DNA from: a virus
Strand: one strand, 5' to 3'
DNA length: 64,000 nt
Virus record (IMG/VR): IMGVR_UViG_3300028581_000013
Part shown: positions 1-64,000 of the stretch, piece after piece
How the letters are laid out: the number at the start of each line of letters is the position of its first letter
Position numbering within the stretch: position 1 is the first letter of the stretch
The notes under the pieces: generated by a model
Seen by the model: only the letters and a program-made list of their open reading frames with translations
Database searches by the model: none
Told to the model about the DNA's origin: nothing
Translations under genes and position numbers: made by a program

Positions 1-294
1 GCCAGAAACGTAGCCAATACGGCTGCATCCAATACAGTTATACTTCAAGGTGTTAATGTTACTCAGAATACCAATATATCGAATTTAACTTCTTGGTTGA
101 GTTCTAATATATCTTTAATTGATGGTATTAATTCAACACAGAATACCGATATCAATACAGCAACTAATTTAGCGCAATCTGCATACAACATAGGTGTTGC
201 AGCAAATACAACAGCAAGTGCAGCAAATACAACAGCAAGTGCGGCCGCATCAACCGGCAAAGCAATTGCTCTTTCAATAATTTTTGGAGGTTAA
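1..294 (+). CDS. 3' end of a tail fibre-like structural protein (5' partial)
   Basis: Frame 1 is open from base 1 (ARNVANTAASNTVILQGVNVTQN...) to TAA at 292-294; Ala/Asn/Thr-rich, ends GKAIALSIIFGG. Confidence 0.6.
   Translation, partial: ARNVANTAASNTVILQGVNVTQNTNISNLTSWLSSNISLIDGINSTQNTDINTATNLAQSAYNIGVAANTTASAANTTASAAASTGKAIALSIIFGG
199..242 (+). repeat. 21-bp in-frame tandem repeat (GCAGCAAATACAACAGCAAGT x2, encoding AANTTAS)
   Basis: Directly visible. Confidence 0.85.
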
Positions 295-299
295 TTTAA

Positions 300-674
300 A
301 TGGCAGCACCAAATATATTATCAGTTACTTCAATTACAGGAAAATCGGTGAGTTCTCGGCCAGCTAACACAGCTACATACAGTATATTGTCTAATGCTGC
401 CAGTAGTAATCGAGTATATAAAATTAATTCAATTATATGTTCAAATCAGAATGGCGCATCGACAGTTACCGCAAACGTATTTTATAATACGGCCGCCAAT
501 GGTGCCGGTGCAAACAATGCTTTAATTCTTTTTGCAAGTGTACCTGCTCTTTCTACTTTGGTTGTATCAGACAAAACAACTTCATTTTATTTGGAAGAAA
601 ACGCTTCGATTACTGTTTCTTCAGGAACAAGTAATGGTATCTCATTCTTAGTGAGTTATGAAGATATAGCATAA
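300..674 (+). CDS. Hypothetical virion protein (beta-rich, tail-associated)
   Basis: 124-aa ORF with GGAGG SD, in the structural module. Confidence 0.6.
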   Translation: MAAPNILSVTSITGKSVSSRPANTATYSILSNAASSNRVYKINSIICSNQNGASTVTANVFYNTAANGAGANNALILFASVPALSTLVVSDKTTSFYLEENASITVSSGTSNGISFLVSYEDIA

Positions 675-676
675 TC

Positions 677-1657
677 ATGGCCAATCTAGGTAAATTTAGA
701 GGCCGAAGCGCTACCGCCAATACGACTTTTGCTTCTGGTGTATTCACACTCTCTCGGCACTATCAACAAGTAAAACAAAGCCTCTGGCCATTTCCTATAT
801 TTGGCCCAATAGATTATTTGGTTGTTGGTGGTGGCGGTGCAGGTGGTCCAGGACAAAATGCTGGCGGTTCATTTCTGGCAATAACTGGAGGTGGGGGCGG
901 AGGACAAGTTCAAGAATTACTTGCTCAATACCTTACTGGAAAAGGAGAGTTTCCTGTTACTATAGGTCCAGGAGGAACAGCACCTTATGCATCACAAACT
1001 AGTAATCCAGGTGGCAACTCAAGTTTTAACAACACAACAGCTGTTGGTGGCGGCGTTGGCGCAATATCACCAAGCACTGTTCAAAGTGGTAGTGGATCAT
1101 ATAATCCTCCTGTAGGAATAAGAGGTGGAGGTTCTTTTTATCTTCGTTCTAATGCAGGATTTCCTAAAGTATTTGCTAGAAATGCGCCTAACGGAGGATC
1201 TGCAGCATATGGAACAACTGCAACAGGCGCCACAGTTGGAGCTGGAGGTGGCGCAGGCGGGGGAGGTTCTACAACAGGCGATTATATTGGTGGAGATGGC
1301 ATCACGTCAGTTATAACAGGATTGGGTTATGGTGGAGGAGGAAACACAAGCCAATTTAGCAACATGCCGGCAACCGGATATGGTGGCACCGAATTGAGAG
1401 GCACAAAAAGCTTTTTTGGAGCAGGATACTTTACAGGACCACAACCAAATTGGGACGAAATTGGACCGAGAGCTAATTCTGGAGGTGGAGGAGCAGGTTT
1501 TAGAGGATCAGGTTTTGCTGGTCAGAGTGGGGCTGCAGGTACTGTTGTAATTCGTTATCCAACAGGAGCTTTATCTGCAACTGGTGGCACAACATCAACT
1601 AGTGGAATCTATACATTACACACGTTTACAACTAGTGGAATATTTACAGTATTATGA
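677..1657 (+). CDS. Glycine-rich tail-associated protein
   Basis: DYLVVGGGGAGG ... GTVVIRY ... HTFTTSG, typical of Gly-rich phage fibre-associated domains. Confidence 0.65.
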   Translation: MANLGKFRGRSATANTTFASGVFTLSRHYQQVKQSLWPFPIFGPIDYLVVGGGGAGGPGQNAGGSFLAITGGGGGGQVQELLAQYLTGKGEFPVTIGPGGTAPYASQTSNPGGNSSFNNTTAVGGGVGAISPSTVQSGSGSYNPPVGIRGGGSFYLRSNAGFPKVFARNAPNGGSAAYGTTATGATVGAGGGAGGGGSTTGDYIGGDGITSVITGLGYGGGGNTSQFSNMPATGYGGTELRGTKSFFGAGYFTGPQPNWDEIGPRANSGGGGAGFRGSGFAGQSGAAGTVVIRYPTGALSATGGTTSTSGIYTLHTFTTSGIFTVL

Positions 1658-1717
1658 TAGAAAATAATTTAGGTAAAACTGCCAACGGGACTTTGACAAT
1701 CAACTAAAAACTCATGG

Positions 1718-1725
1718 TATAAATA
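1718..1725 (+). promoter_or_regulatory. T4-type late promoter TATAAATA
   Basis: Exact consensus upstream of the gp13 SD (AGGAG). Confidence 0.8.
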
Positions 1726-1745
1726 CCTTAATATAGGAGATTAAT

Positions 1746-2519
1746 ATGCCGGCCGTAACAAACAGACAAACATTAAAAGAATATTGTTTGAGGAGATTAG
1801 GTTTTCCTGTTATTGAAATCAACGTAGATGAAGATCAAGTAGAAGATCGTATTGATGATGCTTTACAATATTGGCAAGATTACCATTTTGATGGCTTACA
1901 AAAAGTATACTACGTCAAATCTGTAACTCAAACAGATATTAATAACAAATACCTGGATTTTTCAAATATAAGAGATGATGCCAACAATGCACTTGAAATT
2001 GTTGGTGTGACTCGTGTATTTCCAATTACTGATTCTCAGTCAACAATTAATATGTTTGATTTAAGATATCAATTGCGTTTAAATGAATTGTATGATTTTA
2101 CTTCTGCATCATATGTTAATTACACTTTAACACAACAACATTTACGTTCTTTAGAAATTATGTTTTCTGGAGAAGTACCAATTCGTTTTCAAAGACACAT
2201 GCGAAAACTTTTTATTGACCATGCATGGGGTCGAGCAGCTGCACCAGTAGGATCAATTGTTGTTGCTGAGTGTTGGGCTAATATTAATCCTGATGTTTAC
2301 AATCGTGTGTGGAATGACCGATGGGTTAAAGAATATGCCACAGCACTTATCAAAAGAACATGGGGAAATAATTTAAAGAAGTTTTCAGGTGTTCAATTAC
2401 CAGGTGGTGTAACATTAAATGGTAAAGAAATATTTGATGAAGCTGTTAACGAAATAAAGGACCTTGAAACTGAAATGCAAGACAAGTACTCCTTACCTGT
2501 GGACTGGTACATGAACTAA
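1746..2519 (+). CDS. gp13: Neck protein gp13
   Basis: LKEYCLRRLGFPVIEINVDEDQVEDRIDDALQ, QLPGGVTLNG; synteny with gp14/gp15. Confidence 0.93.
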   Translation: MPAVTNRQTLKEYCLRRLGFPVIEINVDEDQVEDRIDDALQYWQDYHFDGLQKVYYVKSVTQTDINNKYLDFSNIRDDANNALEIVGVTRVFPITDSQSTINMFDLRYQLRLNELYDFTSASYVNYTLTQQHLRSLEIMFSGEVPIRFQRHMRKLFIDHAWGRAAAPVGSIVVAECWANINPDVYNRVWNDRWVKEYATALIKRTWGNNLKKFSGVQLPGGVTLNGKEIFDEAVNEIKDLETEMQDKYSLPVDWYMN

Positions 2520-3403
2520 TGCCAACGTCAGCTTATTTTAACAATTACAATTCTAAGCAAGAACAAAATGTAATTGAAGATTTAATTGTAGAGTCTATAA
2601 AAATTATGGGCTTTGATGCCTATTATTTGCCAAATGATAATGATGCTGCACGTGATTTACTTTATGGTGAAGATCCAGTTAAAAAGTTTAGTTCTGCTTT
2701 TCCATTAGAAATGTATCTTTCTTCTGATCCAACTGATTACATTGGACAGAAAGATATCTTTTCTAAATTTGGTTTAGAAATTAAAGACGATGTGAATGTA
2801 TTGGTATCTCGTAGGTCATTTTCACAACGAGTTCCACAGAATACATTTACACGGCCACGAGAAGGTGATTTGGTTTATGTGCCTTTTTTAAATGGTACTG
2901 GTGAATTGTTTGAAATTAAATTCACAGAACAATCAAAAGACTTTTATACACTAGGCAGAAAACAACCTTATTTCTATGAACTGTACTTAGAGAAATTTAA
3001 ATACTCACAAGAAATTATTGATACTGGTGTTGCTGATATTGATTTGGTGGTTACAAATAATGCTTACACACAATCTCTACATACTGGTGTCGGTACAGGA
3101 CGATATACAATAAAAGAAACTGTATACCAATCTATTAATAGTACACGAAATACTGCCACTGCGGTTGCTATAGTACAGAGTTGGATTCCAACTTCTAATA
3201 CATTAACAGTAACTAATATTGCTGGAGAGTTTGTTGTTGGTAGATCAATTATTGGTGCAAGCAGTAATGCTCGTTATACACTTGCAACATTTAATCCTTT
3301 AGAAGATAATACTTATAGTGAAGAATATGATAATAATTTGATTGCAACAAATGCAAATTCAATTATTGATTTTTCAGAAACTAATCCTTTTGGTAACATA
3401 TAA
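2519..3403 (+). CDS. gp14: Neck protein gp14 with an inserted C-proximal domain
   Basis: EQNVIEDLIVESIKIMG, FSKFGLEIKD, RPREGDLVY, DFSETNPFG. Confidence 0.92.
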   Translation: MPTSAYFNNYNSKQEQNVIEDLIVESIKIMGFDAYYLPNDNDAARDLLYGEDPVKKFSSAFPLEMYLSSDPTDYIGQKDIFSKFGLEIKDDVNVLVSRRSFSQRVPQNTFTRPREGDLVYVPFLNGTGELFEIKFTEQSKDFYTLGRKQPYFYELYLEKFKYSQEIIDTGVADIDLVVTNNAYTQSLHTGVGTGRYTIKETVYQSINSTRNTATAVAIVQSWIPTSNTLTVTNIAGEFVVGRSIIGASSNARYTLATFNPLEDNTYSEEYDNNLIATNANSIIDFSETNPFGNI

Positions 3404-4494
3404 TGTCCGCTATTTCATACAATAGAGTAATTCGTAAACTGGTTGTTGGCTTTGGTAATCTTTTTAAAGATATTACCTTGGTTCGTTACAATCCAGATTT
3501 AACAGAGGCACAAAGATTTCTTGTACCAATAGCTTATGCAACTAAAGAATTTTATGTTCGAAGGTTAGAAGGAGATCCTAACCTTGATAAAAAGGTTCAA
3601 GTAACTTTACCTAGAATGTCTTTTGAAATGTCTGGTTTAAATTATGATGTAGCCAGAAAATTAAATACAAATACAAAAACATTTGCAAAGACACCAGCAG
3701 GAATAGTTTCTCAATATAATCCCGTACCATATGATTTTGATTTTAATCTTTATATCTATGTTCGTAACATAGAAGATGGTACACAAATTATAGAACACAT
3801 ACTTCCATTTTTTGCACCAGATTATACAATCAAATTAAATTTGATACCTGAAATGGGTATAATTAAAGAAGTGCCTGTTGTATTAAATTCAACCACACAT
3901 GAAATACAATATGAAGGCAATAAAGAAAATGAAACTCGCTTAATTATATGGACATTAAATTTTACAGTTAAAGGATTTATCTTTGGTAAAGTATCTGATA
4001 CTGGTGGAGTAATTACACATTCAATTACTTCAATCTTTACTAAATTAACTGAAAATGAGATTATAGAATTTACAATCAATCCTAATTCAGGAATTGGAAC
4101 ATATCAAGTAGGTGAAACTGTTTATCAAGGCTACTCTGCGCCAATGGCTGTAGCTACAGGCAAAGTAGTGTTCTTTAATAACAATACATTACAGTTGCAA
4201 AATATTAATGGTAATTTTACTTCTGATTTGCCAATAAAATCCACTACCTCTGGTGCAAACTATGCGTTCACATCATTTGTTCCTCAATCACAGAAGCGTG
4301 TTCAGATAGATGTGACACCAATGCCAACAGATGCCAATGTCAGCACACCTTATGTTGCAACAGTTCAAATATCCGAAACACCAAATATTATAGAAACAAA
4401 TATATTACCAGATAATTTTGCTGGTGATTTAACTACACAAGTTGGTCGTGATGACCTACATATAGAACAAGAAAAAACAACCGATTTACATTAA
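3403..4494 (+). CDS. gp15: Tail sheath stabiliser/terminator gp15 with C-terminal extension
   Basis: TLPRMSFEM, PVPYDFDF, QIIEHILPFFAP. Confidence 0.92.
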   Translation: MSAISYNRVIRKLVVGFGNLFKDITLVRYNPDLTEAQRFLVPIAYATKEFYVRRLEGDPNLDKKVQVTLPRMSFEMSGLNYDVARKLNTNTKTFAKTPAGIVSQYNPVPYDFDFNLYIYVRNIEDGTQIIEHILPFFAPDYTIKLNLIPEMGIIKEVPVVLNSTTHEIQYEGNKENETRLIIWTLNFTVKGFIFGKVSDTGGVITHSITSIFTKLTENEIIEFTINPNSGIGTYQVGETVYQGYSAPMAVATGKVVFFNNNTLQLQNINGNFTSDLPIKSTTSGANYAFTSFVPQSQKRVQIDVTPMPTDANVSTPYVATVQISETPNIIETNILPDNFAGDLTTQVGRDDLHIEQEKTTDLH

Positions 4495-4505
4495 AGGTAA
4501 TTAAA

Positions 4506-5012
4506 ATGGCACGCACACTACAATTTAAACGATACGGTTCAGCAACATTGGCCAATACAACTGGTGCCAATGGTGAATTAATTATTAATAGTACCAATAA
4601 AACTTTAACTGTTCATGATGGTATAACTCCCGGTGGATTTACACTATTGAATGAAGCAATTGAAATAGACATTGATCAATATGCTCGTAATACTGCCAAC
4701 AGTAAATTGTCGTTAAGTGGTGGTACTGTTACTGGTAATTTAGCCGTAACAAATACAATAACATCTTCAAACATTGTTTCAAGTAACACAATCACTTCAA
4801 ACAATTTAATTGTTACTGGTGTTTTTACTGTTGATGGTGTTGTATTGCAATGGCATACACCAATACCTTTAACATCTAAAGGTGATCCAGGTGATAAAGC
4901 CGGATTTATTGCAATTGATAATGATAAATTATATCGTTGTGTGGAAAATTATACCAATGGCGCTAATAACATTTGGCGTTTTGTAAATTTTACTGGCGGC
5001 ACTTGGGGCTAA
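4506..5012 (+). CDS. Short fibre-like protein with Mtd N-terminal-like domain
   Basis: LQFKR...GANGELIINSTNKTLTVHDGITPGG resembles the major-tropism-determinant N-terminal domain. Confidence 0.6.
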   Translation: MARTLQFKRYGSATLANTTGANGELIINSTNKTLTVHDGITPGGFTLLNEAIEIDIDQYARNTANSKLSLSGGTVTGNLAVTNTITSSNIVSSNTITSNNLIVTGVFTVDGVVLQWHTPIPLTSKGDPGDKAGFIAIDNDKLYRCVENYTNGANNIWRFVNFTGGTWG

Positions 5013-5028
5013 TTAAAAGCAAAATACT

Positions 5029-5454
5029 ATGAATGACTTGAATAAAACTTTGGCCGATGTTTTTGACATTGCACCTATACCAGAAGAAAAAAAAGAAAAA
5101 CTTCCTGTATTATCGGTCAAATATAATGAACCTGATTTAAAACAGGACCTTACAGACGCCTATCAACAATCAAAAGAAAACCTACAAGGCATTATTGACC
5201 AAGGCCAAGAAGCTATGGAAGAAATACTCAACATTGCCAAAGCAGGCCAACATCCTCGTGCATTTGAAGTTTATGGCGGTATACTAAAAAATATGGTGGA
5301 TGCTAATAAAGAACTTCTGAATATACAAAAACAAATGCGTGAAATGGATGAAGAAAAGAAAAAAAATTCTGGCACCAATATTGATAAAGCAATCTTTGTT
5401 GGTTCAACATCCGAATTAAGTAAGTTATTAAAGAATAATGCCAGCAAAAACTAA
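5029..5454 (+). CDS. gp16: Terminase small subunit
   Basis: HPRAFEV, IFVGSTSELSKLL; immediately upstream of gp17. Confidence 0.9.
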   Translation: MNDLNKTLADVFDIAPIPEEKKEKLPVLSVKYNEPDLKQDLTDAYQQSKENLQGIIDQGQEAMEEILNIAKAGQHPRAFEVYGGILKNMVDANKELLNIQKQMREMDEEKKKNSGTNIDKAIFVGSTSELSKLLKNNASKN

Positions 5455-7117
5455 AGAATCGTATCGTGATAATCCTTTATTAAAAAGGGTTGGTATACAA
5501 GTTAATTTTACCAAAGAACAAGTTGATGAGTATATCAAATGTTCTAGGGATCCTATCTATTTCGCCAAATACATTAAAATTATTACACTGGACGATGGTG
5601 TAACTGATTTTAAAATGTATAATTTTCAAGAGGACATGATACGAACTTTTCATAAAAATCGTTTTACGATTATGAAATGTCCTCGACAGGTTGGAAAAAC
5701 TACCACCACGGTGGCATACCTTCTTTGGACAATACTATTTCAAGATGCACAGTCTATTGCCGTTCTGGCAAACCGAGGTGAAACTGCTCGTGGAATCCTT
5801 GGTAAATTACAACTAGCGTATGAGAACCTTCCTATGTGGTTACAGCAAGGCGTGGTTGAATGGAATAAAGGTCGAGTAGAGTTAGAGAATGGTTCAGTTA
5901 TTATCGCCTCCTCCACGTCATCCTCAGCGGCTCGTTCTGGTTCGTTTAACATTGTGTTCTTAGACGAGTTTGCTTTCGTACCATCCAATATTGCCACAGA
6001 GTTCTTTACTTCCGTATATCCAGTTATTACTGCTGGTACCAAAACAAAGATTATTATTGTTTCTACACCTAATGGTATGAATCTGTTTTACAAAATATGG
6101 ACAGATGCAATCAATAAGAAAAACAATTATGTACCTTTTGAAGTTCATTGGTCTATGGTACCTGGTCGTGATGATGCTTGGAAAGAAGAAACAATTCGTA
6201 ACACTTCTGAACACCAGTTCCGCCAAGAGTTTGAAACCGAGTTTCTAGGTTCAACCAATACTCTTATTTCTGGTACTAAATTACAAACCATGGCGTACAA
6301 AGAACCTTTGGCACACCATGACAAAATGAATATCTATGAGTATCCTATTAAAGGAGATGATGAAACCACCAAAGACCATTTATATTGTATATGTGTGGAT
6401 GTTTCAGAAGGTAGAAACTTAGATTCCTCAGCATTTTCAATTTTTGACATATCATCCACTCCATATAAACAGGTGGCAACCTACAAGAGTTCTTCAATAT
6501 CTCCAATATTGTTTCCGACCATGATTGTCAATGCAGCCAAGATGTACAATGATGCCTATATCCTTGTGGAGATAAATAATAATCCACAGGTAGCGGATAT
6601 TATACACCAAGATTTTGAATATGAGAATCTTTGGAAGATATTCACAGGTAACAAAAAACCACAACAATTATCTTCAGGCTTTGGTCGTGGTGTTCAGATG
6701 GGACTTAAAATGTCGGTTGCCGTTAAAAGAATTGGTTGTTCAAATCTGAAAACTCTGGTCGAAAGCGATAAACTATTAATACCCGATTTTGACACACTAT
6801 CTGAGTTAACCACTTTTACAGCAAGCAAAACATCTTTTGCTGCTGAGGATGGAGAAAATGATGACTTGGTGATGACTTTAGTTGTTTTTGCTTGGGTGGC
6901 CACACAAAAATACTTTAAGGAAATCGTAAGTCATGATATAAGAAAACAAATCCAGTTGGAAAACTTGAACCAGCTGGATGAAGAAATTTTACCGGCACCT
7001 ATCATTGAAGATGGTAGACAACATAATTTTGAAGTGATGGACGGTGATCTTTGGGAAGTCGCAGATGGCAATGAGGTTTATTCAGGATTCATTAGGGACT
7101 CTTTAAAAAATCTATAA
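5438..7117 (+). CDS. gp17: Terminase large subunit
   Basis: Walker A PRQVGKTT, Walker B IVFLDEFAF, IIIVSTPNG, nuclease DDLVM. Confidence 0.97.
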   Translation: MPAKTKESYRDNPLLKRVGIQVNFTKEQVDEYIKCSRDPIYFAKYIKIITLDDGVTDFKMYNFQEDMIRTFHKNRFTIMKCPRQVGKTTTTVAYLLWTILFQDAQSIAVLANRGETARGILGKLQLAYENLPMWLQQGVVEWNKGRVELENGSVIIASSTSSSAARSGSFNIVFLDEFAFVPSNIATEFFTSVYPVITAGTKTKIIIVSTPNGMNLFYKIWTDAINKKNNYVPFEVHWSMVPGRDDAWKEETIRNTSEHQFRQEFETEFLGSTNTLISGTKLQTMAYKEPLAHHDKMNIYEYPIKGDDETTKDHLYCICVDVSEGRNLDSSAFSIFDISSTPYKQVATYKSSSISPILFPTMIVNAAKMYNDAYILVEINNNPQVADIIHQDFEYENLWKIFTGNKKPQQLSSGFGRGVQMGLKMSVAVKRIGCSNLKTLVESDKLLIPDFDTLSELTTFTASKTSFAAEDGENDDLVMTLVVFAWVATQKYFKEIVSHDIRKQIQLENLNQLDEEILPAPIIEDGRQHNFEVMDGDLWEVADGNEVYSGFIRDSLKNL

Positions 7118-7128
7118 AAGTGACTATT

Positions 7129-7136
7129 CATAAATA
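7129..7136 (+). promoter_or_regulatory. Late promoter variant CATAAATA
   Basis: Intergenic, upstream of gp18. Confidence 0.65.
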
Positions 7137-7187
7137 TTAACATGGTATCTTAGTAACCAAAACAAAACAATATCAAGGAGATAACAA

Positions 7188-8900
7188 ATGGCATTTCAAA
7201 TCTCTCCAGGCGTAAATGTATCTGAAGTCGATTTAACGACAGTTGTACCTTCAGTTCTAACTACGGCCGGTGCATTTGCTGGAAAATTCGTATGGGGTCC
7301 AGGAAATAAAATAATTACTGTTGAAAATGAAGTCAATCTTGTAAAGACATTTGGTAAGCCAGATGCAAATACGTTTGCCTCGTTTTTTACAGCCGCCAGC
7401 TTTTTAGCGTATGGTAACAATCTTAAAGTAGCTCGTGCTATTGGCACTGATGCTAAAAATGCTAGTGCAAATTCTAGTGCTACTCAAACTGCGGTTGATA
7501 ATGAAGATACTTTTGAAGCTTCTTATTTAAACAATAGTAACGCCAACGCTTATGGTGCTTTTTTAGCACGTTATCCTGGTGCTTTTGGAAATTCTATTAC
7601 AGTTTCAGTTCTTGATGCTGGTGGAAATTTTAACACATGGAACGTCAACTCTGTTGGAGTTTCTTCATATTTTAATGCCGCTCCAGGTACATCAGCACAA
7701 GCTTCTGCTGCCGGTGCAGCTAACGATGAAGTTCATATTGTAGTTGTTGATTCTGGTGGTTTATTTACCGGTATTAAAAATACTATTTTAGAAGTTTATC
7801 CGTATCTTTCTAAAGGCGTAGATGCTACTGATGCTTTAGGCAATTCAAATTATTACAAAAATGTAATTTTCAATAAATCAAAATATATCTATGCTATAGA
7901 TCCAGTAAGTTATGCCACAACCAACGCCACTTGGGGTGATGCTTTGGCTAATACAAATTATGCAACAGTAGCTACATCAACCACAATTTCTTTAGGTGGT
8001 GGTGTTGAAGATACCCCCTCTGATGCAGAATTACAAACAGCGTATGCATTGTTTACTAATCCAGATGCTGTGGATGTTTCTTTAGTATTGGCAGGTGATG
8101 CTGGAAGTGCAACACAACAATATATTATTGACAATATTGCTAATGCTCGTAAAGATTGTATGGCTTTTATATCTCCTCCATCCTCTACTGTCGTTAACAA
8201 TTCTGGTTCAGAAGTTGATGATATTAAAACATGGCATACAGCGTTGGCTCGTTCGACCTCTTATGCTGTTGCTGATTGTGGTTGGAAATATATGTTTGAC
8301 AAGTATAACAACACATATCGCTATGTTCCATTAAATGGTGACATTGCTGGTACCTGTGTATATACAGACTCGGTACGTGATCCATGGTTTTCACCAGCAG
8401 GATTTAACCGTGGCAATTTAAAGAATGTTACTAAACTGTCTTGGAATCCTAATAAAACAGAAAGAGATTCTTTGTATGCCATTGGTATTAATCCAGTTGG
8501 AACTTTCCCTGGCCAAGGTACTGTGTTGTTTGGCGACAAAACACTACAAACAAAACCATCTGCATTTGACAGAATTAACGTCCGCAGATTGTTTATTGTA
8601 ATGGAGAAAGCAATATCTACAGCTGCCAAGTTCTCATTGTTTGAGTTCAATGACGAATTTACTCGCAACCAATTTGTTGCATTAGTTACACCTTTCCTCC
8701 GTGATATTCAAGGTCGCCGTGGCATCTATGACTATCGTGTTGTTTGTGATACTACAAATAATACATCACAAGTTATTGATTCCAATCAATTCGTTGGCGA
8801 TATCTATATCAAACCTGCTCGTGCAATCAACTTCATTCAGTTGAGCTTCGTAGCAGTAAGAACTGGTGTAGACTTTACTGAAATCGTTGGTAGAACTTAA
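7188..8900 (+). CDS. gp18: Tail sheath protein
   Basis: SPGVNVSEVDLT, PWFSPAGFNRG, SAFDRINVRRLF. Confidence 0.97.
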   Translation: MAFQISPGVNVSEVDLTTVVPSVLTTAGAFAGKFVWGPGNKIITVENEVNLVKTFGKPDANTFASFFTAASFLAYGNNLKVARAIGTDAKNASANSSATQTAVDNEDTFEASYLNNSNANAYGAFLARYPGAFGNSITVSVLDAGGNFNTWNVNSVGVSSYFNAAPGTSAQASAAGAANDEVHIVVVDSGGLFTGIKNTILEVYPYLSKGVDATDALGNSNYYKNVIFNKSKYIYAIDPVSYATTNATWGDALANTNYATVATSTTISLGGGVEDTPSDAELQTAYALFTNPDAVDVSLVLAGDAGSATQQYIIDNIANARKDCMAFISPPSSTVVNNSGSEVDDIKTWHTALARSTSYAVADCGWKYMFDKYNNTYRYVPLNGDIAGTCVYTDSVRDPWFSPAGFNRGNLKNVTKLSWNPNKTERDSLYAIGINPVGTFPGQGTVLFGDKTLQTKPSAFDRINVRRLFIVMEKAISTAAKFSLFEFNDEFTRNQFVALVTPFLRDIQGRRGIYDYRVVCDTTNNTSQVIDSNQFVGDIYIKPARAINFIQLSFVAVRTGVDFTEIVGRT

Positions 8901-8906
8901 TAAATA
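8899..8906 (+). promoter_or_regulatory. Late promoter variant AATAAATA
   Basis: Upstream of the gp19 SD. Confidence 0.55.
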
Positions 8907-8928
8907 ATTCAACGAATAGGAGAAAAAA

Positions 8929-9471
8929 ATGGCATTTAATGTAGCAGAATTTAGATCAAATATGATTGGTGACGGGGCCCGTCCCAATCTATTCCAGGTC
9001 TCTCTGGTATTTCCAACAATCGCCGCAGGCGGTACAGCAGCAGGTCAAAAAGCCACTTTTCAGGCTAAGTCAGCACAATTACCTGGTGCAACAATTGGTA
9101 CTGTTCCTTTATACTACTTTGGTCGTGAACTAAAGTTTGCTGGTAATAGAACATTTACTGACTGGACACTTCAGATTATTAACGATGAAGATTTTACTAT
9201 CCGCAATGCAATGGAATCTTGGATGAATTCAATTAATAGTCACGCTGGAAATTTACGTAATAGTCAAGCAGCTGCGCCTTCTGGTTACTCAGTCGATGCA
9301 CTGGTTACACAATACGGTAAAACTGGCGATGAACTGAAGTATTATAAATTTGTTGGAATGTTTCCTGTTGATATTGCTCCAATCGATTTGGATTGGGGCT
9401 CGAATGATGTTATCGAAGAATATGCGGTAACATTTGCCTATCAATGGTGGGAAGCTGAGCAGACAAGTTAA
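8929..9471 (+). CDS. gp19: Tail tube protein
   Basis: GARPNLF, GRELKFAGNRTFTDW, FAYQWW. Confidence 0.96.
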   Translation: MAFNVAEFRSNMIGDGARPNLFQVSLVFPTIAAGGTAAGQKATFQAKSAQLPGATIGTVPLYYFGRELKFAGNRTFTDWTLQIINDEDFTIRNAMESWMNSINSHAGNLRNSQAAAPSGYSVDALVTQYGKTGDELKYYKFVGMFPVDIAPIDLDWGSNDVIEEYAVTFAYQWWEAEQTS

Positions 9472-9486
9472 TATACATTATTATAC

Positions 9487-9521
9487 GGAGAGAATTTTGG
9501 TTCTCTCCATCATGTTTTTTT
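9487..9521 (+). terminator. Probable intrinsic terminator after gp19
   Basis: GGAGAGAA-TTTTGG-TTCTCTCC hairpin with a T-run shortly downstream. Confidence 0.55.
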
Positions 9522-9539
9522 GAATTGGAATAAAATACT

Positions 9540-11186
9540 ATGGCAAATAAATTCTCACTTTTTGGCTTTACAATAGCACGAAATAAGGAAGAACAATTCC
9601 AAGAAGTGCAACAATCTTTCACGCCTCCAGCAAACGAGGACGGTGCTCTTACTATTACTTCTGCCGCATATTATGGTACATATGTTGATCTAGACGGCAC
9701 AGCAAAAAATGATGTTGAATTAATTTCTCGTTATCGTGAAATGTCAATGCAGCCAGAAATTGAGTCTGCACTTGATGATATCGTAGGAGAAGCCATTTGT
9801 CAAGATGATGATGGCCAAATTATTAAATTGGTTTTAGATGATTTAAAACAACCAGAAAAAATCAAATCTGCCATTAAAGCTGAATTTGAAACAATCATGC
9901 GCCTGTTAAATTATAAGAACATGGCACAAGATATCTTCCGCAGATACTATGTAGATGGTCGTCTATTTTATCATCTTATTGTTGATAAAGCCAAACCAAT
10001 GGAAGGTATTAAAGAATTACGATATATTGATCCACGAAAGTTAAGAAAAATTCGTGAGATGAAGAAAGAAAAAGATCCAAGAACCGGTGTTGAAGTGATG
10101 AAAGTAATCAACGAATATTATATATTCAATGACAAAGTTACTACAGGTGCTTCTTCAAACTTTGGACCAGTTGGTGTTCGTATTACAACCGATTCTATTG
10201 TTTCTGTTGTGTCTGGATTGATGGATTCTCGCCGGGCTGTTGTGTTATCTTATCTACACAAAGCAATTAAACCATTAAATCAGTTACGTATGATTGAAGA
10301 TGCCACAGTTATCTATCGTATCTCACGTGCACCTGAGCGTAGAATATTTTATATTGATGTAGGTAATCTGCCTAAGTTAAAAGCGGAACAATACCTCCGT
10401 GATATTATGGTCAAATATAAAAACAAACTGGTCTATGATGCCAACACAGGCGAGATTCGTGATGACCGTAAGTTCTTATCAATGATGGAAGATTTTTGGT
10501 TACCACGCCGTGAAGGTGGTAAAGGCACAGAGATTACAACATTACCTGGAGGTCAAAATCTAGGTGAATTAGAAGATGTAAAGTATTTTGAAAAGAAACT
10601 TTACAAGGCTTTAAACGTTCCAATCTCTCGATTAGAACCAAATCAAGGGTTTTCTCTTGGCCGAGTAGCCGAAGTTACTCGTGACGAACTTAAATTTTCT
10701 AAGTTTGTTGATCGGTTACGTAATAAGTTTTCTGATTTGTTTGACCAAGCAATGCGAGTACAATGTGTATTAAAAGGCATTTGTACAGCAGAGGAATGGG
10801 AATCATTTAAAGAACACATTCATTATGACTTTATTAAAGACAACAACTTTACAGAACTTAAAGATGCTGAATTAATGAAAGAGCGACTTTCATTGTTAGG
10901 ATCAGTTGATCCCTACACGGGTCGTTATTTTTCACAATCTTGGATTCAAAGAAATGTGTTGCGTTTAACAGATGATGAGATTAAAGAAATGCAGGTTGAG
11001 ATGGACGAAGAAAAAGAAGCTGGTCTTGGACTGCCTGTTGGTGTTACGAATGATGTGGCACAAGCACAGATGATGTCTAATGTACCACAACAACCAACTC
11101 ATCCTGATGATTTAGAAGCACAGGCAGATACCAAAAAACAACAAGAAGAAGTCAATATCATAACTAAATTGAAGCGAATATTATAA
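9540..11186 (+). CDS. gp20: Portal protein
   Basis: YRISRAPERRIFYIDVGNLP, EDFWLPRREGGKGTEITTLPGGQNLG. Confidence 0.98.
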   Translation: MANKFSLFGFTIARNKEEQFQEVQQSFTPPANEDGALTITSAAYYGTYVDLDGTAKNDVELISRYREMSMQPEIESALDDIVGEAICQDDDGQIIKLVLDDLKQPEKIKSAIKAEFETIMRLLNYKNMAQDIFRRYYVDGRLFYHLIVDKAKPMEGIKELRYIDPRKLRKIREMKKEKDPRTGVEVMKVINEYYIFNDKVTTGASSNFGPVGVRITTDSIVSVVSGLMDSRRAVVLSYLHKAIKPLNQLRMIEDATVIYRISRAPERRIFYIDVGNLPKLKAEQYLRDIMVKYKNKLVYDANTGEIRDDRKFLSMMEDFWLPRREGGKGTEITTLPGGQNLGELEDVKYFEKKLYKALNVPISRLEPNQGFSLGRVAEVTRDELKFSKFVDRLRNKFSDLFDQAMRVQCVLKGICTAEEWESFKEHIHYDFIKDNNFTELKDAELMKERLSLLGSVDPYTGRYFSQSWIQRNVLRLTDDEIKEMQVEMDEEKEAGLGLPVGVTNDVAQAQMMSNVPQQPTHPDDLEAQADTKKQQEEVNIITKLKRIL

Positions 11187-11189
11187 ATA
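11182..11189 (+). promoter_or_regulatory. Late promoter TATAAATA
   Basis: Exact consensus at the end of gp20. Confidence 0.75.
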
Positions 11190-11207
11190 TTTTTGGAGAA
11201 AAAACAA

Positions 11208-11435
11208 ATGGATACGAAACAAATTATTGATTATGCTTACCAAGATAATGGTGTTGCATTTAAAGATGCCTTGTATGCATCAATACATGATAAGGTAACG
11301 GCTCATATAGAAGCCAAAAAGCAAGAAATTGCACAGAATTTAATAGCACAGAATAATGAACCATCTGAAGCAACAGCACAAGATGTTGCTATCGGTGTAC
11401 CAGAAACACAGGAAACGGCAAGTGAAAACACTTAA
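11208..11435 (+). CDS. Small acidic prohead core protein (gp67 position)
   Basis: ATG 11208 with GGAG SD; syntenic position after portal. Confidence 0.55.
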   Translation: MDTKQIIDYAYQDNGVAFKDALYASIHDKVTAHIEAKKQEIAQNLIAQNNEPSEATAQDVAIGVPETQETASENT

Positions 11436-11643
11436 AGAGTTTCGTAACCATCAAATTGACGAGGCAAAACTGCCGGCAGATCCGCCAGCGGTTATGCTTA
11501 TGAAAAGACAGTCAATTCGACAGTTTGGTGATGGACAAAGAGTGGCTCTTTATTATGTGGATAAAATTAATAAATACATTACCATACCATATAACGCATC
11601 ACAATGGTCATTAACAATACCAGAAGAATTTAAACAGGAATAA
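11422..11643 (+). CDS. Hypothetical, probable internal head protein
   Basis: GTG start gives MKTLKEFRNHQIDE, resembling the T4 capsid-targeting sequence plus an I-x-E site. Confidence 0.55.
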   Translation: MKTLKEFRNHQIDEAKLPADPPAVMLMKRQSIRQFGDGQRVALYYVDKINKYITIPYNASQWSLTIPEEFKQE

Positions 11644-11646
11644 AAA

Positions 11647-12177
11647 ATGCCAAATTCATTTACATATCAAGTAATAAAAGATACTACAGAAAGTGCAGTG
11701 ATTAAACTTACTGGTAATTTTGATGGTTCGGGCCAAGAAGATAATACTGCTCGAATTCAAGCAAACACTTTATATGGTGCACTTGATGCAAACAATGTTC
11801 CTTTGCGTTCGGCTTTAAGTCAAAGTAATACAGCAAAATCATTTTATGGATTATCGGTAAACCGTATGTGGTATACTGTTTCTGCAGGAGCACTAGTTCA
11901 GTTACAATGGACCGCCTCAACATCTTTACCTATTTGTAATGTTATTGGTAGTGCTGAGTATGATGGTGCATCAAACTGGCCTACTATTCCAAATAATGCC
12001 GAAGGTGCTGCAGGATGTAATGGAAACATTGGCATATCTACAAAAGGTATGGCAGCAAATGGTGCATATACAATTATATTAGATATTCGTAAACATAATG
12101 AATACTATCAGCGTGGTCAGTTTAATGATCCGGCTGCATTTAACTTTGGTAGTTATTCTTTAAGACCTGCTCCATAA
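11647..12177 (+). CDS. Hypothetical head-module structural protein
   Basis: 176-aa ORF in the head gene cluster. Confidence 0.6.
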   Translation: MPNSFTYQVIKDTTESAVIKLTGNFDGSGQEDNTARIQANTLYGALDANNVPLRSALSQSNTAKSFYGLSVNRMWYTVSAGALVQLQWTASTSLPICNVIGSAEYDGASNWPTIPNNAEGAAGCNGNIGISTKGMAANGAYTIILDIRKHNEYYQRGQFNDPAAFNFGSYSLRPAP

Positions 12178-12614
12178 TGAGTGAGTTTGTTTCAAAACTT
12201 CTTTCTAATAATGTTTTAGAAGCAAAAAACGTTTTAGATGAAAAATTAAAAAAGTTGATTGAAAACAAAATCAACCAAATAAAACTCCGCATGGCGGCAG
12301 AAATGTTTGAAGATTGTGGTGTTGAAGTAGATTTTGAAATAGAAAATATTGCTGAAGGCAATATAATGAAAATGGGTAGAACCAAAATGGTTCGGATCCG
12401 TATTCGTGCTGGTAAAGTACAAAGACGTAAAAAGTTATCTGCTGTACCTGGTTTTACGATTCGTGGTGGGAAAATGATTCGAATGTCACCCATGGAACGC
12501 AGACATCGTAAAATGGCAGCCAGAAGAGCTAAGTTTAAAAGACGGGCTAAAATGAGCCAGTCTTTAAGAAAAAGAAGGATATCACTCAGAAGAAGAGGAA
12601 CATACGGATTATGA
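12177..12614 (+). CDS. Prohead core protein (gp68-like), very basic C-terminus
   Basis: Directly before gp21; Arg/Lys-rich tail. Confidence 0.6.
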   Translation: MSEFVSKLLSNNVLEAKNVLDEKLKKLIENKINQIKLRMAAEMFEDCGVEVDFEIENIAEGNIMKMGRTKMVRIRIRAGKVQRRKKLSAVPGFTIRGGKMIRMSPMERRHRKMAARRAKFKRRAKMSQSLRKRRISLRRRGTYGL

Positions 12615-13255
12615 AATTAATCAAAGAAATAACCGAAACTGTTAGTTATCTTGTAGAAGATTCTAATGGTAAAAAGTCTTTACATATAGAAGGACCGTTC
12701 CTGGTTGCTGAGAAGAAAAATCGTAATGGTCGTCTGTATGAGTATAACACCATGAAAAAAGAAGTTTCCAGATACACGGAAGAATATATTAACAAACACC
12801 GTGCTTTTGGTGAACTAGGTCATCCAGAATCTCCATCTATTAACTTAGACCGAGTTTCACACATGATTACATCTTTAAAAGAAGATGGTAACCAATGGAT
12901 TGGTAAAGCAAAAATTTTAGATACTCCTATGGGTAATATCGCCAAAAGTCTTATTGAAGGCGGTGCTCAATTAGGTGTATCTTCACGGGGCATGGGCTCA
13001 CTAAAGAATGTCAATGGAGTTAATGTCGTTCAGCCCGATTTTTATCTAGCCACAGCGGCAGATATAGTAGCAGATCCTTCTGCGCCTGGAGCATTTGTTC
13101 AAGGCATTATGGAAGGTAAAGAATGGATGTTAGTCAACGGTGTTTGGACCGAAGTCGAATACACTCAAGCCGTCAATGAAATTAGGAAGGCAACGAGTAA
13201 GGAAATCGAAGAAGTAAGTCTACGCATTTTTGAGAACTTCATGAAAAAACTTTAA
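12611..13255 (+). CDS. gp21: Prohead protease
   Basis: NRNGRLY, GELGHP, LGVSSRGMGSL, DIVADPSAPGAFV. Confidence 0.97.
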   Translation: MKLIKEITETVSYLVEDSNGKKSLHIEGPFLVAEKKNRNGRLYEYNTMKKEVSRYTEEYINKHRAFGELGHPESPSINLDRVSHMITSLKEDGNQWIGKAKILDTPMGNIAKSLIEGGAQLGVSSRGMGSLKNVNGVNVVQPDFYLATAADIVADPSAPGAFVQGIMEGKEWMLVNGVWTEVEYTQAVNEIRKATSKEIEEVSLRIFENFMKKL

Positions 13256-13256
13256 A

Positions 13257-13264
13257 TATAAATA
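13257..13264 (+). promoter_or_regulatory. Late promoter TATAAATA
   Basis: Exact consensus upstream of gp22. Confidence 0.8.
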
Positions 13265-13292
13265 TCCAATATAAATCAAGGAGATTTTCAAA

Positions 13293-14483
13293 ATGGCAAA
13301 ATTTAATCTGTCTGAAGCCGCTAAAGAAATACTTTCTGCATCTGTAACAAGCAAAAAGTCTGGCCAAGATAAACCACAAAAATTAACTGGCGATGTTGCT
13401 TACGGCACAAAAGAAGCTGGCGACATTGGTACAGAAGTTACTAAAACAACCGATGCTGGTCCAGATGCAACTAAGGGTGCTCCAACAGCAACCGCTCCTG
13501 GTGCCACACCTCCTGTAGGTTCTGAGCCAATGAAGAAGTTGGCAAAGCAACCACAAGAGCAAGGTTCTAATGAGCAACCAGAAGGCAAAGCTGCTTCACA
13601 GAAGTTTGCTAAAAATCCTGGTGCCACATTCCAGTCTTATGGCGAAGAAACTGAAGCTGAAGAAGAAGTTATTGCTGAAGCTGAAAAAGAAGAAGGCCAT
13701 GATGATGAAAAACAAGATAAAGCCATGATCAAAAAAATGATTAACAAAGAAAAAATGAAGGAAGATATTGACGCTTTAATGTCTGGCGAAAATCTTTCTG
13801 AAGAATTCGTACAAAAAGCTGCCACAATATTTGAAGCTGCCGTTGTTGCACGTGCAGAAGAAGTTATTGCTGAAGCTGAAGCCGAGTTACTTGAGCAATT
13901 TGAAAGTGCCATTGAAGAAGTTAAAGAAGATTTGGCAACTAAAGTTGACGATTACCTAAACTATGTTGTTGAGCAATGGATGAAAGAAAATGAAATTGCA
14001 ATCGAGAAAGGCCTACGTGCTGAGATTGTTGAAGATTTCATTGGCGGTTTACGCAATCTATTCATTGAGCATTACATCGACATTCCTGCCGACAAGGTAG
14101 ACGTTGTTGAAGAACTCACAACACGAGTTGAAGAACTTGAGGCTTCTTTAAATGAGCAGATTACTCATGGTATCGAACTTAAAAAAGAATTAAACGAACA
14201 GAAAAAAATTGAGGCTATCTACACAGCGTGTGAAGGCCTGACGCAGACCCAAGTAGAAAAATTAAAATCACTCGCAGAGGGTGTGGAATTTACTACTGAG
14301 GGAGAGTTTGTCGAAAAACTATCCACTTTAAAAGAATCATATTTTAAAACGGAAGTTAAAGTAGCAGACAATTCCGCTCTAGATGATGAAGTCGATATTG
14401 AAGAAGAAAAGAAGGTTGTAAAATCTTCCGATCCTTTGATGGAAGTTTACTCAAAAGCAATTTCACAAACTGTAAACAAATAA
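13293..14483 (+). CDS. gp22: Prohead core scaffold protein
   Basis: LSEEFVQKAATIFEAAV, VDDYLNYVVEQWM; between gp21 and gp23. Confidence 0.92.
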   Translation: MAKFNLSEAAKEILSASVTSKKSGQDKPQKLTGDVAYGTKEAGDIGTEVTKTTDAGPDATKGAPTATAPGATPPVGSEPMKKLAKQPQEQGSNEQPEGKAASQKFAKNPGATFQSYGEETEAEEEVIAEAEKEEGHDDEKQDKAMIKKMINKEKMKEDIDALMSGENLSEEFVQKAATIFEAAVVARAEEVIAEAEAELLEQFESAIEEVKEDLATKVDDYLNYVVEQWMKENEIAIEKGLRAEIVEDFIGGLRNLFIEHYIDIPADKVDVVEELTTRVEELEASLNEQITHGIELKKELNEQKKIEAIYTACEGLTQTQVEKLKSLAEGVEFTTEGEFVEKLSTLKESYFKTEVKVADNSALDDEVDIEEEKKVVKSSDPLMEVYSKAISQTVNK

Positions 14484-14514
14484 TAACAAATATACAACAA
14501 AAGGAAAACAAAAA

Positions 14515-15843
14515 ATGTATATGACTGAAGAACTACAAAAAAAATGGACACCAGTTTTGGAGCATCCAGAACTTGAAGCCATTAAAGACCCATACAAGCG
14601 TGCTGTTACAGCTCTCGTATTAGAGAACCAACAACAAGCTATGTCGCAAGACCGTATGGCCCTAAACGAAGTTACTGTAACAGGTCCAGAGAATGCTACT
14701 GGCAATGCAATTCAGAACTTTGATCCAATTTTGATCAGCTTGGTACGCCGTGCTCTGCCAAATCTAATCGCTTATGACGTTGCTGGTGTTCAACCAATGA
14801 CAGGTCCTACCGGTTTGATTTTTGCAATGCGTGCTCGTTACAGTACACAAGACGGTACTGAGGCTTTCTTCAATGAGCCAAATACACAGTTCTCTGGTTC
14901 TGTATCTGCAACAAACCCATACGGTTTCCAAGGTACAACAGCACAAGATACAGCTAACACATTCCAAAATCCAGCATCATTGACAACTACCTCTGGTATT
15001 GCAATGCCAACAGCTAACGCTGAAATTTTGGGTTCTGATAGTCCTGCTAATGCTTTCCAGCAAATGGCATTCTCTATCGAGAAAGTAACTGTAACAGCTC
15101 AAAGCCGTGCCTTGAAAGCTGAGTATTCTTTAGAACTTGCACAAGACTTAAAAGCGATTCATGGTCTTGATGCTGAAACAGAATTGTCTAACATTCTGTC
15201 TACAGAAATCCTTGCTGAGATCAACCGTGAAGTTATTCGTACCATTTACACGACTGCCGTTGCCGGTGCTCAGTATGGTACAACAACTGCTGGTTTCTTT
15301 GACCTCGATACAGATTCCAACGGCCGTTGGTCTGTTGAGCGTTTCAAGGGCCTCATTTTCCAAATTGAGCGTGATGCTAACGTAATTGCTAAGCAGACTC
15401 GCCGTGGAAAAGGTAACGTATTGATCGTTTCTTCTGACGTTGCTTCCGCTATGGCAATGGCTGGTGTATTGCAATATACTCCTGCTTTGTCTGCTGATTT
15501 GCAAGTAGATGACACAGGCAATACATTTGCTGGTCTCCTCCATGGTCGTATCAAGGTTTACATCGACCCATACTTTGGTGGATACACAAGCAACCAAGAA
15601 CTAGTAACCATCGGTTACAAAGGTTCTAGCCCATACGATGCTGGATTGTTCTATTGCCCATACGTTCCATTACAGATGGTTCGTGCTGTAGACCAGTTCA
15701 CATTCCAACCAAAGATTGGTTTCAAAACTCGTTACGGAATGGTAGCCAACCCATTCGCCAAGGGTTCTTTGGTAGGCAATGGTGCTTTGACAGAGCGTTC
15801 AAACGTTTACTATCGTTTGTTTGGCGTCAAAAACCTAATGTGA
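14515..15843 (+). CDS. gp23: Major capsid protein
   Basis: GVQPMTGPTGLIFAMR, LAQDLKAIHGLDAETEL, FQPKIGFKTRYG. Confidence 0.98.
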   Translation: MYMTEELQKKWTPVLEHPELEAIKDPYKRAVTALVLENQQQAMSQDRMALNEVTVTGPENATGNAIQNFDPILISLVRRALPNLIAYDVAGVQPMTGPTGLIFAMRARYSTQDGTEAFFNEPNTQFSGSVSATNPYGFQGTTAQDTANTFQNPASLTTTSGIAMPTANAEILGSDSPANAFQQMAFSIEKVTVTAQSRALKAEYSLELAQDLKAIHGLDAETELSNILSTEILAEINREVIRTIYTTAVAGAQYGTTTAGFFDLDTDSNGRWSVERFKGLIFQIERDANVIAKQTRRGKGNVLIVSSDVASAMAMAGVLQYTPALSADLQVDDTGNTFAGLLHGRIKVYIDPYFGGYTSNQELVTIGYKGSSPYDAGLFYCPYVPLQMVRAVDQFTFQPKIGFKTRYGMVANPFAKGSLVGNGALTERSNVYYRLFGVKNLM

Positions 15844-15874
15844 TGCATTGAGTCCTCGTTAAGAAGGACATTTG

Positions 15875-15901
15875 GAAAGGGACTTCGGTCCCTTTCTTTT
15901 T
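15875..15901 (+). terminator. Intrinsic terminator after gp23
   Basis: GAAAGGGAC-TTCG-GTCCCTTTC followed by TTTTT (cUUCGg tetraloop). Confidence 0.92.
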
Positions 15902-15929
15902 GCAATCAATTACATGGAATTCTTTACCA

Positions 15930-16319
15930 ATGTTTAAAACTTTAAAAACAATGCCGTTTGATATTAATGACCACAATCCTTCATTAAGAAGGTACGGAAT
16001 AGGATTTCCACATATGGAAGAAACAAAAAAAGACCTTAGTGAAATTCAAAAAGAAAGATGGAAACAAGGCAAATACGATCCAGAAAAATTACGGCTTAGT
16101 CGTATAGGGTTTAAACAACCAGACAGTCAAAAGATATCTGTGGCAGAAAAATTGTCATCTGAATGGATAGTAATTAATCCTAAAGGAGAATCACAGATTA
16201 TAAAAAATTTACAAAAATTTTGCAGAGAAAACGGATTAGACCAAGGAAACATGGTTAAAGTTTCTCAAGGCATAATTAAACAAAACAAAGGTTGGAAGTG
16301 CGTTAAAATAAACACCTAA
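15930..16319 (+). CDS. NUMOD3/NUMOD1-like DNA-binding protein; probable homing-endonuclease derivative lacking the catalytic domain
   Basis: HMEETKKDLSE (NUMOD3-like) and C-terminal IIKNLQKFCRENGL...KGWKC; no GIY-YIG or HNH motif; start uncertain. Confidence 0.55.
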   Translation: MFKTLKTMPFDINDHNPSLRRYGIGFPHMEETKKDLSEIQKERWKQGKYDPEKLRLSRIGFKQPDSQKISVAEKLSSEWIVINPKGESQIIKNLQKFCRENGLDQGNMVKVSQGIIKQNKGWKCVKINT

Positions 16320-16322
16320 ATA
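16315..16322 (+). promoter_or_regulatory. Late promoter variant CCTAAATA
   Basis: Upstream of gp3. Confidence 0.55.
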
Positions 16323-16351
16323 GTTGTATGTTCAAAGGATTATTTCAATAA

Positions 16352-16882
16352 ATGAGTGCCATTACCAGAACTCCAGAAAATACAGGTTATCTACAACCGT
16401 CAAAGTTTCTCTTAACTTTTGACCGTATACCAAACTGCCAGTATTTCTGTCAATCAGTAAACATACCAGGAATGAGTTTAGGGCAAGCACAAATGACTTC
16501 TCCTATGTTGGATGTTTTTGCACCTGGAAACAAACTGACATATAACCAATTAAATGTTAATTTTCCTGTTGATGCTGCAGTGGTATCATGGAAAGAAATC
16601 CATGAGTGGTTCCGTTCCATCGCATCTCCAGAGGGTTTTCCTGAAAGGAATAGGTTATCAGATCAACAGACCAAGTTTGGTAGTAAAAAACCCAAATATT
16701 ATTCTGATGCCATACTAACGGTATTGTCTGCTTTAAACAATCCTATTGTACGAATTCAATTTATAAATGCATTTCCAGTATCACTATCAGACATCCAGTT
16801 TGATACCAGAATGACGGCTGAAGATATTATTACATGTGATGCCACGTTTGTATATGATTATTTTAATTTTGTAAGTCTATAA
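16352..16882 (+). CDS. gp3: Tail tube terminator/completion protein gp3
   Basis: YFCQSVNIPG, FINAFPVSLSDIQFD; canonical gp23-gp3-uvsY-uvsW order. Confidence 0.85.
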   Translation: MSAITRTPENTGYLQPSKFLLTFDRIPNCQYFCQSVNIPGMSLGQAQMTSPMLDVFAPGNKLTYNQLNVNFPVDAAVVSWKEIHEWFRSIASPEGFPERNRLSDQQTKFGSKKPKYYSDAILTVLSALNNPIVRIQFINAFPVSLSDIQFDTRMTAEDIITCDATFVYDYFNFVSL

Positions 16883-16889
16883 CAACGGC

Positions 16890-16919
16890 TTGACACAATA
16901 ACATAAGCTGTGTTAAAAT
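16890..16919 (+). promoter_or_regulatory. Sigma70-type promoter TTGACA-N18-TAAAAT with extended -10 TG
   Basis: Upstream of uvsY. Confidence 0.7.
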
Positions 16920-16950
16920 GTAACTTTATAGTTAACTATTTGATTTTATT

Positions 16951-17385
16951 ATGGAAAATTTAGAACAAGTATTGAAGTTTTGGGAAAAAGACGTTGAGAT
17001 GGATCAAACGGAACCCGGTAAAGAACTTTTACGAATACCAATCTTACACAACAAGTACCTCTCCATACTAACAAAACACAAGATTGCCTCTAAAAAGGCA
17101 CACTTTGATTATCTCCGTATGAGAAAAATCAAGTGGGAATACTACACAGGCAAGATGTCCCAAGAGGAACTTCAGGAATACGGTTGGGAACCATTCCAAT
17201 TCACTCTTAAATCTGACATCAGTACCTATCTCGAAGCAGATACCGACCTAATAAAGTTGTTAGAAAAGAAGGTATACCACGAAGAATGTGTATCGGTCAT
17301 CGAATCTATTATGAATGAATTGAAACAAAGAACTTGGCAATTGAGAGATTTTATCTCTTGGGAAAAATTTATAGGAGGCCAGTAA
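16951..17385 (+). CDS. uvsY: Recombination mediator UvsY
   Basis: IPILHNKYL, KWEYYTGK, YLEADTDL, ISWEKF. Confidence 0.9.
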   Translation: MENLEQVLKFWEKDVEMDQTEPGKELLRIPILHNKYLSILTKHKIASKKAHFDYLRMRKIKWEYYTGKMSQEELQEYGWEPFQFTLKSDISTYLEADTDLIKLLEKKVYHEECVSVIESIMNELKQRTWQLRDFISWEKFIGGQ

Positions 17386-18023
17386 TGTCTTTTCTAGTTG
17401 CAAATATACCACCTGTTAAATGTTTTGTGCGTAAAGAGTTTCTTTACAACCACGAAAAAGGTCATGGTGAATTAGAACCTTGTGTGTGGATAACTGCCAA
17501 GGCCATTAAAGGTCAGGCCTTCCGTATTGAGTGTATGCTAACCGATTACGGTGCGTTGTTTGATAAACTACCTATCTCCGCATATGTTTGGAAACCTGTA
17601 GATGAGTATCTACCATTAGATAATCTACAGATATGGGATTGTCTATCATATGACATGGCAGTAATTGAAAAATCAAATCTACGAGGCCTCAAAGTAAAAT
17701 ACTTTGGCAAAGACCGAGCATTTCATTTTGGTAAATACCTTTTTACAATTGATTTTGCGGCACCAGATTTTAATCGTATTGACACCAGTTTCTCGGAAGG
17801 TGTACAAGAACATAAATCATACAACTTTATTCAATTAGACAACGGCCAATTTGCCTGTCAACCAAACAATCGTTGCCTGTGGTATGACGTATCACTGGTA
17901 CCACCTGTAGTTAAAACTCCTGATTTCAAAATACCAACAGAAGTGTACTCAGTAGAAAACATTTCTAAGTGGAGTGTTGGTACACCTGATTCATGGTTCT
18001 ATAAGTTTGATGAAAAAGAATGA
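17385..18023 (+). CDS. Conserved hypothetical phage protein
   Basis: ATG overlaps uvsY stop (TAATG); MSFLVANIPPVKCFVRKEFLY. Confidence 0.75.
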   Translation: MSFLVANIPPVKCFVRKEFLYNHEKGHGELEPCVWITAKAIKGQAFRIECMLTDYGALFDKLPISAYVWKPVDEYLPLDNLQIWDCLSYDMAVIEKSNLRGLKVKYFGKDRAFHFGKYLFTIDFAAPDFNRIDTSFSEGVQEHKSYNFIQLDNGQFACQPNNRCLWYDVSLVPPVVKTPDFKIPTEVYSVENISKWSVGTPDSWFYKFDEKE

Positions 18024-19507
18024 GTGATTTAATTATATCAAAAAAAGATGAGGTCTATGCCAAGATAACTTGTGAAAAACACATCACAAAAGAATTATCA
18101 GAGTTCTTTACTTTTTTTGTTCCTGGTTATCAATTTGTTCCTGCGTATCGCAATCGAGTTTGGGATGGAAAAATTCGTATGTTTAATTTACAAACGAATC
18201 AAATCTATCTTGGTTTATTACCATACATTGAGGAGTTTTGTAGAGAAAGAGAATATGAGTTTGAATATGGTGATCCAAGGCCGGACGTTGAAGATGAATA
18301 CTCGGTATATCATGCGAAGAAATTCATAGGAGAGTTGAATATTCACGCTCGAGGTGAACCAATTGAAATACGAGAACATCAATTAGATGCATACATTCAT
18401 GCCATGCAAAAACGCCGAGCGTTGTTGGTTTCTCCAACGGCATCTGGCAAATCTCTTATCATCTATCTAATCTTCCGTCAATTACATCAATATCAAAATC
18501 TCAAAGGTCTTATCATTGTTCCTACCACATCTTTGGTTGAACAATTATACTCCGACTTTGGTGATTATAACAATGGTGAAATGACCAAGGTGCATCGTAT
18601 TTACCAAGGTAAAGAAAAAGACACCGACAAGCCACTTACCATTTCTACATGGCAATCTCTGTATAAACTTCCAAAAGAATACTTTCACCAATTTGATTAT
18701 ATCGTTGGTGATGAGGCACATCTATTCAAAGCACAATCACTCACCACAATATTGACCTCCTGTGTTAATGCTAAATATAGGATAGGTCTTACAGGTACAT
18801 TAGATGGTACCAAAACACATAAACTGGTGTTAGAAGGTTTGTTTGGTTCAGTCAAAAAAGTAATTACCACAAGAGAGTTAATTGATAAACAGCAAGTTTC
18901 AGATTTTGAAATTAAGTGTTTAGTTTTAAAACACGATGATGAGATATGTTTACAATTAAAAGATAAAACATACCAAGAAGAAATACAGTATCTAATTGCA
19001 AACGAAAATAGAAATAAATTTATTAAGAATCTTGCAGTTAGCTTAGGTAATAATACATTGATATTGTATCAAATGGTTGACAAACATGGTCAAATACTAT
19101 ATGATATGATTAAGAACACCGAAAAGATTGGTGATCGAAAAGTTTTCTTTGTTCATGGTGGCACCGATACAACAGATAGAGAAGAAATAAGAAGAATAAT
19201 GGAGATAGAAAATGATGCGATTGTTGTGGCATCTTTTGGTACTTTTAGCACTGGTATCAACATTCGCAATCTACACAATATCATCTTTGCAAGTCCTTCT
19301 AAGTCAAGGATTCGTAATCTGCAATCTATCGGTAGAGGATTACGACAAGCTGAAGGAAAAGAAAGAGCAACACTCTATGATATTGCCGATGATTTACGAT
19401 ACAAGAAACACATAAATTTTACATTAAAACATTTTGTTGAACGAATTAAAATTTACACGGAAGAAAAGTTCCCATTCAAAATATATAAAATAGGACTAAA
19501 AAAATGA
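18020..19507 (+). CDS. uvsW: DNA helicase UvsW
   Basis: SPTASGKS, DEAH, GLTGT, QSIGRGLR. Confidence 0.96.
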   Translation: MSDLIISKKDEVYAKITCEKHITKELSEFFTFFVPGYQFVPAYRNRVWDGKIRMFNLQTNQIYLGLLPYIEEFCREREYEFEYGDPRPDVEDEYSVYHAKKFIGELNIHARGEPIEIREHQLDAYIHAMQKRRALLVSPTASGKSLIIYLIFRQLHQYQNLKGLIIVPTTSLVEQLYSDFGDYNNGEMTKVHRIYQGKEKDTDKPLTISTWQSLYKLPKEYFHQFDYIVGDEAHLFKAQSLTTILTSCVNAKYRIGLTGTLDGTKTHKLVLEGLFGSVKKVITTRELIDKQQVSDFEIKCLVLKHDDEICLQLKDKTYQEEIQYLIANENRNKFIKNLAVSLGNNTLILYQMVDKHGQILYDMIKNTEKIGDRKVFFVHGGTDTTDREEIRRIMEIENDAIVVASFGTFSTGINIRNLHNIIFASPSKSRIRNLQSIGRGLRQAEGKERATLYDIADDLRYKKHINFTLKHFVERIKIYTEEKFPFKIYKIGLKK

Positions 19508-19884
19508 ACACAATAAAAATAGTTCGATTAAAGAGTGGTGAAGATATTATTGGTAATGTAACCGCCAATGGTATTCAATATTATGACATTGACGAACCAA
19601 TGGCATTTGAGGTTGATTACCGTGGTAATCATTCTGGTTTAGTTATGAGGCATTGGCTGCCAGTTCAACTGCTTAAGAAAAATCAAATTCAATTAAACGC
19701 TCATGATGTTCTTTGTGTTTTAGAACCAGACGATGAATTCTCCGAATATTACCTTAGTACTGTGGAAAAAGTTAATCGATTGTTAGAGGCAAAAGCTTCA
19801 GTAAAGGATATGACCGATGATGAAATACAAGAAATTGTTGATGAATTTAATACGATGAACCAAGGTAATGATACATTACATTAA
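19504..19884 (+). CDS. Hypothetical protein (Sm-like N-terminus)
   Basis: IKIVRLKSGEDIIG; position between uvsW and gp55. Confidence 0.65.
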   Translation: MNTIKIVRLKSGEDIIGNVTANGIQYYDIDEPMAFEVDYRGNHSGLVMRHWLPVQLLKKNQIQLNAHDVLCVLEPDDEFSEYYLSTVEKVNRLLEAKASVKDMTDDEIQEIVDEFNTMNQGNDTLH

Positions 19885-19907
19885 TACTTTAAACCAGGAC
19901 ATACTCG

Positions 19908-19936
19908 ACTTTACACTCTTGTCAAGCAAATGTCAA
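19908..19936 (-). promoter_or_regulatory. Antisense sigma70-type promoter TTGACA-N17-TAAAGT
   Basis: Plus strand reads ACTTTA (19908-13) ... TGTCAA (19931-36). Confidence 0.5.
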
Positions 19937-19954
19937 TAACTTTATGTGGTAAAC

Positions 19955-20491
19955 ATGGCAACTAAACAAAAACATTATATAAACAATGCTGATTTTTTAC
20001 AGGCTTTAATTGACTATAAATTGGCACAGAAGGAAGCTAAGAAGAACAAATTGCCTCCTCCACCCATTCCTAATTACATTGGTGAGTGCTTTATGAAGAT
20101 AGCAGAAGGTTTATCACACAAACCCAACTTCATTAATTACACTTACCGTGATGAAATGATGTCAGATGGTATTGAAAATTGTTTAATGTACTTTGATAAT
20201 TTTGATCCAAACAAATCTAAAAATCCATTTGCCTACTTTACACAGATTATCTATTATGCTTTTTTACGTAGAATTGGTAAAGAAAAGAAACAACTATATG
20301 TTAAATATAAAGCCACAGAACAAATGGGTATTTTGGATGAATTTGAAATGATGGAATTTGAAGATGGCACTTCAAGGCAGTTTGAACTGTATGATAATAT
20401 TGCCGAGTTTATAGAAACTTATGAATCAGCCAAGGCAAATAAAAAAACGGTGAATAAGCCAAAAGGTATTGAAAAGTTTATAGGAGAGTGA
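19955..20491 (+). CDS. gp55: Late-transcription sigma factor
   Basis: HYINNADF, YIGECFMKIAEGLSHKPNFINY, NPFAYFTQIIYYAFLRRI. Confidence 0.96.
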   Translation: MATKQKHYINNADFLQALIDYKLAQKEAKKNKLPPPPIPNYIGECFMKIAEGLSHKPNFINYTYRDEMMSDGIENCLMYFDNFDPNKSKNPFAYFTQIIYYAFLRRIGKEKKQLYVKYKATEQMGILDEFEMMEFEDGTSRQFELYDNIAEFIETYESAKANKKTVNKPKGIEKFIGE

Positions 20492-20495
20492 TATA

Positions 20496-20663
20496 ATGTA
20501 CAAAGTTTGTTATTACCCAACACAATCAGAAACAGTTGTGTTTTTTAAATGGTTTAAAACATTACAAGATGCTGCCTTTTTTGCTGGCAACAAACCTAAT
20601 GAATCCGTACTTGAGATAAAATATTATGATGACAATGAACATAGAAAACCAAACCGAAACTAA
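20496..20663 (+). CDS. Small hypothetical protein (55 aa, MYKVCYYPTQSE...), not in the ORF track
   Basis: AGGAG upstream; fills the gap after gp55. Confidence 0.55.
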   Translation: MYKVCYYPTQSETVVFFKWFKTLQDAAFFAGNKPNESVLEIKYYDDNEHRKPNRN

Positions 20664-21414
20664 AAAGATTATTGTTGTATCTGGTGGATTTGATCCACTA
20701 CATTCTGGCCATATTGCTTATTTGAATGAAGCCAAAAGCCTTGGCGACATTCTTGTTGTTGGTATTAATAGTGATGAGTGGTTGATTCGTAAAAAAGGCA
20801 AAGCCTTTATGAATTGGCACGACCGGTCTAAAATAATAAAAGCACTTAAATCTGTTGACTATGTTGTTAATTTTGATGACACAGATGATAGTGCAATTAG
20901 ACTATTAGATACAGTAAAGAAAACATGGCGTGATAACAATACTATATTCATATTTGCAAATGGTGGTGACAGAACTAAAGACAACATACCAGAAATGTCT
21001 GTTGATGGTGTTGAATTTGTTTTTGGTGTTGGTGGTCAAATCAAGTTAAATTCTTCTTCAAATTTATTGAACGAATGGAAATCTCCTAAAACAAAAAGAC
21101 CTTGGGGATTCTATCGTGTATTATATGAAACACCAAATACCAAAGTTAAGGAATTGGTTGTGGATCCTGGCCAATCTCTAACAATGCAAAGGCACCAATA
21201 TAGAAATGAACATTGGCATGTTGTTGAAGGAGAAGCAACAGTCATTGAAGAAAGAGCAAGTTCAAATTCAAAAAACATCTATTACAAACATAATACTGTA
21301 CACGTACCAATTAATGTCTGGCATCAATTACAAAACAATTCAAGTGAGCCTTTAAAAATTATAGAGATTCAGTATGGTGAAAAATGTGAAGAAGAAGATA
21401 TTGAGAGAAAATGA
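20626..21414 (+). CDS. HIGH-family sugar nucleotidyltransferase (RfaE/TagD-like) fused to a mannose-6-phosphate-isomerase-type cupin
   Basis: GGFDPLHSGH, FANGGDR; C-terminal RPWGFY...QRHQYRNEHW...IIEIQYGEKCEEEDIER. Confidence 0.85.
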   Translation: MMTMNIENQTETKKIIVVSGGFDPLHSGHIAYLNEAKSLGDILVVGINSDEWLIRKKGKAFMNWHDRSKIIKALKSVDYVVNFDDTDDSAIRLLDTVKKTWRDNNTIFIFANGGDRTKDNIPEMSVDGVEFVFGVGGQIKLNSSSNLLNEWKSPKTKRPWGFYRVLYETPNTKVKELVVDPGQSLTMQRHQYRNEHWHVVEGEATVIEERASSNSKNIYYKHNTVHVPINVWHQLQNNSSEPLKIIEIQYGEKCEEEDIERK

Positions 21415-22481
21415 AAATAGCTATTATAACTGACCAACATTTTGGTGCTCGTAATGATTCAATACATTTTTTAGATTATTATGAAAAATTTTATCGGGAC
21501 ACTTTTTTTACCACAATTGATGAGAACGGTATTGATACTGTTCTTATTTTAGGTGATACATTTGATCGCAGAAAGTATATAAACTTTTTTACACTCAAGC
21601 GTTCAAGAGAAATGTTCTTTGATAAGTTGTATGCAAAAGGCATACAGGTACATATGTTGGCTGGCAACCACGATACCTATTTTAAAAATACCAATGATGT
21701 GAACTCGGTTGATTTGCTGTTGCAAGAATACAGCAACATTAATGTAATTTCAAAACCAACCATTATTAATGTGAAGAATACAAATATCTGTATGGTACCT
21801 TGGGTTTGTCCTGAGAATTATAATGACTGTATGTCAGTTATATCTGATACCAATGCTGATATCTGTATGGGACACTTTGAAATTCAAGGCTTCGCTATGC
21901 ATCGTGGTATGCCAAGTCAAGAAGGATTAAGTCGTGAGTTATTCAGAAAGTTTGATTTTACTTTTAGCGGTCACTATCATCATCGGAGTTCATCTGACGG
22001 TATACATTATCTTGGAAACCCCTATGAACTTACTTGGCAAGATTATAATGACACTAGAGGTTTTCATCTTTTTGACCTTAGCACTCGGAGTCTTGATTTT
22101 ATAAAAAACCCAAATGTAATGTTTCATAGAATTGTTTATGATGATAAAGTGGAATCAATTACCGAAATCAATAATAAAGACTTGAGCAAGTATACCAATA
22201 CCTATGTTAAAGTTGTGGTAATTAATAAAACAAACCCCTATTTGTTTGACAAGTTCATGAACAATCTGTATAATGTAAATCCTGTTGATATTACCATTGC
22301 AGAAGATTTTACAGACTTGACAGAAGGTGTAGAAGATGATATGGTGGATCAAGCGGAAGATACTATTACAATTATTAATAAGTTTGTAGATGGTATTCAA
22401 GAAGAACACATTGATAATGAAAAGCTAAAAACAGTAATGCGTGAATTATATGTTGAGGCATTGAACCAAGAACAGGCATGA
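21411..22481 (+). CDS. gp47: Recombination nuclease subunit (Mre11/SbcD-like)
   Basis: ITDQHFG, LGDTFDRR, GNHD, SGHYH. Confidence 0.95.
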   Translation: MKIAIITDQHFGARNDSIHFLDYYEKFYRDTFFTTIDENGIDTVLILGDTFDRRKYINFFTLKRSREMFFDKLYAKGIQVHMLAGNHDTYFKNTNDVNSVDLLLQEYSNINVISKPTIINVKNTNICMVPWVCPENYNDCMSVISDTNADICMGHFEIQGFAMHRGMPSQEGLSRELFRKFDFTFSGHYHHRSSSDGIHYLGNPYELTWQDYNDTRGFHLFDLSTRSLDFIKNPNVMFHRIVYDDKVESITEINNKDLSKYTNTYVKVVVINKTNPYLFDKFMNNLYNVNPVDITIAEDFTDLTEGVEDDMVDQAEDTITIINKFVDGIQEEHIDNEKLKTVMRELYVEALNQEQA

Positions 22482-24193
22482 TTAAATTTGAAAAAGTCCG
22501 TTGGAAGAATTTTCTTTCAACAGGATTAAACTTTACTGAAATCAATCTAACCAAATCACCAAATACACTTATCATTGGTAATAATGGTGCAGGTAAATCT
22601 ACGATACTGGATGCCTTGTGTTTTGGTCTCTTTGGTAAACCATTTCGTAAAATCAATAAACCACAATTACCAAATTCTATCAACCAAGCGGACTGCATTG
22701 TTGAGATTGAGTTTTCTATTGGTAAAAAACAATACAAAGTAATTCGAGGTATCAAACCAAATACATTTGAAGTGTATTGTAATGGCATAATGGTTGACCA
22801 AGATGCCAAAGCTAAAGACTATCAAGAACACTTAGAGAAGTTTATTCTCAAATTAAACTATAAATCATTTACTCAAGTGGTAATTCTTGGTTCAGCTTCG
22901 TTTGTTCCGTTCATGCAATTATCACCAGCAGACCGTAGAGCCATTATTGAGGACTTACTAGACATTCAAATCTTTTCGTCTATGAATGGTGTGGTTAAAG
23001 AGAAAATGGCCACCATAAAAGATACCTCCACCAAAAACAAATATGAAATGGATTTGACATCTGAGAAGATTAATTTTCAAAAACAAAGTATTGAAGAACA
23101 CCGAAAACATAATGATGCCGAGATTGAAAAAAAACAAAAAGATATTACAGATTCAGAAAAACAGGTCAAGAAGTTGAACAAAGATATTGGATTGATTCAG
23201 AAACACATTGATGTGTTGAATAGTAAGATATCGGATCAAATGGCCATGCAAAAAAAGAGTGGCAAACTGGTTCAATTAGAATCTAAACTAGAATCTCGTT
23301 TAAAGAAGATTGAAAAAGAAGTTGGATTCTACCATGATAATAGTGATTGTCCCACTTGCAAACAAGGCATAGAACAAGAATTTAGGGAACAACAAATTAC
23401 CACACTAAACAACACCAAGGTTGAAGTTAATGATGCACTAACAGGTATAGCAAAACAGATTGCTGAAACAAGTGATAGAATTGATGCCATACAGAAAATA
23501 ATTCAACACATACAGGCACATAATAATGAAATAGTCAAACACAATTCTACTATTACAGCAGTAAATAGTTTTATTGGTAAATTACAAAATGAAATTAATG
23601 ATTTATCTAATCGTAAAGATAACCTAGAAGAAGAAAATGCCAAACTAAGAGAACTCAGAACACATTTGGCTGAATTGATTACCAAACGAGAAGAACTATC
23701 TACAGAAAAACAATATTATGAATTTGCTGGCAACTTGTTAAAAGATACTGGTATTAAAACAAAGATTATTCGCCAATACTTACCTATTATGAATAAACTA
23801 ATTAATAAGTATTTGACAGCCATGGACTTCTTTGTGAACTTCAATATCAATGAATCGTTTGAAGAAACAATTAAATCAAGGCACCGTGATGAATTTAGTT
23901 ATGCCAACTTTTCAGAAGGTGAAAAAATGCGAATCGATTTGGCACTATTGTTTACATGGCGACAGATTGCCAAATTAAAGAATAGCACAAACACCAATCT
24001 ATTGATTCTCGATGAGGTATTCGATTCTTCTTTAGATGGTGTTGGCACAGAAGAATTTTTAAAACTAATTCATGAGATGGGCAACGATACAAACATATTT
24101 GTTATATCACATAAAGGTGACCAACTATTTGATAAGTTTAGGTCAATCATTAAATTTGAAAAGAAAAACAATTTCAGTCAGGTGGCAAAATGA
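22478..24193 (+). CDS. gp46: Recombination ATPase subunit (Rad50/SbcC-like)
   Basis: GNNGAGKST, CPTC zinc hook, FSEGEKMRID, LILDEVFD. Confidence 0.96.
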   Translation: MIKFEKVRWKNFLSTGLNFTEINLTKSPNTLIIGNNGAGKSTILDALCFGLFGKPFRKINKPQLPNSINQADCIVEIEFSIGKKQYKVIRGIKPNTFEVYCNGIMVDQDAKAKDYQEHLEKFILKLNYKSFTQVVILGSASFVPFMQLSPADRRAIIEDLLDIQIFSSMNGVVKEKMATIKDTSTKNKYEMDLTSEKINFQKQSIEEHRKHNDAEIEKKQKDITDSEKQVKKLNKDIGLIQKHIDVLNSKISDQMAMQKKSGKLVQLESKLESRLKKIEKEVGFYHDNSDCPTCKQGIEQEFREQQITTLNNTKVEVNDALTGIAKQIAETSDRIDAIQKIIQHIQAHNNEIVKHNSTITAVNSFIGKLQNEINDLSNRKDNLEEENAKLRELRTHLAELITKREELSTEKQYYEFAGNLLKDTGIKTKIIRQYLPIMNKLINKYLTAMDFFVNFNINESFEETIKSRHRDEFSYANFSEGEKMRIDLALLFTWRQIAKLKNSTNTNLLILDEVFDSSLDGVGTEEFLKLIHEMGNDTNIFVISHKGDQLFDKFRSIIKFEKKNNFSQVAK

Positions 24194-24735
24194 GTATATT
24201 AAGAGATTATACAAACGCTAAACATAGAGAAGCAGAAGCAAAACCATTTGTTCAGTACCTATTACATGGTAATATTACACCAGAACATTATGCTTTGTAT
24301 TTAAAACAGATGTCGGTTATATATGGTGCAATAGAATATTTTGCAGAAATGTCTTTATTATTACTTGATTTAAAGGACATAAAAAGAAAAGATTATATTT
24401 ACGAAGATTTGTATGAACTTGGCCATACAACATTCGAACCTACGTTATCAGCAACAGAAAAATATAGACAAAGGATAATTGATTTATATTATTTGGATAA
24501 GAAAAAAGATATCTTTGCTCATGTGTATGTTCGTCATATGGGTGATTTATATGGGGGTAAAGCAATTGCTAAACGAGTTCCTGGTTCTGGTAAAGCATAT
24601 CAATTTGAAGATCGACCAGGATTAATCAAAGCAATTGATTCAAAATTGAGCTTAGATTTGGTCGATGAGGCTTTAATAGGTTTTGACCTTTCTATGGGTG
24701 TATTTGATGAATTGCAGGAGAAAATAAATGAGTGA
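24190..24735 (+). CDS. Heme oxygenase
   Basis: LRDYTNAKHREAE (proximal His), AHVYVRHMGDLYGG distal helix. Confidence 0.88.
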   Translation: MSILRDYTNAKHREAEAKPFVQYLLHGNITPEHYALYLKQMSVIYGAIEYFAEMSLLLLDLKDIKRKDYIYEDLYELGHTTFEPTLSATEKYRQRIIDLYYLDKKKDIFAHVYVRHMGDLYGGKAIAKRVPGSGKAYQFEDRPGLIKAIDSKLSLDLVDEALIGFDLSMGVFDELQEKINE

Positions 24736-25300
24736 AATTTTTAAGTATGATACAGAAGTAGCTTCCAAAGTTGAAGTAAAAAAACAACAATCGAAATATT
24801 TTAAATTGGTAAATGAAAACGATCCAATTTTAAAACAGGTATTACCACAATTTGATTTTAAAAATCCTCCCGTTAATCCAGAAGAATTTGTGGAGTCTTT
24901 AGCCGAAACCTGTAAACTTCATCGTGGTATTGGACTGTCAGCAAATCAATGTGGATTTTCATATCGTGTATTTGTAATGGGTGCCGGAGATGAATATGTG
25001 GCATATTTTAATCCTAAGATAACGGCAAAAACCGAAGAAGAAGTTCACATGATAGAAGGTTGTTTATCTTTTCCTTTTTTAGGTTTAAGGATTACCAGAC
25101 CAAAAGAAATTATGGTTGAATACCAGAATTATCATGGAGAAATAAAACAGGCAAAATTTGATGGCATATCTGCTCGTTGTTTTCAACATGAGCTTGACCA
25201 CATGAATGGTATCGTGTATACTAGTCATACAAAGCCAATGGCTTTACAGTCAGGTATGAATAAAAGAAATAAAATCATGAGAAAGTTGAAACTCAAATAA
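24728..25300 (+). CDS. def: Peptide deformylase
   Basis: GIGLSANQCG, EGCLSF, QHELDH. Confidence 0.95.
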   Translation: MSEIFKYDTEVASKVEVKKQQSKYFKLVNENDPILKQVLPQFDFKNPPVNPEEFVESLAETCKLHRGIGLSANQCGFSYRVFVMGAGDEYVAYFNPKITAKTEEEVHMIEGCLSFPFLGLRITRPKEIMVEYQNYHGEIKQAKFDGISARCFQHELDHMNGIVYTSHTKPMALQSGMNKRNKIMRKLKLK

Positions 25301-26565
25301 TGGCAAGAGTAGAACCCGTAGAAACACAATGGAAAAGGTGGACAGAAAAAAATCCATCGGACCAGATTCGGCATATTGATAAAGAACAGTTAACAAAAAC
25401 TGTTACTCAAGATTTAGAATATGCCTCTCAAATGGATGTTCGTGAATATACTTTATATCAAAAATGGTGTGAAGTAAAAGAAAGATATCCAGGCAAAGCT
25501 AGTGTGAATATGTTTGGTGATCCAGATATTTCTTGGGAAGATGATGCACAAGCAGCTATTATAAACAAAGTAAAAAACAATATTTGGGTTCCTAAAGATG
25601 TGGATGATTTTCAAAACCTAGAACCTCAAATGTATCTGGCTAATACTAATCGTGTTGATGAATGGAATGCTATAAGAACATTTTCTTCTACAATGAAAAA
25701 CAATTCTAATATTGGAAGAAATTTATATTACATTGTTAAAGATAAAAAAACGAATAAGTATCTTGGTGTTATCTGTATCTCATCAGACTTTTTAGATTTA
25801 ACTCCTAGAGATAAAGCAATTGGCTGGTCCAGAGATGTGAAAACATCACAGAGTATGATTAACCACACAGCAATAGGTTCAACAATTGTACCACTACAAC
25901 CTCTTGGATATAATTACATGGGTGGTAAATTACTCGCATTATTATGTTTATCTGACAAAGTTCAAAATGATTGGAAAGAAAGATATGGTGATGTTTTGGT
26001 AGGAGTTACAACCACTTCATTATATGGAAAAACTAAAGCGGGTGGTCTTTCTCAATATGACGGCCTCGAGCATTGGAATTCTATGGGATTCTCCTCTGGC
26101 TCTGTTGCCTTTGAACCAACAAAACAAACCAAACAGTTGATTTTTGATTGGATAAAAGAAAACCATACTCGCAAATATTTTGAATGGTGGGAAGCAAAGA
26201 ATCCACAAGGATTGCCACTCAAACGAGATCACAAAAATCGTTCATTACATTTTGCTTATCCAAAACTTGGTATATCAAAAGACAAAACTAGAACAGAACA
26301 CCAACGTGGTATATATTTTAGTTATCTCTATAATAACACTTGTGAATTTTTACGAAAAGAAATTACAGAAGATAAACTGGTAAAGTCGTTTGATACCAGT
26401 GAAGAAGCGTTAACAAACATCTGGAAAACAAAGTATGCCAAAGGTCGTATTCGGCAACTACAAAAGAAAAACAATGTTTCATATGAAACACTTTTCTATG
26501 ATGATTTGATTTATTTAACTTGGGAAGAAACCAAGGCAAAGTATTTGCCACAAGTTGGCAGATAA
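25300..26565 (+). CDS. DUF4338/DruA-like protein, paralog 1
   Basis: LTPRDKAIGW, IVPLQPLGYNYMGGKLLALLC, TTTSLYG, SQYDG. Confidence 0.65.
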   Translation: MARVEPVETQWKRWTEKNPSDQIRHIDKEQLTKTVTQDLEYASQMDVREYTLYQKWCEVKERYPGKASVNMFGDPDISWEDDAQAAIINKVKNNIWVPKDVDDFQNLEPQMYLANTNRVDEWNAIRTFSSTMKNNSNIGRNLYYIVKDKKTNKYLGVICISSDFLDLTPRDKAIGWSRDVKTSQSMINHTAIGSTIVPLQPLGYNYMGGKLLALLCLSDKVQNDWKERYGDVLVGVTTTSLYGKTKAGGLSQYDGLEHWNSMGFSSGSVAFEPTKQTKQLIFDWIKENHTRKYFEWWEAKNPQGLPLKRDHKNRSLHFAYPKLGISKDKTRTEHQRGIYFSYLYNNTCEFLRKEITEDKLVKSFDTSEEALTNIWKTKYAKGRIRQLQKKNNVSYETLFYDDLIYLTWEETKAKYLPQVGR

Positions 26566-26586
26566 TCAAGTATGCCACAAATATAC

Positions 26587-26616
26587 TTGACACACACACA
26601 TATATAATGTTATGAT
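26587..26616 (+). promoter_or_regulatory. Sigma70-type promoter TTGACA-N18-TATGAT with extended -10 TG
   Basis: Intergenic, upstream of the HTH gene. Confidence 0.7.
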
Positions 26617-26671
26617 GTGAGAACTTGCAATACGCAAGGATTTATTTTTAACTATGATTGGAGTTTATATA

Positions 26672-26941
26672 ATGGCTAAGTTATCAGCTAAAGAGCGCAT
26701 GCTCAACACACTAAAGAAGCAAGACGGTTATAACACTTTTACAACTGCTCAAGCACAACGCCGTTTCGGCATCAGCAATGTTTCTGCTCGTATCGATGAG
26801 CTGCGTCAAGAAGGTCATTGCATCTATACTAACACCCGCACAACCGGTGATGGTCGTAAAGTTAGTTTCTATCGTTTAGGTACACCAACTAAAGCGATGG
26901 TTCAAGCTGCCTTACGTGCTGGGTATTCTTTCGCAGCCTAA
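26672..26941 (+). CDS. Small winged-helix DNA-binding protein
   Basis: FTTAQAQRRFGISNVSARIDELRQEGHCI...YRLG; own promoter and terminator; GGAG SD. Confidence 0.7.
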   Translation: MAKLSAKERMLNTLKKQDGYNTFTTAQAQRRFGISNVSARIDELRQEGHCIYTNTRTTGDGRKVSFYRLGTPTKAMVQAALRAGYSFAA

Positions 26942-26952
26942 TTTAAGGTTAT

Positions 26953-26985
26953 AGGGGAAGTCGTTCATCGGCATCCCCTTTTTTT
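26953..26985 (+). terminator. Intrinsic terminator
   Basis: AGGGGA-A-GTCG...CGGC-A-TCCCCT followed by a T-run. Confidence 0.8.
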
Positions 26986-27000
26986 ATTCTCGGAGAACAA

Positions 27001-27819
27001 ATGGAAATTTCAATAAAAAAAGAGGACTTACAAAAGAAAAGTCTATTCGTAGCCACACCAATGTATGGTGGCATGAATCATGGACTATACATGAAAGCTT
27101 GTTTAGACTTACAAGGAATGTGTGTTCAATACGGAATTAATATTAAATTTTCATTTCTTTTCAACGAATCATTAATCACTCGTGCCAGAAACTATTTGGT
27201 GGACGAATTCATTCATCGTTCTGATTGCACACATATGTTGTTTATTGATTCCGATATTCATTTTAATCCACAAGATGTGATTGCTTTATTGGCCATGGAC
27301 AATGAAGTTTCTGGTGGTCCTTATCCCAAGAAAGCAATTAAGTGGAAATCTGTAAAGACTGCTATTGTAAAAAATCCTGAAATTGATCCTGCTATTTTAG
27401 AAAAAGTTACTGGTGATTATGTTTTCAATCCAGTCAAAGGTACAGCACAATTTAATGTTACTGAACCATTAGAAGTATTGGAGATTGGTACAGGATTTAT
27501 GATGATTAAACGTGATGTTTTTAAAAAGATGGAAGAAGCATATCCAATGATTCGTTATAAACCAGACCATGTTGGTCAACAACACTTTGATGGCACTCGC
27601 TACATTCATGCTTTCTTTGATACGGTTATTGACACAAAAGATAGTATTGTTGGCGGTGGTTCTGAGCGATATCTAAGTGAAGATTATATGTTTTGCCAAA
27701 TGTGGCGTAAGATTGGTGGTAAAATTCATTTGTGTCCTTGGATGAGAACATCTCATATTGGTACGTATCATTTCCAAGGAGATATGCCAGCTGTGGCCAA
27801 TTTTGTTGGAGAAATGTAA
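27001..27819 (+). CDS. GT-A fold glycosyltransferase-like protein
   Basis: FVATPMYGG, SLITRARN, HMLFIDSDI (DxD), GTGFMMI, LSEDYMFC. Confidence 0.75.
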   Translation: MEISIKKEDLQKKSLFVATPMYGGMNHGLYMKACLDLQGMCVQYGINIKFSFLFNESLITRARNYLVDEFIHRSDCTHMLFIDSDIHFNPQDVIALLAMDNEVSGGPYPKKAIKWKSVKTAIVKNPEIDPAILEKVTGDYVFNPVKGTAQFNVTEPLEVLEIGTGFMMIKRDVFKKMEEAYPMIRYKPDHVGQQHFDGTRYIHAFFDTVIDTKDSIVGGGSERYLSEDYMFCQMWRKIGGKIHLCPWMRTSHIGTYHFQGDMPAVANFVGEM

Positions 27820-28178
27820 TGAGTGATGTGAATGGTCCTTTTGGTTATAAAATTGCAGATGAGGTTAAGGCTTCACAAAATGCAACCACCGGGGGCCGTA
27901 AATTTGATGGTGGTAAATTACAATACGGGTTATTACCGCCAGCAGCTTTAAAAGCAACAGTTGAAATCCTTACGTTTGGTGCAGAAAAGTATGAACCAGA
28001 CAATTGGAAGTATGTACCAGATTCTAAACGTAGGTATTTTGATGCCATGCAACGGCACCTGTGGGCTTGGAAAGAAGGAGAGATTAGTGATCCTGAATCT
28101 GGTAAACATCACTTGGCACACGCAATGTGCTGCTTGATGTTTCTGTATGAACATGATACAATATATTCGAAGCAGTAA
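27819..28178 (+). CDS. dATP/dGTP diphosphohydrolase (DUF5664-like)
   Basis: GRKFDGGK, TFGAEKY..DNW, RH, DPESGKHHLAHAMCC; ATG overlaps the previous stop. Confidence 0.82.
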   Translation: MSDVNGPFGYKIADEVKASQNATTGGRKFDGGKLQYGLLPPAALKATVEILTFGAEKYEPDNWKYVPDSKRRYFDAMQRHLWAWKEGEISDPESGKHHLAHAMCCLMFLYEHDTIYSKQ

Positions 28179-28198
28179 TTTTTATAATGGAGAAAACA

Positions 28199-28870
28199 AT
28201 GAAGTTATCAAATGAAACATTGGCAGTATTAAAGAATTTTTCGGCAATCAATCAAGGCATTCAGTTTAAGAAAGGCACAAAACTTACCACAGTATCCGCT
28301 GGTAAAACTGTTTTGGCACAAGCCACTCTTAAAGATGAATTTCCACAAGACTTTTGTGTATATGATTTGAATCAATTTTTGTCGGTACATTCTTTACATA
28401 AAGATTCTGAATTGAGTTTTGACGATTCAAATGTTATTTTTAAATCTGGTCGTTCTAGTACAAAGTATCGTAAAACGGCAAAAGAAATGATTGTAACTCC
28501 TCCAGAGAAAGAAATCTCTTTGCCTTCTGTTGATGTGTCTTTCACTTTAACAGAAGAAGATTATGCAAACATCATGAAGGTAGCTAGTGTGTTGGGTTCG
28601 CCACACATTGCTGTTGAATCTGATGGAGAGTTCGTTCAATTGGCAGCTTTTGATTCTCTAGACGATTCGGCTCACACCAACTCGATTCAAGTTGGCCAAG
28701 GTGATGGTAAAAAGTATAAGATTGTTTTCAAGACTGAAAATATCAAATTAATTCCTGGAAGTTATTCTGTTGAAATTTCTTTCAAAGGTATTGGCCACTT
28801 TAAAAATACTAAAGATGCCATTGAGTATTGGATTGCTTTTGAAGCAAAAGAAACAAAGATTGGAGATTAA
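28199..28870 (+). CDS. gp45: Sliding clamp
   Basis: MKLSNETLAVLKNFSAINQGI, YDLNQFL, YWIAFE. Confidence 0.95.
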   Translation: MKLSNETLAVLKNFSAINQGIQFKKGTKLTTVSAGKTVLAQATLKDEFPQDFCVYDLNQFLSVHSLHKDSELSFDDSNVIFKSGRSSTKYRKTAKEMIVTPPEKEISLPSVDVSFTLTEEDYANIMKVASVLGSPHIAVESDGEFVQLAAFDSLDDSAHTNSIQVGQGDGKKYKIVFKTENIKLIPGSYSVEISFKGIGHFKNTKDAIEYWIAFEAKETKIGD

Positions 28871-28871
28871 T

Positions 28872-29063
28872 ATGTTGGTTAATTTTACTGATTCCACAAC
28901 AAATGAATCTATTGCTATCAACTTAGCCAATCTAGTTTGTGTCTTTACAGTTAAAGAAGAAGGCGTTGAGAAAACAGTTATCAATATGATTAATGGTAAC
29001 GTTGCTGTAAAAGAAAACTATTTGGAAACTGTTGGTAGAATCAATGCAGAAATGCCTAGGTAA
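28872..29063 (+). CDS. Small hypothetical protein (FlbD-like pattern)
   Basis: ATG 28872 with GGAG; IAINLANLV...TVINM...VKENYLETVGRI. Confidence 0.55.
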   Translation: MLVNFTDSTTNESIAINLANLVCVFTVKEEGVEKTVINMINGNVAVKENYLETVGRINAEMPR

Positions 29064-29119
29064 TTATTTTGAAAGTAGTAAAGAAGTGTTGAGAAGTTAT
29101 TATATTATGGGAGTGTTAA

Positions 29120-30055
29120 ATGGAACATTTACTTTGGGTCGAGAAGTACCGTCCAAAAACAATTGAAGATTGTATTTTACCAGATGCGATCAAGGAAACT
29201 TTTCAGGAGTACGTTAAAAGAAAAGAAATACCAAATCTTCTTTTATCTGGTACGGCAGGTGTCGGAAAAACAACTGTTGCTAAAGCTTTATGCAATGAGG
29301 TTGGTTGTGATTTTATTGTCATCAATGGCTCTGACGAGTCTGGCATTGATGTGCTTCGCAACAAAATTAAGAATTATGCTTCATCAGTTTCTCTCACTGG
29401 CGGCCGAAAAGTCATCATCATTGATGAGGCTGATTATCTTAACCCTAATTCGACTCAACCTGCTTTACGGGGAGCCATTGAAGAATTCTCATCGAATTGC
29501 TCGTTCATCTTCACATGCAATTTCAAAAACCGTATTATCGATCCAATACACTCTCGGTGTTCTGTTATTGATTTTAAAATCAACGGTTCTAAACCAAAAC
29601 TGGCTGCACAATTCTTTAAAAGAGTTGAAGGTATCTTACAACAAGAGAATATCAAATATTCAAAAGATGTTGTCGCATCCATCATCACGAAACACTTTCC
29701 TGACAATCGAAGAATTCTTAACGAACTTCAGCGTTATTCTGTGTCAGGTTCGATTGATAGTGGGATTCTGTCTAATATTGCTGATATACAACTTGATAAT
29801 CTTATTAAGTCGTTAAAAGAAAAAGACTTTGCCTCTGCTCGTAAGTGGGTCACCAACAATCTAGATAATGATCCTGTTAAAGTTTATCGCAAACTTTATG
29901 ATGGTCTATATGATGCTCTTGATGCCAGTTCAGTTCCACAACTTGTTCTTATTCTTGCTAAGTATCAATATCAATCCGCTTTTGTGGCTGACCACGAAAT
30001 CAATATGACTGCTTGTTTAACCGAAATTATGGTAGATTGTGAGTTTAAAAAATGA
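29120..30055 (+). CDS. gp44: Clamp loader large subunit
   Basis: LWVEKYRP, GTAGVGKTT, IIDEAD, SRC. Confidence 0.97.
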   Translation: MEHLLWVEKYRPKTIEDCILPDAIKETFQEYVKRKEIPNLLLSGTAGVGKTTVAKALCNEVGCDFIVINGSDESGIDVLRNKIKNYASSVSLTGGRKVIIIDEADYLNPNSTQPALRGAIEEFSSNCSFIFTCNFKNRIIDPIHSRCSVIDFKINGSKPKLAAQFFKRVEGILQQENIKYSKDVVASIITKHFPDNRRILNELQRYSVSGSIDSGILSNIADIQLDNLIKSLKEKDFASARKWVTNNLDNDPVKVYRKLYDGLYDALDASSVPQLVLILAKYQYQSAFVADHEINMTACLTEIMVDCEFKK

Positions 30056-30660
30056 CTTATTATGAAAAACATTTAACTTTAAATTGGGTTCATGTTAATC
30101 AAATTTATAGATATTCGAATAACATTACAGCAGCAGTGTATGCTTGGGCTTGGTTGAATAAAGAACCTAACAAAAAAACTTGGCCTTGTGATATAAAAGA
30201 TACATTTTATATTGGTATGAGTGGTGGATTGGAAGATGATTTTATAGCCGATAGAAAGGAAAAACACAGAGTTCCAGCACTAACAACTAGGTTTCACCTT
30301 AGAATGAAACAACATATAGGTTTTTTTCGTAATCCAAATGCAAAATTTGGAAAACAAGCTTTAAAATATAATTTATATCATGAATTGTTTAATGAAGAAA
30401 CGACACAAAATAAAGAATTGTATTGTGCAATTATGATTCCTAAAGATAATGTTTCTAGAGTTGGTTTGAGAAATAGATTGGAATTAATTGAATCGGAATT
30501 GAAAGAAGTATATTGTGAGAATTTTCATGAGATTCCTGTTTTATGTTTAGCAGAAAAAGATAATGTTACTGATTCGATGAAAAATTATAATTCAATTTCT
30601 CAACAAAAAATTAGAGAACATGAACAATCTAGTTTAATAAGGTTTTTTAAAAATGACTAA
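30052..30660 (+). CDS. Putative GIY-YIG-like endonuclease
   Basis: AVYAW...FYIGMS...RMKQH...IESEL pattern. Confidence 0.45.
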   Translation: MTYYEKHLTLNWVHVNQIYRYSNNITAAVYAWAWLNKEPNKKTWPCDIKDTFYIGMSGGLEDDFIADRKEKHRVPALTTRFHLRMKQHIGFFRNPNAKFGKQALKYNLYHELFNEETTQNKELYCAIMIPKDNVSRVGLRNRLELIESELKEVYCENFHEIPVLCLAEKDNVTDSMKNYNSISQQKIREHEQSSLIRFFKND

Positions 30661-31105
30661 AGACGAAATGATGAATGAGTTGGGTCTAGCCGGTGAAAAA
30701 ATCATCATTAATTTGTTGAGTGAAGAAGGTCGTAAGATTCAAAGTTCAATTAACAAATATGATTCAGAAAAAGATTTATTGGCTGATAATAAAAAAGTAG
30801 AAGTTAAAACACAAGTACCTTTTATTATGCAAAATGCTTTTACTTTTAAACCAAATCAACTCCGTAAATGTCGTTCTGTGGATGAATTGTATTTTGTTTC
30901 TGTACCAGCTAGCCATCATACCGATAAGTGGGCTGGCTGGATTTTTAAAGCAGACCCTAAAAGTTTTAAAACTAGAAACTATAAAACAAAAGATGGCCGT
31001 GATATGTTATTGGTTGACCGTGAACAAGATTCGTTGACACCAATCAAAAAAATGTCCATGGAAGAAATAAAGGAGTTGCAAAAATATACGGTATCGGGGT
31101 ACTAA
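30653..31105 (+). CDS. Putative PD-(D/E)xK nuclease
   Basis: LGLAGEK...KDLL...VEVKT. Confidence 0.55.
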   Translation: MTKDEMMNELGLAGEKIIINLLSEEGRKIQSSINKYDSEKDLLADNKKVEVKTQVPFIMQNAFTFKPNQLRKCRSVDELYFVSVPASHHTDKWAGWIFKADPKSFKTRNYKTKDGRDMLLVDREQDSLTPIKKMSMEEIKELQKYTVSGY

Positions 31106-31106
31106 G

Positions 31107-31499
31107 ATGCCAGATTTATTTAAAGAAATTCTTCCGTCTATACTAGAGAAGAAAAAGAGTGTGTTTTTGGATGAATATGATTATAAAGACTATAATCCTT
31201 ATATCATCAATCGAGCCTTGTCGTACCACATGGATTGCATACTCTATGTCAATGAACTAAACAAGAATCCTAACCTTGAAAAGGACTTACAATATTCATA
31301 TCTTCTAAATACCATAAGACCAATGAAACGGAAATTTCAACCGTGGCAGAAATCAGAGGTCGATAAAGATATGGAATGTGTCAAACAGTATTTTGGTTAC
31401 TCCAACGAGAAAGCCAAAGAAGCTTTGCGTATTCTTAATGATGAACAAATCGCTGAAATAAAAGCTAAAACAAATAAAGGCGGAGTGAACAAGTCATGA
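31107..31499 (+). CDS. gp62: Clamp loader small subunit
   Basis: YNPYIINRALS, YFGYSNEKAKEALRIL. Confidence 0.93.
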   Translation: MPDLFKEILPSILEKKKSVFLDEYDYKDYNPYIINRALSYHMDCILYVNELNKNPNLEKDLQYSYLLNTIRPMKRKFQPWQKSEVDKDMECVKQYFGYSNEKAKEALRILNDEQIAEIKAKTNKGGVNKS

Positions 31500-31903
31500 T
31501 TGCAATCATAGATTTAGTTGAAGTTACATTAGGTGAGAAAGATGATTTCCTCAAGGTCCGTGAAACGTTAACACGAATCGGTGTAGCTTCCAAAAAAGAC
31601 AAAATTCTTTACCAATCTTGTCATATTCTACATAAACAAAGCAGGTATTACATAGTACATTTCAAAGAACTATTTGCTTTGGATGGTAAACCAACTGACA
31701 TTACCGAAAACGATCTATCTCGTAGAAACGCAATTGCCAAACTACTAGAAGATTGGGGTCTGGTAAAAATATTGGATAAAAGTAAAGTGGAAAACCCACC
31801 TCCAATATTCTTATCTCAAATTAAGATCATATCACATAAAGAAAAAGACGATTGGGATTTGGTACCCAAGTATAATATTGGTAAAAAACCAGGAGCCTAT
31901 TGA
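31496..31903 (+). CDS. regA: Translational repressor RegA
   Basis: DDFLKVRETLTRIGVAS, LYQSCHILHKQ, YYIVHFKELF. Confidence 0.97.
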   Translation: MIAIIDLVEVTLGEKDDFLKVRETLTRIGVASKKDKILYQSCHILHKQSRYYIVHFKELFALDGKPTDITENDLSRRNAIAKLLEDWGLVKILDKSKVENPPPIFLSQIKIISHKEKDDWDLVPKYNIGKKPGAY

Positions 31904-31918
31904 CAAAATAGGCTTTTT
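31894..31918 (+). terminator. Terminator-like hairpin after regA, overlapping the -35 of the hsp20 promoter
   Basis: AGCCTATT-GACAA-AATAGGCT followed by TTTT. Confidence 0.65.
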
Positions 31919-31930
31919 GTGTTATAAATA
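31900..31930 (+). promoter_or_regulatory. Composite promoter: TTGACA-N17-TATAAA (sigma70) with superimposed late TATAAATA (31923-31930)
   Basis: Directly visible upstream of hsp20. Confidence 0.75.
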
Positions 31931-31935
31931 TGGAT

Positions 31936-31998
31936 GTAGGTGCCTCAGGGGCCTATAATTTTGATTAACTCGCTTAAACTAAGGAGCACATAAACATG
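31936..31998 (+). promoter_or_regulatory. ROSE-like RNA thermometer in the hsp20 5' UTR
   Basis: 5' hairpin at 31936-31956, then CTC-G-CTTA / TAAGGAG stem sequestering the SD with a bulged G (UCGCU motif). Confidence 0.7.
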
Positions 31999-32457
31999 AC
32001 TACAAGTCTATTACCAAGTCTATTTGACTTTCACAAAACGCTGGATCCATTCACAGTTGGTTACGATAAGTTCTTCAAAGACATTGAAGAAGTTACCAAA
32101 AATGTAACCAAGAATATACCATCGTATCCCCCATACAATATCAAACAAGTAAGCAAGAACAAGTATGTCATTGAAATGGCAGTTGCTGGTTTTGCCAAGT
32201 CTGATATTGAAGTAACTCTTGAAGGTAATAAATTGGTCATCAAAGGTGCTGCAAAAGAAGATGAACTTAAAGAAGAAGAAAATTTCCTCTTTAAAGGAAT
32301 CGCTAACCGTAACTTTACACGTTCATTTACATTGGCTGACAAGATTGAAATCGGTCAAGCTGAAATGATGAATGGTATGTTGCGTGTATGGTTAGAGAAT
32401 CTTGTGCAGGCTCAAGATACCATTAAAAAGATTGCCATTAAAGAAAAGAGTGTATAA
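31996..32457 (+). CDS. Small heat-shock protein (Hsp20, IbpA-like)
   Basis: SYPPYNI, IEMAVAGF, KGIANRNFTRSFTLA, NGMLRV. Confidence 0.95.
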   Translation: MTTSLLPSLFDFHKTLDPFTVGYDKFFKDIEEVTKNVTKNIPSYPPYNIKQVSKNKYVIEMAVAGFAKSDIEVTLEGNKLVIKGAAKEDELKEEENFLFKGIANRNFTRSFTLADKIEIGQAEMMNGMLRVWLENLVQAQDTIKKIAIKEKSV

Positions 32458-32519
32458 TGAACTGGTGGCCCGTAACCGATGAGGAATGGGAACAGTTGAA
32501 TTATCCAAAAAGTCGGTAA
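32457..32519 (+). CDS. 20-aa micro-ORF MNWWPVTDEEWEQLNYPKSR coupled to hsp20
   Basis: TAATG stop/start overlap; ends just before a hairpin. Confidence 0.45.
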   Translation: MNWWPVTDEEWEQLNYPKSR

Positions 32520-32534
32520 AAATATAGGGGGCTC

Positions 32535-32563
32535 TTGACAGACCCCCTATTCTATGTTATAAT
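32535..32563 (+). promoter_or_regulatory. Consensus sigma70 promoter TTGACA-N17-TATAAT with extended -10 TG; -35 lies inside an inverted repeat (32524-32550)
   Basis: Perfect consensus hexamers. Confidence 0.85.
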
Positions 32564-32573
32564 GGTACATATT

Positions 32574-32774
32574 ATGAAAAAAGTGAAACCAAAATCAGTT
32601 CTCAAAAAAGTTCGTGCCAAAAATGGTACGGATATCTTCTATACATATTCTAATTGGCCAATCGAAGAAATTGATGGCCAACAATTTATTGCCGTTGTAA
32701 AACAAATGCCTGATCCAAAAAAGAATCAGGTAATTCATTATATGAAAAAGGATAGTATGGAGTATGTGAAATGA
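32574..32774 (+). CDS. Hypothetical protein
   Basis: ATG 32574 just downstream of the promoter; ATGA overlap with the next gene. Confidence 0.6.
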   Translation: MKKVKPKSVLKKVRAKNGTDIFYTYSNWPIEEIDGQQFIAVVKQMPDPKKNQVIHYMKKDSMEYVK

Positions 32775-33001
32775 GTTTCTTAGTTCAACATCAATTATTA
32801 AATAATCAAAAACGAAAATTTGATCCCAAAAATAAAAAAGACATTGAATTATTTAAAATGTTTTTAACGGAAAATAAATGGAATGGACCTTGTCCTTTTC
32901 TTTTAGAAGAACCACATACTGTAATTCCTGAAATGTTAAAAGACAAATATATTCGTAGTCAATTTAATATTCCAGAACCTATTGGTGAAATTTTAAGATG
33001 A
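32771..33001 (+). CDS. Hypothetical protein
   Basis: ORF with GGAG SD, coupled on both sides. Confidence 0.65.
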   Translation: MSFLVQHQLLNNQKRKFDPKNKKDIELFKMFLTENKWNGPCPFLLEEPHTVIPEMLKDKYIRSQFNIPEPIGEILR

Positions 33002-33171
33002 ATTGGTTGAAATATTCTGGTTGTAATATTACATTAAAATTAAATCCATTTCATTGGAGATTAAATTTCAGTAAAGGTAGTGAGAATGATGCTTGGGAAA
33101 TTTCAACATCATATATTATTGAATTATTACCTATCACGATCCGAATATGGATTGATGACGGTAGTTGGTAG
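32998..33171 (+). CDS. Small hypothetical protein (57 aa, MNWLKYSGCNITLKLNPFHW...), not in the ORF track
   Basis: ATGA overlap with the previous gene; stops 7 nt before the tRNA. Confidence 0.6.
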   Translation: MNWLKYSGCNITLKLNPFHWRLNFSKGSENDAWEISTSYIIELLPITIRIWIDDGSW

Positions 33172-33178
33172 ACCAAAG

Positions 33179-33253
33179 GGGCCTTTAGCATATCGGTAGA
33201 TGCGTCCGGCTCATAACCGGTTGAAGAAAGTTCAACTCTTTCAAGGCCCACCA
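33179..33253 (+). tRNA. tRNA with CAT anticodon, most likely tRNA-Ile2 (lysidine type)
   Basis: GGGCCTT/AAGGCCC acceptor, A73, CCA encoded; C4-G69 and C5-G68 are TilS determinants; loop CTCATAA. Confidence 0.85.
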
Positions 33254-33606
33254 ATATTGTTTTCTGGATAATGTGTTTCCATGTGGCAGTTATGACAAAG
33301 CACAACACATTTTTTGGCTTCTTGTAAAAGTTTATCAAATTTTGTGTTGGAACAATGTCTAAGATCCAATGTAAACTCTTTATCGTGTAAATGGTGAAAA
33401 CATAATGCAGAATAATTTTTTTTGTATCCACAAATATTACATTGGCCACCTAGTGTGTTTAATAATTTAATTTTGTTTTTTTCTCCACGAACTCTTTGAG
33501 ATTTATATGCTTGATTTCTTATATTACTACTTTTCATTTTACAAGAAACTGAGCAATACATTTTTTGCAAACCAGTTAGTTTATTTGAACATATTTTACA
33601 ATTCAT
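33241..33606 (-). CDS. HNH endonuclease with N-terminal Cys zinc finger
   Basis: CKIC..YCSVSC; GGQCNICGY...FHH...LCHNCHMETH; AGGAGG SD. Confidence 0.85.
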   Translation of the reverse strand: MNCKICSNKLTGLQKMYCSVSCKMKSSNIRNQAYKSQRVRGEKNKIKLLNTLGGQCNICGYKKNYSALCFHHLHDKEFTLDLRHCSNTKFDKLLQEAKKCVVLCHNCHMETHYPENNIGGP

Positions 33607-33664
33607 ATTGAGTCCTCCTATTAATATATAGTATTATGAAGTTTTTCATAAACCTTTTAAAACT

Positions 33665-34111
33665 ATGAAACAAAAATTTATTGACGCTTACATGGATGTG
33701 GCAGAGAGATTTGCCAAATTATCCAGTGCCAAACGATTGAAGGTTGGTGCCATTGTGGTAAAAGATGACCGAATTATATCTATCGGTTATAATGGTATGC
33801 CAGCTGGCTGGACCAATGAATGTGAAGAAGTGGTAGAATACCTAGAAGATGGTGGTACTATCACCAAAACAAAGGATGAAGTGATCCACGCCGAGGCTAA
33901 TGCCATCGCTAAACTGGCCAAAAGTAGTGAATCTGGAGATGGTTCCACCATGTTCCTGACACATGCTCCATGTATTCATTGTGCAAAACAAGTCTATACC
34001 GCTGGTATTAAAAAGGTATATTACCGTAATTCGTATCGAGATACCATCGGCATAGACTTCTTAAATCATTGTGGTATATCAGTAGAACAAATTTCACCTG
34101 GTGAAAACTAG
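33665..34111 (+). CDS. cd: dCMP deaminase
   Basis: IGYNG, HAEANA, PCIHC. Confidence 0.93.
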   Translation: MKQKFIDAYMDVAERFAKLSSAKRLKVGAIVVKDDRIISIGYNGMPAGWTNECEEVVEYLEDGGTITKTKDEVIHAEANAIAKLAKSSESGDGSTMFLTHAPCIHCAKQVYTAGIKKVYYRNSYRDTIGIDFLNHCGISVEQISPGEN

Positions 34112-34117
34112 ATATCA

Positions 34118-34125
34118 CCTAAATA
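34118..34125 (+). promoter_or_regulatory. Late promoter variant CCTAAATA
   Basis: Intergenic, upstream of the metallopeptidase. Confidence 0.5.
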
Positions 34126-34164
34126 TTTGAGAAGTATTAGTTGGTTTTCACAGGAGAAACCTCA

Positions 34165-34701
34165 ATGCAACTCAGTATAATCGGATGTCCCGATAAGAAA
34201 CGCTTTCGACCTTTTGTTAAGCGTGCGGCTATTTTTTATGCCGGACAACTGATGACACCTAAAATGATAGAAAACATTAGTGTCCGTATTAAGTTTGATC
34301 CAAAACTTGATGCTCTTGGATATGCAGAAGTATTGGATTATAATGATAGCAATAAACCTAGAGAGTTTCAGATTGAAATAAATCCTTTATGTGGTTCACA
34401 TGATATATTGGAAACTATAGCACACGAAATGGTTCATGTTAAACAATATGTGTATGGCGAAACCAATGAATATGGTACACGATGGAGAGGTCAAAGAATT
34501 ACCGAAAATATGGATTATTATGATGAGCCATGGGAAATAGAAGCACACGGGTTATCCACAGGATTGTTTACCAAATTTGCTATCAAAGAAAAATTATGGG
34601 AAGTGTTTAGTGATGTTCGTAATCCGGATGCACCACTCAAACCAGAACCAATAGCATGGTTAAATATACCACAAATAAGTGTTGACAATCACACTATATA
34701 A
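34165..34701 (+). CDS. Zincin-type (HExxH) metallopeptidase-like protein
   Basis: TIAHEMVHVKQ ... PWEIEA; AGGAG SD. Confidence 0.8.
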   Translation: MQLSIIGCPDKKRFRPFVKRAAIFYAGQLMTPKMIENISVRIKFDPKLDALGYAEVLDYNDSNKPREFQIEINPLCGSHDILETIAHEMVHVKQYVYGETNEYGTRWRGQRITENMDYYDEPWEIEAHGLSTGLFTKFAIKEKLWEVFSDVRNPDAPLKPEPIAWLNIPQISVDNHTI

Positions 34702-34710
34702 TGTTATAGT
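34682..34710 (+). promoter_or_regulatory. Sigma70 promoter TTGACA-N17-TATAGT with extended -10 TG, driving the tRNA-Gly-like RNA
   Basis: Ends 9 nt before the RNA 5' end. Confidence 0.8.
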
Positions 34711-34719
34711 ATTACATAT

Positions 34720-34789
34720 GCGGTCGGGGTATAGAACCAGAGTAGGTGTCCAACTTACTCATCTAGTGCGAATCTAGACCACCGCTCCA
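34720..34789 (+). tRNA. Non-canonical 70-nt tRNA-Gly(TCC)-like RNA
   Basis: GCGGT.GG/CCACCGC acceptor, U73, CCA; minimal D arm; 7-bp anticodon stem with TG-TCC-AA loop; T arm TCTAG-TGCGAAT-CTAGA. Confidence 0.75.
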
Positions 34790-34809
34790 AATTCTTTAAG
34801 GACTATATC

Positions 34810-34983
34810 ATGGCAGTTTCAAAATCAAAAAAGAAAAATCCAATGTTGACTAAAAATGGCAAGCCAAGATTAGGTCCATTAAATCTTAAACAGCTTAATG
34901 ATATGTTAGAAAAATCTAGTAGACCAAAAGATAAAGCTAAGATTCAAAAACGCATCACCGAATTGGCTGCACGGCCCCTTTAG
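34810..34983 (+). CDS. Small basic protein (57 aa, MAVSKSKKKNPMLTKNGKPRLGPL...), not in the ORF track
   Basis: AAGGA SD; stop codon lies inside the 5' end of tRNA-Thr. Confidence 0.65.
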   Translation: MAVSKSKKKNPMLTKNGKPRLGPLNLKQLNDMLEKSSRPKDKAKIQKRITELAARPL

Positions 34984-35047
34984 TTAAATGGTATAACGCT
35001 AGATTTGTAATCTTGAATTGTTAGTTCGATTCTATCAAGGGGCACCA
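34974..35047 (+). tRNA. tRNA-Thr(TGT)
   Basis: GCCCCTT/AAGGGGC acceptor, A73, CCA; loop TT-TGT-AA; TTCGATT T loop; one T-T mismatch each in the anticodon and T stems. Confidence 0.8.
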
Positions 35048-35640
35048 TTAGGAGGATTCATAAAATTTTCAATTAAAGTTGTAACATCACCATATTGATA
35101 ATCTTCAAGCATTTCGATGACAATATCAACAATTTGAATTTGTCTTATGAAATTTTGTAATTCGTTTTCATGGTTCTTTAATTGATTTTCGGCAAACATT
35201 TTTAACATATTTTCACCTTGCTCATTTTTCTTTTTAATTTTTTTGATTATTTTTTTTAATCTGAATATGTAACCATTACAAGTATTAATGTTATTGTTTA
35301 TGTTTAGTTTTTCTCGCCTACTTTCATTTTTCATAATCAGTATTAGATCATCAAGATCGGGATTAATGTTTGGAAGTAAATTGAAAAATAACCGACTAAG
35401 TTGTTCTAGAGCTTGATCACGGAGACTTGTACCAGATTCGTAATGACCGGTGGTGTCGTATTTTTTTCTGTTAACGGGATCACTTAAAACTTCATAGGCG
35501 TTTTTTATTTCCTTGAATATTTCAGGATCGCCGCCTTTGTCTGGATGATGTTGTTGAGCGAGTGATTTATATTTGGCTTTAATTTCTTCAAATGTTGCAT
35601 TTTTAGAAACGCCTAAGATATCATATAGATTTTTATTCAT
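35035..35640 (-). CDS. DnaJ (J-domain) protein
   Basis: NLYDILGVSKNAT...QHHPDKGG...AYEVLSDPVNRKKYD; ATG at 35640. Confidence 0.9.
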   Translation of the reverse strand: MNKNLYDILGVSKNATFEEIKAKYKSLAQQHHPDKGGDPEIFKEIKNAYEVLSDPVNRKKYDTTGHYESGTSLRDQALEQLSRLFFNLLPNINPDLDDLILIMKNESRREKLNINNNINTCNGYIFRLKKIIKKIKKKNEQGENMLKMFAENQLKNHENELQNFIRQIQIVDIVIEMLEDYQYGDVTTLIENFMNPPNGAP

Positions 35641-35645
35641 ACATG

Positions 35646-35653
35646 TATTTATA
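35646..35653 (-). promoter_or_regulatory. Late promoter TATAAATA (minus strand)
   Basis: Exact consensus, 5 nt upstream of the J-domain ATG. Confidence 0.7.
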
Positions 35654-36367
35654 ATGAGTTCCATACCTAAAATTGCACACGTTGCTTGGAAGACTAAAGA
35701 TGTGTTCGACAGTAAATCACCACTCATTGTCAATGGTTTGCGCAAACTAATTGATTTGAATCCTGACTGGACTGTTACAGTACATGATGATAATGATGTG
35801 GATGAATATCTAAGAAATGTTTTAAATAAAAGAGATTACAATTTAATTAAAGATATACATATAGTTGAAAAAACTGATTTATGGAGGCTCTTTAAATTAT
35901 ACAATGAAGGTGGTCTTTACATTGACATTGACCGTTTTTGTAATATACCATTGTCAGCAATTATAACAGATGGTATAAAGTGTGTATTACCAACTTGTTT
36001 GGAGTGGGATTTTTCACAAGACTTTATGTTGACTGAACCTAAAAATCCAATTCAAGCAAAAACAATTGAATTGATATTACAGAGGCGGTATGAAGGACAT
36101 AAGAATGTTTTCTTTTTAGGTCCACAAACATACATGCACGCCGTAACAACAGTATTATTTGGTGAAATGATTAACACGGATCCTGGTGTTGAGAAGTTTG
36201 ATGAGATGCGTAAGTATATGGAACAAATTCCGTTTATTAAAACATACAGGGAACATCCACCCCACAATACAATAATTTATAAAGGTGATGGTGTTCTGGA
36301 CTGGGAAAAATTAAAAAAAGAATTTTATGCTGAGGCCAATATAAAACATTGGTCTGGTGAATGGTAA
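35654..36367 (+). CDS. Glycosyltransferase, GT32/Och1-like (DxD)
   Basis: IPKIAHVAW, KTDLWRLFKLYNEGGLYIDID. Confidence 0.85.
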   Translation: MSSIPKIAHVAWKTKDVFDSKSPLIVNGLRKLIDLNPDWTVTVHDDNDVDEYLRNVLNKRDYNLIKDIHIVEKTDLWRLFKLYNEGGLYIDIDRFCNIPLSAIITDGIKCVLPTCLEWDFSQDFMLTEPKNPIQAKTIELILQRRYEGHKNVFFLGPQTYMHAVTTVLFGEMINTDPGVEKFDEMRKYMEQIPFIKTYREHPPHNTIIYKGDGVLDWEKLKKEFYAEANIKHWSGEW

Positions 36368-36368
36368 T

Positions 36369-37082
36369 ATGAAAACAATAACACTACCTAGATTACTACA
36401 ACCTTATTACTGTTCCGACCTTGTTAGAGTTGGTAAAAATAATGATGGTGGTTATCTTTTAAATAAAAATGATATATTGAAAAGTGAATGTTTATTATCC
36501 TTTGGCATCAATGATGACTGGTCTTTTGAGGATCAATTTCTTAAAATTAAAGATTGTCCTTTATTTGGTTATGATAATTCCGTAAATGATGTTATGTTAA
36601 AAGATAAAGGATTGTATGAATCTCATAAAGAATTTTTTACTGGTACAAAACAACACATAACGAAAAACATAGGTAAAAATAATACATCCGATGAAATCAC
36701 TTTTGAATCTGTTTTAGAAAATAAAGGTAAAAATATTTTTTTAAAGTGTGATATTGAAGGTTCTGAATATAAGATTTTAGACAATATACTCACACACACA
36801 AAATTGTTTTCTGGTATTGTGATTGAATTTCATGATATACAAGATAATTTTAACTTGAATGAAATGGCTAATTTTATTAGTAAATTGGATCAAAAATTAG
36901 TTCATGTACATATAAACAATTATTCTTATATGCAAATTGATGAAAATCAATATATACCTTCAGTTGTTGAATTGTCTTTTACTTCATCAGATAATATAAA
37001 ATTAAAAAAACATATTAATTTTCCAAATTCTTTAGACATGCCAAATTGTCCAGAAAGAGAAGATTTTACCATAATATTTTGA
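36369..37082 (+). CDS. FkbM-like SAM-dependent methyltransferase
   Basis: RVGKNNDGGY, LSFGINDDWSFE, LKCDIEGSEY, IEFH. Confidence 0.8.
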   Translation: MKTITLPRLLQPYYCSDLVRVGKNNDGGYLLNKNDILKSECLLSFGINDDWSFEDQFLKIKDCPLFGYDNSVNDVMLKDKGLYESHKEFFTGTKQHITKNIGKNNTSDEITFESVLENKGKNIFLKCDIEGSEYKILDNILTHTKLFSGIVIEFHDIQDNFNLNEMANFISKLDQKLVHVHINNYSYMQIDENQYIPSVVELSFTSSDNIKLKKHINFPNSLDMPNCPEREDFTIIF

Positions 37083-37172
37083 AAAATGGTTGGATGTTCG
37101 GAGCCTCCGAAAATTTTTTTGCCATTCTCAAGATTCAAAAAAGTAATTTTAGTTTTTGATATATATAATTAT

Positions 37173-37247
37173 AGCGGGGTAGCTCAGAGGTAGAGCATTG
37201 GACTCATAATCCAGGGGCCGTAGGTTCGATTCCTTCCCCCGCAACCA
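37173..37247 (+). tRNA. tRNA-Met(CAT), initiator-like
   Basis: AGCGGGG/CCCCGCA with unpaired 1:72, A73, CCA; loop CTCATAA; only two G-C pairs in the anticodon stem. Confidence 0.85.
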
Positions 37248-37260
37248 ATAAGGAGATATT

Positions 37261-37404
37261 ATGACACAGCCAAAAACCAAAGGTGGAGTTTCACCAATTG
37301 AGATTCACACTATTCCTAAACCAAAAACTCCATCAACACCAAAACCAAAACAAACATTTGTTCCTAAGATGACTGTAATGCGAAAGGCAGGTAGAGGTAG
37401 ATGA
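37261..37404 (+). CDS. Small Pro/Lys-rich protein (47 aa), not in the ORF track
   Basis: AAGGAG SD; MTQPKTKGG...RKAGRGR. Confidence 0.6.
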   Translation: MTQPKTKGGVSPIEIHTIPKPKTPSTPKPKQTFVPKMTVMRKAGRGR

Positions 37405-37568
37405 CATCCGATTTAGAGAAGTATCGTCAACAAGCTTTAGAGTTATGGTTTAATAATGGAGGTTCATGCACTGGTGCACAGCCACCTGAACCAAAAGATA
37501 TTGATGATGCAATAGCTGAAGATGAAGAATTTAAACGAATAGGAAAATTAAATGATTCAAATCACTGA
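37401..37568 (+). CDS. Small hypothetical protein (55 aa, [17 protein letters not shown]...), not in the ORF track
   Basis: ATGA coupling to the previous ORF. Confidence 0.55.
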
Positions 37569-37875
37569 TAGTGCAATAAACAAAGTAAGAGATTTATTGG
37601 TAGAAGAAAAATTACCAAATGGTGCATTACGAATGTTTGTGCAAGGTGGTGGATGTTCTGGTTATCAATACGGATTTACATTTGATGAGGAAGTTGCAGA
37701 AGATGATTTTGTCATTGAGAATGAAGGTATCAAAGTAATTGTTGATATGATATCATCTCAATATCTACAAGGCGCAACATTAGACTATAAAGAGGAAAAG
37801 TTTAATTCACAATTTGTAATTATTAATCCAAATGCTAAATCTACTTGTGGATGTGGTTCTTCATTTAACGCTTAG
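37552..37875 (+). CDS. erpA: A-type Fe-S cluster carrier (ErpA/IscA/HesB family)
   Basis: [43 protein letters not shown]. Confidence 0.9.
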
Positions 37876-38568
37876 TTTGGCTAATCTGAATTTTTCTAAT
37901 AGTTTAATATAGAACCAACCTGCATCTATTTCAAACCATTTCCTACTAAGCTTGGCGGAACCAGCATCAGCATGGTGATTATTATGAAGCTCTTCGCCAC
38001 CAATAATAAGACCAATAGGGAAAACATTTCTAGATGATTCTCTTGTTTCGACATTTCTATACCCCCAATAGTGGCCGATTCCATTGACTACACCAGCAGC
38101 CCAAAACGGAATCCATATCATTTGAATTCCCCAAGTTAATAATCCCCACCACGAAAAACAAAGTAAATTTATTAGCAATAACAAAGTAATTCCTAGACGG
38201 GAATGTTTGCTGTAAAGGTTTTTCTCTAACCAATCATCTGGTGTTCCTCTGCCAAACGAATTAACCATCAATTCATCCTTGGATGCTGTGTTATATAATA
38301 AAGCTCCGCCAAATAAAACTTTCCATATACCAAATAATTGAGGTGAATGTGGATCACCTTTTTGGTCAGTCATACTGTGATGCTTACGGTGAATAGCCAC
38401 CCATTGTTTTGTGACCATACCTGTGGTCATCCACAACCAAAAACGAAAGAAATGATTTACTGCTGGATGAAATGTAACCGATAAGTGAGTTTGACTACGG
38501 TGTAGATATAGAGTTACGGCGATGATTGTTAGATGAGTTGTTACTAGGACATAAATTAGTTCGTTCAT
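37861..38568 (-). CDS. Membrane fatty-acid desaturase (delta-9, DesA-like)
   Basis: His boxes HRSQTH, HRKHH, HNNHH; TM segments. Confidence 0.92.
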
Positions 38569-38653
38569 TGGTGTGTTTCAAAAGTGTGTGTGGAAAAAAC
38601 CAACAGTTGAGTATAAGATATACCCAAAAATCTATTGGATGAATTATTGACAT
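38495..38653 (-). CDS. Possible small ORF (MSIIHPIDFWVYLILNCWFFPH...) overlapping the desaturase start
   Basis: ATG directly after minus-strand CCTAAATA (38658-38665). Confidence 0.35.
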   Translation of the reverse strand: MSIIHPIDFWVYLILNCWFFPHTLLKHTNERTNLCPSNNSSNNHRRNSISTP

Positions 38654-38660
38654 TACTTAT

Positions 38661-38750
38661 TTAGGATATTTTAGATATAGCTTCTAGTGCCATAAGAGTC
38701 AAACTACCAATCAATACAATTGCAAATATTACTTGCGGCAATTTATTCAT
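38661..38750 (-). CDS. 29-aa single-TM micropeptide MNKLPQVIFAIVLIGSLTLMALEAISKIS
   Basis: GGAGG SD and AATAAATA late-like promoter (38768-38775) upstream. Confidence 0.7.
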   Translation of the reverse strand: MNKLPQVIFAIVLIGSLTLMALEAISKIS

Positions 38751-38770
38751 AATACCTCCATTTCAGTTAT

Positions 38771-38854
38771 TTATTTAACCACTCCTGATTCAATTACCAT
38801 TAAACATAAGCAGAATATAAGAATAAGTATGAAAACGATTGGTTGCATATTCAT
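38771..38854 (-). CDS. 27-aa single-TM micropeptide MNMQPIVFILILIFCLCLMVIESGVVK
   Basis: ATGA coupling to the upstream gene; similar to the adjacent micropeptide. Confidence 0.65.
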   Translation of the reverse strand: MNMQPIVFILILIFCLCLMVIESGVVK

Positions 38855-39291
38855 TTATATAACTTAAAAAAATATGTTACCAAAGCTGCAGCCGTCATAC
38901 ACCACCAAAATAATTGAGCTTGTCTATTTCTGTCTTTATCCATGTATTTTAATTCATCAGCTCTATCTTTTTCCATTTTTGCTTTGGTTGCTTCAATCTC
39001 AGCCCAAGCAGTTTTACCATATTTTTTAATAGCTTCCAGTTTTAATTCATCAACTTTTCGTTGGTGAGCTTTTTCTTTTTGATATTTTTCGTAAGCCTTA
39101 AACTCTGCCATTGTGGCCAAATATTCTTGTTCCGCTTTGGCCTTCAATCTTTGGACATGCTGTTGTTGAACAGCCTTTTCCATATCCGCTTGTTGGTCGG
39201 TAACCACAGCGCTTAATTGTTTGCTTGCTCCTTGAGCAGCTTTGAGGGTATTAACGGCACTTTGGGCGCCGGCAACAATAGGGTCAGCCAT
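38851..39291 (-). CDS. Coiled-coil protein with C-terminal TM anchor
   Basis: Helical Ala/Lys/Glu-rich body; LFWWCMTAAALVTYFF tail. Confidence 0.7.
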   Translation of the reverse strand: MADPIVAGAQSAVNTLKAAQGASKQLSAVVTDQQADMEKAVQQQHVQRLKAKAEQEYLATMAEFKAYEKYQKEKAHQRKVDELKLEAIKKYGKTAWAEIEATKAKMEKDRADELKYMDKDRNRQAQLFWWCMTAAALVTYFFKLYK

Positions 39292-39346
39292 TTGGTTTCT
39301 TTTAGTTGTGTTATAGGAAGAATAATAAAGAATACCGAATGTCAGG

Positions 39347-39375
39347 TTGACATGGAGAGATAAATCAGATAGAAT
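39347..39375 (+). promoter_or_regulatory. Sigma70 promoter TTGACA-N17-TAGAAT toward the gp43 operon
   Basis: -35 lies within the ATGTCA-GGT-TGACAT inverted repeat. Confidence 0.7.
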
Positions 39376-39394
39376 TTCAATTCAACTACATACT

Positions 39395-39402
39395 TATTTA
39401 TA
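39395..39402 (-). promoter_or_regulatory. Late promoter TATAAATA (minus strand) for the membrane/desaturase operon
   Basis: Exact consensus. Confidence 0.7.
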
Positions 39403-39429
39403 AGAAATCATTAAAGAAAAGGTAAAAAT

Positions 39430-39744
39430 ATGAAGATACTGGCTATGAAACTCATTACCGGAGAAGAAGTTTTGGGTGAAATTGAATCCGAATCGGAAAC
39501 TGAATTTGTCATTGAAAACCCAGTCGGTATCTCTATTGTACGAGATCCAAAAACTGGTCAACCAAACATTGGTTTTTCACCATTTCCATTACATGCCGAA
39601 CAAAAAACTGGTGCCACGCTTGCCATCAGTAAGAAAAATGTAGTATACTCCTACAATCCAGCAGAAGATTTTATTAATAATTACAATTCAATCTTTGGTT
39701 CTGGAATCGTTGTTCCTCCAACCAAATCACTAATTACAGGTTAA
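39430..39744 (+). CDS. Hypothetical protein (Sm-like fold)
   Basis: MKLITGEEVLGEI...YNSIFGSGIVVP. Confidence 0.7.
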   Translation: MKILAMKLITGEEVLGEIESESETEFVIENPVGISIVRDPKTGQPNIGFSPFPLHAEQKTGATLAISKKNVVYSYNPAEDFINNYNSIFGSGIVVPPTKSLITG

Positions 39745-39932
39745 TGGTACTAGAAAAATCAATCATTCGTACCGCAAAATGGGATAAAGAGAATAGTTCT
39801 TGGGATATTAAAGAGTCATTAAATTATCAATGGTTCACCCTAAATAATACACCGAAGTCACCTCTTTACACAGAGCTATCAGACGCTCTACAATGGATCA
39901 TTGAATATGACCGAAATAAAAACCTATCGTAG
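39744..39932 (+). CDS. Hypothetical protein
   Basis: TAATG coupling. Confidence 0.5.
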   Translation: MVLEKSIIRTAKWDKENSSWDIKESLNYQWFTLNNTPKSPLYTELSDALQWIIEYDRNKNLS

Positions 39933-40665
39933 TATCTTTATTTCCGATGTTCACCTCGGTACCAGAGATTGCCAAGCAGAAAAACTTAATAATTTTTTAA
40001 AGCACAATACTTGTGATACACTCTATCTTATTGGTGATATTATTGATGCTTGGAAAATTCAACAAAACAAATGGCGTTGGAAACAATCACATTCAAATGT
40101 GGTTAGAAGAATTCTTGGCCACGCAAAAAGAGGTACTCGTGTGGTTTATGTGGCCGGTAATCATGATGAATTTTTACGACCAATGATACCATATGATTTA
40201 AGTTTTGGTTCTATTCAAATATGTAATCAGACAGAACATATTGATGCAAATGGCAAAAGATTTCTGGTAACTCACGGAGATTTGTTTGATGGTATTTCAA
40301 AAATAGCACCATGGCTTGCCTTTCTTGGTGATAAGTTGTATGATATGGTCTTAAACTGGAATTCGGCCTTTAATTCTTTTCGCCGTAAGTTTGGACTAGG
40401 TTATTGGTCACTTTCCAAGTATCTAAAATATAAAGTCAAATCATCTGTTGATTTTTTATTAGGATTTGAAAAGAATATTTCAGAATATTGTAAGAAAAAA
40501 GGATTTGATGGTGTAATATGTGGTCATATTCATCATGCAGAAATAAAAGAGTTGAATGGTATATTGTATATGAATGACGGTGATTGGGTAGAATCTTGCA
40601 CCGCTTTAGTGGAACATCATGACGGCACATGGCAAATTGTGCATTGGACGAAAGAAAAAGATTGA
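39907..40665 (+). CDS. Calcineurin-like metallophosphoesterase, LpxH/YbbF-like
   Basis: ISDVHLG, GDIID, GNHD, HGDLFD, CGHIH, NDGDWVESC. Confidence 0.85.
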   Translation: MTEIKTYRSIFISDVHLGTRDCQAEKLNNFLKHNTCDTLYLIGDIIDAWKIQQNKWRWKQSHSNVVRRILGHAKRGTRVVYVAGNHDEFLRPMIPYDLSFGSIQICNQTEHIDANGKRFLVTHGDLFDGISKIAPWLAFLGDKLYDMVLNWNSAFNSFRRKFGLGYWSLSKYLKYKVKSSVDFLLGFEKNISEYCKKKGFDGVICGHIHHAEIKELNGILYMNDGDWVESCTALVEHHDGTWQIVHWTKEKD

Positions 40666-43196
40666 GTAATTTTTATACTAATGTGCAGAGTATCGGTGGC
40701 AACATACTCTATCGTGGAATACAAAACGGCAAGAAAATAAAGACAAAGGTTGAGTATGCTCCATCTTTGTTTTTGCCATCCAAAAAAATCACCAACTTCA
40801 CAAGTCTTGAGGGTGATTACCTAGACGAGAAAAAGTTTCCATCAATCAAAACAGCCAGAGATTATATCAAACAATTTGAAGGTGTTTCTAGTGCATCAAA
40901 GATTTATGGCCAAACTCGATTTGAATATGCCTTTATTGCCGACCAACATCAAGGTATGGTTGATTATGATTATGAAAAAGTATCAATCGCTGTAATCGAT
41001 ATTGAAGTCGGTTCTGAGAATGGCTTTCCTGATCCATACGAAGCAAACGAACCCATCACAGCAATCTGTTTAAAATTTCTCAATGGCAAACCAATCGTAT
41101 TTGGCTGTGGTGAATATCAAGTTGAAGAAGGTGAAATCTATATTCGTTGTAAAGATGAATACAATCTTTGTAAGAAATTTCTTGAGTTTTGGAAAGACAA
41201 ATATCCAGATATCGTAACTGGCTGGAACACCAAGTTCTTTGATATACCATATCTCATCAATCGTTTTCGCAAGATTCTAGGTGACGATGAAGTCAAGAAA
41301 CTATCACCATGGAATTTCATTACAGAACGCAAAGCATATGTAAACAATCGACAGTTGATTGATTACACACTTGTTGGACTATCTTCACTTGATTACATTG
41401 AACTATACAAATGGTACGCACCGGGTGGTAAGTCACAAGAGTCATATCGTTTGGATAATATCGCACAAGTAGAACTTGGTGAAGGCAAGATTGCATATGA
41501 TGAATATGATAACCTTCATTCTTTGTATCGATTAAACTTTCAAAAGTTTATTGAGTACAACATTAAAGACGTTGAACTCATTATCAAACTTGAAGATAAA
41601 TTAAAACTGCTTGAACTGGCAGTAACTCTTGCATACGATACCAAATCAAACTTTGAAGATGTGTTTGCTCAAACTCGTATGTGGGACGCTCTAACATATT
41701 CTTATCTCCGTGATAAAGATATTATTGTTCCACCACGAGTAGTCAAAGATAAAGATGCAGCATTTGAAGGTGCCTATGTTAAAGTACCGCAAGTTGGTCT
41801 CCATAATTGGGTTGCTTCATTTGATTTGAACTCTCTATATCCACATTTGATGATGCAGTATAATATCTCACCCGAAACACTCATTGAACCAGAGAATTAT
41901 ACAGATGAAATGCGTGAGATTCTTTCACAAGGCGTTTCTGTTGATGGACTTTTGAAAAAAGGAATTGATACTTCAAAATTAAAAGGTGCAACACTAACAC
42001 CTAATGGCCAATTCTTTCGCACTGATTTTCAAGGTTTCTTGCCTAAGATGATGGAAGAAATGTATACAGACAGAAGTAAGTTTAAGAAGTTGATGTTACA
42101 AGCAAAACAGGAATATGAAAATGAAACAGATAGCTCGAAGAAATATGAAATTGAGAAACGAATCGCCAAATATAACAACATTCAGTTGGCAAAAAAAGTA
42201 TCTCTCAACTCTGCTTATGGTGCTTTGGGTAGTCAGTATTTCCGTTTCTACGATTTGCGGATGGCTCTTGGCGTCACTACTGCTGGCCAATTAAGTATTC
42301 GTTGGATCGAAAATAAAATTAACGATTACATGAATAAATTATTAAAGAGTGAGAAAGATTATGTTATTGCATCGGATACAGATTCGATTTATCTCAACCT
42401 TGGCCCATTGGTTGATAGTATTGTTAAAACAAAAACAGAAATTACTAAAGTTATCTCCATCATGGATCGTGTTTGTGAAGATAAAATTCAACCTTTTATT
42501 GATAAAAGTTATCAGGAACTTGCAGAATATGTGTGTGCATTTTCCCAAAAAATGGAAATGAAACGAGAAGGCCTTTCTAACAAAGGTATCTGGACTGCCA
42601 AGAAACGATATATTTTGAATGTCTATAATAACGAAGGTGTACAATACAAAGAACCACAGATGAAAGTCATGGGTCTAGAGATGATTAAATCTTCCACACC
42701 TTCCGCTATTCGTGAGAAAATGAAAGAAGCAATTCAATTAATGGTGAGTGGCACAGAGAATGATATCCACAAATTCATTGAAGATTTTAGAAAAGAATTT
42801 AAAAAACTACCTGTCGAAGAAATTTCATTTCCTCGTGGACTCAATGGTCTAAATACTTATTCTGATTCATTGTCTTTATATAAAAAAGGAACACCAATTC
42901 ATGTTAAAGGTGCTATTCTTTATAATCATAATTTAAATTTAAAAAATCTAACCAAAAAATATCCACTCATTCAAGAGGGTGAAAAAGTTAAATTCACCTA
43001 TCTAAAGATGCCAAATCCATTTAAAGATACTGTTATTTCTTATCCATCTCGTTTACCAAAAGAGTTTGAATTGCAACAGTATATTGATTATGATATGCAG
43101 TTTGAAAAAGCATTCCTAGAACCAATCAAAGTAATTCTTGATTGCATGGGTTGGCGAGTAGAAAAAACAAGTTCAATAGAGGATTTCTTCTCATGA
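40662..43196 (+). CDS. gp43: Family B DNA polymerase
   Basis: DIEV (Exo I), SFDLNSLYP, KKVSLNSAYG, SDTDS; probable TTG start at 40662. Confidence 0.98.
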   Translation: MSNFYTNVQSIGGNILYRGIQNGKKIKTKVEYAPSLFLPSKKITNFTSLEGDYLDEKKFPSIKTARDYIKQFEGVSSASKIYGQTRFEYAFIADQHQGMVDYDYEKVSIAVIDIEVGSENGFPDPYEANEPITAICLKFLNGKPIVFGCGEYQVEEGEIYIRCKDEYNLCKKFLEFWKDKYPDIVTGWNTKFFDIPYLINRFRKILGDDEVKKLSPWNFITERKAYVNNRQLIDYTLVGLSSLDYIELYKWYAPGGKSQESYRLDNIAQVELGEGKIAYDEYDNLHSLYRLNFQKFIEYNIKDVELIIKLEDKLKLLELAVTLAYDTKSNFEDVFAQTRMWDALTYSYLRDKDIIVPPRVVKDKDAAFEGAYVKVPQVGLHNWVASFDLNSLYPHLMMQYNISPETLIEPENYTDEMREILSQGVSVDGLLKKGIDTSKLKGATLTPNGQFFRTDFQGFLPKMMEEMYTDRSKFKKLMLQAKQEYENETDSSKKYEIEKRIAKYNNIQLAKKVSLNSAYGALGSQYFRFYDLRMALGVTTAGQLSIRWIENKINDYMNKLLKSEKDYVIASDTDSIYLNLGPLVDSIVKTKTEITKVISIMDRVCEDKIQPFIDKSYQELAEYVCAFSQKMEMKREGLSNKGIWTAKKRYILNVYNNEGVQYKEPQMKVMGLEMIKSSTPSAIREKMKEAIQLMVSGTENDIHKFIEDFRKEFKKLPVEEISFPRGLNGLNTYSDSLSLYKKGTPIHVKGAILYNHNLNLKNLTKKYPLIQEGEKVKFTYLKMPNPFKDTVISYPSRLPKEFELQQYIDYDMQFEKAFLEPIKVILDCMGWRVEKTSSIEDFFS

Positions 43197-44203
43197 TTAT
43201 TCTAACATTATTATCAGCATTATTGTTATCTGGTATTGCAGCTTACTATTCGATTATTGGATTGGCTGCAATTTTTACCGGAGCATTTTGGCCAATCGTT
43301 TTTATGGGTTCGGTTCTTGAGATGAGTAAATTAGTTACTGCATCATGGTTATATCGTAATTGGAAAACCTGCCCACTTTTATTAAAATCTTATTTGACAT
43401 CCGCTGTTGTTATATTAATGATAATTACCAGTATGGGTATTTTTGGATTCTTATCGAAAGCTCACATAGATTCCACACTAGAAGCTGGTGCAAACTCGGT
43501 TGAAATACGAACACTCAATCAACAAGAAAAGATTGCGAAAGAACGTTTAGATTATTTACTGAAACGTGCTGGTAATCCAGAAACGGCATCAGCCAATGTT
43601 GATAAACAAATTCAACAAACACAAAAAGAATTGACAGATATTAACAAAAGAAAATTGCCACTTCTTAAAGAGGAAAATAAGTTAATTGCCGAAGTTGGTC
43701 CTATTAAGTATATTGGTGATATGGTATATGGAACTGAAGATAACAATGCCATTGACAAAGCAGTTCGTTTGGTAATATTGTTAATAATGGTTGTATTTGA
43801 CCCCTTAGCTGTGTTATTATTGATAGCAGCAAATATGTCATTACAACAAAGAAATGGTATAACTGATAAAAAAGAAGAAATCATTACTGTTGTACCAGAT
43901 GTTCCGGTATTTACTGAAAAGAAACCGGACGAAGAAATAGAGAATGATAGAGTTGAAATACCTAAAAACAATATTACTTCAATTGACGAAAATGAACAAA
44001 AAGAAATTGTAATTGATGCGGCTTCAGGAGAAACTATACCTCCATTAACGGTGCATCAATCACCAGGTGTTTACACGGAATTTCATGAAGCGGAACAACC
44101 AGTTAAAAAATTAGAACCTAAGTATGATTATGAAGAAGAATTTGCTTTTAAAGAAAAAGAAAAAAAAGCAAAACAAGTTAAATTGGATGGTGGTGACTTT
44201 TAA
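43193..44203 (+). CDS. Multi-TM membrane protein with coiled coil and acidic tail
   Basis: Three N-terminal TMs, EVGPIKYI, VFDPLAVLLLIAAN. Confidence 0.75.
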   Translation: MIILTLLSALLLSGIAAYYSIIGLAAIFTGAFWPIVFMGSVLEMSKLVTASWLYRNWKTCPLLLKSYLTSAVVILMIITSMGIFGFLSKAHIDSTLEAGANSVEIRTLNQQEKIAKERLDYLLKRAGNPETASANVDKQIQQTQKELTDINKRKLPLLKEENKLIAEVGPIKYIGDMVYGTEDNNAIDKAVRLVILLIMVVFDPLAVLLLIAANMSLQQRNGITDKKEEIITVVPDVPVFTEKKPDEEIENDRVEIPKNNITSIDENEQKEIVIDAASGETIPPLTVHQSPGVYTEFHEAEQPVKKLEPKYDYEEEFAFKEKEKKAKQVKLDGGDF

Positions 44204-44212
44204 AGGAATGTT

Positions 44213-45295
44213 ATGAGTATATTAGATAAAATTAAAAAAAATAGTAGTATTAAAGAATCAGCAATTCTTTCTAAATCGAAATTCTTTACACAAAAGGATA
44301 TGATTCCGACATCTGTGCCAATTATTAATGTGGCGCTTTCTGGTCGTTTAGATGGAGGCCTAACACCAGGTCTTACAATGTGGGCCGGCCCATCTAAACA
44401 TTTTAAAACTGCTTTTAGTTTACTAATGGCAAAAAGTTATTTGGACAAATATGATGATGCAGCGTTATTATTCTATGATTCTGAGTTTGGTACTCCTCAG
44501 TCTTATTTTGATAGCTTTGGTATTGATACCAACAGAGTTCTACATACACCTCTTACTGATATTGAACAATTAAAATTTGATATCATGCAACAGTTAACCA
44601 ATCTCGAAAGAGGTGATAGGTTGATTATTGTTATCGATTCAATTGGTAATTTGGCTTCAAAGAAAGAAGTTGAAGATGCTCTAGAAGGTAAATCAGTTGC
44701 CGATATGTCCCGTGCCAAACAAGTTAAAAGTTTATTTCGCATGGTGACACCGCATCTCACAATGAAAGATGTTCCAATGATTGTGGTAAATCATACATAT
44801 AAAGAGATTGGTATGTTCCCTAAAGATATCGTTGGTGGTGGAACAGGTTCATATTATTCAGCTGACAACATTTTTATTATTGGTCGCCAGCAAGAAAAAG
44901 AAGGCACAGAGGTTGTTGGTTACAACTTCATAATTAACGTGGAGAAATCACGCTATGTTAAAGAAAAATCTAAAATTCCTGTTACTGTTTCTTTTGATGG
45001 GGGTGTTAGCCGGTGGTCAGGCTTACTTGATTTGGCACTTGATTCAGGCCTTGTCGTTAAGCCTTCTAACGGGTGGTACAGTAGAGTTGATATTTCTACC
45101 GGTGAAATAGAAGCAAAGAAATATAGAATAAAAGAAACAGACACCAAAGATTTTTGGATGCCTATTATCACCAGTAAAAAGTTTCAAGATTATGTAACGG
45201 ACAAATATCAAATTGCAGCTGGTGAAATTATGCAAGGCGGTGTTGATAATTTATTTGATGAGATTGTTACCATGAATGGGACTGAGAATGAGTAA
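44213..45295 (+). CDS. uvsX: RecA-like recombinase UvsX
   Basis: AGPSKHFKT, FYDSEFG, IDSIGNLASKKE. Confidence 0.96.
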   Translation: MSILDKIKKNSSIKESAILSKSKFFTQKDMIPTSVPIINVALSGRLDGGLTPGLTMWAGPSKHFKTAFSLLMAKSYLDKYDDAALLFYDSEFGTPQSYFDSFGIDTNRVLHTPLTDIEQLKFDIMQQLTNLERGDRLIIVIDSIGNLASKKEVEDALEGKSVADMSRAKQVKSLFRMVTPHLTMKDVPMIVVNHTYKEIGMFPKDIVGGGTGSYYSADNIFIIGRQQEKEGTEVVGYNFIINVEKSRYVKEKSKIPVTVSFDGGVSRWSGLLDLALDSGLVVKPSNGWYSRVDISTGEIEAKKYRIKETDTKDFWMPIITSKKFQDYVTDKYQIAAGEIMQGGVDNLFDEIVTMNGTENE

Positions 45296-45530
45296 TGAAG
45301 ATGCTAAATTAAAACATTCCAAGCGTATTCAAAAAACTCAAAATCAAATTAAAAAACAAACTAAGATTGCCAAATCACATGGTATGCCGGTGGATGAACC
45401 ACACAAATTCGCCAAACATCATGCGATGGACTGTGGTAATCCTGATTGTGTAATGTGTGGTAACCCCAGAAAAGTGTGGAGAGAAAAAACCATACAAGAA
45501 AAAAGATTTGACGAGGTGAAAGATGATTGA
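45288..45530 (+). CDS. Small basic Cys/His protein
   Basis: KHHAMDCGNPDCVMCGNPRK. Confidence 0.65.
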   Translation: MSNEDAKLKHSKRIQKTQNQIKKQTKIAKSHGMPVDEPHKFAKHHAMDCGNPDCVMCGNPRKVWREKTIQEKRFDEVKDD

Positions 45531-45846
45531 AGGAGTAGATTACTGTTTCATTTACCCAAAAAATGATGAAACTGCCGTACACATTAAATTTTTAGATGGT
45601 CCATATAAAAATACCACATTTAAATATGGTAAGGTAAAATTTAAAGAAGAAGATCAACAGGTGTATTTACTTTTTGCTTATGATGTGATAGAATCCACAG
45701 TAGACAAGCCAAGAAAGTTGGAAAAAGATACTGATTTTAAAAATTACATTGGTAATTTATTGGTAGAAATTATGGGTAGTAACATTGAACAGGAAATAAT
45801 TGATGAAGCTGGAACAAACGATATTGAAGAACCTCGTTTACAATGA
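45523..45846 (+). CDS. Hypothetical protein
   Basis: GAGG SD; lies between uvsX and gp41. Confidence 0.65.
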   Translation: MIEGVDYCFIYPKNDETAVHIKFLDGPYKNTTFKYGKVKFKEEDQQVYLLFAYDVIESTVDKPRKLEKDTDFKNYIGNLLVEIMGSNIEQEIIDEAGTNDIEEPRLQ

Positions 45847-47194
45847 GGAATATTTACGAAAAGTTTTACCATTTTTAAAGACAGAATATTTTAGTGATAA
45901 TGTAGAGAGAACATTATTTAATGAAATTACATCATTCACGGAGACTTACAATAACACGGCAACGATTGAAGCACTTAGTATTGCCGTCAAAGAAAAGAGA
46001 AATCTTACAGCTGATGAAGTTCAGAGATGCGAGGACTATCTTCTCGAAATTGAAAAGATTAAGTCTACAGAAACCGAGGTTCAATGGCTTGTTGATAAGA
46101 CCGAAAAATTCTGTCAAGAGAAGGCCATATATAACGCAGTATTGGGGTCTATTTCGATTCTCGATGGCAAAGATAAAAATCACGACAAAGGCCAGATTCC
46201 CAAGATATTATCGGACGCTTTAGCAGTAAGTTTTGATAACTCCGTTGGCCATGACTACTTACAGGACTCAGATGCTCGATATGAATTCTATCACAGAAAA
46301 GAGGAACGAATCCCATTCGACCTCGATTACTTTAACAAGATCACAAAAGGTGGTTTACCAGCTAAGACGCTTAACATTGCTTTGGCGGGGACTGGTGTTG
46401 GTAAATCTCTTTTTATGTGTCATGTGGCTGCTTCGTGCATGGTTCAGGGTAAAAATGTCCTTTACATCACTTTGGAAATGAGTGAAGAAAAGATTGCAGA
46501 ACGAATTGATGCCAATCTATTGAATGTTACTATTGATGATTTGATTGAGTTACCAAAAGATATGTATGATAAAAAAGTTAATCGTGTCCGTGAAAAGACT
46601 ACAGGCAAACTTATTATCAAAGAATATCCAACCGCTTCAGCATCAACTATTCATTTTAGGACACTATTAAATGAACTTAATCTCAAGAGGTCTTTTGTAC
46701 CTGACATTATATTTGTTGACTATCTCAATATTTGTTGTTCTGCTCGTATTAAGGCTGGCGCAAATATTAATTCCTACACCTACGTTAAAGCAATTGCAGA
46801 AGAATTACGTGGCCTTGCTGTTGAGTATAATGTTCCTATTGTATCTGCTACACAAACTACCCGCTCAGGATTTACTTCCAGTGATCCGGGACTTGAGGAT
46901 ACGAGTGAGTCGTTCGGACTTCCCGCCACCGCAGACTTGATGTTCGCTTTGATTTCTTCTGAAGAACTAGAAGAACTTGGTCAGATTATGGTTAAACAAT
47001 TGAAGAATCGATATAATGATCCAACATTCCACAAACGATTTACTCTTGGTGTTGATAGATCCAAAATGAAACTATATGATGTTGAACAGGCTGCACAAAT
47101 GGGTATCGCAGATGCTGGCCACGATAAGCCTTTGAACACATTTGGTACCAGAGAAGATAGACCAAAGAAATCATTTAGTGGATTTAAAGTATGA
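45803..47194 (+). CDS. gp41: Replicative DnaB-like helicase
   Basis: AGTGVGKS, YITLEM, VDYLNI, SATQTTRSG, KQLKNRY. Confidence 0.97.
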   Translation: MKLEQTILKNLVYNEEYLRKVLPFLKTEYFSDNVERTLFNEITSFTETYNNTATIEALSIAVKEKRNLTADEVQRCEDYLLEIEKIKSTETEVQWLVDKTEKFCQEKAIYNAVLGSISILDGKDKNHDKGQIPKILSDALAVSFDNSVGHDYLQDSDARYEFYHRKEERIPFDLDYFNKITKGGLPAKTLNIALAGTGVGKSLFMCHVAASCMVQGKNVLYITLEMSEEKIAERIDANLLNVTIDDLIELPKDMYDKKVNRVREKTTGKLIIKEYPTASASTIHFRTLLNELNLKRSFVPDIIFVDYLNICCSARIKAGANINSYTYVKAIAEELRGLAVEYNVPIVSATQTTRSGFTSSDPGLEDTSESFGLPATADLMFALISSEELEELGQIMVKQLKNRYNDPTFHKRFTLGVDRSKMKLYDVEQAAQMGIADAGHDKPLNTFGTREDRPKKSFSGFKV

Positions 47195-48300
47195 TGATCA
47201 ATAGGGATCAGGCACTTCATTGTGCTGGTGTATTTAAAGATTACTTTAGTAACATTGGAAGTACCGAAGAATACATGCGTGATGAGAAACTGAAGAATGT
47301 GGCTGATATGCCATCTTCTTTATTTCCAATTGAAGATGATTTATTCTCCGATTTCACAATGCACCCAAAAGATATGGATATTGAAGTGTGTGAAATACCA
47401 AACGATGTTTGGGAACCTTTACTTGCCATTACCAGTTCACACATCAATAAAGCACCAGTTGGTAAGAATATTCAATTGGCAGTCAAAGAAAGAAACTCAG
47501 GAAAGATTCTAGGATTCATTCGTTTGGGTTCACCAGTAATCTATATGAAACCTCGTAATGACTACCTAGGACAAGTTTGGATTCAAAATGAAGATACTGC
47601 CAAGCGGTTCAATACGGCTTGTGTTATGGGTTTCGTAATTGTACCATCTCAACCATTTGGTTTTAATTATCTAGGCGGTAAACTTTTATCTGCCATTTGT
47701 GCCAGTCATACCGTAAGAGAAATCTGTAATAAAAAATACGATATGAATATCTGCTTGTTTGAAACTACCAGTTTATATGGAAGTACCAAATCGGTTTCAC
47801 AATATGATGGCATGAAACCTTACATTCGTTTTAAAGGCTTAACAGAATCAGATATTGTGCCAATGATGCACGGCCAAAGATATACTGATTTGAAAAAATA
47901 CGTGGAGGATATTACTGGTGATTTATTGGGTGGAGATACTTCAACAACGAGTAGAAAACTCAGAACATTCACTAAGATTATTGCTCTCACCAAAGCTGCT
48001 TTAAAAGGAACACCTGAAGGAGATGCTTTCTCTTTAACGATTGACAATGCCAAAAAGTTGACAGAAAAGAAACGATATTATATTTCTGATTATGGATTTA
48101 AAAATACTGTTGATTACATGAATTGTAAGACCGACAAACTTTTACCTGGTGAAAATTACAAGAAACATGAACTATCAAATGTAATCGAATGGTGGCGGAG
48201 TAAAGCTATAAATAGATATGAAACCCTTAAAGCTGAGGGTAGATTACGAACAGAACTTGAAGTATGGACTTCAGGTAAAGACATTCAAATTATTAGGTAA
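47191..48300 (+). CDS. DUF4338/DruA-like protein, paralog 2
   Basis: GFIRLGSP...PRN, IVPSQPFGFNYLGGKLLSAIC, ETTSLYG, SQYDG. Confidence 0.65.
   Translation: MMINRDQALHCAGVFKDYFSNIGSTEEYMRDEKLKNVADMPSSLFPIEDDLFSDFTMHPKDMDIEVCEIPNDVWEPLLAITSSHINKAPVGKNIQLAVKERNSGKILGFIRLGSPVIYMKPRNDYLGQVWIQNEDTAKRFNTACVMGFVIVPSQPFGFNYLGGKLLSAICASHTVREICNKKYDMNICLFETTSLYGSTKSVSQYDGMKPYIRFKGLTESDIVPMMHGQRYTDLKKYVEDITGDLLGGDTSTTSRKLRTFTKIIALTKAALKGTPEGDAFSLTIDNAKKLTEKKRYYISDYGFKNTVDYMNCKTDKLLPGENYKKHELSNVIEWWRSKAINRYETLKAEGRLRTELEVWTSGKDIQIIR
48207..48214 (+). promoter_or_regulatory. Late promoter TATAAATA
   Basis: Exact consensus about 90 nt upstream of ATG 48304. Confidence 0.6.
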
Positions 48301-48303
48301 AAA

Positions 48304-49566
48304 ATGGCAAAAAAAGAAGATGCTCAAGAAACTGCTCAAGCATTATTTTGTGCTTTAGCTGATTTTCATGGTGTGGCCAACATCGATAAAATCTTTAATG
48401 AAAAAGCATATCCATCTTATTTTGATTTTAAGGCTTTTTGGAACAAAAAATACCCAAACGCTAGTATAGAGAAAACATTTCAAAAGAAACTTTTATCTGG
48501 TAAATCTTCACTACAAGAAGTTGAAGATTTGTTGTATGGAGTTCAAGAAAAATCTAAAAGTAAAAAAACAGAGTGGTACCGATCTTCTTTACACATTGCC
48601 GCACAGTTGATGAAAGACATCTCCACCATTTCAAAAAATTTTAATTATATAAAGTCGAAAAATTGGTCTGATATTTTTTATGCTCAAGGTGATAAAGAAG
48701 TTATGGAAAATATTGCGAAACTTTATAAAAAAGCCAACGACAATCAAAAAAAATTAATAGAAAACAAAAATAAAAATAAAGCTCCTGCATCTGAAATTAT
48801 AAAAATTTCAAGACCTTTTGATAACATTAATAAATGGTCCACGGCTGATATTTATTTTGCTTCTGATGATGCCAAAAAACAAATTTCAGATTTAGTATCC
48901 GAAAAACAATTAGATTATACAAAATTAAATGCGTTTATAAGTAAAAACATTTCAAATGGTGATATATTGCCATTATCATTAAAAAAACAACCAAATGAAG
49001 TTAAAATTTTAAAAGTTAATTTCAATCGACCCCAAGAACAAAAAGACATTGATAAGTTGGAATATGGTGGTATTAGTAATTGGAAAAAATATGATGAAAA
49101 TACTGATATAAAAAAATATACAAGAACACTATTAGTTTATATGTCAAAAGATAAAAGCATGGAATTACAAATGCGCCACGACCCCTCAACAGAAGGTTAC
49201 AAAGGTGTTGTAAAACTTTCAGGTGCAGGTGCTTTTGAGGGCAGTTTATCTGCTGGACCTATAGCTGATCTATTGTGCACAATAGATTTATCTTTTGGAA
49301 AAAAATGGTATAAAGTATATCAAGATGCAAACAGAATTTTTAAAGACTATAAAGTAATTCTTGATAAAGAACTAAAAGAAAAAGATAGAGATCAATATGA
49401 TGAAAAAAGAGAAAAAGCCAGTGCAAAAGTTACAAACGAAGTAAATCCTGTTTTGATTAGTTGGCTAAATAAGGACAAACAAAATGCAGACCTTTTCATT
49501 CGTAATGTTTACACCTACGCAACTGCTCGTTCTACAAATTCATCAAAATATGTTATAGCAAAATAA
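48304..49566 (+). CDS. Hypothetical protein, possible restriction-endonuclease-like fold
   Basis: QE near N-terminus, NKWSTADIY ... ILPLSLKK. Confidence 0.5.
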   Translation: MAKKEDAQETAQALFCALADFHGVANIDKIFNEKAYPSYFDFKAFWNKKYPNASIEKTFQKKLLSGKSSLQEVEDLLYGVQEKSKSKKTEWYRSSLHIAAQLMKDISTISKNFNYIKSKNWSDIFYAQGDKEVMENIAKLYKKANDNQKKLIENKNKNKAPASEIIKISRPFDNINKWSTADIYFASDDAKKQISDLVSEKQLDYTKLNAFISKNISNGDILPLSLKKQPNEVKILKVNFNRPQEQKDIDKLEYGGISNWKKYDENTDIKKYTRTLLVYMSKDKSMELQMRHDPSTEGYKGVVKLSGAGAFEGSLSAGPIADLLCTIDLSFGKKWYKVYQDANRIFKDYKVILDKELKEKDRDQYDEKREKASAKVTNEVNPVLISWLNKDKQNADLFIRNVYTYATARSTNSSKYVIAK

Positions 49567-49567
49567 A

Positions 49568-50035
49568 ATGACCCTAGACGATATAGAAAACGCAATCTTT
49601 CAAGGCCAAAAAGGTTTCGACCAAGCACTTGACCTTATAGAAAGATACAAAACAAATAAAAAACATTTTCTAAATGATGGAAGATTGATTGCTATTAATC
49701 AACGAGTTAATGGTGTCAAACAAAAATTAAATACCATACCAACACAATTCTTAAATAAAATATCAGTAACAATTAGATATAAAAACTATATTAGAAGTGT
49801 TACACCGGTTGGTAAAATAGAAAGTGTAAGCGCTACAGCAACAAAAGTTTTAGAGATAGTAACTGAAGATAGTAACAAAAGAATATTGAGTGCAAAAGAA
49901 CCTGCTACCAAAAGAAATAGACAATATGAAAAAACCGAAGTAATAAAGTTCTTTCATCAAAATTACAATTCTATCGTTGCCTTGTTCGAACTATATAATT
50001 TACTACAAGATATAAAAGATGTGATTAACAATTAG
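49568..50035 (+). CDS. Hypothetical protein, possible internally deleted relative of the 57204 gene
   Basis: 155-aa ORF with weak terminal similarity, judged by eye. Confidence 0.5.
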   Translation: MTLDDIENAIFQGQKGFDQALDLIERYKTNKKHFLNDGRLIAINQRVNGVKQKLNTIPTQFLNKISVTIRYKNYIRSVTPVGKIESVSATATKVLEIVTEDSNKRILSAKEPATKRNRQYEKTEVIKFFHQNYNSIVALFELYNLLQDIKDVINN

Positions 50036-50043
50036 GTGATAAT

Positions 50044-50325
50044 ATGGCTTTAGTTGATTTCGATAAAGTATTACAAGAATATACTGACGATGATGATGAT
50101 TTTGGTTTTTCTGCCGTTTCTGAAGAAGAATATAATTCAGTTATAAACAAAACAGCAGAGACCGCTGATGACTATAAATTAAGATTGAATGAAGTTGAGA
50201 AAATGATTATTCCTTTCCTTAAAAAATTACATTCAACCGGAGATAAAGAATACATATATTGGCCGAATCGTAAACCAATTATAGAGAAACAAATAGAGAG
50301 AATACTGAAACTAACAAGAGATTAA
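50044..50325 (+). CDS. Hypothetical protein
   Basis: DDDFGFSAVSE...YIYWPNR. Confidence 0.65.
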   Translation: MALVDFDKVLQEYTDDDDDFGFSAVSEEEYNSVINKTAETADDYKLRLNEVEKMIIPFLKKLHSTGDKEYIYWPNRKPIIEKQIERILKLTRD

Positions 50326-50328
50326 ATT

Positions 50329-51042
50329 ATGTCTGCTACTGTGATTATACCAACCACTGGATCACCAGAGGTCAAAACTGCCGTTGAATCTGTTTTAAAT
50401 CAAAGCCATCCTACTGATTGTTATGTTGTCATTGATGGTGACCAATATATGGACAAAACACTGGAGGCGTTGGGTTCAGCTGTTGATGACACACGAGTTC
50501 ATATCTGTGCTTTACCAATCAATGTAGGTGCCAAAGGATTTTATGGCCACCGTGTCTATGCCGCTTTCACTCATCTAGTCAATACAGAGTACATTGCTTA
50601 TCTTGACCAAGATAATTGGTTATATCGGTCACATGTAGAAAACTGTATCAAAACAATTAACACAAGAAGTTTAGATTGGTGTTATTCTTTACGCCAAGTG
50701 TATAACAAACAAGGTAAGTTTGTTTGTTTTGATGACTGTGAATCGTTAGGTATTTGGCCAACATACCACGGAGTTCATCACATAGATACTAATTGTTACT
50801 TCATTAAAACGGAAGTAGCAAATAAAATTGCAAGTGTTTGGCATGGTGGTTGGGGTCAAGATAGAGTATTTCTACAAGCAATCACAAAACACTTTCCCAA
50901 ATTCTATTGCACAAGTGAATATACAACCTGTTATAGAGTAGATGGTGGTAAAGGTTCTGTTACAGCAGAATTCTTTGAAAATGGTAATAAAGTAATGAAT
51001 GAAAAATATAATGGAGAATACCCATGGCGGAAAAAAGCTTAA
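50329..51042 (+). CDS. Glycosyltransferase family 2
   Basis: ATVIIPT, AVESVLNQ, YIAYLDQDNW. Confidence 0.85.
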   Translation: MSATVIIPTTGSPEVKTAVESVLNQSHPTDCYVVIDGDQYMDKTLEALGSAVDDTRVHICALPINVGAKGFYGHRVYAAFTHLVNTEYIAYLDQDNWLYRSHVENCIKTINTRSLDWCYSLRQVYNKQGKFVCFDDCESLGIWPTYHGVHHIDTNCYFIKTEVANKIASVWHGGWGQDRVFLQAITKHFPKFYCTSEYTTCYRVDGGKGSVTAEFFENGNKVMNEKYNGEYPWRKKA

Positions 51043-51875
51043 TAATTGGTGCTATAACCAACTATGATTTCGATAAGGTTGCACCTTGGGTAAAATCAAT
51101 TAATGAAACTGGTTTTGTTGGTGATAAGATAATGGTTGTTTTTAATTCGACATTAGAAACAGTTGAAAAACTTGTTCAACACGATTTCAAAGTTGTTGTG
51201 GTTGGCCAAGAAGATAAAGAAAACAAAAGATTTGTACACCAATCACATCTACCAATTCATGTAGAAAGATTCTTTCACATTTATAACATTTTAAAAGATA
51301 ATTGGGAATTCTATGACTATGTTATTACAACAGATGTTAAAGACATTATCTTTCAAAGTAATCCAGTGGATTGGTTAAAAGATAATTTAAACGACAAGAA
51401 ATTGGTTGCTGGTTCAGAGGCCATTCAATACATGCATGAGCCTTGGGGTAATCAAAATCTACTAGAAACTTATGGCCAATATTTTTACGACCAATTTAAA
51501 GATTGTGAAATCTATAATGTAGGAACACTAGGTGGTGAATCTGAATATATGAAAGATTTGTGTTTAAATATATTCTTGTCTGCTATTAATCGTCCAATAC
51601 CAATTGTTGACCAAGCTGTATTTAATGTACTGATACAGACCTTGCCATTTAGAGATGTTATTCATTTTGCAAGACAACGAGATGGTTGGGCTTGTCAAGC
51701 AGGCACAACAGTTGATCCATCTAAAATAGAATCTTTTAGACCACATTTACTAGAAGAAGAACCAGATTTTATTGATGGTTATGTTTATACATCCACAGGA
51801 AAAAAGTTTTGTATTGTTCACCAATACGACCGGGTTCCTGAATGGAGAAAAATTATCGAGGCGAGATACAAATGA
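51024..51875 (+). CDS. GT-A glycosyltransferase-like protein
   Basis: ERF, VITTDVKDIIFQSNP, DQAVFN, IVHQYDR. Confidence 0.7.
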   Translation: MAEKSLIIGAITNYDFDKVAPWVKSINETGFVGDKIMVVFNSTLETVEKLVQHDFKVVVVGQEDKENKRFVHQSHLPIHVERFFHIYNILKDNWEFYDYVITTDVKDIIFQSNPVDWLKDNLNDKKLVAGSEAIQYMHEPWGNQNLLETYGQYFYDQFKDCEIYNVGTLGGESEYMKDLCLNIFLSAINRPIPIVDQAVFNVLIQTLPFRDVIHFARQRDGWACQAGTTVDPSKIESFRPHLLEEEPDFIDGYVYTSTGKKFCIVHQYDRVPEWRKIIEARYK

Positions 51876-52873
51876 AAATTTTTATAACAGGATTAGCAGG
51901 ATTCTTGGGCAGCCATTTGGCCGACAGAATGATAGAACTTGGCCATGAAGTTATTGGTAATGATACACTCATTGGTGGTTATGTTGACAATGTACCAATC
52001 AAAGCAAAGCTATATGTGGTCGATTGTTGTAAGGTTGATGAGATGGCACAGATTATGAAAGGTTGTGATATTGTAATACACACAGCTGCCACAGCACATG
52101 AAGGTCTTTCAGTTTTTAGTCCAAGTTTTATTACTCGAAATATATTTGAAGCTTCTGTAGCTACAATCTCTGCGGCAATTCAAAATAAAGTAAAACGATT
52201 CGTATACTGCACTTCAATGGCACGATACGGTGACCAAAATACTCCGTTTACTGAAGATATGAAACCAAGACCAGTTGATCCATATGGTATTGCCAAAGTT
52301 GCTGGTGAAGAAGTTTTAAAAGCTCTAGGTGAAACACATAACATGCAATGGAACATTGCTGTACCTCACAACATTGTGGGACCAAGGCAGAGATATGATG
52401 ATCCTTTCCGTAATGTAATGAGTATTATGATTAATAGAAATCTACAAGGTAAACCATCTATTATTTACGGAGATGGTTTACAAACAAGATGTTTTTCTTA
52501 TATTGATGATTGCATTTCTTGTTTAGAGAAAATGGCACTTGATCCTAACTTGACACATCAAATTATCAATATTGGTCCCGATGAAGGAACAATTACAGTA
52601 AAAGAAATGTCAAAAATGGTTGCTGAAGAATGTGGATTTGAAGGAGAACCAATACATATGCCAGATCGGCCAAGAGAAGTCAAACACGCATCTTGTTCTG
52701 CTGATAAAGCAAGACGCTTATTGAATTATGAAACAAAGACGGATTTGAAAACGTCAATCAAAAAAACCGTGGACTATATCAAACAAAAAGGAACAAAACA
52801 ATTCGATTATTCTTATCCATTGGAAATTATCTCAGATAAAACTCCAGCAACATGGAAAGATAGGTTGATGTAA
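51872..52873 (+). CDS. NAD-dependent nucleotide-sugar epimerase/dehydratase
   Basis: ITGLAGFLGS, YGIAK, IYGDGLQTRCFSYIDD. Confidence 0.93.
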   Translation: MKIFITGLAGFLGSHLADRMIELGHEVIGNDTLIGGYVDNVPIKAKLYVVDCCKVDEMAQIMKGCDIVIHTAATAHEGLSVFSPSFITRNIFEASVATISAAIQNKVKRFVYCTSMARYGDQNTPFTEDMKPRPVDPYGIAKVAGEEVLKALGETHNMQWNIAVPHNIVGPRQRYDDPFRNVMSIMINRNLQGKPSIIYGDGLQTRCFSYIDDCISCLEKMALDPNLTHQIINIGPDEGTITVKEMSKMVAEECGFEGEPIHMPDRPREVKHASCSADKARRLLNYETKTDLKTSIKKTVDYIKQKGTKQFDYSYPLEIISDKTPATWKDRLM

Positions 52874-53595
52874 TGGCGACAATAGGTTTCTTTAACTGTG
52901 TTTCAACACAACCAAAAGCTACAGAACATTCTATACAATCAATACGAAAGTTTCATCCAGATAGTTTCTTTATGATTGCTTGTGATGCAGGTCCAGATTA
53001 TTATACATTATGTAAAGAGTATAATATCGAATATTATCATTCACAGAAAAGTTTAAGTTATCCGGTTCAACCATATGGTTACAGAAAAGAAAAAATATTG
53101 GAATGGTTGAGTAGATTCTATATCGCTTGTATTAAAACCAACACAACACATTTGATGATGGTTGAAGATGATGTGGTATTGATTAAACCAGTAACGGTTG
53201 AGGATGATTGGGAGGTATCTGGTCATGCAACAACTCATGCAAATCTATTTCATCCAGAATTTACAAAGATGATACACGAATATTCTGGAGTTTATCCTGA
53301 TGTTCAAGGTTATGGTGCTGGTGGTGGTTCGATATTCAAAGTAAAAACATTTATAGACAATTACTTTGGCATTGTAGAATTTATTGATAAAAATGCTGAC
53401 TACATACAAGATAACTTCTATCCTACGATGGGTTGGATGGATTGTTATATGACATACTACTATTTGTTGTGTGGTAAAAAATATACGAACAATCCTCACT
53501 TGTTCAACATTTGGCCAACAGATAAAAATTATGATATTAATAATGTGCCATCTGAAATGGAAATAGTTCACAACTATAAGAATTATTATGTATGA
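52873..53595 (+). CDS. GT-A glycosyltransferase-like protein
   Basis: SIRKFHPDS, LMMVEDDV. Confidence 0.6.
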   Translation: MATIGFFNCVSTQPKATEHSIQSIRKFHPDSFFMIACDAGPDYYTLCKEYNIEYYHSQKSLSYPVQPYGYRKEKILEWLSRFYIACIKTNTTHLMMVEDDVVLIKPVTVEDDWEVSGHATTHANLFHPEFTKMIHEYSGVYPDVQGYGAGGGSIFKVKTFIDNYFGIVEFIDKNADYIQDNFYPTMGWMDCYMTYYYLLCGKKYTNNPHLFNIWPTDKNYDINNVPSEMEIVHNYKNYYV

Positions 53596-54223
53596 AAATT
53601 ATAAGGTAGTATCTCCAGGCCATCTGTTTCAAATTAGAACTGGTCCTGGCCCCGATTATAGTGAAACATATTCCAAAACAAGATATGATTTATATCCGAC
53701 AACGGATAAAATGTCGCAGTTGAGATATTCTATAATTGAATCAAATATTGGCCGTGTCAATTCAATTTGTGACTTTGGTTATGGTAACGGAAGTTTTTTA
53801 AAATATTGCCACATAGAAGGACGCAAAACTTTTGGTTACGATATATCTAACTATCAATTACCATCTTACGTTACTAAGGTAGATAATCCAGACAATGTTG
53901 AAGTTGATGTAATGACTTTTTTCGACTCACTAGAACATTTAGATGTGGAAGATTTGACACCAATTCTCAAAGCAAAGAAAACAAAATATTTTGTTATTTC
54001 TGTTCCTTGGTATCACGAATCATGTGGAAAAGAATGGTTTATGAATTGGAAACACCGTAGAGAGAATGAACACTTCCACCATTTTGATTGTAATGGACTG
54101 ACAAAATTATTAGTTGATGCTGGTTGTAAGATAATTCATGTGTGTAACGATGAAGATAAAATTAGAACTCCTTTTAGTGACTTACCAAATATTTTAACGA
54201 TTGTGGCAAAAAAGAATGATTGA
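53588..54223 (+). CDS. Class I SAM methyltransferase, paralog A
   Basis: ICDFGYGNGSFL, FFDSLEH, EHFHHF. Confidence 0.85.
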   Translation: MYENYKVVSPGHLFQIRTGPGPDYSETYSKTRYDLYPTTDKMSQLRYSIIESNIGRVNSICDFGYGNGSFLKYCHIEGRKTFGYDISNYQLPSYVTKVDNPDNVEVDVMTFFDSLEHLDVEDLTPILKAKKTKYFVISVPWYHESCGKEWFMNWKHRRENEHFHHFDCNGLTKLLVDAGCKIIHVCNDEDKIRTPFSDLPNILTIVAKKND

Positions 54224-54839
54224 TAATTATGAAATGATTGAACCTGGTCATTGGTTTCAAAAGAAACAAACTGGTGAGATTATGAAGTACGATACTCGAT
54301 ACATGGAGTATTATACAAAAATGAATCTTGCTATGTCAAAATTAAGATTTGATTTATTGGATCGATATACAGACTTTGATTCTATTTGTGATTTTGGTTA
54401 TGGTGATGGTAAGTTTTTAGAATATTGTAAACACCAGAATGTGTCGAAGTGTTACGGCCATGATATATCCAATTTCCCATTACCACAAGGTGTTGAATTT
54501 GTACCAGATGTAACCAAACAGCAATTTGATGCCATTACCTTTTTCGATTCAATCGAACATATACCACAACCAAACGTCCATGAGTTGCTGGCCTCTTTAC
54601 AAACCAAATATATTATGATATCATTACCTTGGATGCATGAAGTAATGGGACCTGAATGGTTTAAAACATGGAAACACAGAAAAGAAAATGAACATTTCCA
54701 TCATTTTGATGTTCATGGATTGATTAAGTTGATGCAAAAATCAGGATTCACACCAATACATATATGCAACCATGAAGATGAAATTCGTAAACCTGTATCG
54801 AATCTTCCAAATATTTTAACTATTATTGCTAAAAAATGA
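54216..54839 (+). CDS. Class I SAM methyltransferase, paralog B
   Basis: ICDFGYGDGKFL, FFDSIEH, WKHRKENEHFHHF. Confidence 0.85.
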   Translation: MIDNYEMIEPGHWFQKKQTGEIMKYDTRYMEYYTKMNLAMSKLRFDLLDRYTDFDSICDFGYGDGKFLEYCKHQNVSKCYGHDISNFPLPQGVEFVPDVTKQQFDAITFFDSIEHIPQPNVHELLASLQTKYIMISLPWMHEVMGPEWFKTWKHRKENEHFHHFDVHGLIKLMQKSGFTPIHICNHEDEIRKPVSNLPNILTIIAKK

Positions 54840-55624
54840 ATGATATCACAATCGTAACTGCTTTCTTTGATATTGGTCGTGGTGATTGGACGCCAGACAA
54901 AGGATTGCCACATTATTTACAACGAACAACCAAAACTTATTTGCAAAGATTTAGTCATCTAGCAAAATTAGAAAATCCCATGGTCGTATACACATCTAAA
55001 GATATGGTAAAAGAAATAGAATATCTAAGGCAAGATAGACCAACACAAATATTAACTCTTGATTTTCAAAAAAACTTTAAAAAATTGAGAGAAGAAATTA
55101 CCAGTGTTCAAAAAAATATTGAATATCAAAGTAAAATAAATCCCATGCAAGTAAAAAATCCAGAATATTGGAATGCTGACTACGTTCTCGTTAATGCTTT
55201 AAAATCGTCTTTTGTTAGTAGGTCTTTGGATCTTATCAAAACCGATTTAATTGCTTGGCTAGATTTTGGTTATTGTAGAAGTGAATCAACATTGAATGGT
55301 GTTAAAAACTGGAAATATTCTTTTGATAAGAATAAAATACATTTCTTTAACATTAAAGAATGGACAGAAGGAACATACATCCAAGACGTTATTGCCAATA
55401 ATGACGTACACATTACTGGTCCTTGTATCGTCGCAGGCCGAGAAATGTGGCCAAAATTGGAAGCCATGGTGCACCATAGTATTAATGAACTTATAAAAAA
55501 TAATTTAATTGATGACGACCAAACATTATTGTTGATGTCTTATCTGATGAAACCGGAATTGTTTGAATTACATCCTGTTTCTAATACAGATTGGTTCATC
55601 GTTTTTAAGGAATTTAGTGAATGA
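54836..55624 (+). CDS. HtrL/YibB-like glycosyltransferase family protein
   Basis: ITIVTAFFDIGRGDW, NPEYWNADY, AWLDFG, DDDQTLL. Confidence 0.8.
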   Translation: MNDITIVTAFFDIGRGDWTPDKGLPHYLQRTTKTYLQRFSHLAKLENPMVVYTSKDMVKEIEYLRQDRPTQILTLDFQKNFKKLREEITSVQKNIEYQSKINPMQVKNPEYWNADYVLVNALKSSFVSRSLDLIKTDLIAWLDFGYCRSESTLNGVKNWKYSFDKNKIHFFNIKEWTEGTYIQDVIANNDVHITGPCIVAGREMWPKLEAMVHHSINELIKNNLIDDDQTLLLMSYLMKPELFELHPVSNTDWFIVFKEFSE

Positions 55625-56373
55625 AAATATTTCTATCAGGAACATCTAACTTAGGTGACTTTCTAAATGGCATGCCAGTATTATCTGGTATCAATAAATC
55701 ATACGGAAAGATTGATTTAATTATACGACCAGAAATGTCCAAGTTTAAAGGCATCAAGCAATTCTTATCTTATCAAGATATATTTTCTGATGTTAACTTT
55801 GCAAATGAAGTTTTTGTGTATGGTAATATTACTCACATGAGTAGTTGGCCAATTCGTGAAGATAAAGGTAATCCTAATCGACCAATAGAAACTTGTCGAT
55901 ATGAAAATTTCATGAAGGACAATTACAATTTAAATTTTGAAGTCGATGATGATTTCACAGTAAAAACACCAGAGTGTGATATTGCTGTAAAAGATACTTA
56001 TTATGTTGGTGACCGTTGGTCTGTAGGTGACATTGATGACCGTAGAGCTACACACACATTAAGTCATTTGAAAGATTGTGAATTCATTGATTATAATAAT
56101 GACCTATTAACGAATGCTTATATCATCAAAAATAGTACCAAACCAATCATTACAAGTCTGTCGGGAGTTTCTGTATTGACCGATTTATTGAATAAAGATG
56201 GTTACGTGGTTTGGAAAGCAGAAGATTGGGACATACAGTTTAGAAATGGTGATGACATTTCTTGGGACAATGGAAAAAATATTAATACAATTTTCGAAAA
56301 GCATTATTACTTGAATAGAAAAATGAAACTGGTACACCAAAACAAATTGGAAGAAATATTAAATGGTCATTAA
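55621..56373 (+). CDS. GT-B (GT9 heptosyltransferase-like) protein
   Basis: NLGDFLNGMPVL; SGVSVL. Confidence 0.5.
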   Translation: MKIFLSGTSNLGDFLNGMPVLSGINKSYGKIDLIIRPEMSKFKGIKQFLSYQDIFSDVNFANEVFVYGNITHMSSWPIREDKGNPNRPIETCRYENFMKDNYNLNFEVDDDFTVKTPECDIAVKDTYYVGDRWSVGDIDDRRATHTLSHLKDCEFIDYNNDLLTNAYIIKNSTKPIITSLSGVSVLTDLLNKDGYVVWKAEDWDIQFRNGDDISWDNGKNINTIFEKHYYLNRKMKLVHQNKLEEILNGH

Positions 56374-57067
56374 TATTGCACCAAATACTTTTGGTGGGCC
56401 TTTGAGAAATGGTGACATGATAGCACTCCTTAATGCACTAGAATATATTCGAAAAGAAAATCCAGAAGCAAAGTTTCATATGATGAGTGGTACTATCAAC
56501 TCAGCTAAGTATTGCCAAGATATGTTTAGTTTTCTTTGTGATAACACGGATTATTTTTCTGTGGAACCTGGCCAACATATTTTACCATGGAAAAGAGTAA
56601 ATCTTTGGGACTTTAGAGATATATCTGGTGATATTGCTGAAATTAAAAATACCAAAACAATGAGGAAAAAAATAGTTGTTTTTCCATTGTTTGATGCTCC
56701 ATATAACACATATAGAAATTGGCCAAAACAAGTATTTGAAAACATACTCAATGAATATAACAAACCAGAGTATGCTGAATATGAAAAGTTGATATGCATT
56801 CAAAATGAATTACCTCAAACCTATGATGGTTGGAAATATAGTACAGATTTTATGACTAATATTTACCACATTATGGAGTCCGAGATATTCATTGGTGCCG
56901 AAACGGGTTCTGCCGTTTTTGCATCGGCGCTTGACAAACCACCACAAAAACTGATATACTATTATTCCAGTCGAGGTTTAATACACACCTTACCATTCAA
57001 TGTCTTGAGGGGTAAAGGAGAATTAAAAACGTATTGGGGTGATTTTGAAGGTACTTCCTGGCAGTAA
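56363..57067 (+). CDS. GT-B (GT9-like) protein
   Basis: RNGDMIA, RNWP, IFIGAETGSA. Confidence 0.55.
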   Translation: MVINIAPNTFGGPLRNGDMIALLNALEYIRKENPEAKFHMMSGTINSAKYCQDMFSFLCDNTDYFSVEPGQHILPWKRVNLWDFRDISGDIAEIKNTKTMRKKIVVFPLFDAPYNTYRNWPKQVFENILNEYNKPEYAEYEKLICIQNELPQTYDGWKYSTDFMTNIYHIMESEIFIGAETGSAVFASALDKPPQKLIYYYSSRGLIHTLPFNVLRGKGELKTYWGDFEGTSWQ

Positions 57068-57139
57068 AATCCAACATTTTTGATGACTATGTATCAAACC
57101 CAATCTTTCTATGGTTTGGCCATGGGAGGTCAAATGTTG

Positions 57140-57147
57140 TATAAATA
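57140..57147 (+). promoter_or_regulatory. Late promoter TATAAATA
   Basis: Exact consensus upstream of the internal-protein block. Confidence 0.8.
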
Positions 57148-57203
57148 ATCAAACCGAAGTCGTATTTTGCAACCATAGTGTGTTGCGTTCTAGAAGGAAA
57201 TTA

Positions 57204-58349
57204 ATGCAGTCATTTTTAACATTCTTGAGGGAAGCTACATCCGTAGATGATGAGATGCTTGGTCATCTTACTCATACTAAAGACCTACCCCATGAAGATC
57301 CAAAACATGCACAGACTGCAATCGATTTAATAGACCAATTTCACAAAAAAAGAATGGGACAAAAAAGTTCTGTTGGTGCCTCGTTAAAAACTGATGGTGG
57401 TGCCTCTGTTCATGTTATACATGATAAAGACGGTGTTGGTGTATCCGATAAGCATAGAATAGCCAGAGGTGTTATTGCCAGGACACCAAAAGAAGTAGAC
57501 CAACATTTTGGTCATCAACCAGAATATGCAGCATCACTAAAAAGATTATTGAAACATGGTCACGAGTTTGTTAACAAAGGACACCATGTTCAAGGAGATT
57601 TATTACACACACCGGACTCTCCTGGAGAAAAATCTGGAGATGTAACAAAAACAACTCCTAATAGAATTACATATAAAGCAAAAACAAAAGCACCAATAGG
57701 TCTTGCAGTCCACACAGAAATAACAAAAGGTGTTGCACATGGTGTTACTAAGAATGCATTGAAACACAGTAATAATGTCTTTGTGCCAGAACATGAATAT
57801 AAAGCAAATCCAGAAACATATTCTGAAAAAGATAGACAATCTACAGAAAAACATTTAGATGCAGCAAAAGAGTTGTTAAAGAAACATACTTCAGAACATC
57901 TTACACCAGAACACATAAATGTTAAGAAGGGTGGACACTTTACTACATACTTAAATAGAACAACAAGAAGAGGTGAAAATGCCTCTATTGAAGGTTATAA
58001 AAAACACTTAGATGGTGAAGCAAAAAAAGCAGTAAACAAATTAAAGACTCCTGTTGGTCAAGTAAGAAAGCAAGCAGAGTTTGATAAGTTAAAAAGCCAT
58101 GTTGATGATAATGCTAAACACTTTCAAAGGTCTTTAGATATACGCCATCATTTAGGCCAAGCAACAGAACATTTATTAAAAGGTGTATCTCATCCTGATA
58201 TGGAAACAAGTATAGATGGCAAAAAGTCACAAGGTGAAGGTATTGTTTTACAGAAAAAAGATAAAGAAGGTAAAATGAGACCTATGACAAAGCTTGTTCC
58301 TGTTAAAGTGTCTAATTCAATTTTAAATAACCCTAGGTTTGCAAAGTAA
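57204..58349 (+). CDS. DUF6267-like protein with ligase-type nucleotidyltransferase motifs and capsid-targeting-like N-terminus
   Basis: MQSFLTFLRE; KTDG, QGDL, EGIVL, TKLV. Confidence 0.6.
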   Translation: MQSFLTFLREATSVDDEMLGHLTHTKDLPHEDPKHAQTAIDLIDQFHKKRMGQKSSVGASLKTDGGASVHVIHDKDGVGVSDKHRIARGVIARTPKEVDQHFGHQPEYAASLKRLLKHGHEFVNKGHHVQGDLLHTPDSPGEKSGDVTKTTPNRITYKAKTKAPIGLAVHTEITKGVAHGVTKNALKHSNNVFVPEHEYKANPETYSEKDRQSTEKHLDAAKELLKKHTSEHLTPEHINVKKGGHFTTYLNRTTRRGENASIEGYKKHLDGEAKKAVNKLKTPVGQVRKQAEFDKLKSHVDDNAKHFQRSLDIRHHLGQATEHLLKGVSHPDMETSIDGKKSQGEGIVLQKKDKEGKMRPMTKLVPVKVSNSILNNPRFAK

Positions 58350-58350
58350 G

Positions 58351-60156
58351 ATGAAATCATTTTTAGACGTAATCAAAGAAGAACAACAAGGTGAAAAACA
58401 CCATGTTATTACCTTTGGTAGAATGAGCCCTCCTACTGCTGGCCATTTAAAACTAATTGACAAAGTTAAAGAGGTTGCAAAGAAAAATAATGCAACTCAT
58501 ACCATTGTTGTTTCTCATACACAAGATAGCAAAAAGAATCCACTAACTGCTCAACAAAAAATCAAACATCTAAAGCGATATGTTGCTGGTCCTATAACAG
58601 AAGCCAAGAAATCAGATAATACCAATTTTGTTGCAGCTTCAAAAGAGAAACCAACAATATTACACCATGCAGCCGAAGCACATAAGAGTGGAGTTACACA
58701 TCTTCATGTTGTTGTTGGTTCTGACCGTGTCAAAGAAATGCACCACCTATTACACAAATACAATGGTGTAGAGGCTGGTCATGGTAAATACCATTTCAAA
58801 AAGATTACTGTCCATTCTGCAGGACACCGTGATCCAGACGCAGAAGGTACAGAGGGTATGTCAGCTACGAAGATGAGAGAACATGCCAAGAGTAAGAACT
58901 TTGGTGAGTTTAGGAAAGGTGTTCCTTCTCATGTATCCGATTCTCATGCCAAAGAATTGATGCACGATACCCGTAAGGGTATGGGTTTACATGAATCGTT
59001 TGATCGTGGTATGTTTAAAGCTGTTTTTGTTACTGGCGGTCCAGGTTCTGGTAAAGATATCATTATCCGTGAAGCTATCTCCGAATCTCGAATCGTTGAA
59101 TTAAACTTCATACAGGCTCAAGAATATTTGGCCGATAAACAAAAATTGTCAGAAAAAACAAGTGATTACCGCCATGAAGCAATTAGAAATCGTGGTCCAT
59201 TAATAATCAATGGCCCAGCGGATGACACCACCAGAATATCGTATATCAAAGAAGAACTGGAAGAACTAGGTTACGATACATTAATGGTTTTTGTCAATAC
59301 CACCAATGAAACCAGTAGGGAAAGAAACTTTTTACTGGCTAGAATGATGGTTGAATCGATTAGGCAAGACAAATGGTTGAAATCTCAAAAAAATACTAAA
59401 TATTTCATAGAGACCTTTGATAGATTTGTATCTTTTGATAATACAGGAGATATAGATAGTAAAGAGCAAGATATACATGAAGTTTATGAGAAAACAAATA
59501 ACTTCTTGGATTCTAAGGCTTTTAACGAAACTGCCGAAGATTGGTTGATTCGAAACTCTAAATTAAATATTAATTCATTATATAAGGAACAAAAAAATGT
59601 TAAAAGCCCTAGTCAATTTATTAAAGCTAAAACCAAAGGATGTGGACAACACCGATTCCTCGCAGACAACAACTGCCCCAGCTGCCAGCTCCAACGAAAA
59701 GCCGGCCGAATCGACAGCGTTAAAGACGGAGACGTCCAAAGTAACTCAAGTTACACCTTCCGCACCTACGAAGAAAGCCAGCCCAAGGTCGAAGTCCAGC
59801 CCCAAGCCAAAGAGCCAAACTTCCAAAAAGACAAAGAGCAAGTAAACAAAAAGAAAAGATGGGTCAATAGTGCCTCTGGTGCTATTCGATCCCAAGGTGT
59901 AGGACCAGAATTCGACACTCGCCAACAGGGAACAGTATACCCTATGTCAGGAATGGGCGATGTAACTTATCGTGAAGAAAAAGAATTTAAGAAGTTTAGA
60001 CAATATGTAGAAGCAATAGATGATCCGGGAGCCAATGATATGGGTTTAGCCGGATCAATGTCTGGCGCAAGTAATAAAGAACCTTTAGTAACTCCAGCAG
60101 ATAAATTTGCTTTATCTGGTGTAACTATAAAGAAGAAAAAAAATGTTAAAATTTAA
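58351..60156 (+). CDS. HIGH-family nucleotidyltransferase fused to a P-loop kinase
   Basis: FGRMSPPTAGH, VVGSDRV, MSATKMR; VTGGPGSGKD. Confidence 0.8.
   Translation: MKSFLDVIKEEQQGEKHHVITFGRMSPPTAGHLKLIDKVKEVAKKNNATHTIVVSHTQDSKKNPLTAQQKIKHLKRYVAGPITEAKKSDNTNFVAASKEKPTILHHAAEAHKSGVTHLHVVVGSDRVKEMHHLLHKYNGVEAGHGKYHFKKITVHSAGHRDPDAEGTEGMSATKMREHAKSKNFGEFRKGVPSHVSDSHAKELMHDTRKGMGLHESFDRGMFKAVFVTGGPGSGKDIIIREAISESRIVELNFIQAQEYLADKQKLSEKTSDYRHEAIRNRGPLIINGPADDTTRISYIKEELEELGYDTLMVFVNTTNETSRERNFLLARMMVESIRQDKWLKSQKNTKYFIETFDRFVSFDNTGDIDSKEQDIHEVYEKTNNFLDSKAFNETAEDWLIRNSKLNINSLYKEQKNVKSPSQFIKAKTKGCGQHRFLADNNCPSCQLQRKAGRIDSVKDGDVQSNSSYTFRTYEESQPKVEVQPQAKEPNFQKDKEQVNKKKRWVNSASGAIRSQGVGPEFDTRQQGTVYPMSGMGDVTYREEKEFKKFRQYVEAIDDPGANDMGLAGSMSGASNKEPLVTPADKFALSGVTIKKKKNVKI
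59597..59845 (+). CDS. Overprinted +1-frame Lys/Ser/Thr/Pro-rich protein (82 aa)
   Basis: AAGGA SD at 59584-59588; local shift to C-ending codons in the host frame. Confidence 0.55.
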   Translation: MLKALVNLLKLKPKDVDNTDSSQTTTAPAASSNEKPAESTALKTETSKVTQVTPSAPTKKASPRSKSSPKPKSQTSKKTKSK

Positions 60157-60463
60157 ACAATTTATTTCTGAGCAATATTTGGATGAGAAATCACCAGCAT
60201 GGCAACGTTCTGCAGGTAAAGATCCAGAAGGTGGCTTAAATCGTAAAGGTATTGCATCATATCGTAGAGAAAATCCAGGTTCTAAATTGTCGATGGCTGT
60301 AACAACAAAACCATCTAAACTAAAACCAGGTTCTAAAGCTGCTAATCGTAGAAAATCGTTTTGTGCTCGTATGGGTGGAATGAAGAAACGATTGACATCT
60401 GCTAAGACAGCAAGAGATCCAGATTCAAGAATTAACAAAGCATTACGCAAGTGGAACTGCTAA
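60143..60463 (+). CDS. Basic DUF6321-like protein with capsid-targeting-like N-terminus
   Basis: MLKFKQFISE..LDE; PAWQRSAGKDPEGGLN, RRKSFCARM, SRINKALRKWNC. Confidence 0.75.
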   Translation: MLKFKQFISEQYLDEKSPAWQRSAGKDPEGGLNRKGIASYRRENPGSKLSMAVTTKPSKLKPGSKAANRRKSFCARMGGMKKRLTSAKTARDPDSRINKALRKWNC

Positions 60464-60478
60464 TAAACGGAGAATAAA

Positions 60479-61663
60479 ATGTTCACAAAAAATAAAGTAA
60501 GCCAGTCAATGATTGACGCAGTAAATAAAGTTCTAGAAGAACAATCATTGGAAGAAGTGGCACCAATTAAAGAACCTACGGCAACCGGCATGAAAGTTTA
60601 TGGCCGTAGTTATGGTAATTCTGCAAAGGCTAAACAAGATCAAAGTAAATCTTCTGTTGATGACCTCAAGGGTCCTAAAACAAAAGATTTGATGAAAAAA
60701 GATAAAGAAGATTATGAGAAAACGAAAGGCAAATATGATGAAGCTGCCAAGCCAGATTATTTGGATTTCGATAAAGACGGCAATAAAACAGAGCCTATGA
60801 AGAAAGCTTTGGCCAGCACCAAAAAAGTTGCTGAAGAATTAAAAGGTGATCAACATAAGATTGATGCAAACAAAAATAATAAAATTGATGCACACGATTT
60901 TGCCATTCTCCGTGGTAAAAAGAAAGTGAAAGAATCTTTTTCTGTTCGTTTAGAAGAAAAATGGAAATCAATGAAAGAGAAAAAAGATGTTGTGATGCCT
61001 GAGGCTTTAGAAAAATCTCCAGAAAAGAACCAAGATGTTGCTGATAAAAGCCATTTAAAAGATAAACCAGGTTCTTTTAAGAGTGACCTAAAAAACCTTG
61101 GTCGTTTTCTCACAGGTAAAAAAGAAACAAATGAAGAAGTTGAGCAGATTGATGAAAAAAATGTACCTACAAGTCCAGAAAAATGGGCTCGTGCAAAAGC
61201 AGCTGCTAAATCTAAGTTTGCTGTATACCCATCTGCTTACGCAAATGGTTGGGCATCTAAAAAATACAAAGCAATGGGTGGTGGTTGGAAGTCAACAAAA
61301 GAAGAAGTAGAAGAATATACTGAGGAACAACTTGATGAAATGATTAATGAAGTTCTCGGTAAAGATGCAACTGCAGGCGATTGGATTAGTGATTTCGTAC
61401 ATTCTGATAATCCTAAATTTGCTGGTAAGTCAAAAACAAAACGTAAAGAAATGGCTCTTGCTGCTTATTATGCAAAACAGAAAAACGAAGAAGTTGAAAT
61501 TGATGAAGCAACAATCGCTGGAACATCTGGCTGGAAAAAAATGCCAAAGGACGTTAAAGATAAGTCTGGTGCGATTCACACACCAATGAGTCGTGCTAAA
61601 GATTTAGCACGTTTAGCATTTAAAAAAGTACAAGACAGAACAAAAATTAGTAAACAGGACTAA
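60479..61663 (+). CDS. Modular internal head (poly)protein
   Basis: Short modules separated by I/L-x-E linkers; EF-hand-like DFDKDGNKTE and DANKNNKIDAHD; YPSAYANGW module. Confidence 0.7.
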   Translation: MFTKNKVSQSMIDAVNKVLEEQSLEEVAPIKEPTATGMKVYGRSYGNSAKAKQDQSKSSVDDLKGPKTKDLMKKDKEDYEKTKGKYDEAAKPDYLDFDKDGNKTEPMKKALASTKKVAEELKGDQHKIDANKNNKIDAHDFAILRGKKKVKESFSVRLEEKWKSMKEKKDVVMPEALEKSPEKNQDVADKSHLKDKPGSFKSDLKNLGRFLTGKKETNEEVEQIDEKNVPTSPEKWARAKAAAKSKFAVYPSAYANGWASKKYKAMGGGWKSTKEEVEEYTEEQLDEMINEVLGKDATAGDWISDFVHSDNPKFAGKSKTKRKEMALAAYYAKQKNEEVEIDEATIAGTSGWKKMPKDVKDKSGAIHTPMSRAKDLARLAFKKVQDRTKISKQD

Positions 61664-61665
61664 TC

Positions 61666-63549
61666 ATGGCTAAAAATTTAAGAGATATCGTTAAGAAGAA
61701 TCCTACACCAGCAAGACCTAGGTTTGGTGTAGATCCGTCAGACCCATGGTCAGCAAAAGCAGGAATCTATGAAGCAGACGGAACATTGGATCAATTTTTA
61801 TCATCTAGAGGAATCAATCCTAAATTTGTTTCCAAAGATACTAAAATTTCTCATGCTAAGTCGAGCGCCTTCTTAAAATGGAAACAAGATCATGTTGTTG
61901 AGGAAATTCAATTAGACGAAGATAAATGGTTAAATAGATTTTTATCATCAAGAGGCCTTGATCCTAAATTTGTTACTACAGATAAAAAAGTTAGCTTTTC
62001 TAAGTCTGGTGAATTTGCAAAATGGTTACGTGACCATAAACCTGATGAAAGATTACAAAAAGAAGAACAAATTGATGAAGTTTCTGGTATGGGAATTCGT
62101 AGTAGTAGGTCTCATGAACCTACTCAATTAGACCATGATACTGTAAAAAAACATTTAAAAAATTTAATGGCTATACATTCTGATGAGCCAACAGCAACAT
62201 CAGCTGTACACAGAGCCATTAAAAAAGTATCTACAGCAGGAACTACTTCAACAAAAACCAGAAGTAGAGAAATGTTGAGAGCCTTAATTCAAAAACATTC
62301 TATTCCTATTGACCACGAGCATCGTGCTTTATTGAATAGAGAGCAAGTAGAACATAAACAACTTGATGAGTTGGCTCCAGAAACATTGGCATCTTATGTT
62401 CTCAAAACAACTAGTAAAGATCCAAAGCGTGCCGAACCTCGTAAGAAAGCAATGAGTAAATTAGCCAAGATTATGGCTAAACGGTCATTTTCTGAAGAAA
62501 AGAAACCGACAGCATTAGAAAGATTCCGCAAAGCATCGGCTGAGCGTGAAAAGAAACATGCTGAAATTGAAAAGAAACAATCCAAAGATGGTTCTGGTAT
62601 GACTAGTGCTATTGACCGTTTAGAAAAACATTTGAATAAAGAGGATGTAGGAATCAGTAAAGCTAAAGAAACTAAATTTCATAAAAAGTTAGATACTCTT
62701 GTACATTCCACTTTTGGTAAAAGAAAAGATGAAATGAAGATGAAGGAAGAAGTTGAACAAATTGATGAAGTTTCTAGTTCAGAAGTCGACCATCATTTTC
62801 ATCAATGGGTAAATTCTGAACATGCTCCTTATAATAGTGATGCTGGAGATGATAACAAAGTTCACCAATCAGCTTTATCGTATTTAAGAAGTACTAATGT
62901 ACCAAAAGAAAAACATGAAAAAATGGCAATGCATATTGCTCATAAATTTCATGGAAGTGGTATTGATGAAGAAGTTAAACAGATTGATGAATTAAAGATG
63001 TCCACAGTTAAATCTTATCATAGTAAACGATTGACAGATTTTTCATATACAAAGAAAAAATCAGGTGAAACTTCTACCAAACCACGTAATGCAAGAATCA
63101 AAAAGGTTTCTGCAGGTATCGACCGTTCAATAGACCGTCAAACTGGTCGTAAGCCAACATCCGAAGATGTATATCACGATTCTCAGGCAGCAACTCAAAT
63201 GCCTTTTGATGGTGCCAATAATACAAATGACACATCACCAATGAAACGTGAAATGTCTAAATCTGCTCGTATAATTAAGTCTTTATATAAGTCTAAAAAT
63301 ATGAAAGAAGATATGTATGATTGGGAAAAAGACGATAAATCAACAAAGGGTTATGGTAAAAAACCTAAGATGGCCATGACCGATGAAAAAGATAGTATGG
63401 GTGAAAACAAACCGGAAGCGGTGGCCATAATGACTGGTGGTAAGACTTTAACTGGTCAAGATAGGGATACTGTCGAGATTGATCCATCTATGAAGAAACG
63501 TACTAATCAACCAGATGCTGGTCCACAAGACGGTAGTAAAACAAGATAG
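61666..63549 (+). CDS. Modular internal head (poly)protein
   Basis: Repeated EEVEQIDE / QLDE linkers between basic modules. Confidence 0.7.
   Translation: MAKNLRDIVKKNPTPARPRFGVDPSDPWSAKAGIYEADGTLDQFLSSRGINPKFVSKDTKISHAKSSAFLKWKQDHVVEEIQLDEDKWLNRFLSSRGLDPKFVTTDKKVSFSKSGEFAKWLRDHKPDERLQKEEQIDEVSGMGIRSSRSHEPTQLDHDTVKKHLKNLMAIHSDEPTATSAVHRAIKKVSTAGTTSTKTRSREMLRALIQKHSIPIDHEHRALLNREQVEHKQLDELAPETLASYVLKTTSKDPKRAEPRKKAMSKLAKIMAKRSFSEEKKPTALERFRKASAEREKKHAEIEKKQSKDGSGMTSAIDRLEKHLNKEDVGISKAKETKFHKKLDTLVHSTFGKRKDEMKMKEEVEQIDEVSSSEVDHHFHQWVNSEHAPYNSDAGDDNKVHQSALSYLRSTNVPKEKHEKMAMHIAHKFHGSGIDEEVKQIDELKMSTVKSYHSKRLTDFSYTKKKSGETSTKPRNARIKKVSAGIDRSIDRQTGRKPTSEDVYHDSQAATQMPFDGANNTNDTSPMKREMSKSARIIKSLYKSKNMKEDMYDWEKDDKSTKGYGKKPKMAMTDEKDSMGENKPEAVAIMTGGKTLTGQDRDTVEIDPSMKKRTNQPDAGPQDGSKTR
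61786..62025 (+). repeat. Two diverged 32-aa modules (L..FLSSRG..PKFV..D.K.S..KS..F.KW), period 144 nt
   Basis: 61786-61881 versus 61930-62025. Confidence 0.8.
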
Positions 63550-63556
63550 AAAATAA

Positions 63557-63564
63557 GATAAATA
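63557..63564 (+). promoter_or_regulatory. Late promoter variant GATAAATA
   Basis: Intergenic, upstream of an AAGGAG SD. Confidence 0.55.
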
Positions 63565-63595
63565 ACTAACAACCTTCAATAATAAGGAGAAGAAG

Positions 63596-64000
63596 ATGTC
63601 CTCATGGGGAAATAACGATAACGCAGCCAATGCACCATATTGGGCTGTTAATTCAACGATTGTAAACGCCACAAACGTAAAGGCTAACTATTCTGCACCA
63701 ACAGCAGATAACGTAGCCCGTCTGTATGCAAACACTACAGCTGATGTCTATACAGTTGGTGAAACGATTGGCCTTTTTGCAGTCGATGCCAACGAATCCT
63801 CAGTTGATAGTAACGTTGGCCATTCTGGCTGGGTTCTAAGGACTACTGGTTCTGGTGGCCGTGCTAACCGTGTTCAACAAGAAGTTTTGGTAGCCATTTC
63901 AAGCTTTAGTGGTGATGATGAAGATACCACATATGAAGATGCTATTATCACCATTAGTTCACAACCAGGTAGCAACACTGCTAACTTGACTGTTGGCAAT
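63596..64000 (+). CDS. Virion structural protein, possibly head decoration/Ig-domain type (3' partial)
   Basis: MSSWGNND...GHSGWVLRTTGSGGRANRVQQEVLVA...IITISSQP; open to the window end. Confidence 0.65.
   Translation, partial: MSSWGNNDNAANAPYWAVNSTIVNATNVKANYSAPTADNVARLYANTTADVYTVGETIGLFAVDANESSVDSNVGHSGWVLRTTGSGGRANRVQQEVLVAISSFSGDDEDTTYEDAIITISSQPGSNTANLTVGN

Follow-up and report, generated by a model that had tools for sequence, protein, structure and literature searches.

Diverged DruA-family paralogs with a predicted GNAT fold in the replisome operons of T4-like phages, and their possible action on phage DNA

Why would a marine T4-like phage keep two diverged relatives of a bacterial defence protein among its replication genes, and could their products act on its DNA? 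The question arises from a 64,000-nt window (the whole stretch analysed) of the 136-kb virus record IMGVR_UViG_3300028581_000013, for which an earlier note, made from the sequence, had proposed a tRNA-dependent DNA-modification system. On the plus strand, the window encodes a type-A protein of 421 aa (P0001; 25300-26565) and a type-B protein of 369 aa (P0002; 47191-48300), both of which were assigned to the DruA/DUF4338 family by PF14236 and to the GNAT fold by predicted structure. The motifs that had been reported as common to the two genes, TTSLYG, SQYDG and a GGKLL-type element, are indeed present in the translations, which read IVPLQPLGYNYMGGKLL, TTSLYG and SQYDG for P0001 and IVPSQPFGFNYLGGKLL, TTSLYG and SQYDG for P0002, and BLASTP established the two as true, diverged paralogs (35% identity over a 142 aa core, E 1e-25). 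PF14236 (DruA, equivalent to DUF4338) matched P0001 with 71.5 bits (E 8.6e-20) and P0002 with 34.2 bits (E 1.9e-8), both above the gathering threshold of 27 bits, while the PADLOC DruA1 model gave E values of 1.5e-17 and 1.8e-6, respectively, and phrog_19197 was matched by both alike.

The family to which these proteins belong is large (>6,500 clusters at 90% identity) and abundant in marine metagenomes, and members of it also occur in giant viruses and, standing alone, in mobile-element contexts. All of 75 diverse DruA-like homologs matched PF14236; among them, K210, Y253, G156 and W375 are invariant, and R170, Q200, P201, G203, G208, G209, T238-S240, R336, G337 and R383 are near-invariant, a pattern that was repeated in a second comparison (75 to 117 homologs overall). 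Because these residues are conserved across the 75 homologs, we argue that the DruA-like proteins are probably active as enzymes. The same conservation of putative active-site residues speaks against the notion that the phage proteins are non-catalytic decoys or disruptors of host complexes resembling Druantia type I, as do the occurrence of the family in giant viruses and stand-alone mobile elements and the lack of DruB-E partners in the phage. Such mimicry, which we consider highly unlikely, would fit the DruA family membership, the frequent carriage of defence-component homologs by phages, and a Phold preprint in which structure-based annotation already reported DruA-like proteins of Synechococcus phages and placed them among defence look-alikes (10.1101/2025.08.05.668817).

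DruA of Druantia type I shares its Pfam and PADLOC family and its GNAT domain with the phage proteins, whereas the phage genes are duplicated, lie in replisome operons and come without DruB-E. A complete Druantia type I system (DruA plus DruB, DruC, DruD and the large DruE helicase) was considered and rejected, as only DruA was found: a search of the 136-kb record returned exactly two DruA matches (P0001 and P0002), none of five other genes (four paralog neighbours and the ORF after gp43) matched PADLOC, and no ORF in the region exceeds gp43, at 855 aa. DUF4338 has been described as a GNAT domain, and DndF, a DNA-restriction protein, carries it as a fusion (PMC10853773). In addition, Druantia type I gives rise to an m6A-like signal in host DNA in the absence of a recognised methylase domain, a signal that was not attributed to DruA (10.1101/2024.04.14.589459), and another preprint describes methyltransferase modules within type I systems (10.64898/2026.05.12.722862).

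The genomic setting ties both genes to DNA replication, in agreement with the placement given in the earlier note, after the gp46 operon and coupled to gp41. P0001 follows gp46/SbcC-like (22478-24193), heme oxygenase (24190-24735) and peptide deformylase (24728-25300) genes, which together span 22478-25300 on the plus strand, and overlaps the def stop codon by 1 nt. Further along the same strand, a small winged-helix protein (26654-26941; Pfam HTH_39, E 9e-8) lies between the type-A gene and a putative glycosyltransferase gene, and a replisome block at 28187-31903 carries the gp45 clamp (28187-28870), gp44 (29120-30055), gp62 (31107-31499) and RegA (31496-31903). A second plus-strand block (40629-47194) comprises the gp43 DNA polymerase (40629-43196), UvsX (44213-45295) and the gp41 helicase (45800-47194), whose stop codon is overlapped by the start of P0002 by 4 nt. 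DruA-like genes lie in replisome operons in all phage lineages examined, in slots after gp46/def, between gp44 and gp62, after gp43 or after gp41, and this linkage is kept across pelagimyophages and at least six cyanophage genera. Since the genes sit inside replisome operons, their products are probably synthesised along with the replication machinery.

The best structural match of the predicted structures was a DNA-modifying enzyme. In AF2 models of pLDDT 95.1 (P0001) and 89.4 (P0002), both paralogs adopt a GNAT alpha/beta core, and all top matches in three independent structure searches were GNATs, which bears out the fold that had been suspected from the motifs. Mu Mom gave the highest Z for both paralogs, with alignments of 186 and 180 residues that were by far the longest among the top-ranked matches (~145 for SpeG and AAC(6')). 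The first BFVD match bearing a family name was Mom of phage FSL SP-031, and a type-B homolog in one deposited cyanophage genome is already annotated as 'methylcarbamoylase mom'. The P0001 model comprises an N-terminal helical domain (1-100), the GNAT core (~105-365) and a C-terminal helix, and the modelled helical insertion between beta6 and beta7 (275-322 in P0001, 228-288 in P0002) would match the HTH-like insertion of Mom in topological position. Beyond what aligns to other GNATs, ~40 further residues align to Mom (8BV8), as judged by alignment length. By order in the sequence, Mom Y159 may have its counterpart in Y253, and Mom R196-G197 in R336-G337. Published work describes Mom as a GNAT enzyme for the aminoacylation of adenine in dsDNA from Gly-tRNAGly, in which the insertion and residues R111, S124, D149 and R151 are essential (PMC13219725); the tRNA dependence of Mom put forward in the earlier note is therefore correct (PMC13219725; bioRxiv 10.1101/2023.03.24.534169).

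The likeness to Mu Mom (PF25680; PDB 8BV8), a Gly-tRNAGly-dependent adenine N6 carbamoylmethylase, does not extend to sequence or profile homology. The Mom HMM PF25680 had no match in the phage record, in a search that likewise found none in the control genomes, nor in any of the 75 DruA-like homologs even at E 1, and hhalign of a DruA-like query against a 111-sequence Mom alignment returned a probability of 0.1; Mom-family membership by sequence was thus rejected. Compared with Mom, the DruA-like proteins are larger by 130-180 aa, with added N- and C-terminal parts, and their genes would be expressed alongside those for replication, whereas mom is under Com control and expressed late. They also keep a glycine-rich loop that is absent from Mom, Q200-P-x-G203-x-N205 followed by G208-G209-K210, which is near-invariant, occupies the beta4-alpha3 junction, and resembles the CoA pyrophosphate-binding motif A (Q/R-x-x-G-x-G/A), although it is longer than the canonical motif, with N where the latter has G/A. 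Because of this resemblance, we see an acyl-CoA donor as no less likely than a tRNA donor. Acetyl-CoA GNATs typically have an invariant tyrosine in alpha4, as the DruA-like proteins do, and SpeG, AAC(6'), phosphinothricin and N-terminal acetyltransferases scored within 0.3-1 Z unit of Mom. These features would suit ordinary acyl-CoA-dependent N-acyltransferases whose target is a replisome or host protein or a small molecule (polyamine, nucleotide) rather than DNA. We regard this as a somewhat unlikely account, given that the additional residues align to Mom only, that the beta6-beta7 insertion may have its counterpart in Mom, that the genes lie strictly within replisome operons, and that bacterial relatives are found in settings of DNA-directed defence (Druantia I and the DndF fusion; PMC10853773). 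Canonical acyl-CoA GNATs (SpeG, AAC(6')-Ib, phosphinothricin acetyltransferase, RimI), of which only ~145 residues align, differ from the DruA-like proteins in having neither the insertion nor the terminal domains nor a replisome linkage.

We tentatively favour, with confidence somewhat below even, a reading in which the DruA-like proteins are replication-coupled GNAT acyltransferases that modify nucleic acid, most probably phage DNA, with an acyl or aminoacyl group serving as a protective mark. The diverged DUF4338/DruA paralogs, with a large beta6-beta7 helical insertion and extra N- and C-terminal helical parts added to the GNAT core, would be produced alongside the replication machinery, would place the group on nucleic acid, most probably on the replicating phage DNA, and the mark would shield that DNA against host nucleases. 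This would parallel Mom in architecture, and would parallel the role that we infer for DruA in Druantia type I. While we infer catalytic activity, a DNA target and a protective role from these features, a protein or small-molecule target is fully compatible with them. Among the uncharacterised genes of marine T4-like phages infecting SAR11 and Synechococcus hosts, those encoding DruA-like proteins belong to the more abundant. If the proteins modify DNA, they would represent an unrecognised hypermodification in ocean phage genomes, with a bearing on host defence, sequencing and metagenome assembly, and would open a first biochemical way into DruA, the signature protein of Druantia type I, which is so far uncharacterised.

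Two genes upstream of the clamp had been taken as further parts of a modification system, the second as a sign of substituted purines. On the plus strand, 27001-27819 encodes a plausible GT-A enzyme of Anp1/GT62-like type (phrog_1574, E 3e-64; DSD motif), for which the Anp1/GT62 match is weak (E 1.2e-3, below the cut-off) and look-alike clusters are named 'putative Anp1 / nucleotide-diphospho-sugar transferase'. It is followed by a small DUF5664/dATP-dGTP diphosphohydrolase-like protein (27819-28178, plus strand; PF18909, N-terminal, E 5.2e-34; phrog_801, E 6.6e-44) that does abut gp45, as had been pointed out. This neighbourhood, however, is not conserved in the relatives that were inspected (Mosig, HTVC008M and cyanophages), and the purine interpretation was not borne out: neither PurZ (PF00709) nor TGT/DpdA (PF01702) was found in the record, which is an estimated 82% complete, while the positive controls were recovered in 14 of 14 genomes. 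For the part of the genome that the record covers, a 2-aminoadenine (Z-genome) or 7-deazaguanine system was rejected on these grounds.

The atypical tRNA-Gly invoked by the earlier note turned out to be a real tRNA-like RNA. The gene is 70 nt long (34720-34789, plus strand; anticodon UCC), has a cloverleaf-like fold (z-score -3.2), and is preceded by a putative sigma-70-type promoter (34682-34710, plus strand; TTGACA-17-TATAGT with an extended -10 TG, 11 of 12 matches) that ends 9 nt before it and is conserved in relatives. ARAGORN does not call it, the ARAGORN/Rfam tRNAs being Met, Thr and Met, and RF00005 did not report it at E <= 10 in a 301-nt search; its homolog in HTVC008M is called as tRNA-Gly(ACC) and passes RF00005 with 49.5 bits. 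Across 21 distinct 70-nt variants, 94.8% of the cells in 20 pairs were paired and 5 pairs showed compensatory changes, compared to none in six slid controls, which supports the cloverleaf. The identity set of bacterial GlyRS consists of G1-C72, C2-G71, G3-C70, U73, C35 and C36. This set is complete and invariant in all 21 variants. The RNA of the window has G1-C, C2-G, G3-C, C35-C36, U as discriminator and a CCA end that is encoded; it departs from the norm in its anticodon loop UGUCCAA (G33, no U33), which is invariant, in the T loop UGCGAAU, in a D stem of 3 bp that lacks GG, and in a C6.C61 mismatch that is constant. Judged from these comparisons, the locus is a conserved tRNA-like RNA that covaries in its stems, bears glycine features and has a strong promoter to itself. 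As a canonical tRNA-Gly(UCC) usually follows 1-7 nt downstream in relatives, the atypical RNA appears dispensable for decoding.

A link between this RNA and the DruA-like proteins is hypothetical and confounded by kinship. The RNA accompanies the paralog pair throughout the pelagimyophage-like clade, including HTVC008M, and in 5 of 5 long contigs, which were chosen only for carrying type B, an atypical tRNA-Gly-like gene is placed between type A and type B. Because all co-occurring genomes form one clade, kinship suffices to explain this pattern, and the expected co-occurrence did not hold outside it: neither Mosig, which has type A only, nor five of the six cyanophages that have type B only gave a match, and S-SSM7 has only a canonical tRNA-Gly. 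A 161-kb relative (95% complete) carries a tRNA-Gly of the atypical lineage and no DruA gene. It is thus improbable, in our view, that the DruA-like GNATs move glycine from a dedicated non-ribosomal tRNA-Gly to DNA bases by Mom-type chemistry, a scheme further weakened by the 8 kb and 12 kb that separate the paralog genes from the tRNA and by the motif-A-like loop, which is typical of CoA binders. It would draw on the use of Gly-tRNAGly by Mom (PMC13219725), the retained glycine features without U33, the usual T-loop sequence or the D-loop GG, the invariant anticodon loop beside covarying stems, the promoter, and the spare canonical tRNA. Equally improbable is a wider proposal, by which DUF4338/DruA is a second widespread Mom-like GNAT lineage that aminoacylates DNA from charged tRNA, with the dedicated tRNA-Gly of the abundant pelagimyophage clade, having lost ribosome and EF-Tu features and lying next to a canonical copy, as its feeder; DruA would then write the m6A-like self-mark of Druantia type I, and the phage copies would counterfeit it. 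Staphylococcus Fem-type aminoacyl-tRNA transferases are served by dedicated non-proteinogenic tRNAGly. FemX and tRNA are discussed in PMC2175331; Fem proteins differ from the phage DruA-like proteins in having two GNAT domains and peptidoglycan-precursor substrates. GNAT toxins that target Gly-tRNAGly (discussed in PMC13219725) suggest that the phage proteins might instead be TacT/AtaT-type enzymes that acylate aminoacyl-tRNA and remodel translation, with the atypical RNA, given its place in a tRNA cluster near a small basic ORF or S21, as substrate, decoy or regulator. This we hold to be very improbable, as the proteins are two to three times the size of GNAT toxins and carry a predicted Mom-like insertion, the genes lie among replisome and not translation genes, and no antitoxin-like partner was seen.

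An atypical tRNA-Gly paired with a canonical one would be a rare viral case of a tRNA kept for a non-decoding task. These questions are directly testable in cultured phages, namely HTVC008M with both paralogs and the tRNA, Mosig with type A alone, and several Synechococcus phages with type B alone. A small Lys-rich ORF of 57 aa (34810-34983, plus strand), which has no Pfam match, comes after the atypical tRNA both here and in relatives; within its tRNA cluster, the RNA adjoins this small basic ORF here and the gene for ribosomal protein S21 in HTVC008M.

We found that the two DUF4338-like proteins of this stretch, described in the earlier note as paralogs with shared motifs, both belong to the DruA family and both sit within the replication module of a T4-like marine myophage. 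P0001 (type A; 25300-26565, + strand, 421 aa) and P0002 (type B; 47191-48300, + strand, 369 aa) carry the quoted motifs, align over 142 residues with 35% identity (E 1e-25), score above the gathering cut-off for DruA/DUF4338 (Pfam PF14236), match phrog_19197 and the PADLOC DruA1 model, and are the only DruA matches in the 136-kb parent IMG/VR record, which has a completeness estimate of 82%. The module includes genes for gp46/SbcC-like, heme oxygenase, peptide deformylase, gp45, gp44, gp62, RegA, gp43, UvsX, and gp41; P0001 overlaps the deformylase stop, and P0002 overlaps that of gp41 by 4 nt. A megablast search against cultured phages returned no near-identical match for the region. Among cultured phages, both proteins have their closest relatives in two Pelagibacter myophages, Mosig EXVC030M and HTVC008M (58% and 53% identity for P0001, respectively, and 45% for P0002); for P0002, Synechococcus myophages come next at 36-49%. 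Type A always follows gp46 and deformylase-type genes in Mosig and HTVC008M, while type B follows gp43 in HTVC008M and gp41 in the window, and occurs in 25 Synechococcus phage records, where it lies between gp44 and gp62 (6/6 loci inspected). Given these variable positions, the constant feature is the embedding in a replisome operon and no particular neighbor. Between gp46 and the type-A gene, the window has inserted genes for heme oxygenase and peptide deformylase (24190-25300, + strand); at the same place, Mosig encodes a deformylase and 2OG-Fe(II) oxygenases.

An exhaustive phmmer search yielded 911 representative homologs of P0001, of which 75 were aligned (alignment A1). Members of the DruA-like family are highly abundant in marine metagenomes, occur in giant viruses, and are found in bacteria as stand-alone genes in mobile-element contexts; of two distant homologs whose neighborhoods we inspected, one lay in a mobile-element context of the Mrr/resolvase type, whereas the second came from short contigs. 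The only domain fusions among long homologs were homing-endonuclease-type inserts and DUF3102. One 1009-aa homolog (P0257) carries LAGLIDADG, NUMOD3, and HTH_7 segments downstream of its DruA domain, suggesting an intein or a homing-endonuclease fusion.

The proposed GNAT fold and its likeness to Mom, the DNA-modifying enzyme of phage Mu, were borne out by predicted structures and structure searches. Sequence searches of PDB chains with P0001 and P0002 gave no match, and a profile search with A1 gave only a chance match to YjgA (E 1.8). The structure predicted from A1 (pLDDT 95.1) produced only weak Foldseek matches in the PDB, nearly all of them GNAT-fold proteins; among predicted viral structures, the true homologs were unnamed phage and giant-virus proteins, and the first family-named match was Mom of Salmonella phage FSL SP-031. 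The models of both P0001 and P0002 contain a helical insertion between beta6 and beta7; the essential HTH-like insertion of Mom (residues ~175-209), modeled by its authors as a DNA-binding element, is located in the matching C-terminal portion of the Mom GNAT domain (PMC13219725). At the level of sequence, neither HMM nor profile comparisons placed P0001 and P0002 in the Mom family. The Mom HMM (PF25680) matched nothing in the record, a result that is weak alone since 0 of 14 control genomes matched either, and it matched 0 of the 75 homologs even at E <= 1; hhalign of A1 against an alignment of 111 Mom sequences gave a probability of 0.1. Against a single Mom sequence, hhalign aligned no more than 13 columns, a local match with QRG(V/I)Y in common (P0001 residues 335-339, Mom residues 195-199), the sole local resemblance and one at sequence level only, whose R-G is conserved in both families.

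The statement in the earlier note that Mom uses Gly-tRNAGly proved correct: with Gly-tRNAGly as donor, the enzyme adds glycine to the N6 position of adenine in dsDNA, after which the adduct isomerizes to carbamoylmethyl (PMC13219725; preprint 10.1101/2023.03.24.534169). DUF4338 has already been termed a GNAT domain and is fused to DndF in some bacteria (PMC10853773), DruA-like proteins have been reported by structure-based annotation in six Synechococcus phages including S-PRM1 (10.1101/2025.08.05.668817), and the type-B homolog in the deposited S-SCSM2R genome is annotated 'methylcarbamoylase mom'. We found no paper on a function of DruA or on a link between DruA and Mom. According to one preprint (10.1101/2024.04.14.589459), Druantia type I, whose signature protein is DruA, yields an m6A-type signal at a host DNA motif without having a recognized methylase domain; according to another (10.64898/2026.05.12.722862), methyltransferase modules are part of type I systems. 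That DruA might be linked to this signal is something we only infer.

Our preferred, tentative reading is that P0001 and P0002 are GNAT acyltransferases coupled to replication, which probably place a mark on phage DNA. In DruA-like proteins, the beta4-alpha3 junction carries a near-invariant Q-P-x-G-x-N...G-G-K-L-L loop that resembles motif A, which binds the CoA pyrophosphate, whereas Mom has H-D-x-M-P-R-N-S-E-S in place of this glycine-rich loop. As the motif-A-like loop is present in DruA-like proteins and not in Mom, it favors an acyl-CoA donor over a tRNA donor, though not decisively. It would fit an ordinary acyl-CoA enzyme with a target other than DNA, which we consider somewhat less likely than the preferred reading, and its retention argues against the full tRNA-dependent model, in which the DruA-like GNATs take glycine from the atypical tRNA-Gly and add it to DNA bases, and which appears improbable. 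The hypothesis of DNA marking can be tested cheaply on phages already in culture.

The atypical tRNA-Gly itself is genuine, namely a 70-nt cloverleaf with covarying stems at 34720-34789 (+ strand). ARAGORN and Rfam missed it, calling only tRNA-Met, tRNA-Thr, and tRNA-Met over the window, and Rfam, run separately on 301 nt with E <= 10, reported no tRNA at the site. Nevertheless, the site folds like a cloverleaf (z -3.2) and is preceded, 9 nt before the gene, by a TTGACA-17-TATAGT promoter with an extended -10. Pattern scans of IMG/VR recovered 67 copies in 23 variants; over 21 distinct 70-nt variants, 94.8% of cloverleaf cells were paired, with compensatory changes at five pairs compared to 0 in all six slid controls. 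Invariant are G1-C, C2-G, G3-C, the discriminator U, the encoded CCA, and the anticodon loop UGUCCAA (anticodon UCC, with G at position 33), and equally constant are the T loop UGC(G/A)AAU, a D region lacking GG, and a permanent 6:61 mismatch. A covariance model (R1) found a homolog in HTVC008M that ARAGORN and Rfam accept as a tRNA-Gly with the unusual anticodon ACC. A second, ARAGORN-invisible subclass of 67-70 nt (L125:10718-10787, minus strand; L169-L173) has a non-canonical T loop and AUACCCU or a similar sequence as its anticodon loop. In 5/5 long contigs picked solely by type B, such RNAs, of 67-69 nt, are located between the genes of types A and B; contig L125 carries both subclasses. 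In many relatives, a canonical tRNA-Gly(UCC) follows 1-7 nt after the atypical gene (L107:6438-6586; L125:10188-10338, minus strand; L169-L172), a partner that the window lacks. The tandem arrangement and the strong purifying selection on a translation-atypical body jointly suggest from sequence a role other than ordinary decoding; the RNA resembles the non-proteinogenic tRNAGly of staphylococci. In both the window and L125, the atypical tRNA is followed by a 57-aa Lys-rich ORF (34810-34983, + strand, in the window) with the motif NPMLTKxGKxRLGPLN and no Pfam match. The gene after the HTVC008M tRNA-Gly(ACC) encodes ribosomal protein S21; Pfam and BLASTP showed no similarity of the 57-aa ORF to S21, which ruled out that identity.

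Co-occurrence of this tRNA with the DruA-like pair held within the pair-bearing clade and failed outside it. Within the clade, the RNA always accompanied the pair, the cases being HTVC008M, 5/5 contigs picked by type B, and 9 of 10 contigs picked by the tRNA itself; as these genomes are all kin and syntenic, the pattern is not independent evidence. Outside it, the atypical tRNA had no match in Mosig (type A only) or in S-SCSM2R, S-CAM9, S-SM2, S-T4, and S-SRM01 (type B only), and Synechococcus phage S-SSM7 has a canonical tRNA-Gly only. A 161-kb relative (95% complete) has a tRNA-Gly of the atypical lineage without a DruA gene. Hence, the enzymes do not need a special phage-encoded tRNA, and if a tRNA is the donor at all, a host tRNA could serve, by analogy with Mu; the idea of a dedicated donor is attractive but unproven. 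In S-SSM7, the Rfam model RF01745 (manA RNA motif) scores 123.6 bits at L164:1301-1501, directly upstream of the canonical tRNA-Gly(UCC) and ~3 kb downstream of the type-B gene.

The remaining proposed components did not form a conserved system with the DruA-like genes. The DUF5664 protein (27819-28178) is a clear PF18909 match immediately before the sliding-clamp gene gp45, and a GT-A enzyme at 27001-27819 is plausible, given its DSD motif, a weak match to Anp1, and look-alike clusters that bear the Anp1 name. In the window, type A is followed by the wHTH, GT, and DUF5664 genes, which are missing from this position in Mosig, HTVC008M, and cyanophages. By BLASTP, the DUF5664 protein resembled neither the MazG-domain protein that Mosig encodes after type A nor the DUF3310 protein encoded before gp45 in S-SCSM2R, and we therefore rejected a conserved DruA, GT, and DUF5664 module. 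Neither PurZ nor TGT/DpdA genes were found in the record, so that the DUF5664 protein is no evidence here for substituted purines. The original interpretation was half upheld, in its GNAT fold, Mom likeness, Mom/Gly-tRNA precedent, and genuine atypical tRNA-Gly, while Mom-family membership by sequence and the GT/DUF5664 system fell away and the tRNA link was reduced to within-clade co-occurrence.

Sizeable ORFs of 420, 353, 202, and 150 aa in the replication module (48304-49566, 43142-44203, and 30052-31105, + strand) had no PHROG or Pfam match, and the 420- and 353-aa ORFs no PADLOC match. A weak ROSE_3 thermometer-like match (31934-32001, + strand; 28.8 bits, against a gathering score of 43) lies upstream of ORF 31996-32457; related phages have an Hsp20-type heat-shock gene at this post-regA position.

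Follow-up and report, generated by a model that had tools for sequence, protein, structure and literature searches.

The non-proteogenic tRNA-Gly species of staphylococci are charged by GlyRS, carry TGC or TGT in place of TTC in the T loop, lack pseudouridine and bind EF-Tu and the ribosome poorly (PMC7826273); the parallel that the original prediction for our locus drew with these molecules is confirmed as regards both the T loop and the weak binding. Likeness to NP1–NP3 of S. aureus and S. epidermidis – the glycyl donors for FmhB, FemA and FemB – extends to several points: these and the phage RNA described here are tRNA-Gly(UCC) paralogues that keep GlyRS identity, have G in place of U55 and coexist with proteogenic tRNA-Gly. 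The usual D-loop GG is also missing from NP1–NP3, as it is from the phage RNA. There are nonetheless clear differences. NP1–NP3 are cellular, fold as full-size cloverleaves in which the anticodon arm is normal and U33 is kept, are found only in staphylococci and have known Fem transferases, whereas our RNA is phage-encoded, a mere 65–70 nt in length, reduced in or devoid of a D arm, and has a central stem of 7–9 bp, a 1-nt variable region and (in class A) G33. It stands outside the staphylococcal lineage, being derived from a phage tRNA-Gly(UCC), and no Fem-like gene was found in the 82%-complete phage record.

A different comparison is afforded by tRNA-Pyl (M. barkeri, D. hafniense and M. alvus) and mammalian mt-tRNA-Ser(UCN), which have a compact core and decode with ordinary machinery (PMC7609411). 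Common to these tRNAs and the phage RNA are a linker of 0–1 nt between acceptor and D stem, a D loop of 4–5 nt without G18G19, a T loop that lacks T-Psi-C, an anticodon stem longer than usual and a variable region shorter than usual (PMC7609411). Since such traits are also found in tRNAs that decode, the traits alone do not show a non-ribosomal role. The phage RNA goes further, with 7–9 bp and 1 nt against the 6-bp stem and 3-nt variable region of tRNA-Pyl and mt-tRNA-Ser(UCN), and it departs from the standard 7-nt loop, where position 33 is U, position 37 is a purine and the anticodon does not vary (G33 in class A; C37 and either A34 or U34 in class B). [quoted passage not shown] There is no sequence relationship between the two groups: the phage family stems from tRNA-Gly.

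Phages themselves provide two further points of reference. RNAC and RNAD are small stable RNAs from the tRNA gene cluster of phage T4, the function of which is still unknown (PMC3014915, PMC9697503) and which are classed as late RNAs (PMC9697503). The likeness lies in the genomic setting, a tRNA region in a T4-type phage genome, and is by description only; nothing ties RNAC or RNAD to tRNA-Gly. Both are longer than the element described here. The tRNAs of phages such as T5 evade tRNA-targeting defences via changes in the anticodon loop (PMC10264068) and, like our RNA, depart from the host in this loop; however, they are canonical, translation-competent and replace cleaved host tRNAs, whereas our RNA has lost the canonical architecture and sits beside a normal tRNA-Gly.

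The RNA was found in a stretch of 64,000 nucleotides from an IMG/VR virus record (IMGVR_UViG_3300028581_000013), to which we refer as the window. It belongs to a family in which at least two forms, A (70 nt) and B (67 nt), show covariation, and whose more divergent members give a size range of 65–70 nt; the window carries form A. All of the sequence features listed in the original prediction were recovered, and their coordinates are given in the table.

Table. Features of the form A locus and of the genes that follow it (coordinates in the window).
Feature	Position	Strand	Details
tRNA-like RNA, form A	34720..34789	+	70 nt, encoded CCA; supported by fold, conservation, covariation and tRNA-Gly(UCC) homology
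Sigma70-type promoter	34682..34710	+	11/12 consensus positions
Promoter parts	34682-34687; 34702-34703; 34705-34710		-35 TTGACA; 17-nt spacer; extended -10 TG; -10 TATAGT
Acceptor stem, 5' strand	34720..34727	+	G1 C2 G3 G4 U5, bulged C6 (34725), G7 G8; partner 34779-34785, 7 bp
Reduced D arm	34728..34738	+	3-bp stem GGU/ACC, 5-nt loop AUAGA without GG
Central ('anticodon') arm	34740..34760	+	7-bp stem plus U-A closing pair
Central loop	34747-34753		UGUCCAA; G at the U33 position (34748), C35 C36 at 34750-34751
T arm	34762..34778	+	5-bp stem, 7-nt loop UGCGAAU (34767-34773), G for U55 (34768)
Acceptor 3' strand and 3' end	34779..34789	+	strand 34779-34785, discriminator U73 34786, encoded CCA 34787-34789
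Basic 57-aa ORF	34810..34983	+	conserved RBS; 3' of the RNA; homologues trail form A or B in many contexts
Canonical tRNA-Thr(UGU)	34974..35047	+	next in the transcription unit of the RNA; ARAGORN and RF00005 (65.5 bits)

The promoter is the top-ranked sigma70 site across the 4.5-kb region scanned (33000–37500) and is kept 5′ of form A and, in most copies, of form B. Its −35 box overlaps the 3′ end of an ORF (34141–34701), and the predicted transcription start lies 2–4 nt 5′ of G1. The minimum free energy structure of the RNA is the proposed cloverleaf (−25.5 kcal/mol, z = −3.18), equalled by none of 200 shuffles. No nucleotide separates acceptor and D stem, U8/9 being missing, and the variable region of form A is a single nucleotide; stack lengths are near-canonical (acceptor plus T, 7+5 bp; D plus anticodon, 3+1+7 layers). 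Contigs in Logan from four metatranscriptome studies match positions 34519–34818 at 95–100% identity, a match to be read in light of possible DNA carry-over and of ends, strand and abundance that are unreadable; we rejected these contigs as proof of a discrete small RNA, since they span the promoter and the end of the upstream ORF.

A low or pseudogene-like score from tRNA finders had been predicted, and this is what we found: ARAGORN does not call the form A locus, Rfam RF00005 leaves it unmatched at the gathering score and again, on a 301-nt slice (34600–34900), at E<=10, and form B and the other members are likewise missed by tRNA detection. The Rfam matches that do overlap the element (PutA thermometer and mir-374) are at noise level and were discarded. 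Set against the definition of a canonical elongator tRNA that underlies RF00005 and ARAGORN, in which the U8/N9 linker and a purine at 37 also figure, form A departs in its linker and in lacking a 4-bp D stem, G18G19, U33, a 5-bp anticodon stem, a variable region of at least 4 nt and T54-Psi55-C56.

Whether so aberrant a molecule is the target of selection is best judged from the manner in which it varies. The 70-nt RNA is 100% identical between contigs whose neighbouring protein is only 67% identical, although recombination, and not purifying selection alone, could account for part of this identity. Over 14 variants of form A not one of the 322 pair cells is unpaired, and in three of the pairs both sides change. 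In the acceptor stem pair 5-62 switches from U-A to A-U in three of the 14 variants, with all seven pairs intact; T-stem pairs 43-59 and 44-58 show double-sided changes (U-A/C-G and C-G/U-A); and four pairs of the central stem vary via G-C/G-U and A-U/G-U, none being broken. The central loop is unchanged in all 14, and the bulged acceptor C is a U in one genome (L213). In form B 99.1% of cells are paired, nine pairs change on both sides and no shuffle out of 500 matches on any measure, which brings the pairs with compensatory changes to 12 for the two forms together. The 3-bp stem of form B that is equivalent to the D stem covaries from A-U to G-C; in three divergent members (L055, L037 and G004) the D arm is missing or unstructured. 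The acceptor 3′ strand, U73 and CCA are invariant in 34 of 34 form A and B variants, the covarying fifth pair excepted. The loop-closing 32-38 pair covaries as a Watson-Crick pair, A-U to G-C, and is G-C in the same three members; a pairable 32-38 is common among tRNA-Gly species (PMC7826273). The compensatory changes for which a search in relatives had been suggested are present, and the contention that intact stems argue against random decay is upheld; these comparisons support a functional, selected RNA as opposed to a decaying tRNA.

The predicted ancestry also found support: the element aligns with the canonical phage tRNA-Gly(UCC) gene, and on the basis of this alignment the RNA is a paralogue of the phages' own tRNA-Gly(UCC). 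The canonical gene lies just 4–7 nt from the element in many genomes (L025, L026, L098, L027–L029, L063, L080, G004 and G005). Among 12 representative members G1-C72, C2-G71, U73, the encoded CCA and the CC of the central loop are kept in every case, and the one exception to the identity set concerns the third pair, which is G3-C70 in the window and A3-U70 in L037. The identity set of bacterial GlyRS consists of G1-C72, C2-G71, (G3-C70), U73, C35 and C36 (PMC9976931). G replaces U55, at the second T-loop position, in all 12 as well. Acceptor pairs 4–7, the D arm, the T loop, the stems and the bases flanking the loop CC vary across the family, central stems spanning 7–9 bp with a variable region of 1 nt. 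G33 is fixed in class A (the GUCCA class), while class B keeps U33, switches between ACC and UCC (A34/U34) and has C37; in this loop every canonical phage tRNA-Gly copy has UUUCCAA. Our data therefore bear out the claim that GlyRS identity is kept and decoding norms are lost – position 33 is altered, 34 and 37 vary, and 32-38 covaries – and support a pattern in which the fixed bases are exactly the bacterial glycine identity set plus CCA, the positions related to decoding being altered or free.

Less can be made of the T stem. The U-A pairs reported at 49-65 and 51-63 are both present in the window, but the former is C-G in half of the variants, and hence not fixed. Moreover, the canonical phage tRNA-Gly has A-U/U-A/U-A at 49-65, 50-64 and 51-63, and is similarly weak; the suggestion that weak T-stem pairs mark an escape from EF-Tu does not, therefore, discriminate. 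Conservation, covariation, descent from tRNA-Gly and the division into fixed and free positions are what the analysis established.

The carriers are a clade of uncultured freshwater T4-like phages. A member of the family is present in six of six long phage records searched, and the covariance model R1 gives the window element 101.9 bits. Exact-pattern scans with the form A and form B cores returned no match among some 185,000 prokaryote genomes, a search that divergent copies would escape; the family is phage-specific. Megablast of a 4.5-kb region against cultured phages found no match, and the nearest cultured phages by protein – Caulobacter phage Cr30, Methylophilales phage Melnitz and cyanophages – are only ~33% identical. 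Copies in relatives sit within tRNA arrays with tRNA-like spacing, and in distant genomes the element is placed between ordinary tRNAs. Forms A and B co-occur with canonical tRNA-Gly in two genomes (L213 and L180); the window genome has lost its canonical gene, has no other tRNA-Gly and retains form A. Coexistence in the one case and retention in the other indicate that the RNA is not redundant with the normal tRNA.

The 57-aa ORF, whose stop overlaps tRNA-Thr, is co-transcribed with the RNA in the subclade of the window. It is not an obligatory partner, a role ruled out by its absence near L027–L029 and near all divergent members; Pfam and PHROG gave no match to it, and Atlas matches were uninformative. 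A link to DruA/DUF4338 was also dismissed: two paralogues are present here, but they are found in all five other long records too, each with the RNA, and a protein as ubiquitous as the RNA makes co-occurrence uninformative. Nor did the literature search reveal any link between DruA and aminoacyl-tRNA. Pairing of the loop GUCC with a downstream RBS (GGAC) was rejected, the match being 4 nt only, form B loops being different and many copies preceding a tRNA and not an ORF, as was the tRNA-guanine transglycosylase UGU motif of the form A loop, which class B lacks.

A central issue is what such an RNA might do. The explanation that we favour, at about an even chance of being right, is that the RNA is matured like a tRNA, glycylated by the host GlyRS and used off the ribosome, either as a glycyl carrier or as a charged decoy. 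The family arose when the phage's own tRNA-Gly(UCC) gene was duplicated. In the window phage transcription would begin at the strong early-type sigma70 promoter and yield a 2–4-nt leader, and maturation is presumed to be tRNA-like, with RNase P acting at the 5′ end and 3′ trimming that stops at the encoded CCA. Selection has maintained the acceptor helix together with U73, CCA and C35–C36, all of them elements that bacterial GlyRS reads, which makes it most likely that the host enzyme glycylates the RNA. What decoding tRNAs keep has not been maintained: the T-Psi-C/GG elbow, U33, an open loop of 7 nt, a wobble base that does not change and a purine at 37. From the loss of these features we infer that the RNA, once charged, is mostly withheld from translation and has its role away from the ribosome. 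Each of these steps, from processing and glycylation to avoidance of the ribosome and the final use, is deduced from sequence.

As to that use, a dedicated glycyl-RNA excluded from translation is a tentative proposal with two variants. The RNA may be a dedicated glycyl carrier for some transferase, of phage or host, that acts on DNA, protein or envelope; or, in its charged form, it may serve as a decoy for host factors directed against Gly-tRNA-Gly or tRNA 3′ ends, in which case it would be the first aminoacylated RNA decoy for toxins. TacT-type acetyltransferases, which are toxins that act on Gly-tRNA-Gly or on 3′ ends, read U73 and G71, and both positions are invariant in the family; if the RNA is a decoy, paralogues A and B would each have a partner of their own. 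With regard to the carrier, FemAB (PF02388), Acetyltransf_6 (PF13480) and LPG_synthase_C (PF09924; MprF-type) have no match in the 82%-complete phage record: supply of a transferase, as first envisaged, thus finds no partner in that record, though a host enzyme may serve. Searches of the same record for GlyRS alpha, the class IIa synthetase core and a CCA-adding enzyme were likewise negative.

Several alternatives must be weighed. That the tRNA finders make no call, and that departures from the tRNA consensus are many, might point to a decaying, functionless tRNA-Gly pseudogene, but covariation and conservation effectively refute this: the RNA is unchanged across divergent contigs, 12 pairs have been compensated across two forms, all six long genomes searched carry a member and the dedicated promoter is conserved. 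The RNA might instead be an unusual but true tRNA-Gly that decodes despite a compact core, as tRNA-Pyl and mt-tRNA-Ser(UCN) do: GlyRS would charge it, EF-Tu would carry it, and on the host ribosome it would read GGA (form A) or GGU and GGA (form B). Its architecture extends a compact-core design that works on ordinary ribosomes (PMC7609411), its stack lengths are near canonical, the glycine identity set is retained along with an NCC triplet, and the family is located in tRNA arrays with the spacing of tRNAs. The absence of any other tRNA-Gly from the window genome is also telling in this regard, for loss of the canonical gene fits replacement by form A in translation just as it fits our own reading. 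We nevertheless consider a decoding role unlikely, given that G33 is fixed in class A, that class B combines a pyrimidine at 37 with A34/U34 switching, that 32-38 covaries as a Watson-Crick pair, and that central stems of 7–9 bp with a 1-nt variable region exceed every decoder in PMC7609411; furthermore, a canonical tRNA-Gly with the same anticodon adjoins the element in many genomes, and the tRNA covariance model is unmatched even at E<=10.

A rather unlikely possibility is that the RNA mimics tRNA structure without being charged, as a sponge or decoy for some protein with affinity for tRNA acceptor/T domains or for tRNA-Gly, glycine itself being irrelevant. Candidate targets include a host tRNA-targeting nuclease or 3′-end modifier, RNase P and a modification enzyme. 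tRNA-targeting defences are widespread and are countered by phage tRNA genes (PMC10264068, PMC11555353, PMC12851939), and a retron HEPN effector cleaves anticodon loops of tRNA-Gly(UCC). The strong early promoter would suit a stoichiometric inhibitor, and the several structurally distinct paralogues per genome, with rapid turnover of D arm and loop, resemble arms-race diversification. But the central loop, which is small, non-canonical and different between paralogues, is not faithful to the anticodon loop of tRNA-Gly, so that the decoy for anticodon nucleases put forward in the original prediction is a poor fit; the invariant CC amid variable loops is best explained by recognition by GlyRS, and our literature searches turned up no tRNA decoy of such a kind. 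Very unlikely, in our view, is a cis-acting module for processing or stability that recruits RNase P or RNase E, punctuates a polycistronic transcript and sets the 5′ end of the mRNA or tRNA that follows, with no function in trans. The RNA is the first element 3′ of the promoter in the window, an RBS plus ORF or a tRNA follows directly, and the overlap of the downstream ORF with tRNA-Thr shows how closely processing is bound up with coding in this unit. Against this, copies in distant genomes lie between ordinary tRNAs, where no extra punctuation is needed, punctuation does not require a conserved loop CC, U73 and CCA, and two different forms per genome are hard to account for.

To return to the glycylated, off-ribosome RNA, two counterpoints bear on it directly: G1-C72, C2-G71, U73 and CCA could be retained because RNase P, or some other factor that binds the acceptor end, requires them, and the NCC of the loop could serve a different ligand. 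Of the interpretation originally offered, a functional, tRNA-Gly-derived RNA with a fixed identity set stands, whereas no transferase has come to light in the phage record, the EF-Tu argument is non-discriminating and the compact traits are also those of decoders.

To our knowledge, phage tRNA genes – now seen as weapons in a struggle over the host tRNA pool – are in all known examples working tRNAs. The family described here occurs throughout its clade of phages and is under strong selection; of tRNA-Gly identity it keeps only the 'chargeable' half, and it does so in several co-existing forms. It represents a class of genes derived from tRNA that recurs in viral metagenomes and escapes standard tRNA finders, and offers a natural experiment on how small a bacterial tRNA body can become and still be recognised by GlyRS, RNase P and EF-Tu. 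If charged and used off the ribosome, the RNA would give the staphylococcal non-proteogenic tRNAs their first viral counterpart, and would point to a glycine-transfer reaction not yet described or to a new RNA-based counter-defence.

The features that the original prediction listed at 34682-34789, for a re-engineered tRNA-Gly(TCC) and its promoter, were all present as described upon re-reading (see table). No other site in 33000-37500 matches a sigma70 promoter as well as this one, which agrees with the consensus at 11 of 12 positions; its -35 box sits within the final codons of the preceding ORF, and the RNA starts nine bases past the -10 box. The cloverleaf is the minimum-free-energy fold (-25.5 kcal/mol, z = -3.18) and was equalled by none of 200 shuffles. 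A low or pseudo score from tRNA finders had been foreseen, and ARAGORN indeed makes no call at the element; it calls three ordinary tRNAs (Met, Thr, Met) in the window. The Rfam tRNA model missed the element at its gathering score and, in a 301-nt slice, also at E<=10. Contigs from RNA libraries that cover the element run on across the promoter and upstream ORF and resolve no discrete RNA.

Features of the element and its surroundings (window positions)
Feature	Position	Details
tRNA-Met	33179-33253 (+)	
Cys-rich 121-aa ORF	33241-33606 (-)	ends inside 3' end of tRNA-Met
ORF preceding the element	34141-34701	
-35 box, sigma70-type promoter	34682-34687	TTGACA
Spacer	between -35 and -10 boxes	17 nt, with extended -10 TG
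-10 box	34705-34710	TATAGT
70-nt RNA (form A)	34720-34789 (+)	
Acceptor helix (fold)		7 bp, one bulged C; no linker to D stem
D arm (fold)		3-bp stem, loop AUAGA
Central arm (fold)		7-bp stem plus U-A closing pair; loop UGUCCAA
Variable region (fold)		one base
T arm (fold)		5-bp stem, loop UGCGAAU
3' end		discriminator U, encoded CCA
57-aa basic ORF	34810-34983	member of a conserved family (34810-34980); stop codon 34981-34983, inside tRNA-Thr
tRNA-Thr	34974-35047 (+)	
DnaJ-domain protein ORF	35035-35745 (-)	ends inside 3' end of tRNA-Thr
DruA/DUF4338 paralogue	~25687-26355 (G000:C1:40380-41048)	72.6 bits
DruA/DUF4338 paralogue	47449-47781 (G000:C1:18954-19286)	34 bits

The source is a 136-kb IMG/VR virus, 82% complete, with no DNA-level match to cultured phages; the nearest by protein (~33% identical) are T4-like phages of Caulobacter, Methylophilales and cyanobacteria, and G+C is 32-38%. 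Loci carrying form A were collected via the upstream 186-aa protein and via an exact 35-mer. About 20 loci fetched in this way all show the 70 nt at 100% identity, even the four (L021-L024) whose neighbouring protein shares just 67%. Recombination could have contributed to such identity between divergent contigs; it cannot account for the compensatory changes in form A. Among 14 distinct variants, differences are almost confined to paired positions, and all 322 pair cells hold standard pairs; three pairs changed on both sides (5-62 U-A/A-U, 43-59 U-A/C-G, 44-58 C-G/U-A), and four central-stem pairs were altered through wobble intermediates. The structure of form A is thus under selection.

Form A is not alone. 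Three related contigs (L027-L029) carry a 67-nt relative, form B, that joins the promoter and 5' and 3' ends of form A to another interior, with a canonical tRNA-Gly following it. Searching with the 14-nt 3' end common to both forms and then filtering on the 5' end recovered 20 form-B variants, in which 99.1% of pair cells are paired and nine pairs show two-sided changes. The observed value was reached by none of 500 shuffles on any of five measures, and pairing support collapses in slid controls; the predicted structure is strongly supported. Both forms share a contig in L213 and L180, and in L213 (copies at 1704-1773(-) and 2147-2213(-)) the order across ~600 nt is form B, small basic ORF, form A, canonical tRNA-Gly. 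Covariance models built from the two forms led to divergent members, uncalled by ARAGORN, in L034, L031, L050/L080, L063, L055 and L037, and in two near-complete genomes: G004, with the order tRNA-Gly(GCC), tRNA-Thr, tRNA-Gly(UCC), 7 nt, element, tRNA-Met, and G005, with the same order up to the element. All six long records examined (the window's own and five others) hold a family member. Exact-pattern scans of ~185,000 prokaryote genomes found no match to the form-A or form-B cores.

Alignment to the canonical tRNA-Gly(UCC) of related contigs reveals common GCGG...CCGCUCCA ends and a common loop, UxUCCAA; relative to them, the element has lost bases from the D loop and the variable region and carries the changes U33->G and U55->G. 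In L025, L026 and L098 the element's CCA is followed, after 4-5 nt, by the start of a canonical tRNA-Gly(UCC); within its 136 kb, the genome of the window lacks a canonical tRNA-Gly. The element is a descendant of the phage tRNA-Gly(UCC).

What has been kept, and what released, was compared in twelve representative members. Invariant in all are G1-C72, C2-G71, U73 and CCA, a 7-nt T loop with a G-C closing pair and G at its second position (U55 in tRNAs), and a central loop of 4-5 nt containing CC; eleven have G-C at pair 3-70 and one has A-U. Variation is seen in acceptor pairs 4-7, in the D arm (3 bp down to absent), in the central stem (7-9 bp) and at T-loop position 56 (any of C, G, A and U), and the central loop reads GUCCA, UACCC, UUCCC, UCCC or CCCA. 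Within form B the base 5' of CC switches between A and U, that 3' of CC is C or A, and the loop-closing pair covaries from A-U to G-C; in the GUCCA class this pair is U-A in the window's element and G-C in the others. The loop of canonical phage tRNA-Gly copies is invariant, UUUCCAA. By what is established about tRNAs, an ACC/UCC wobble flip, a pyrimidine at 37 and G33 are unlike a decoder under selection. The fixed set coincides with the elements that specify glycine identity in bacteria (U73, G1-C72, C2-G71, C35, C36; PMC9976931). From this pattern we interpret the RNA as a derivative of tRNA-Gly that would remain chargeable by GlyRS yet be released from decoding constraints; its tRNA-array context and encoded CCA suggest that it is also still processable.

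The analogy originally drawn with staphylococcal non-proteogenic tRNA-Gly agrees with the literature: these have TGC or TGT for TTC in the T loop, lack pseudouridine, and are charged by GlyRS but bind EF-Tu and ribosomes poorly (PMC7826273). The compact core by itself proves nothing about non-decoding, since tRNA-Pyl and mt-tRNA-Ser(UCN) have its traits too and still decode on the ordinary machinery (PMC7609411). Nor does the earlier argument from U-A pairs at EF-Tu-contact positions 49-65 and 51-63 discriminate: the T-stem pairs of the canonical phage tRNA-Gly are similarly weak, and half of the form-A variants have C-G at 49-65.

The original prediction favoured a glycyl donor to a transferase, but neither FemAB nor a Fem-like GNAT or MprF-type transferase is present in the phage record (82% complete), and there is no GlyRS or CCA-adding enzyme. 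An alternative is a charged decoy: many defences are now known to target tRNA loops or 3' tails, and TacT-type toxins recognise Gly-tRNA-Gly via U73 and G71 (PMC9976931), both invariant in the family. The decoy for anticodon nucleases, also proposed originally, is a poorer fit, as the loop copies the original unfaithfully and differs between paralogues.

Two candidate partners were set aside. Homologues of DruA/DUF4338, a family known from the Druantia defence system, occur in each of the five further long phage records searched, with both paralogues in four, which makes the family part of the core gene set of the clade; the RNA is clade-wide too, and finding the two together is therefore uninformative. 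The small basic ORF is a frequent neighbour rather than an obligatory partner. Its conserved family (53-75 aa, core NPMLTK-x-GKPRLGPLN-xx-QL; homologues in L005, L008, L171, L201, L204, L213 and others) usually lies directly 3' of form A or form B and matches nothing in Pfam or PHROG. In the window copy the stop codon falls within tRNA-Thr, and RNase P processing of that tRNA would therefore strip it from the mRNA.

Other oddities occur in further contigs. In L031 (3612-3805) a TTGACA promoter-like box precedes ~190 nt without evident ORF, directly upstream of tRNA-Pro; this stretch is a candidate for a further structured RNA in the tRNA cluster. A 91-93-nt 'tRNA-Ile(tat)' called by ARAGORN with an oddly placed anticodon (31-34), always between tRNA-Ser(gct) and tRNA-Cys (L044:4886-4977, L042:4667-4758, L066:4194-4285 and many other distant loci), may be either a type II tRNA that was miscalled or a long-arm tRNA of an unusual kind. 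Matches to the Rfam ROSE_3 thermometer in relatives (L029:1344-1408, 30.2 bits; L025:1632-1701, 24.1 bits) are below the gathering score of 43.

Our literature search found no published description of this RNA family. In genomic position, the phage RNAs that come closest are RNAC/RNAD, small RNAs of the tRNA cluster of T4 that have yet to be assigned a role. The RNA described here is a tRNA-like RNA of tRNA origin that is probably non-proteogenic; what is new is that it is viral, clade-wide, present in multiple forms and far more reduced than its staphylococcal counterparts.
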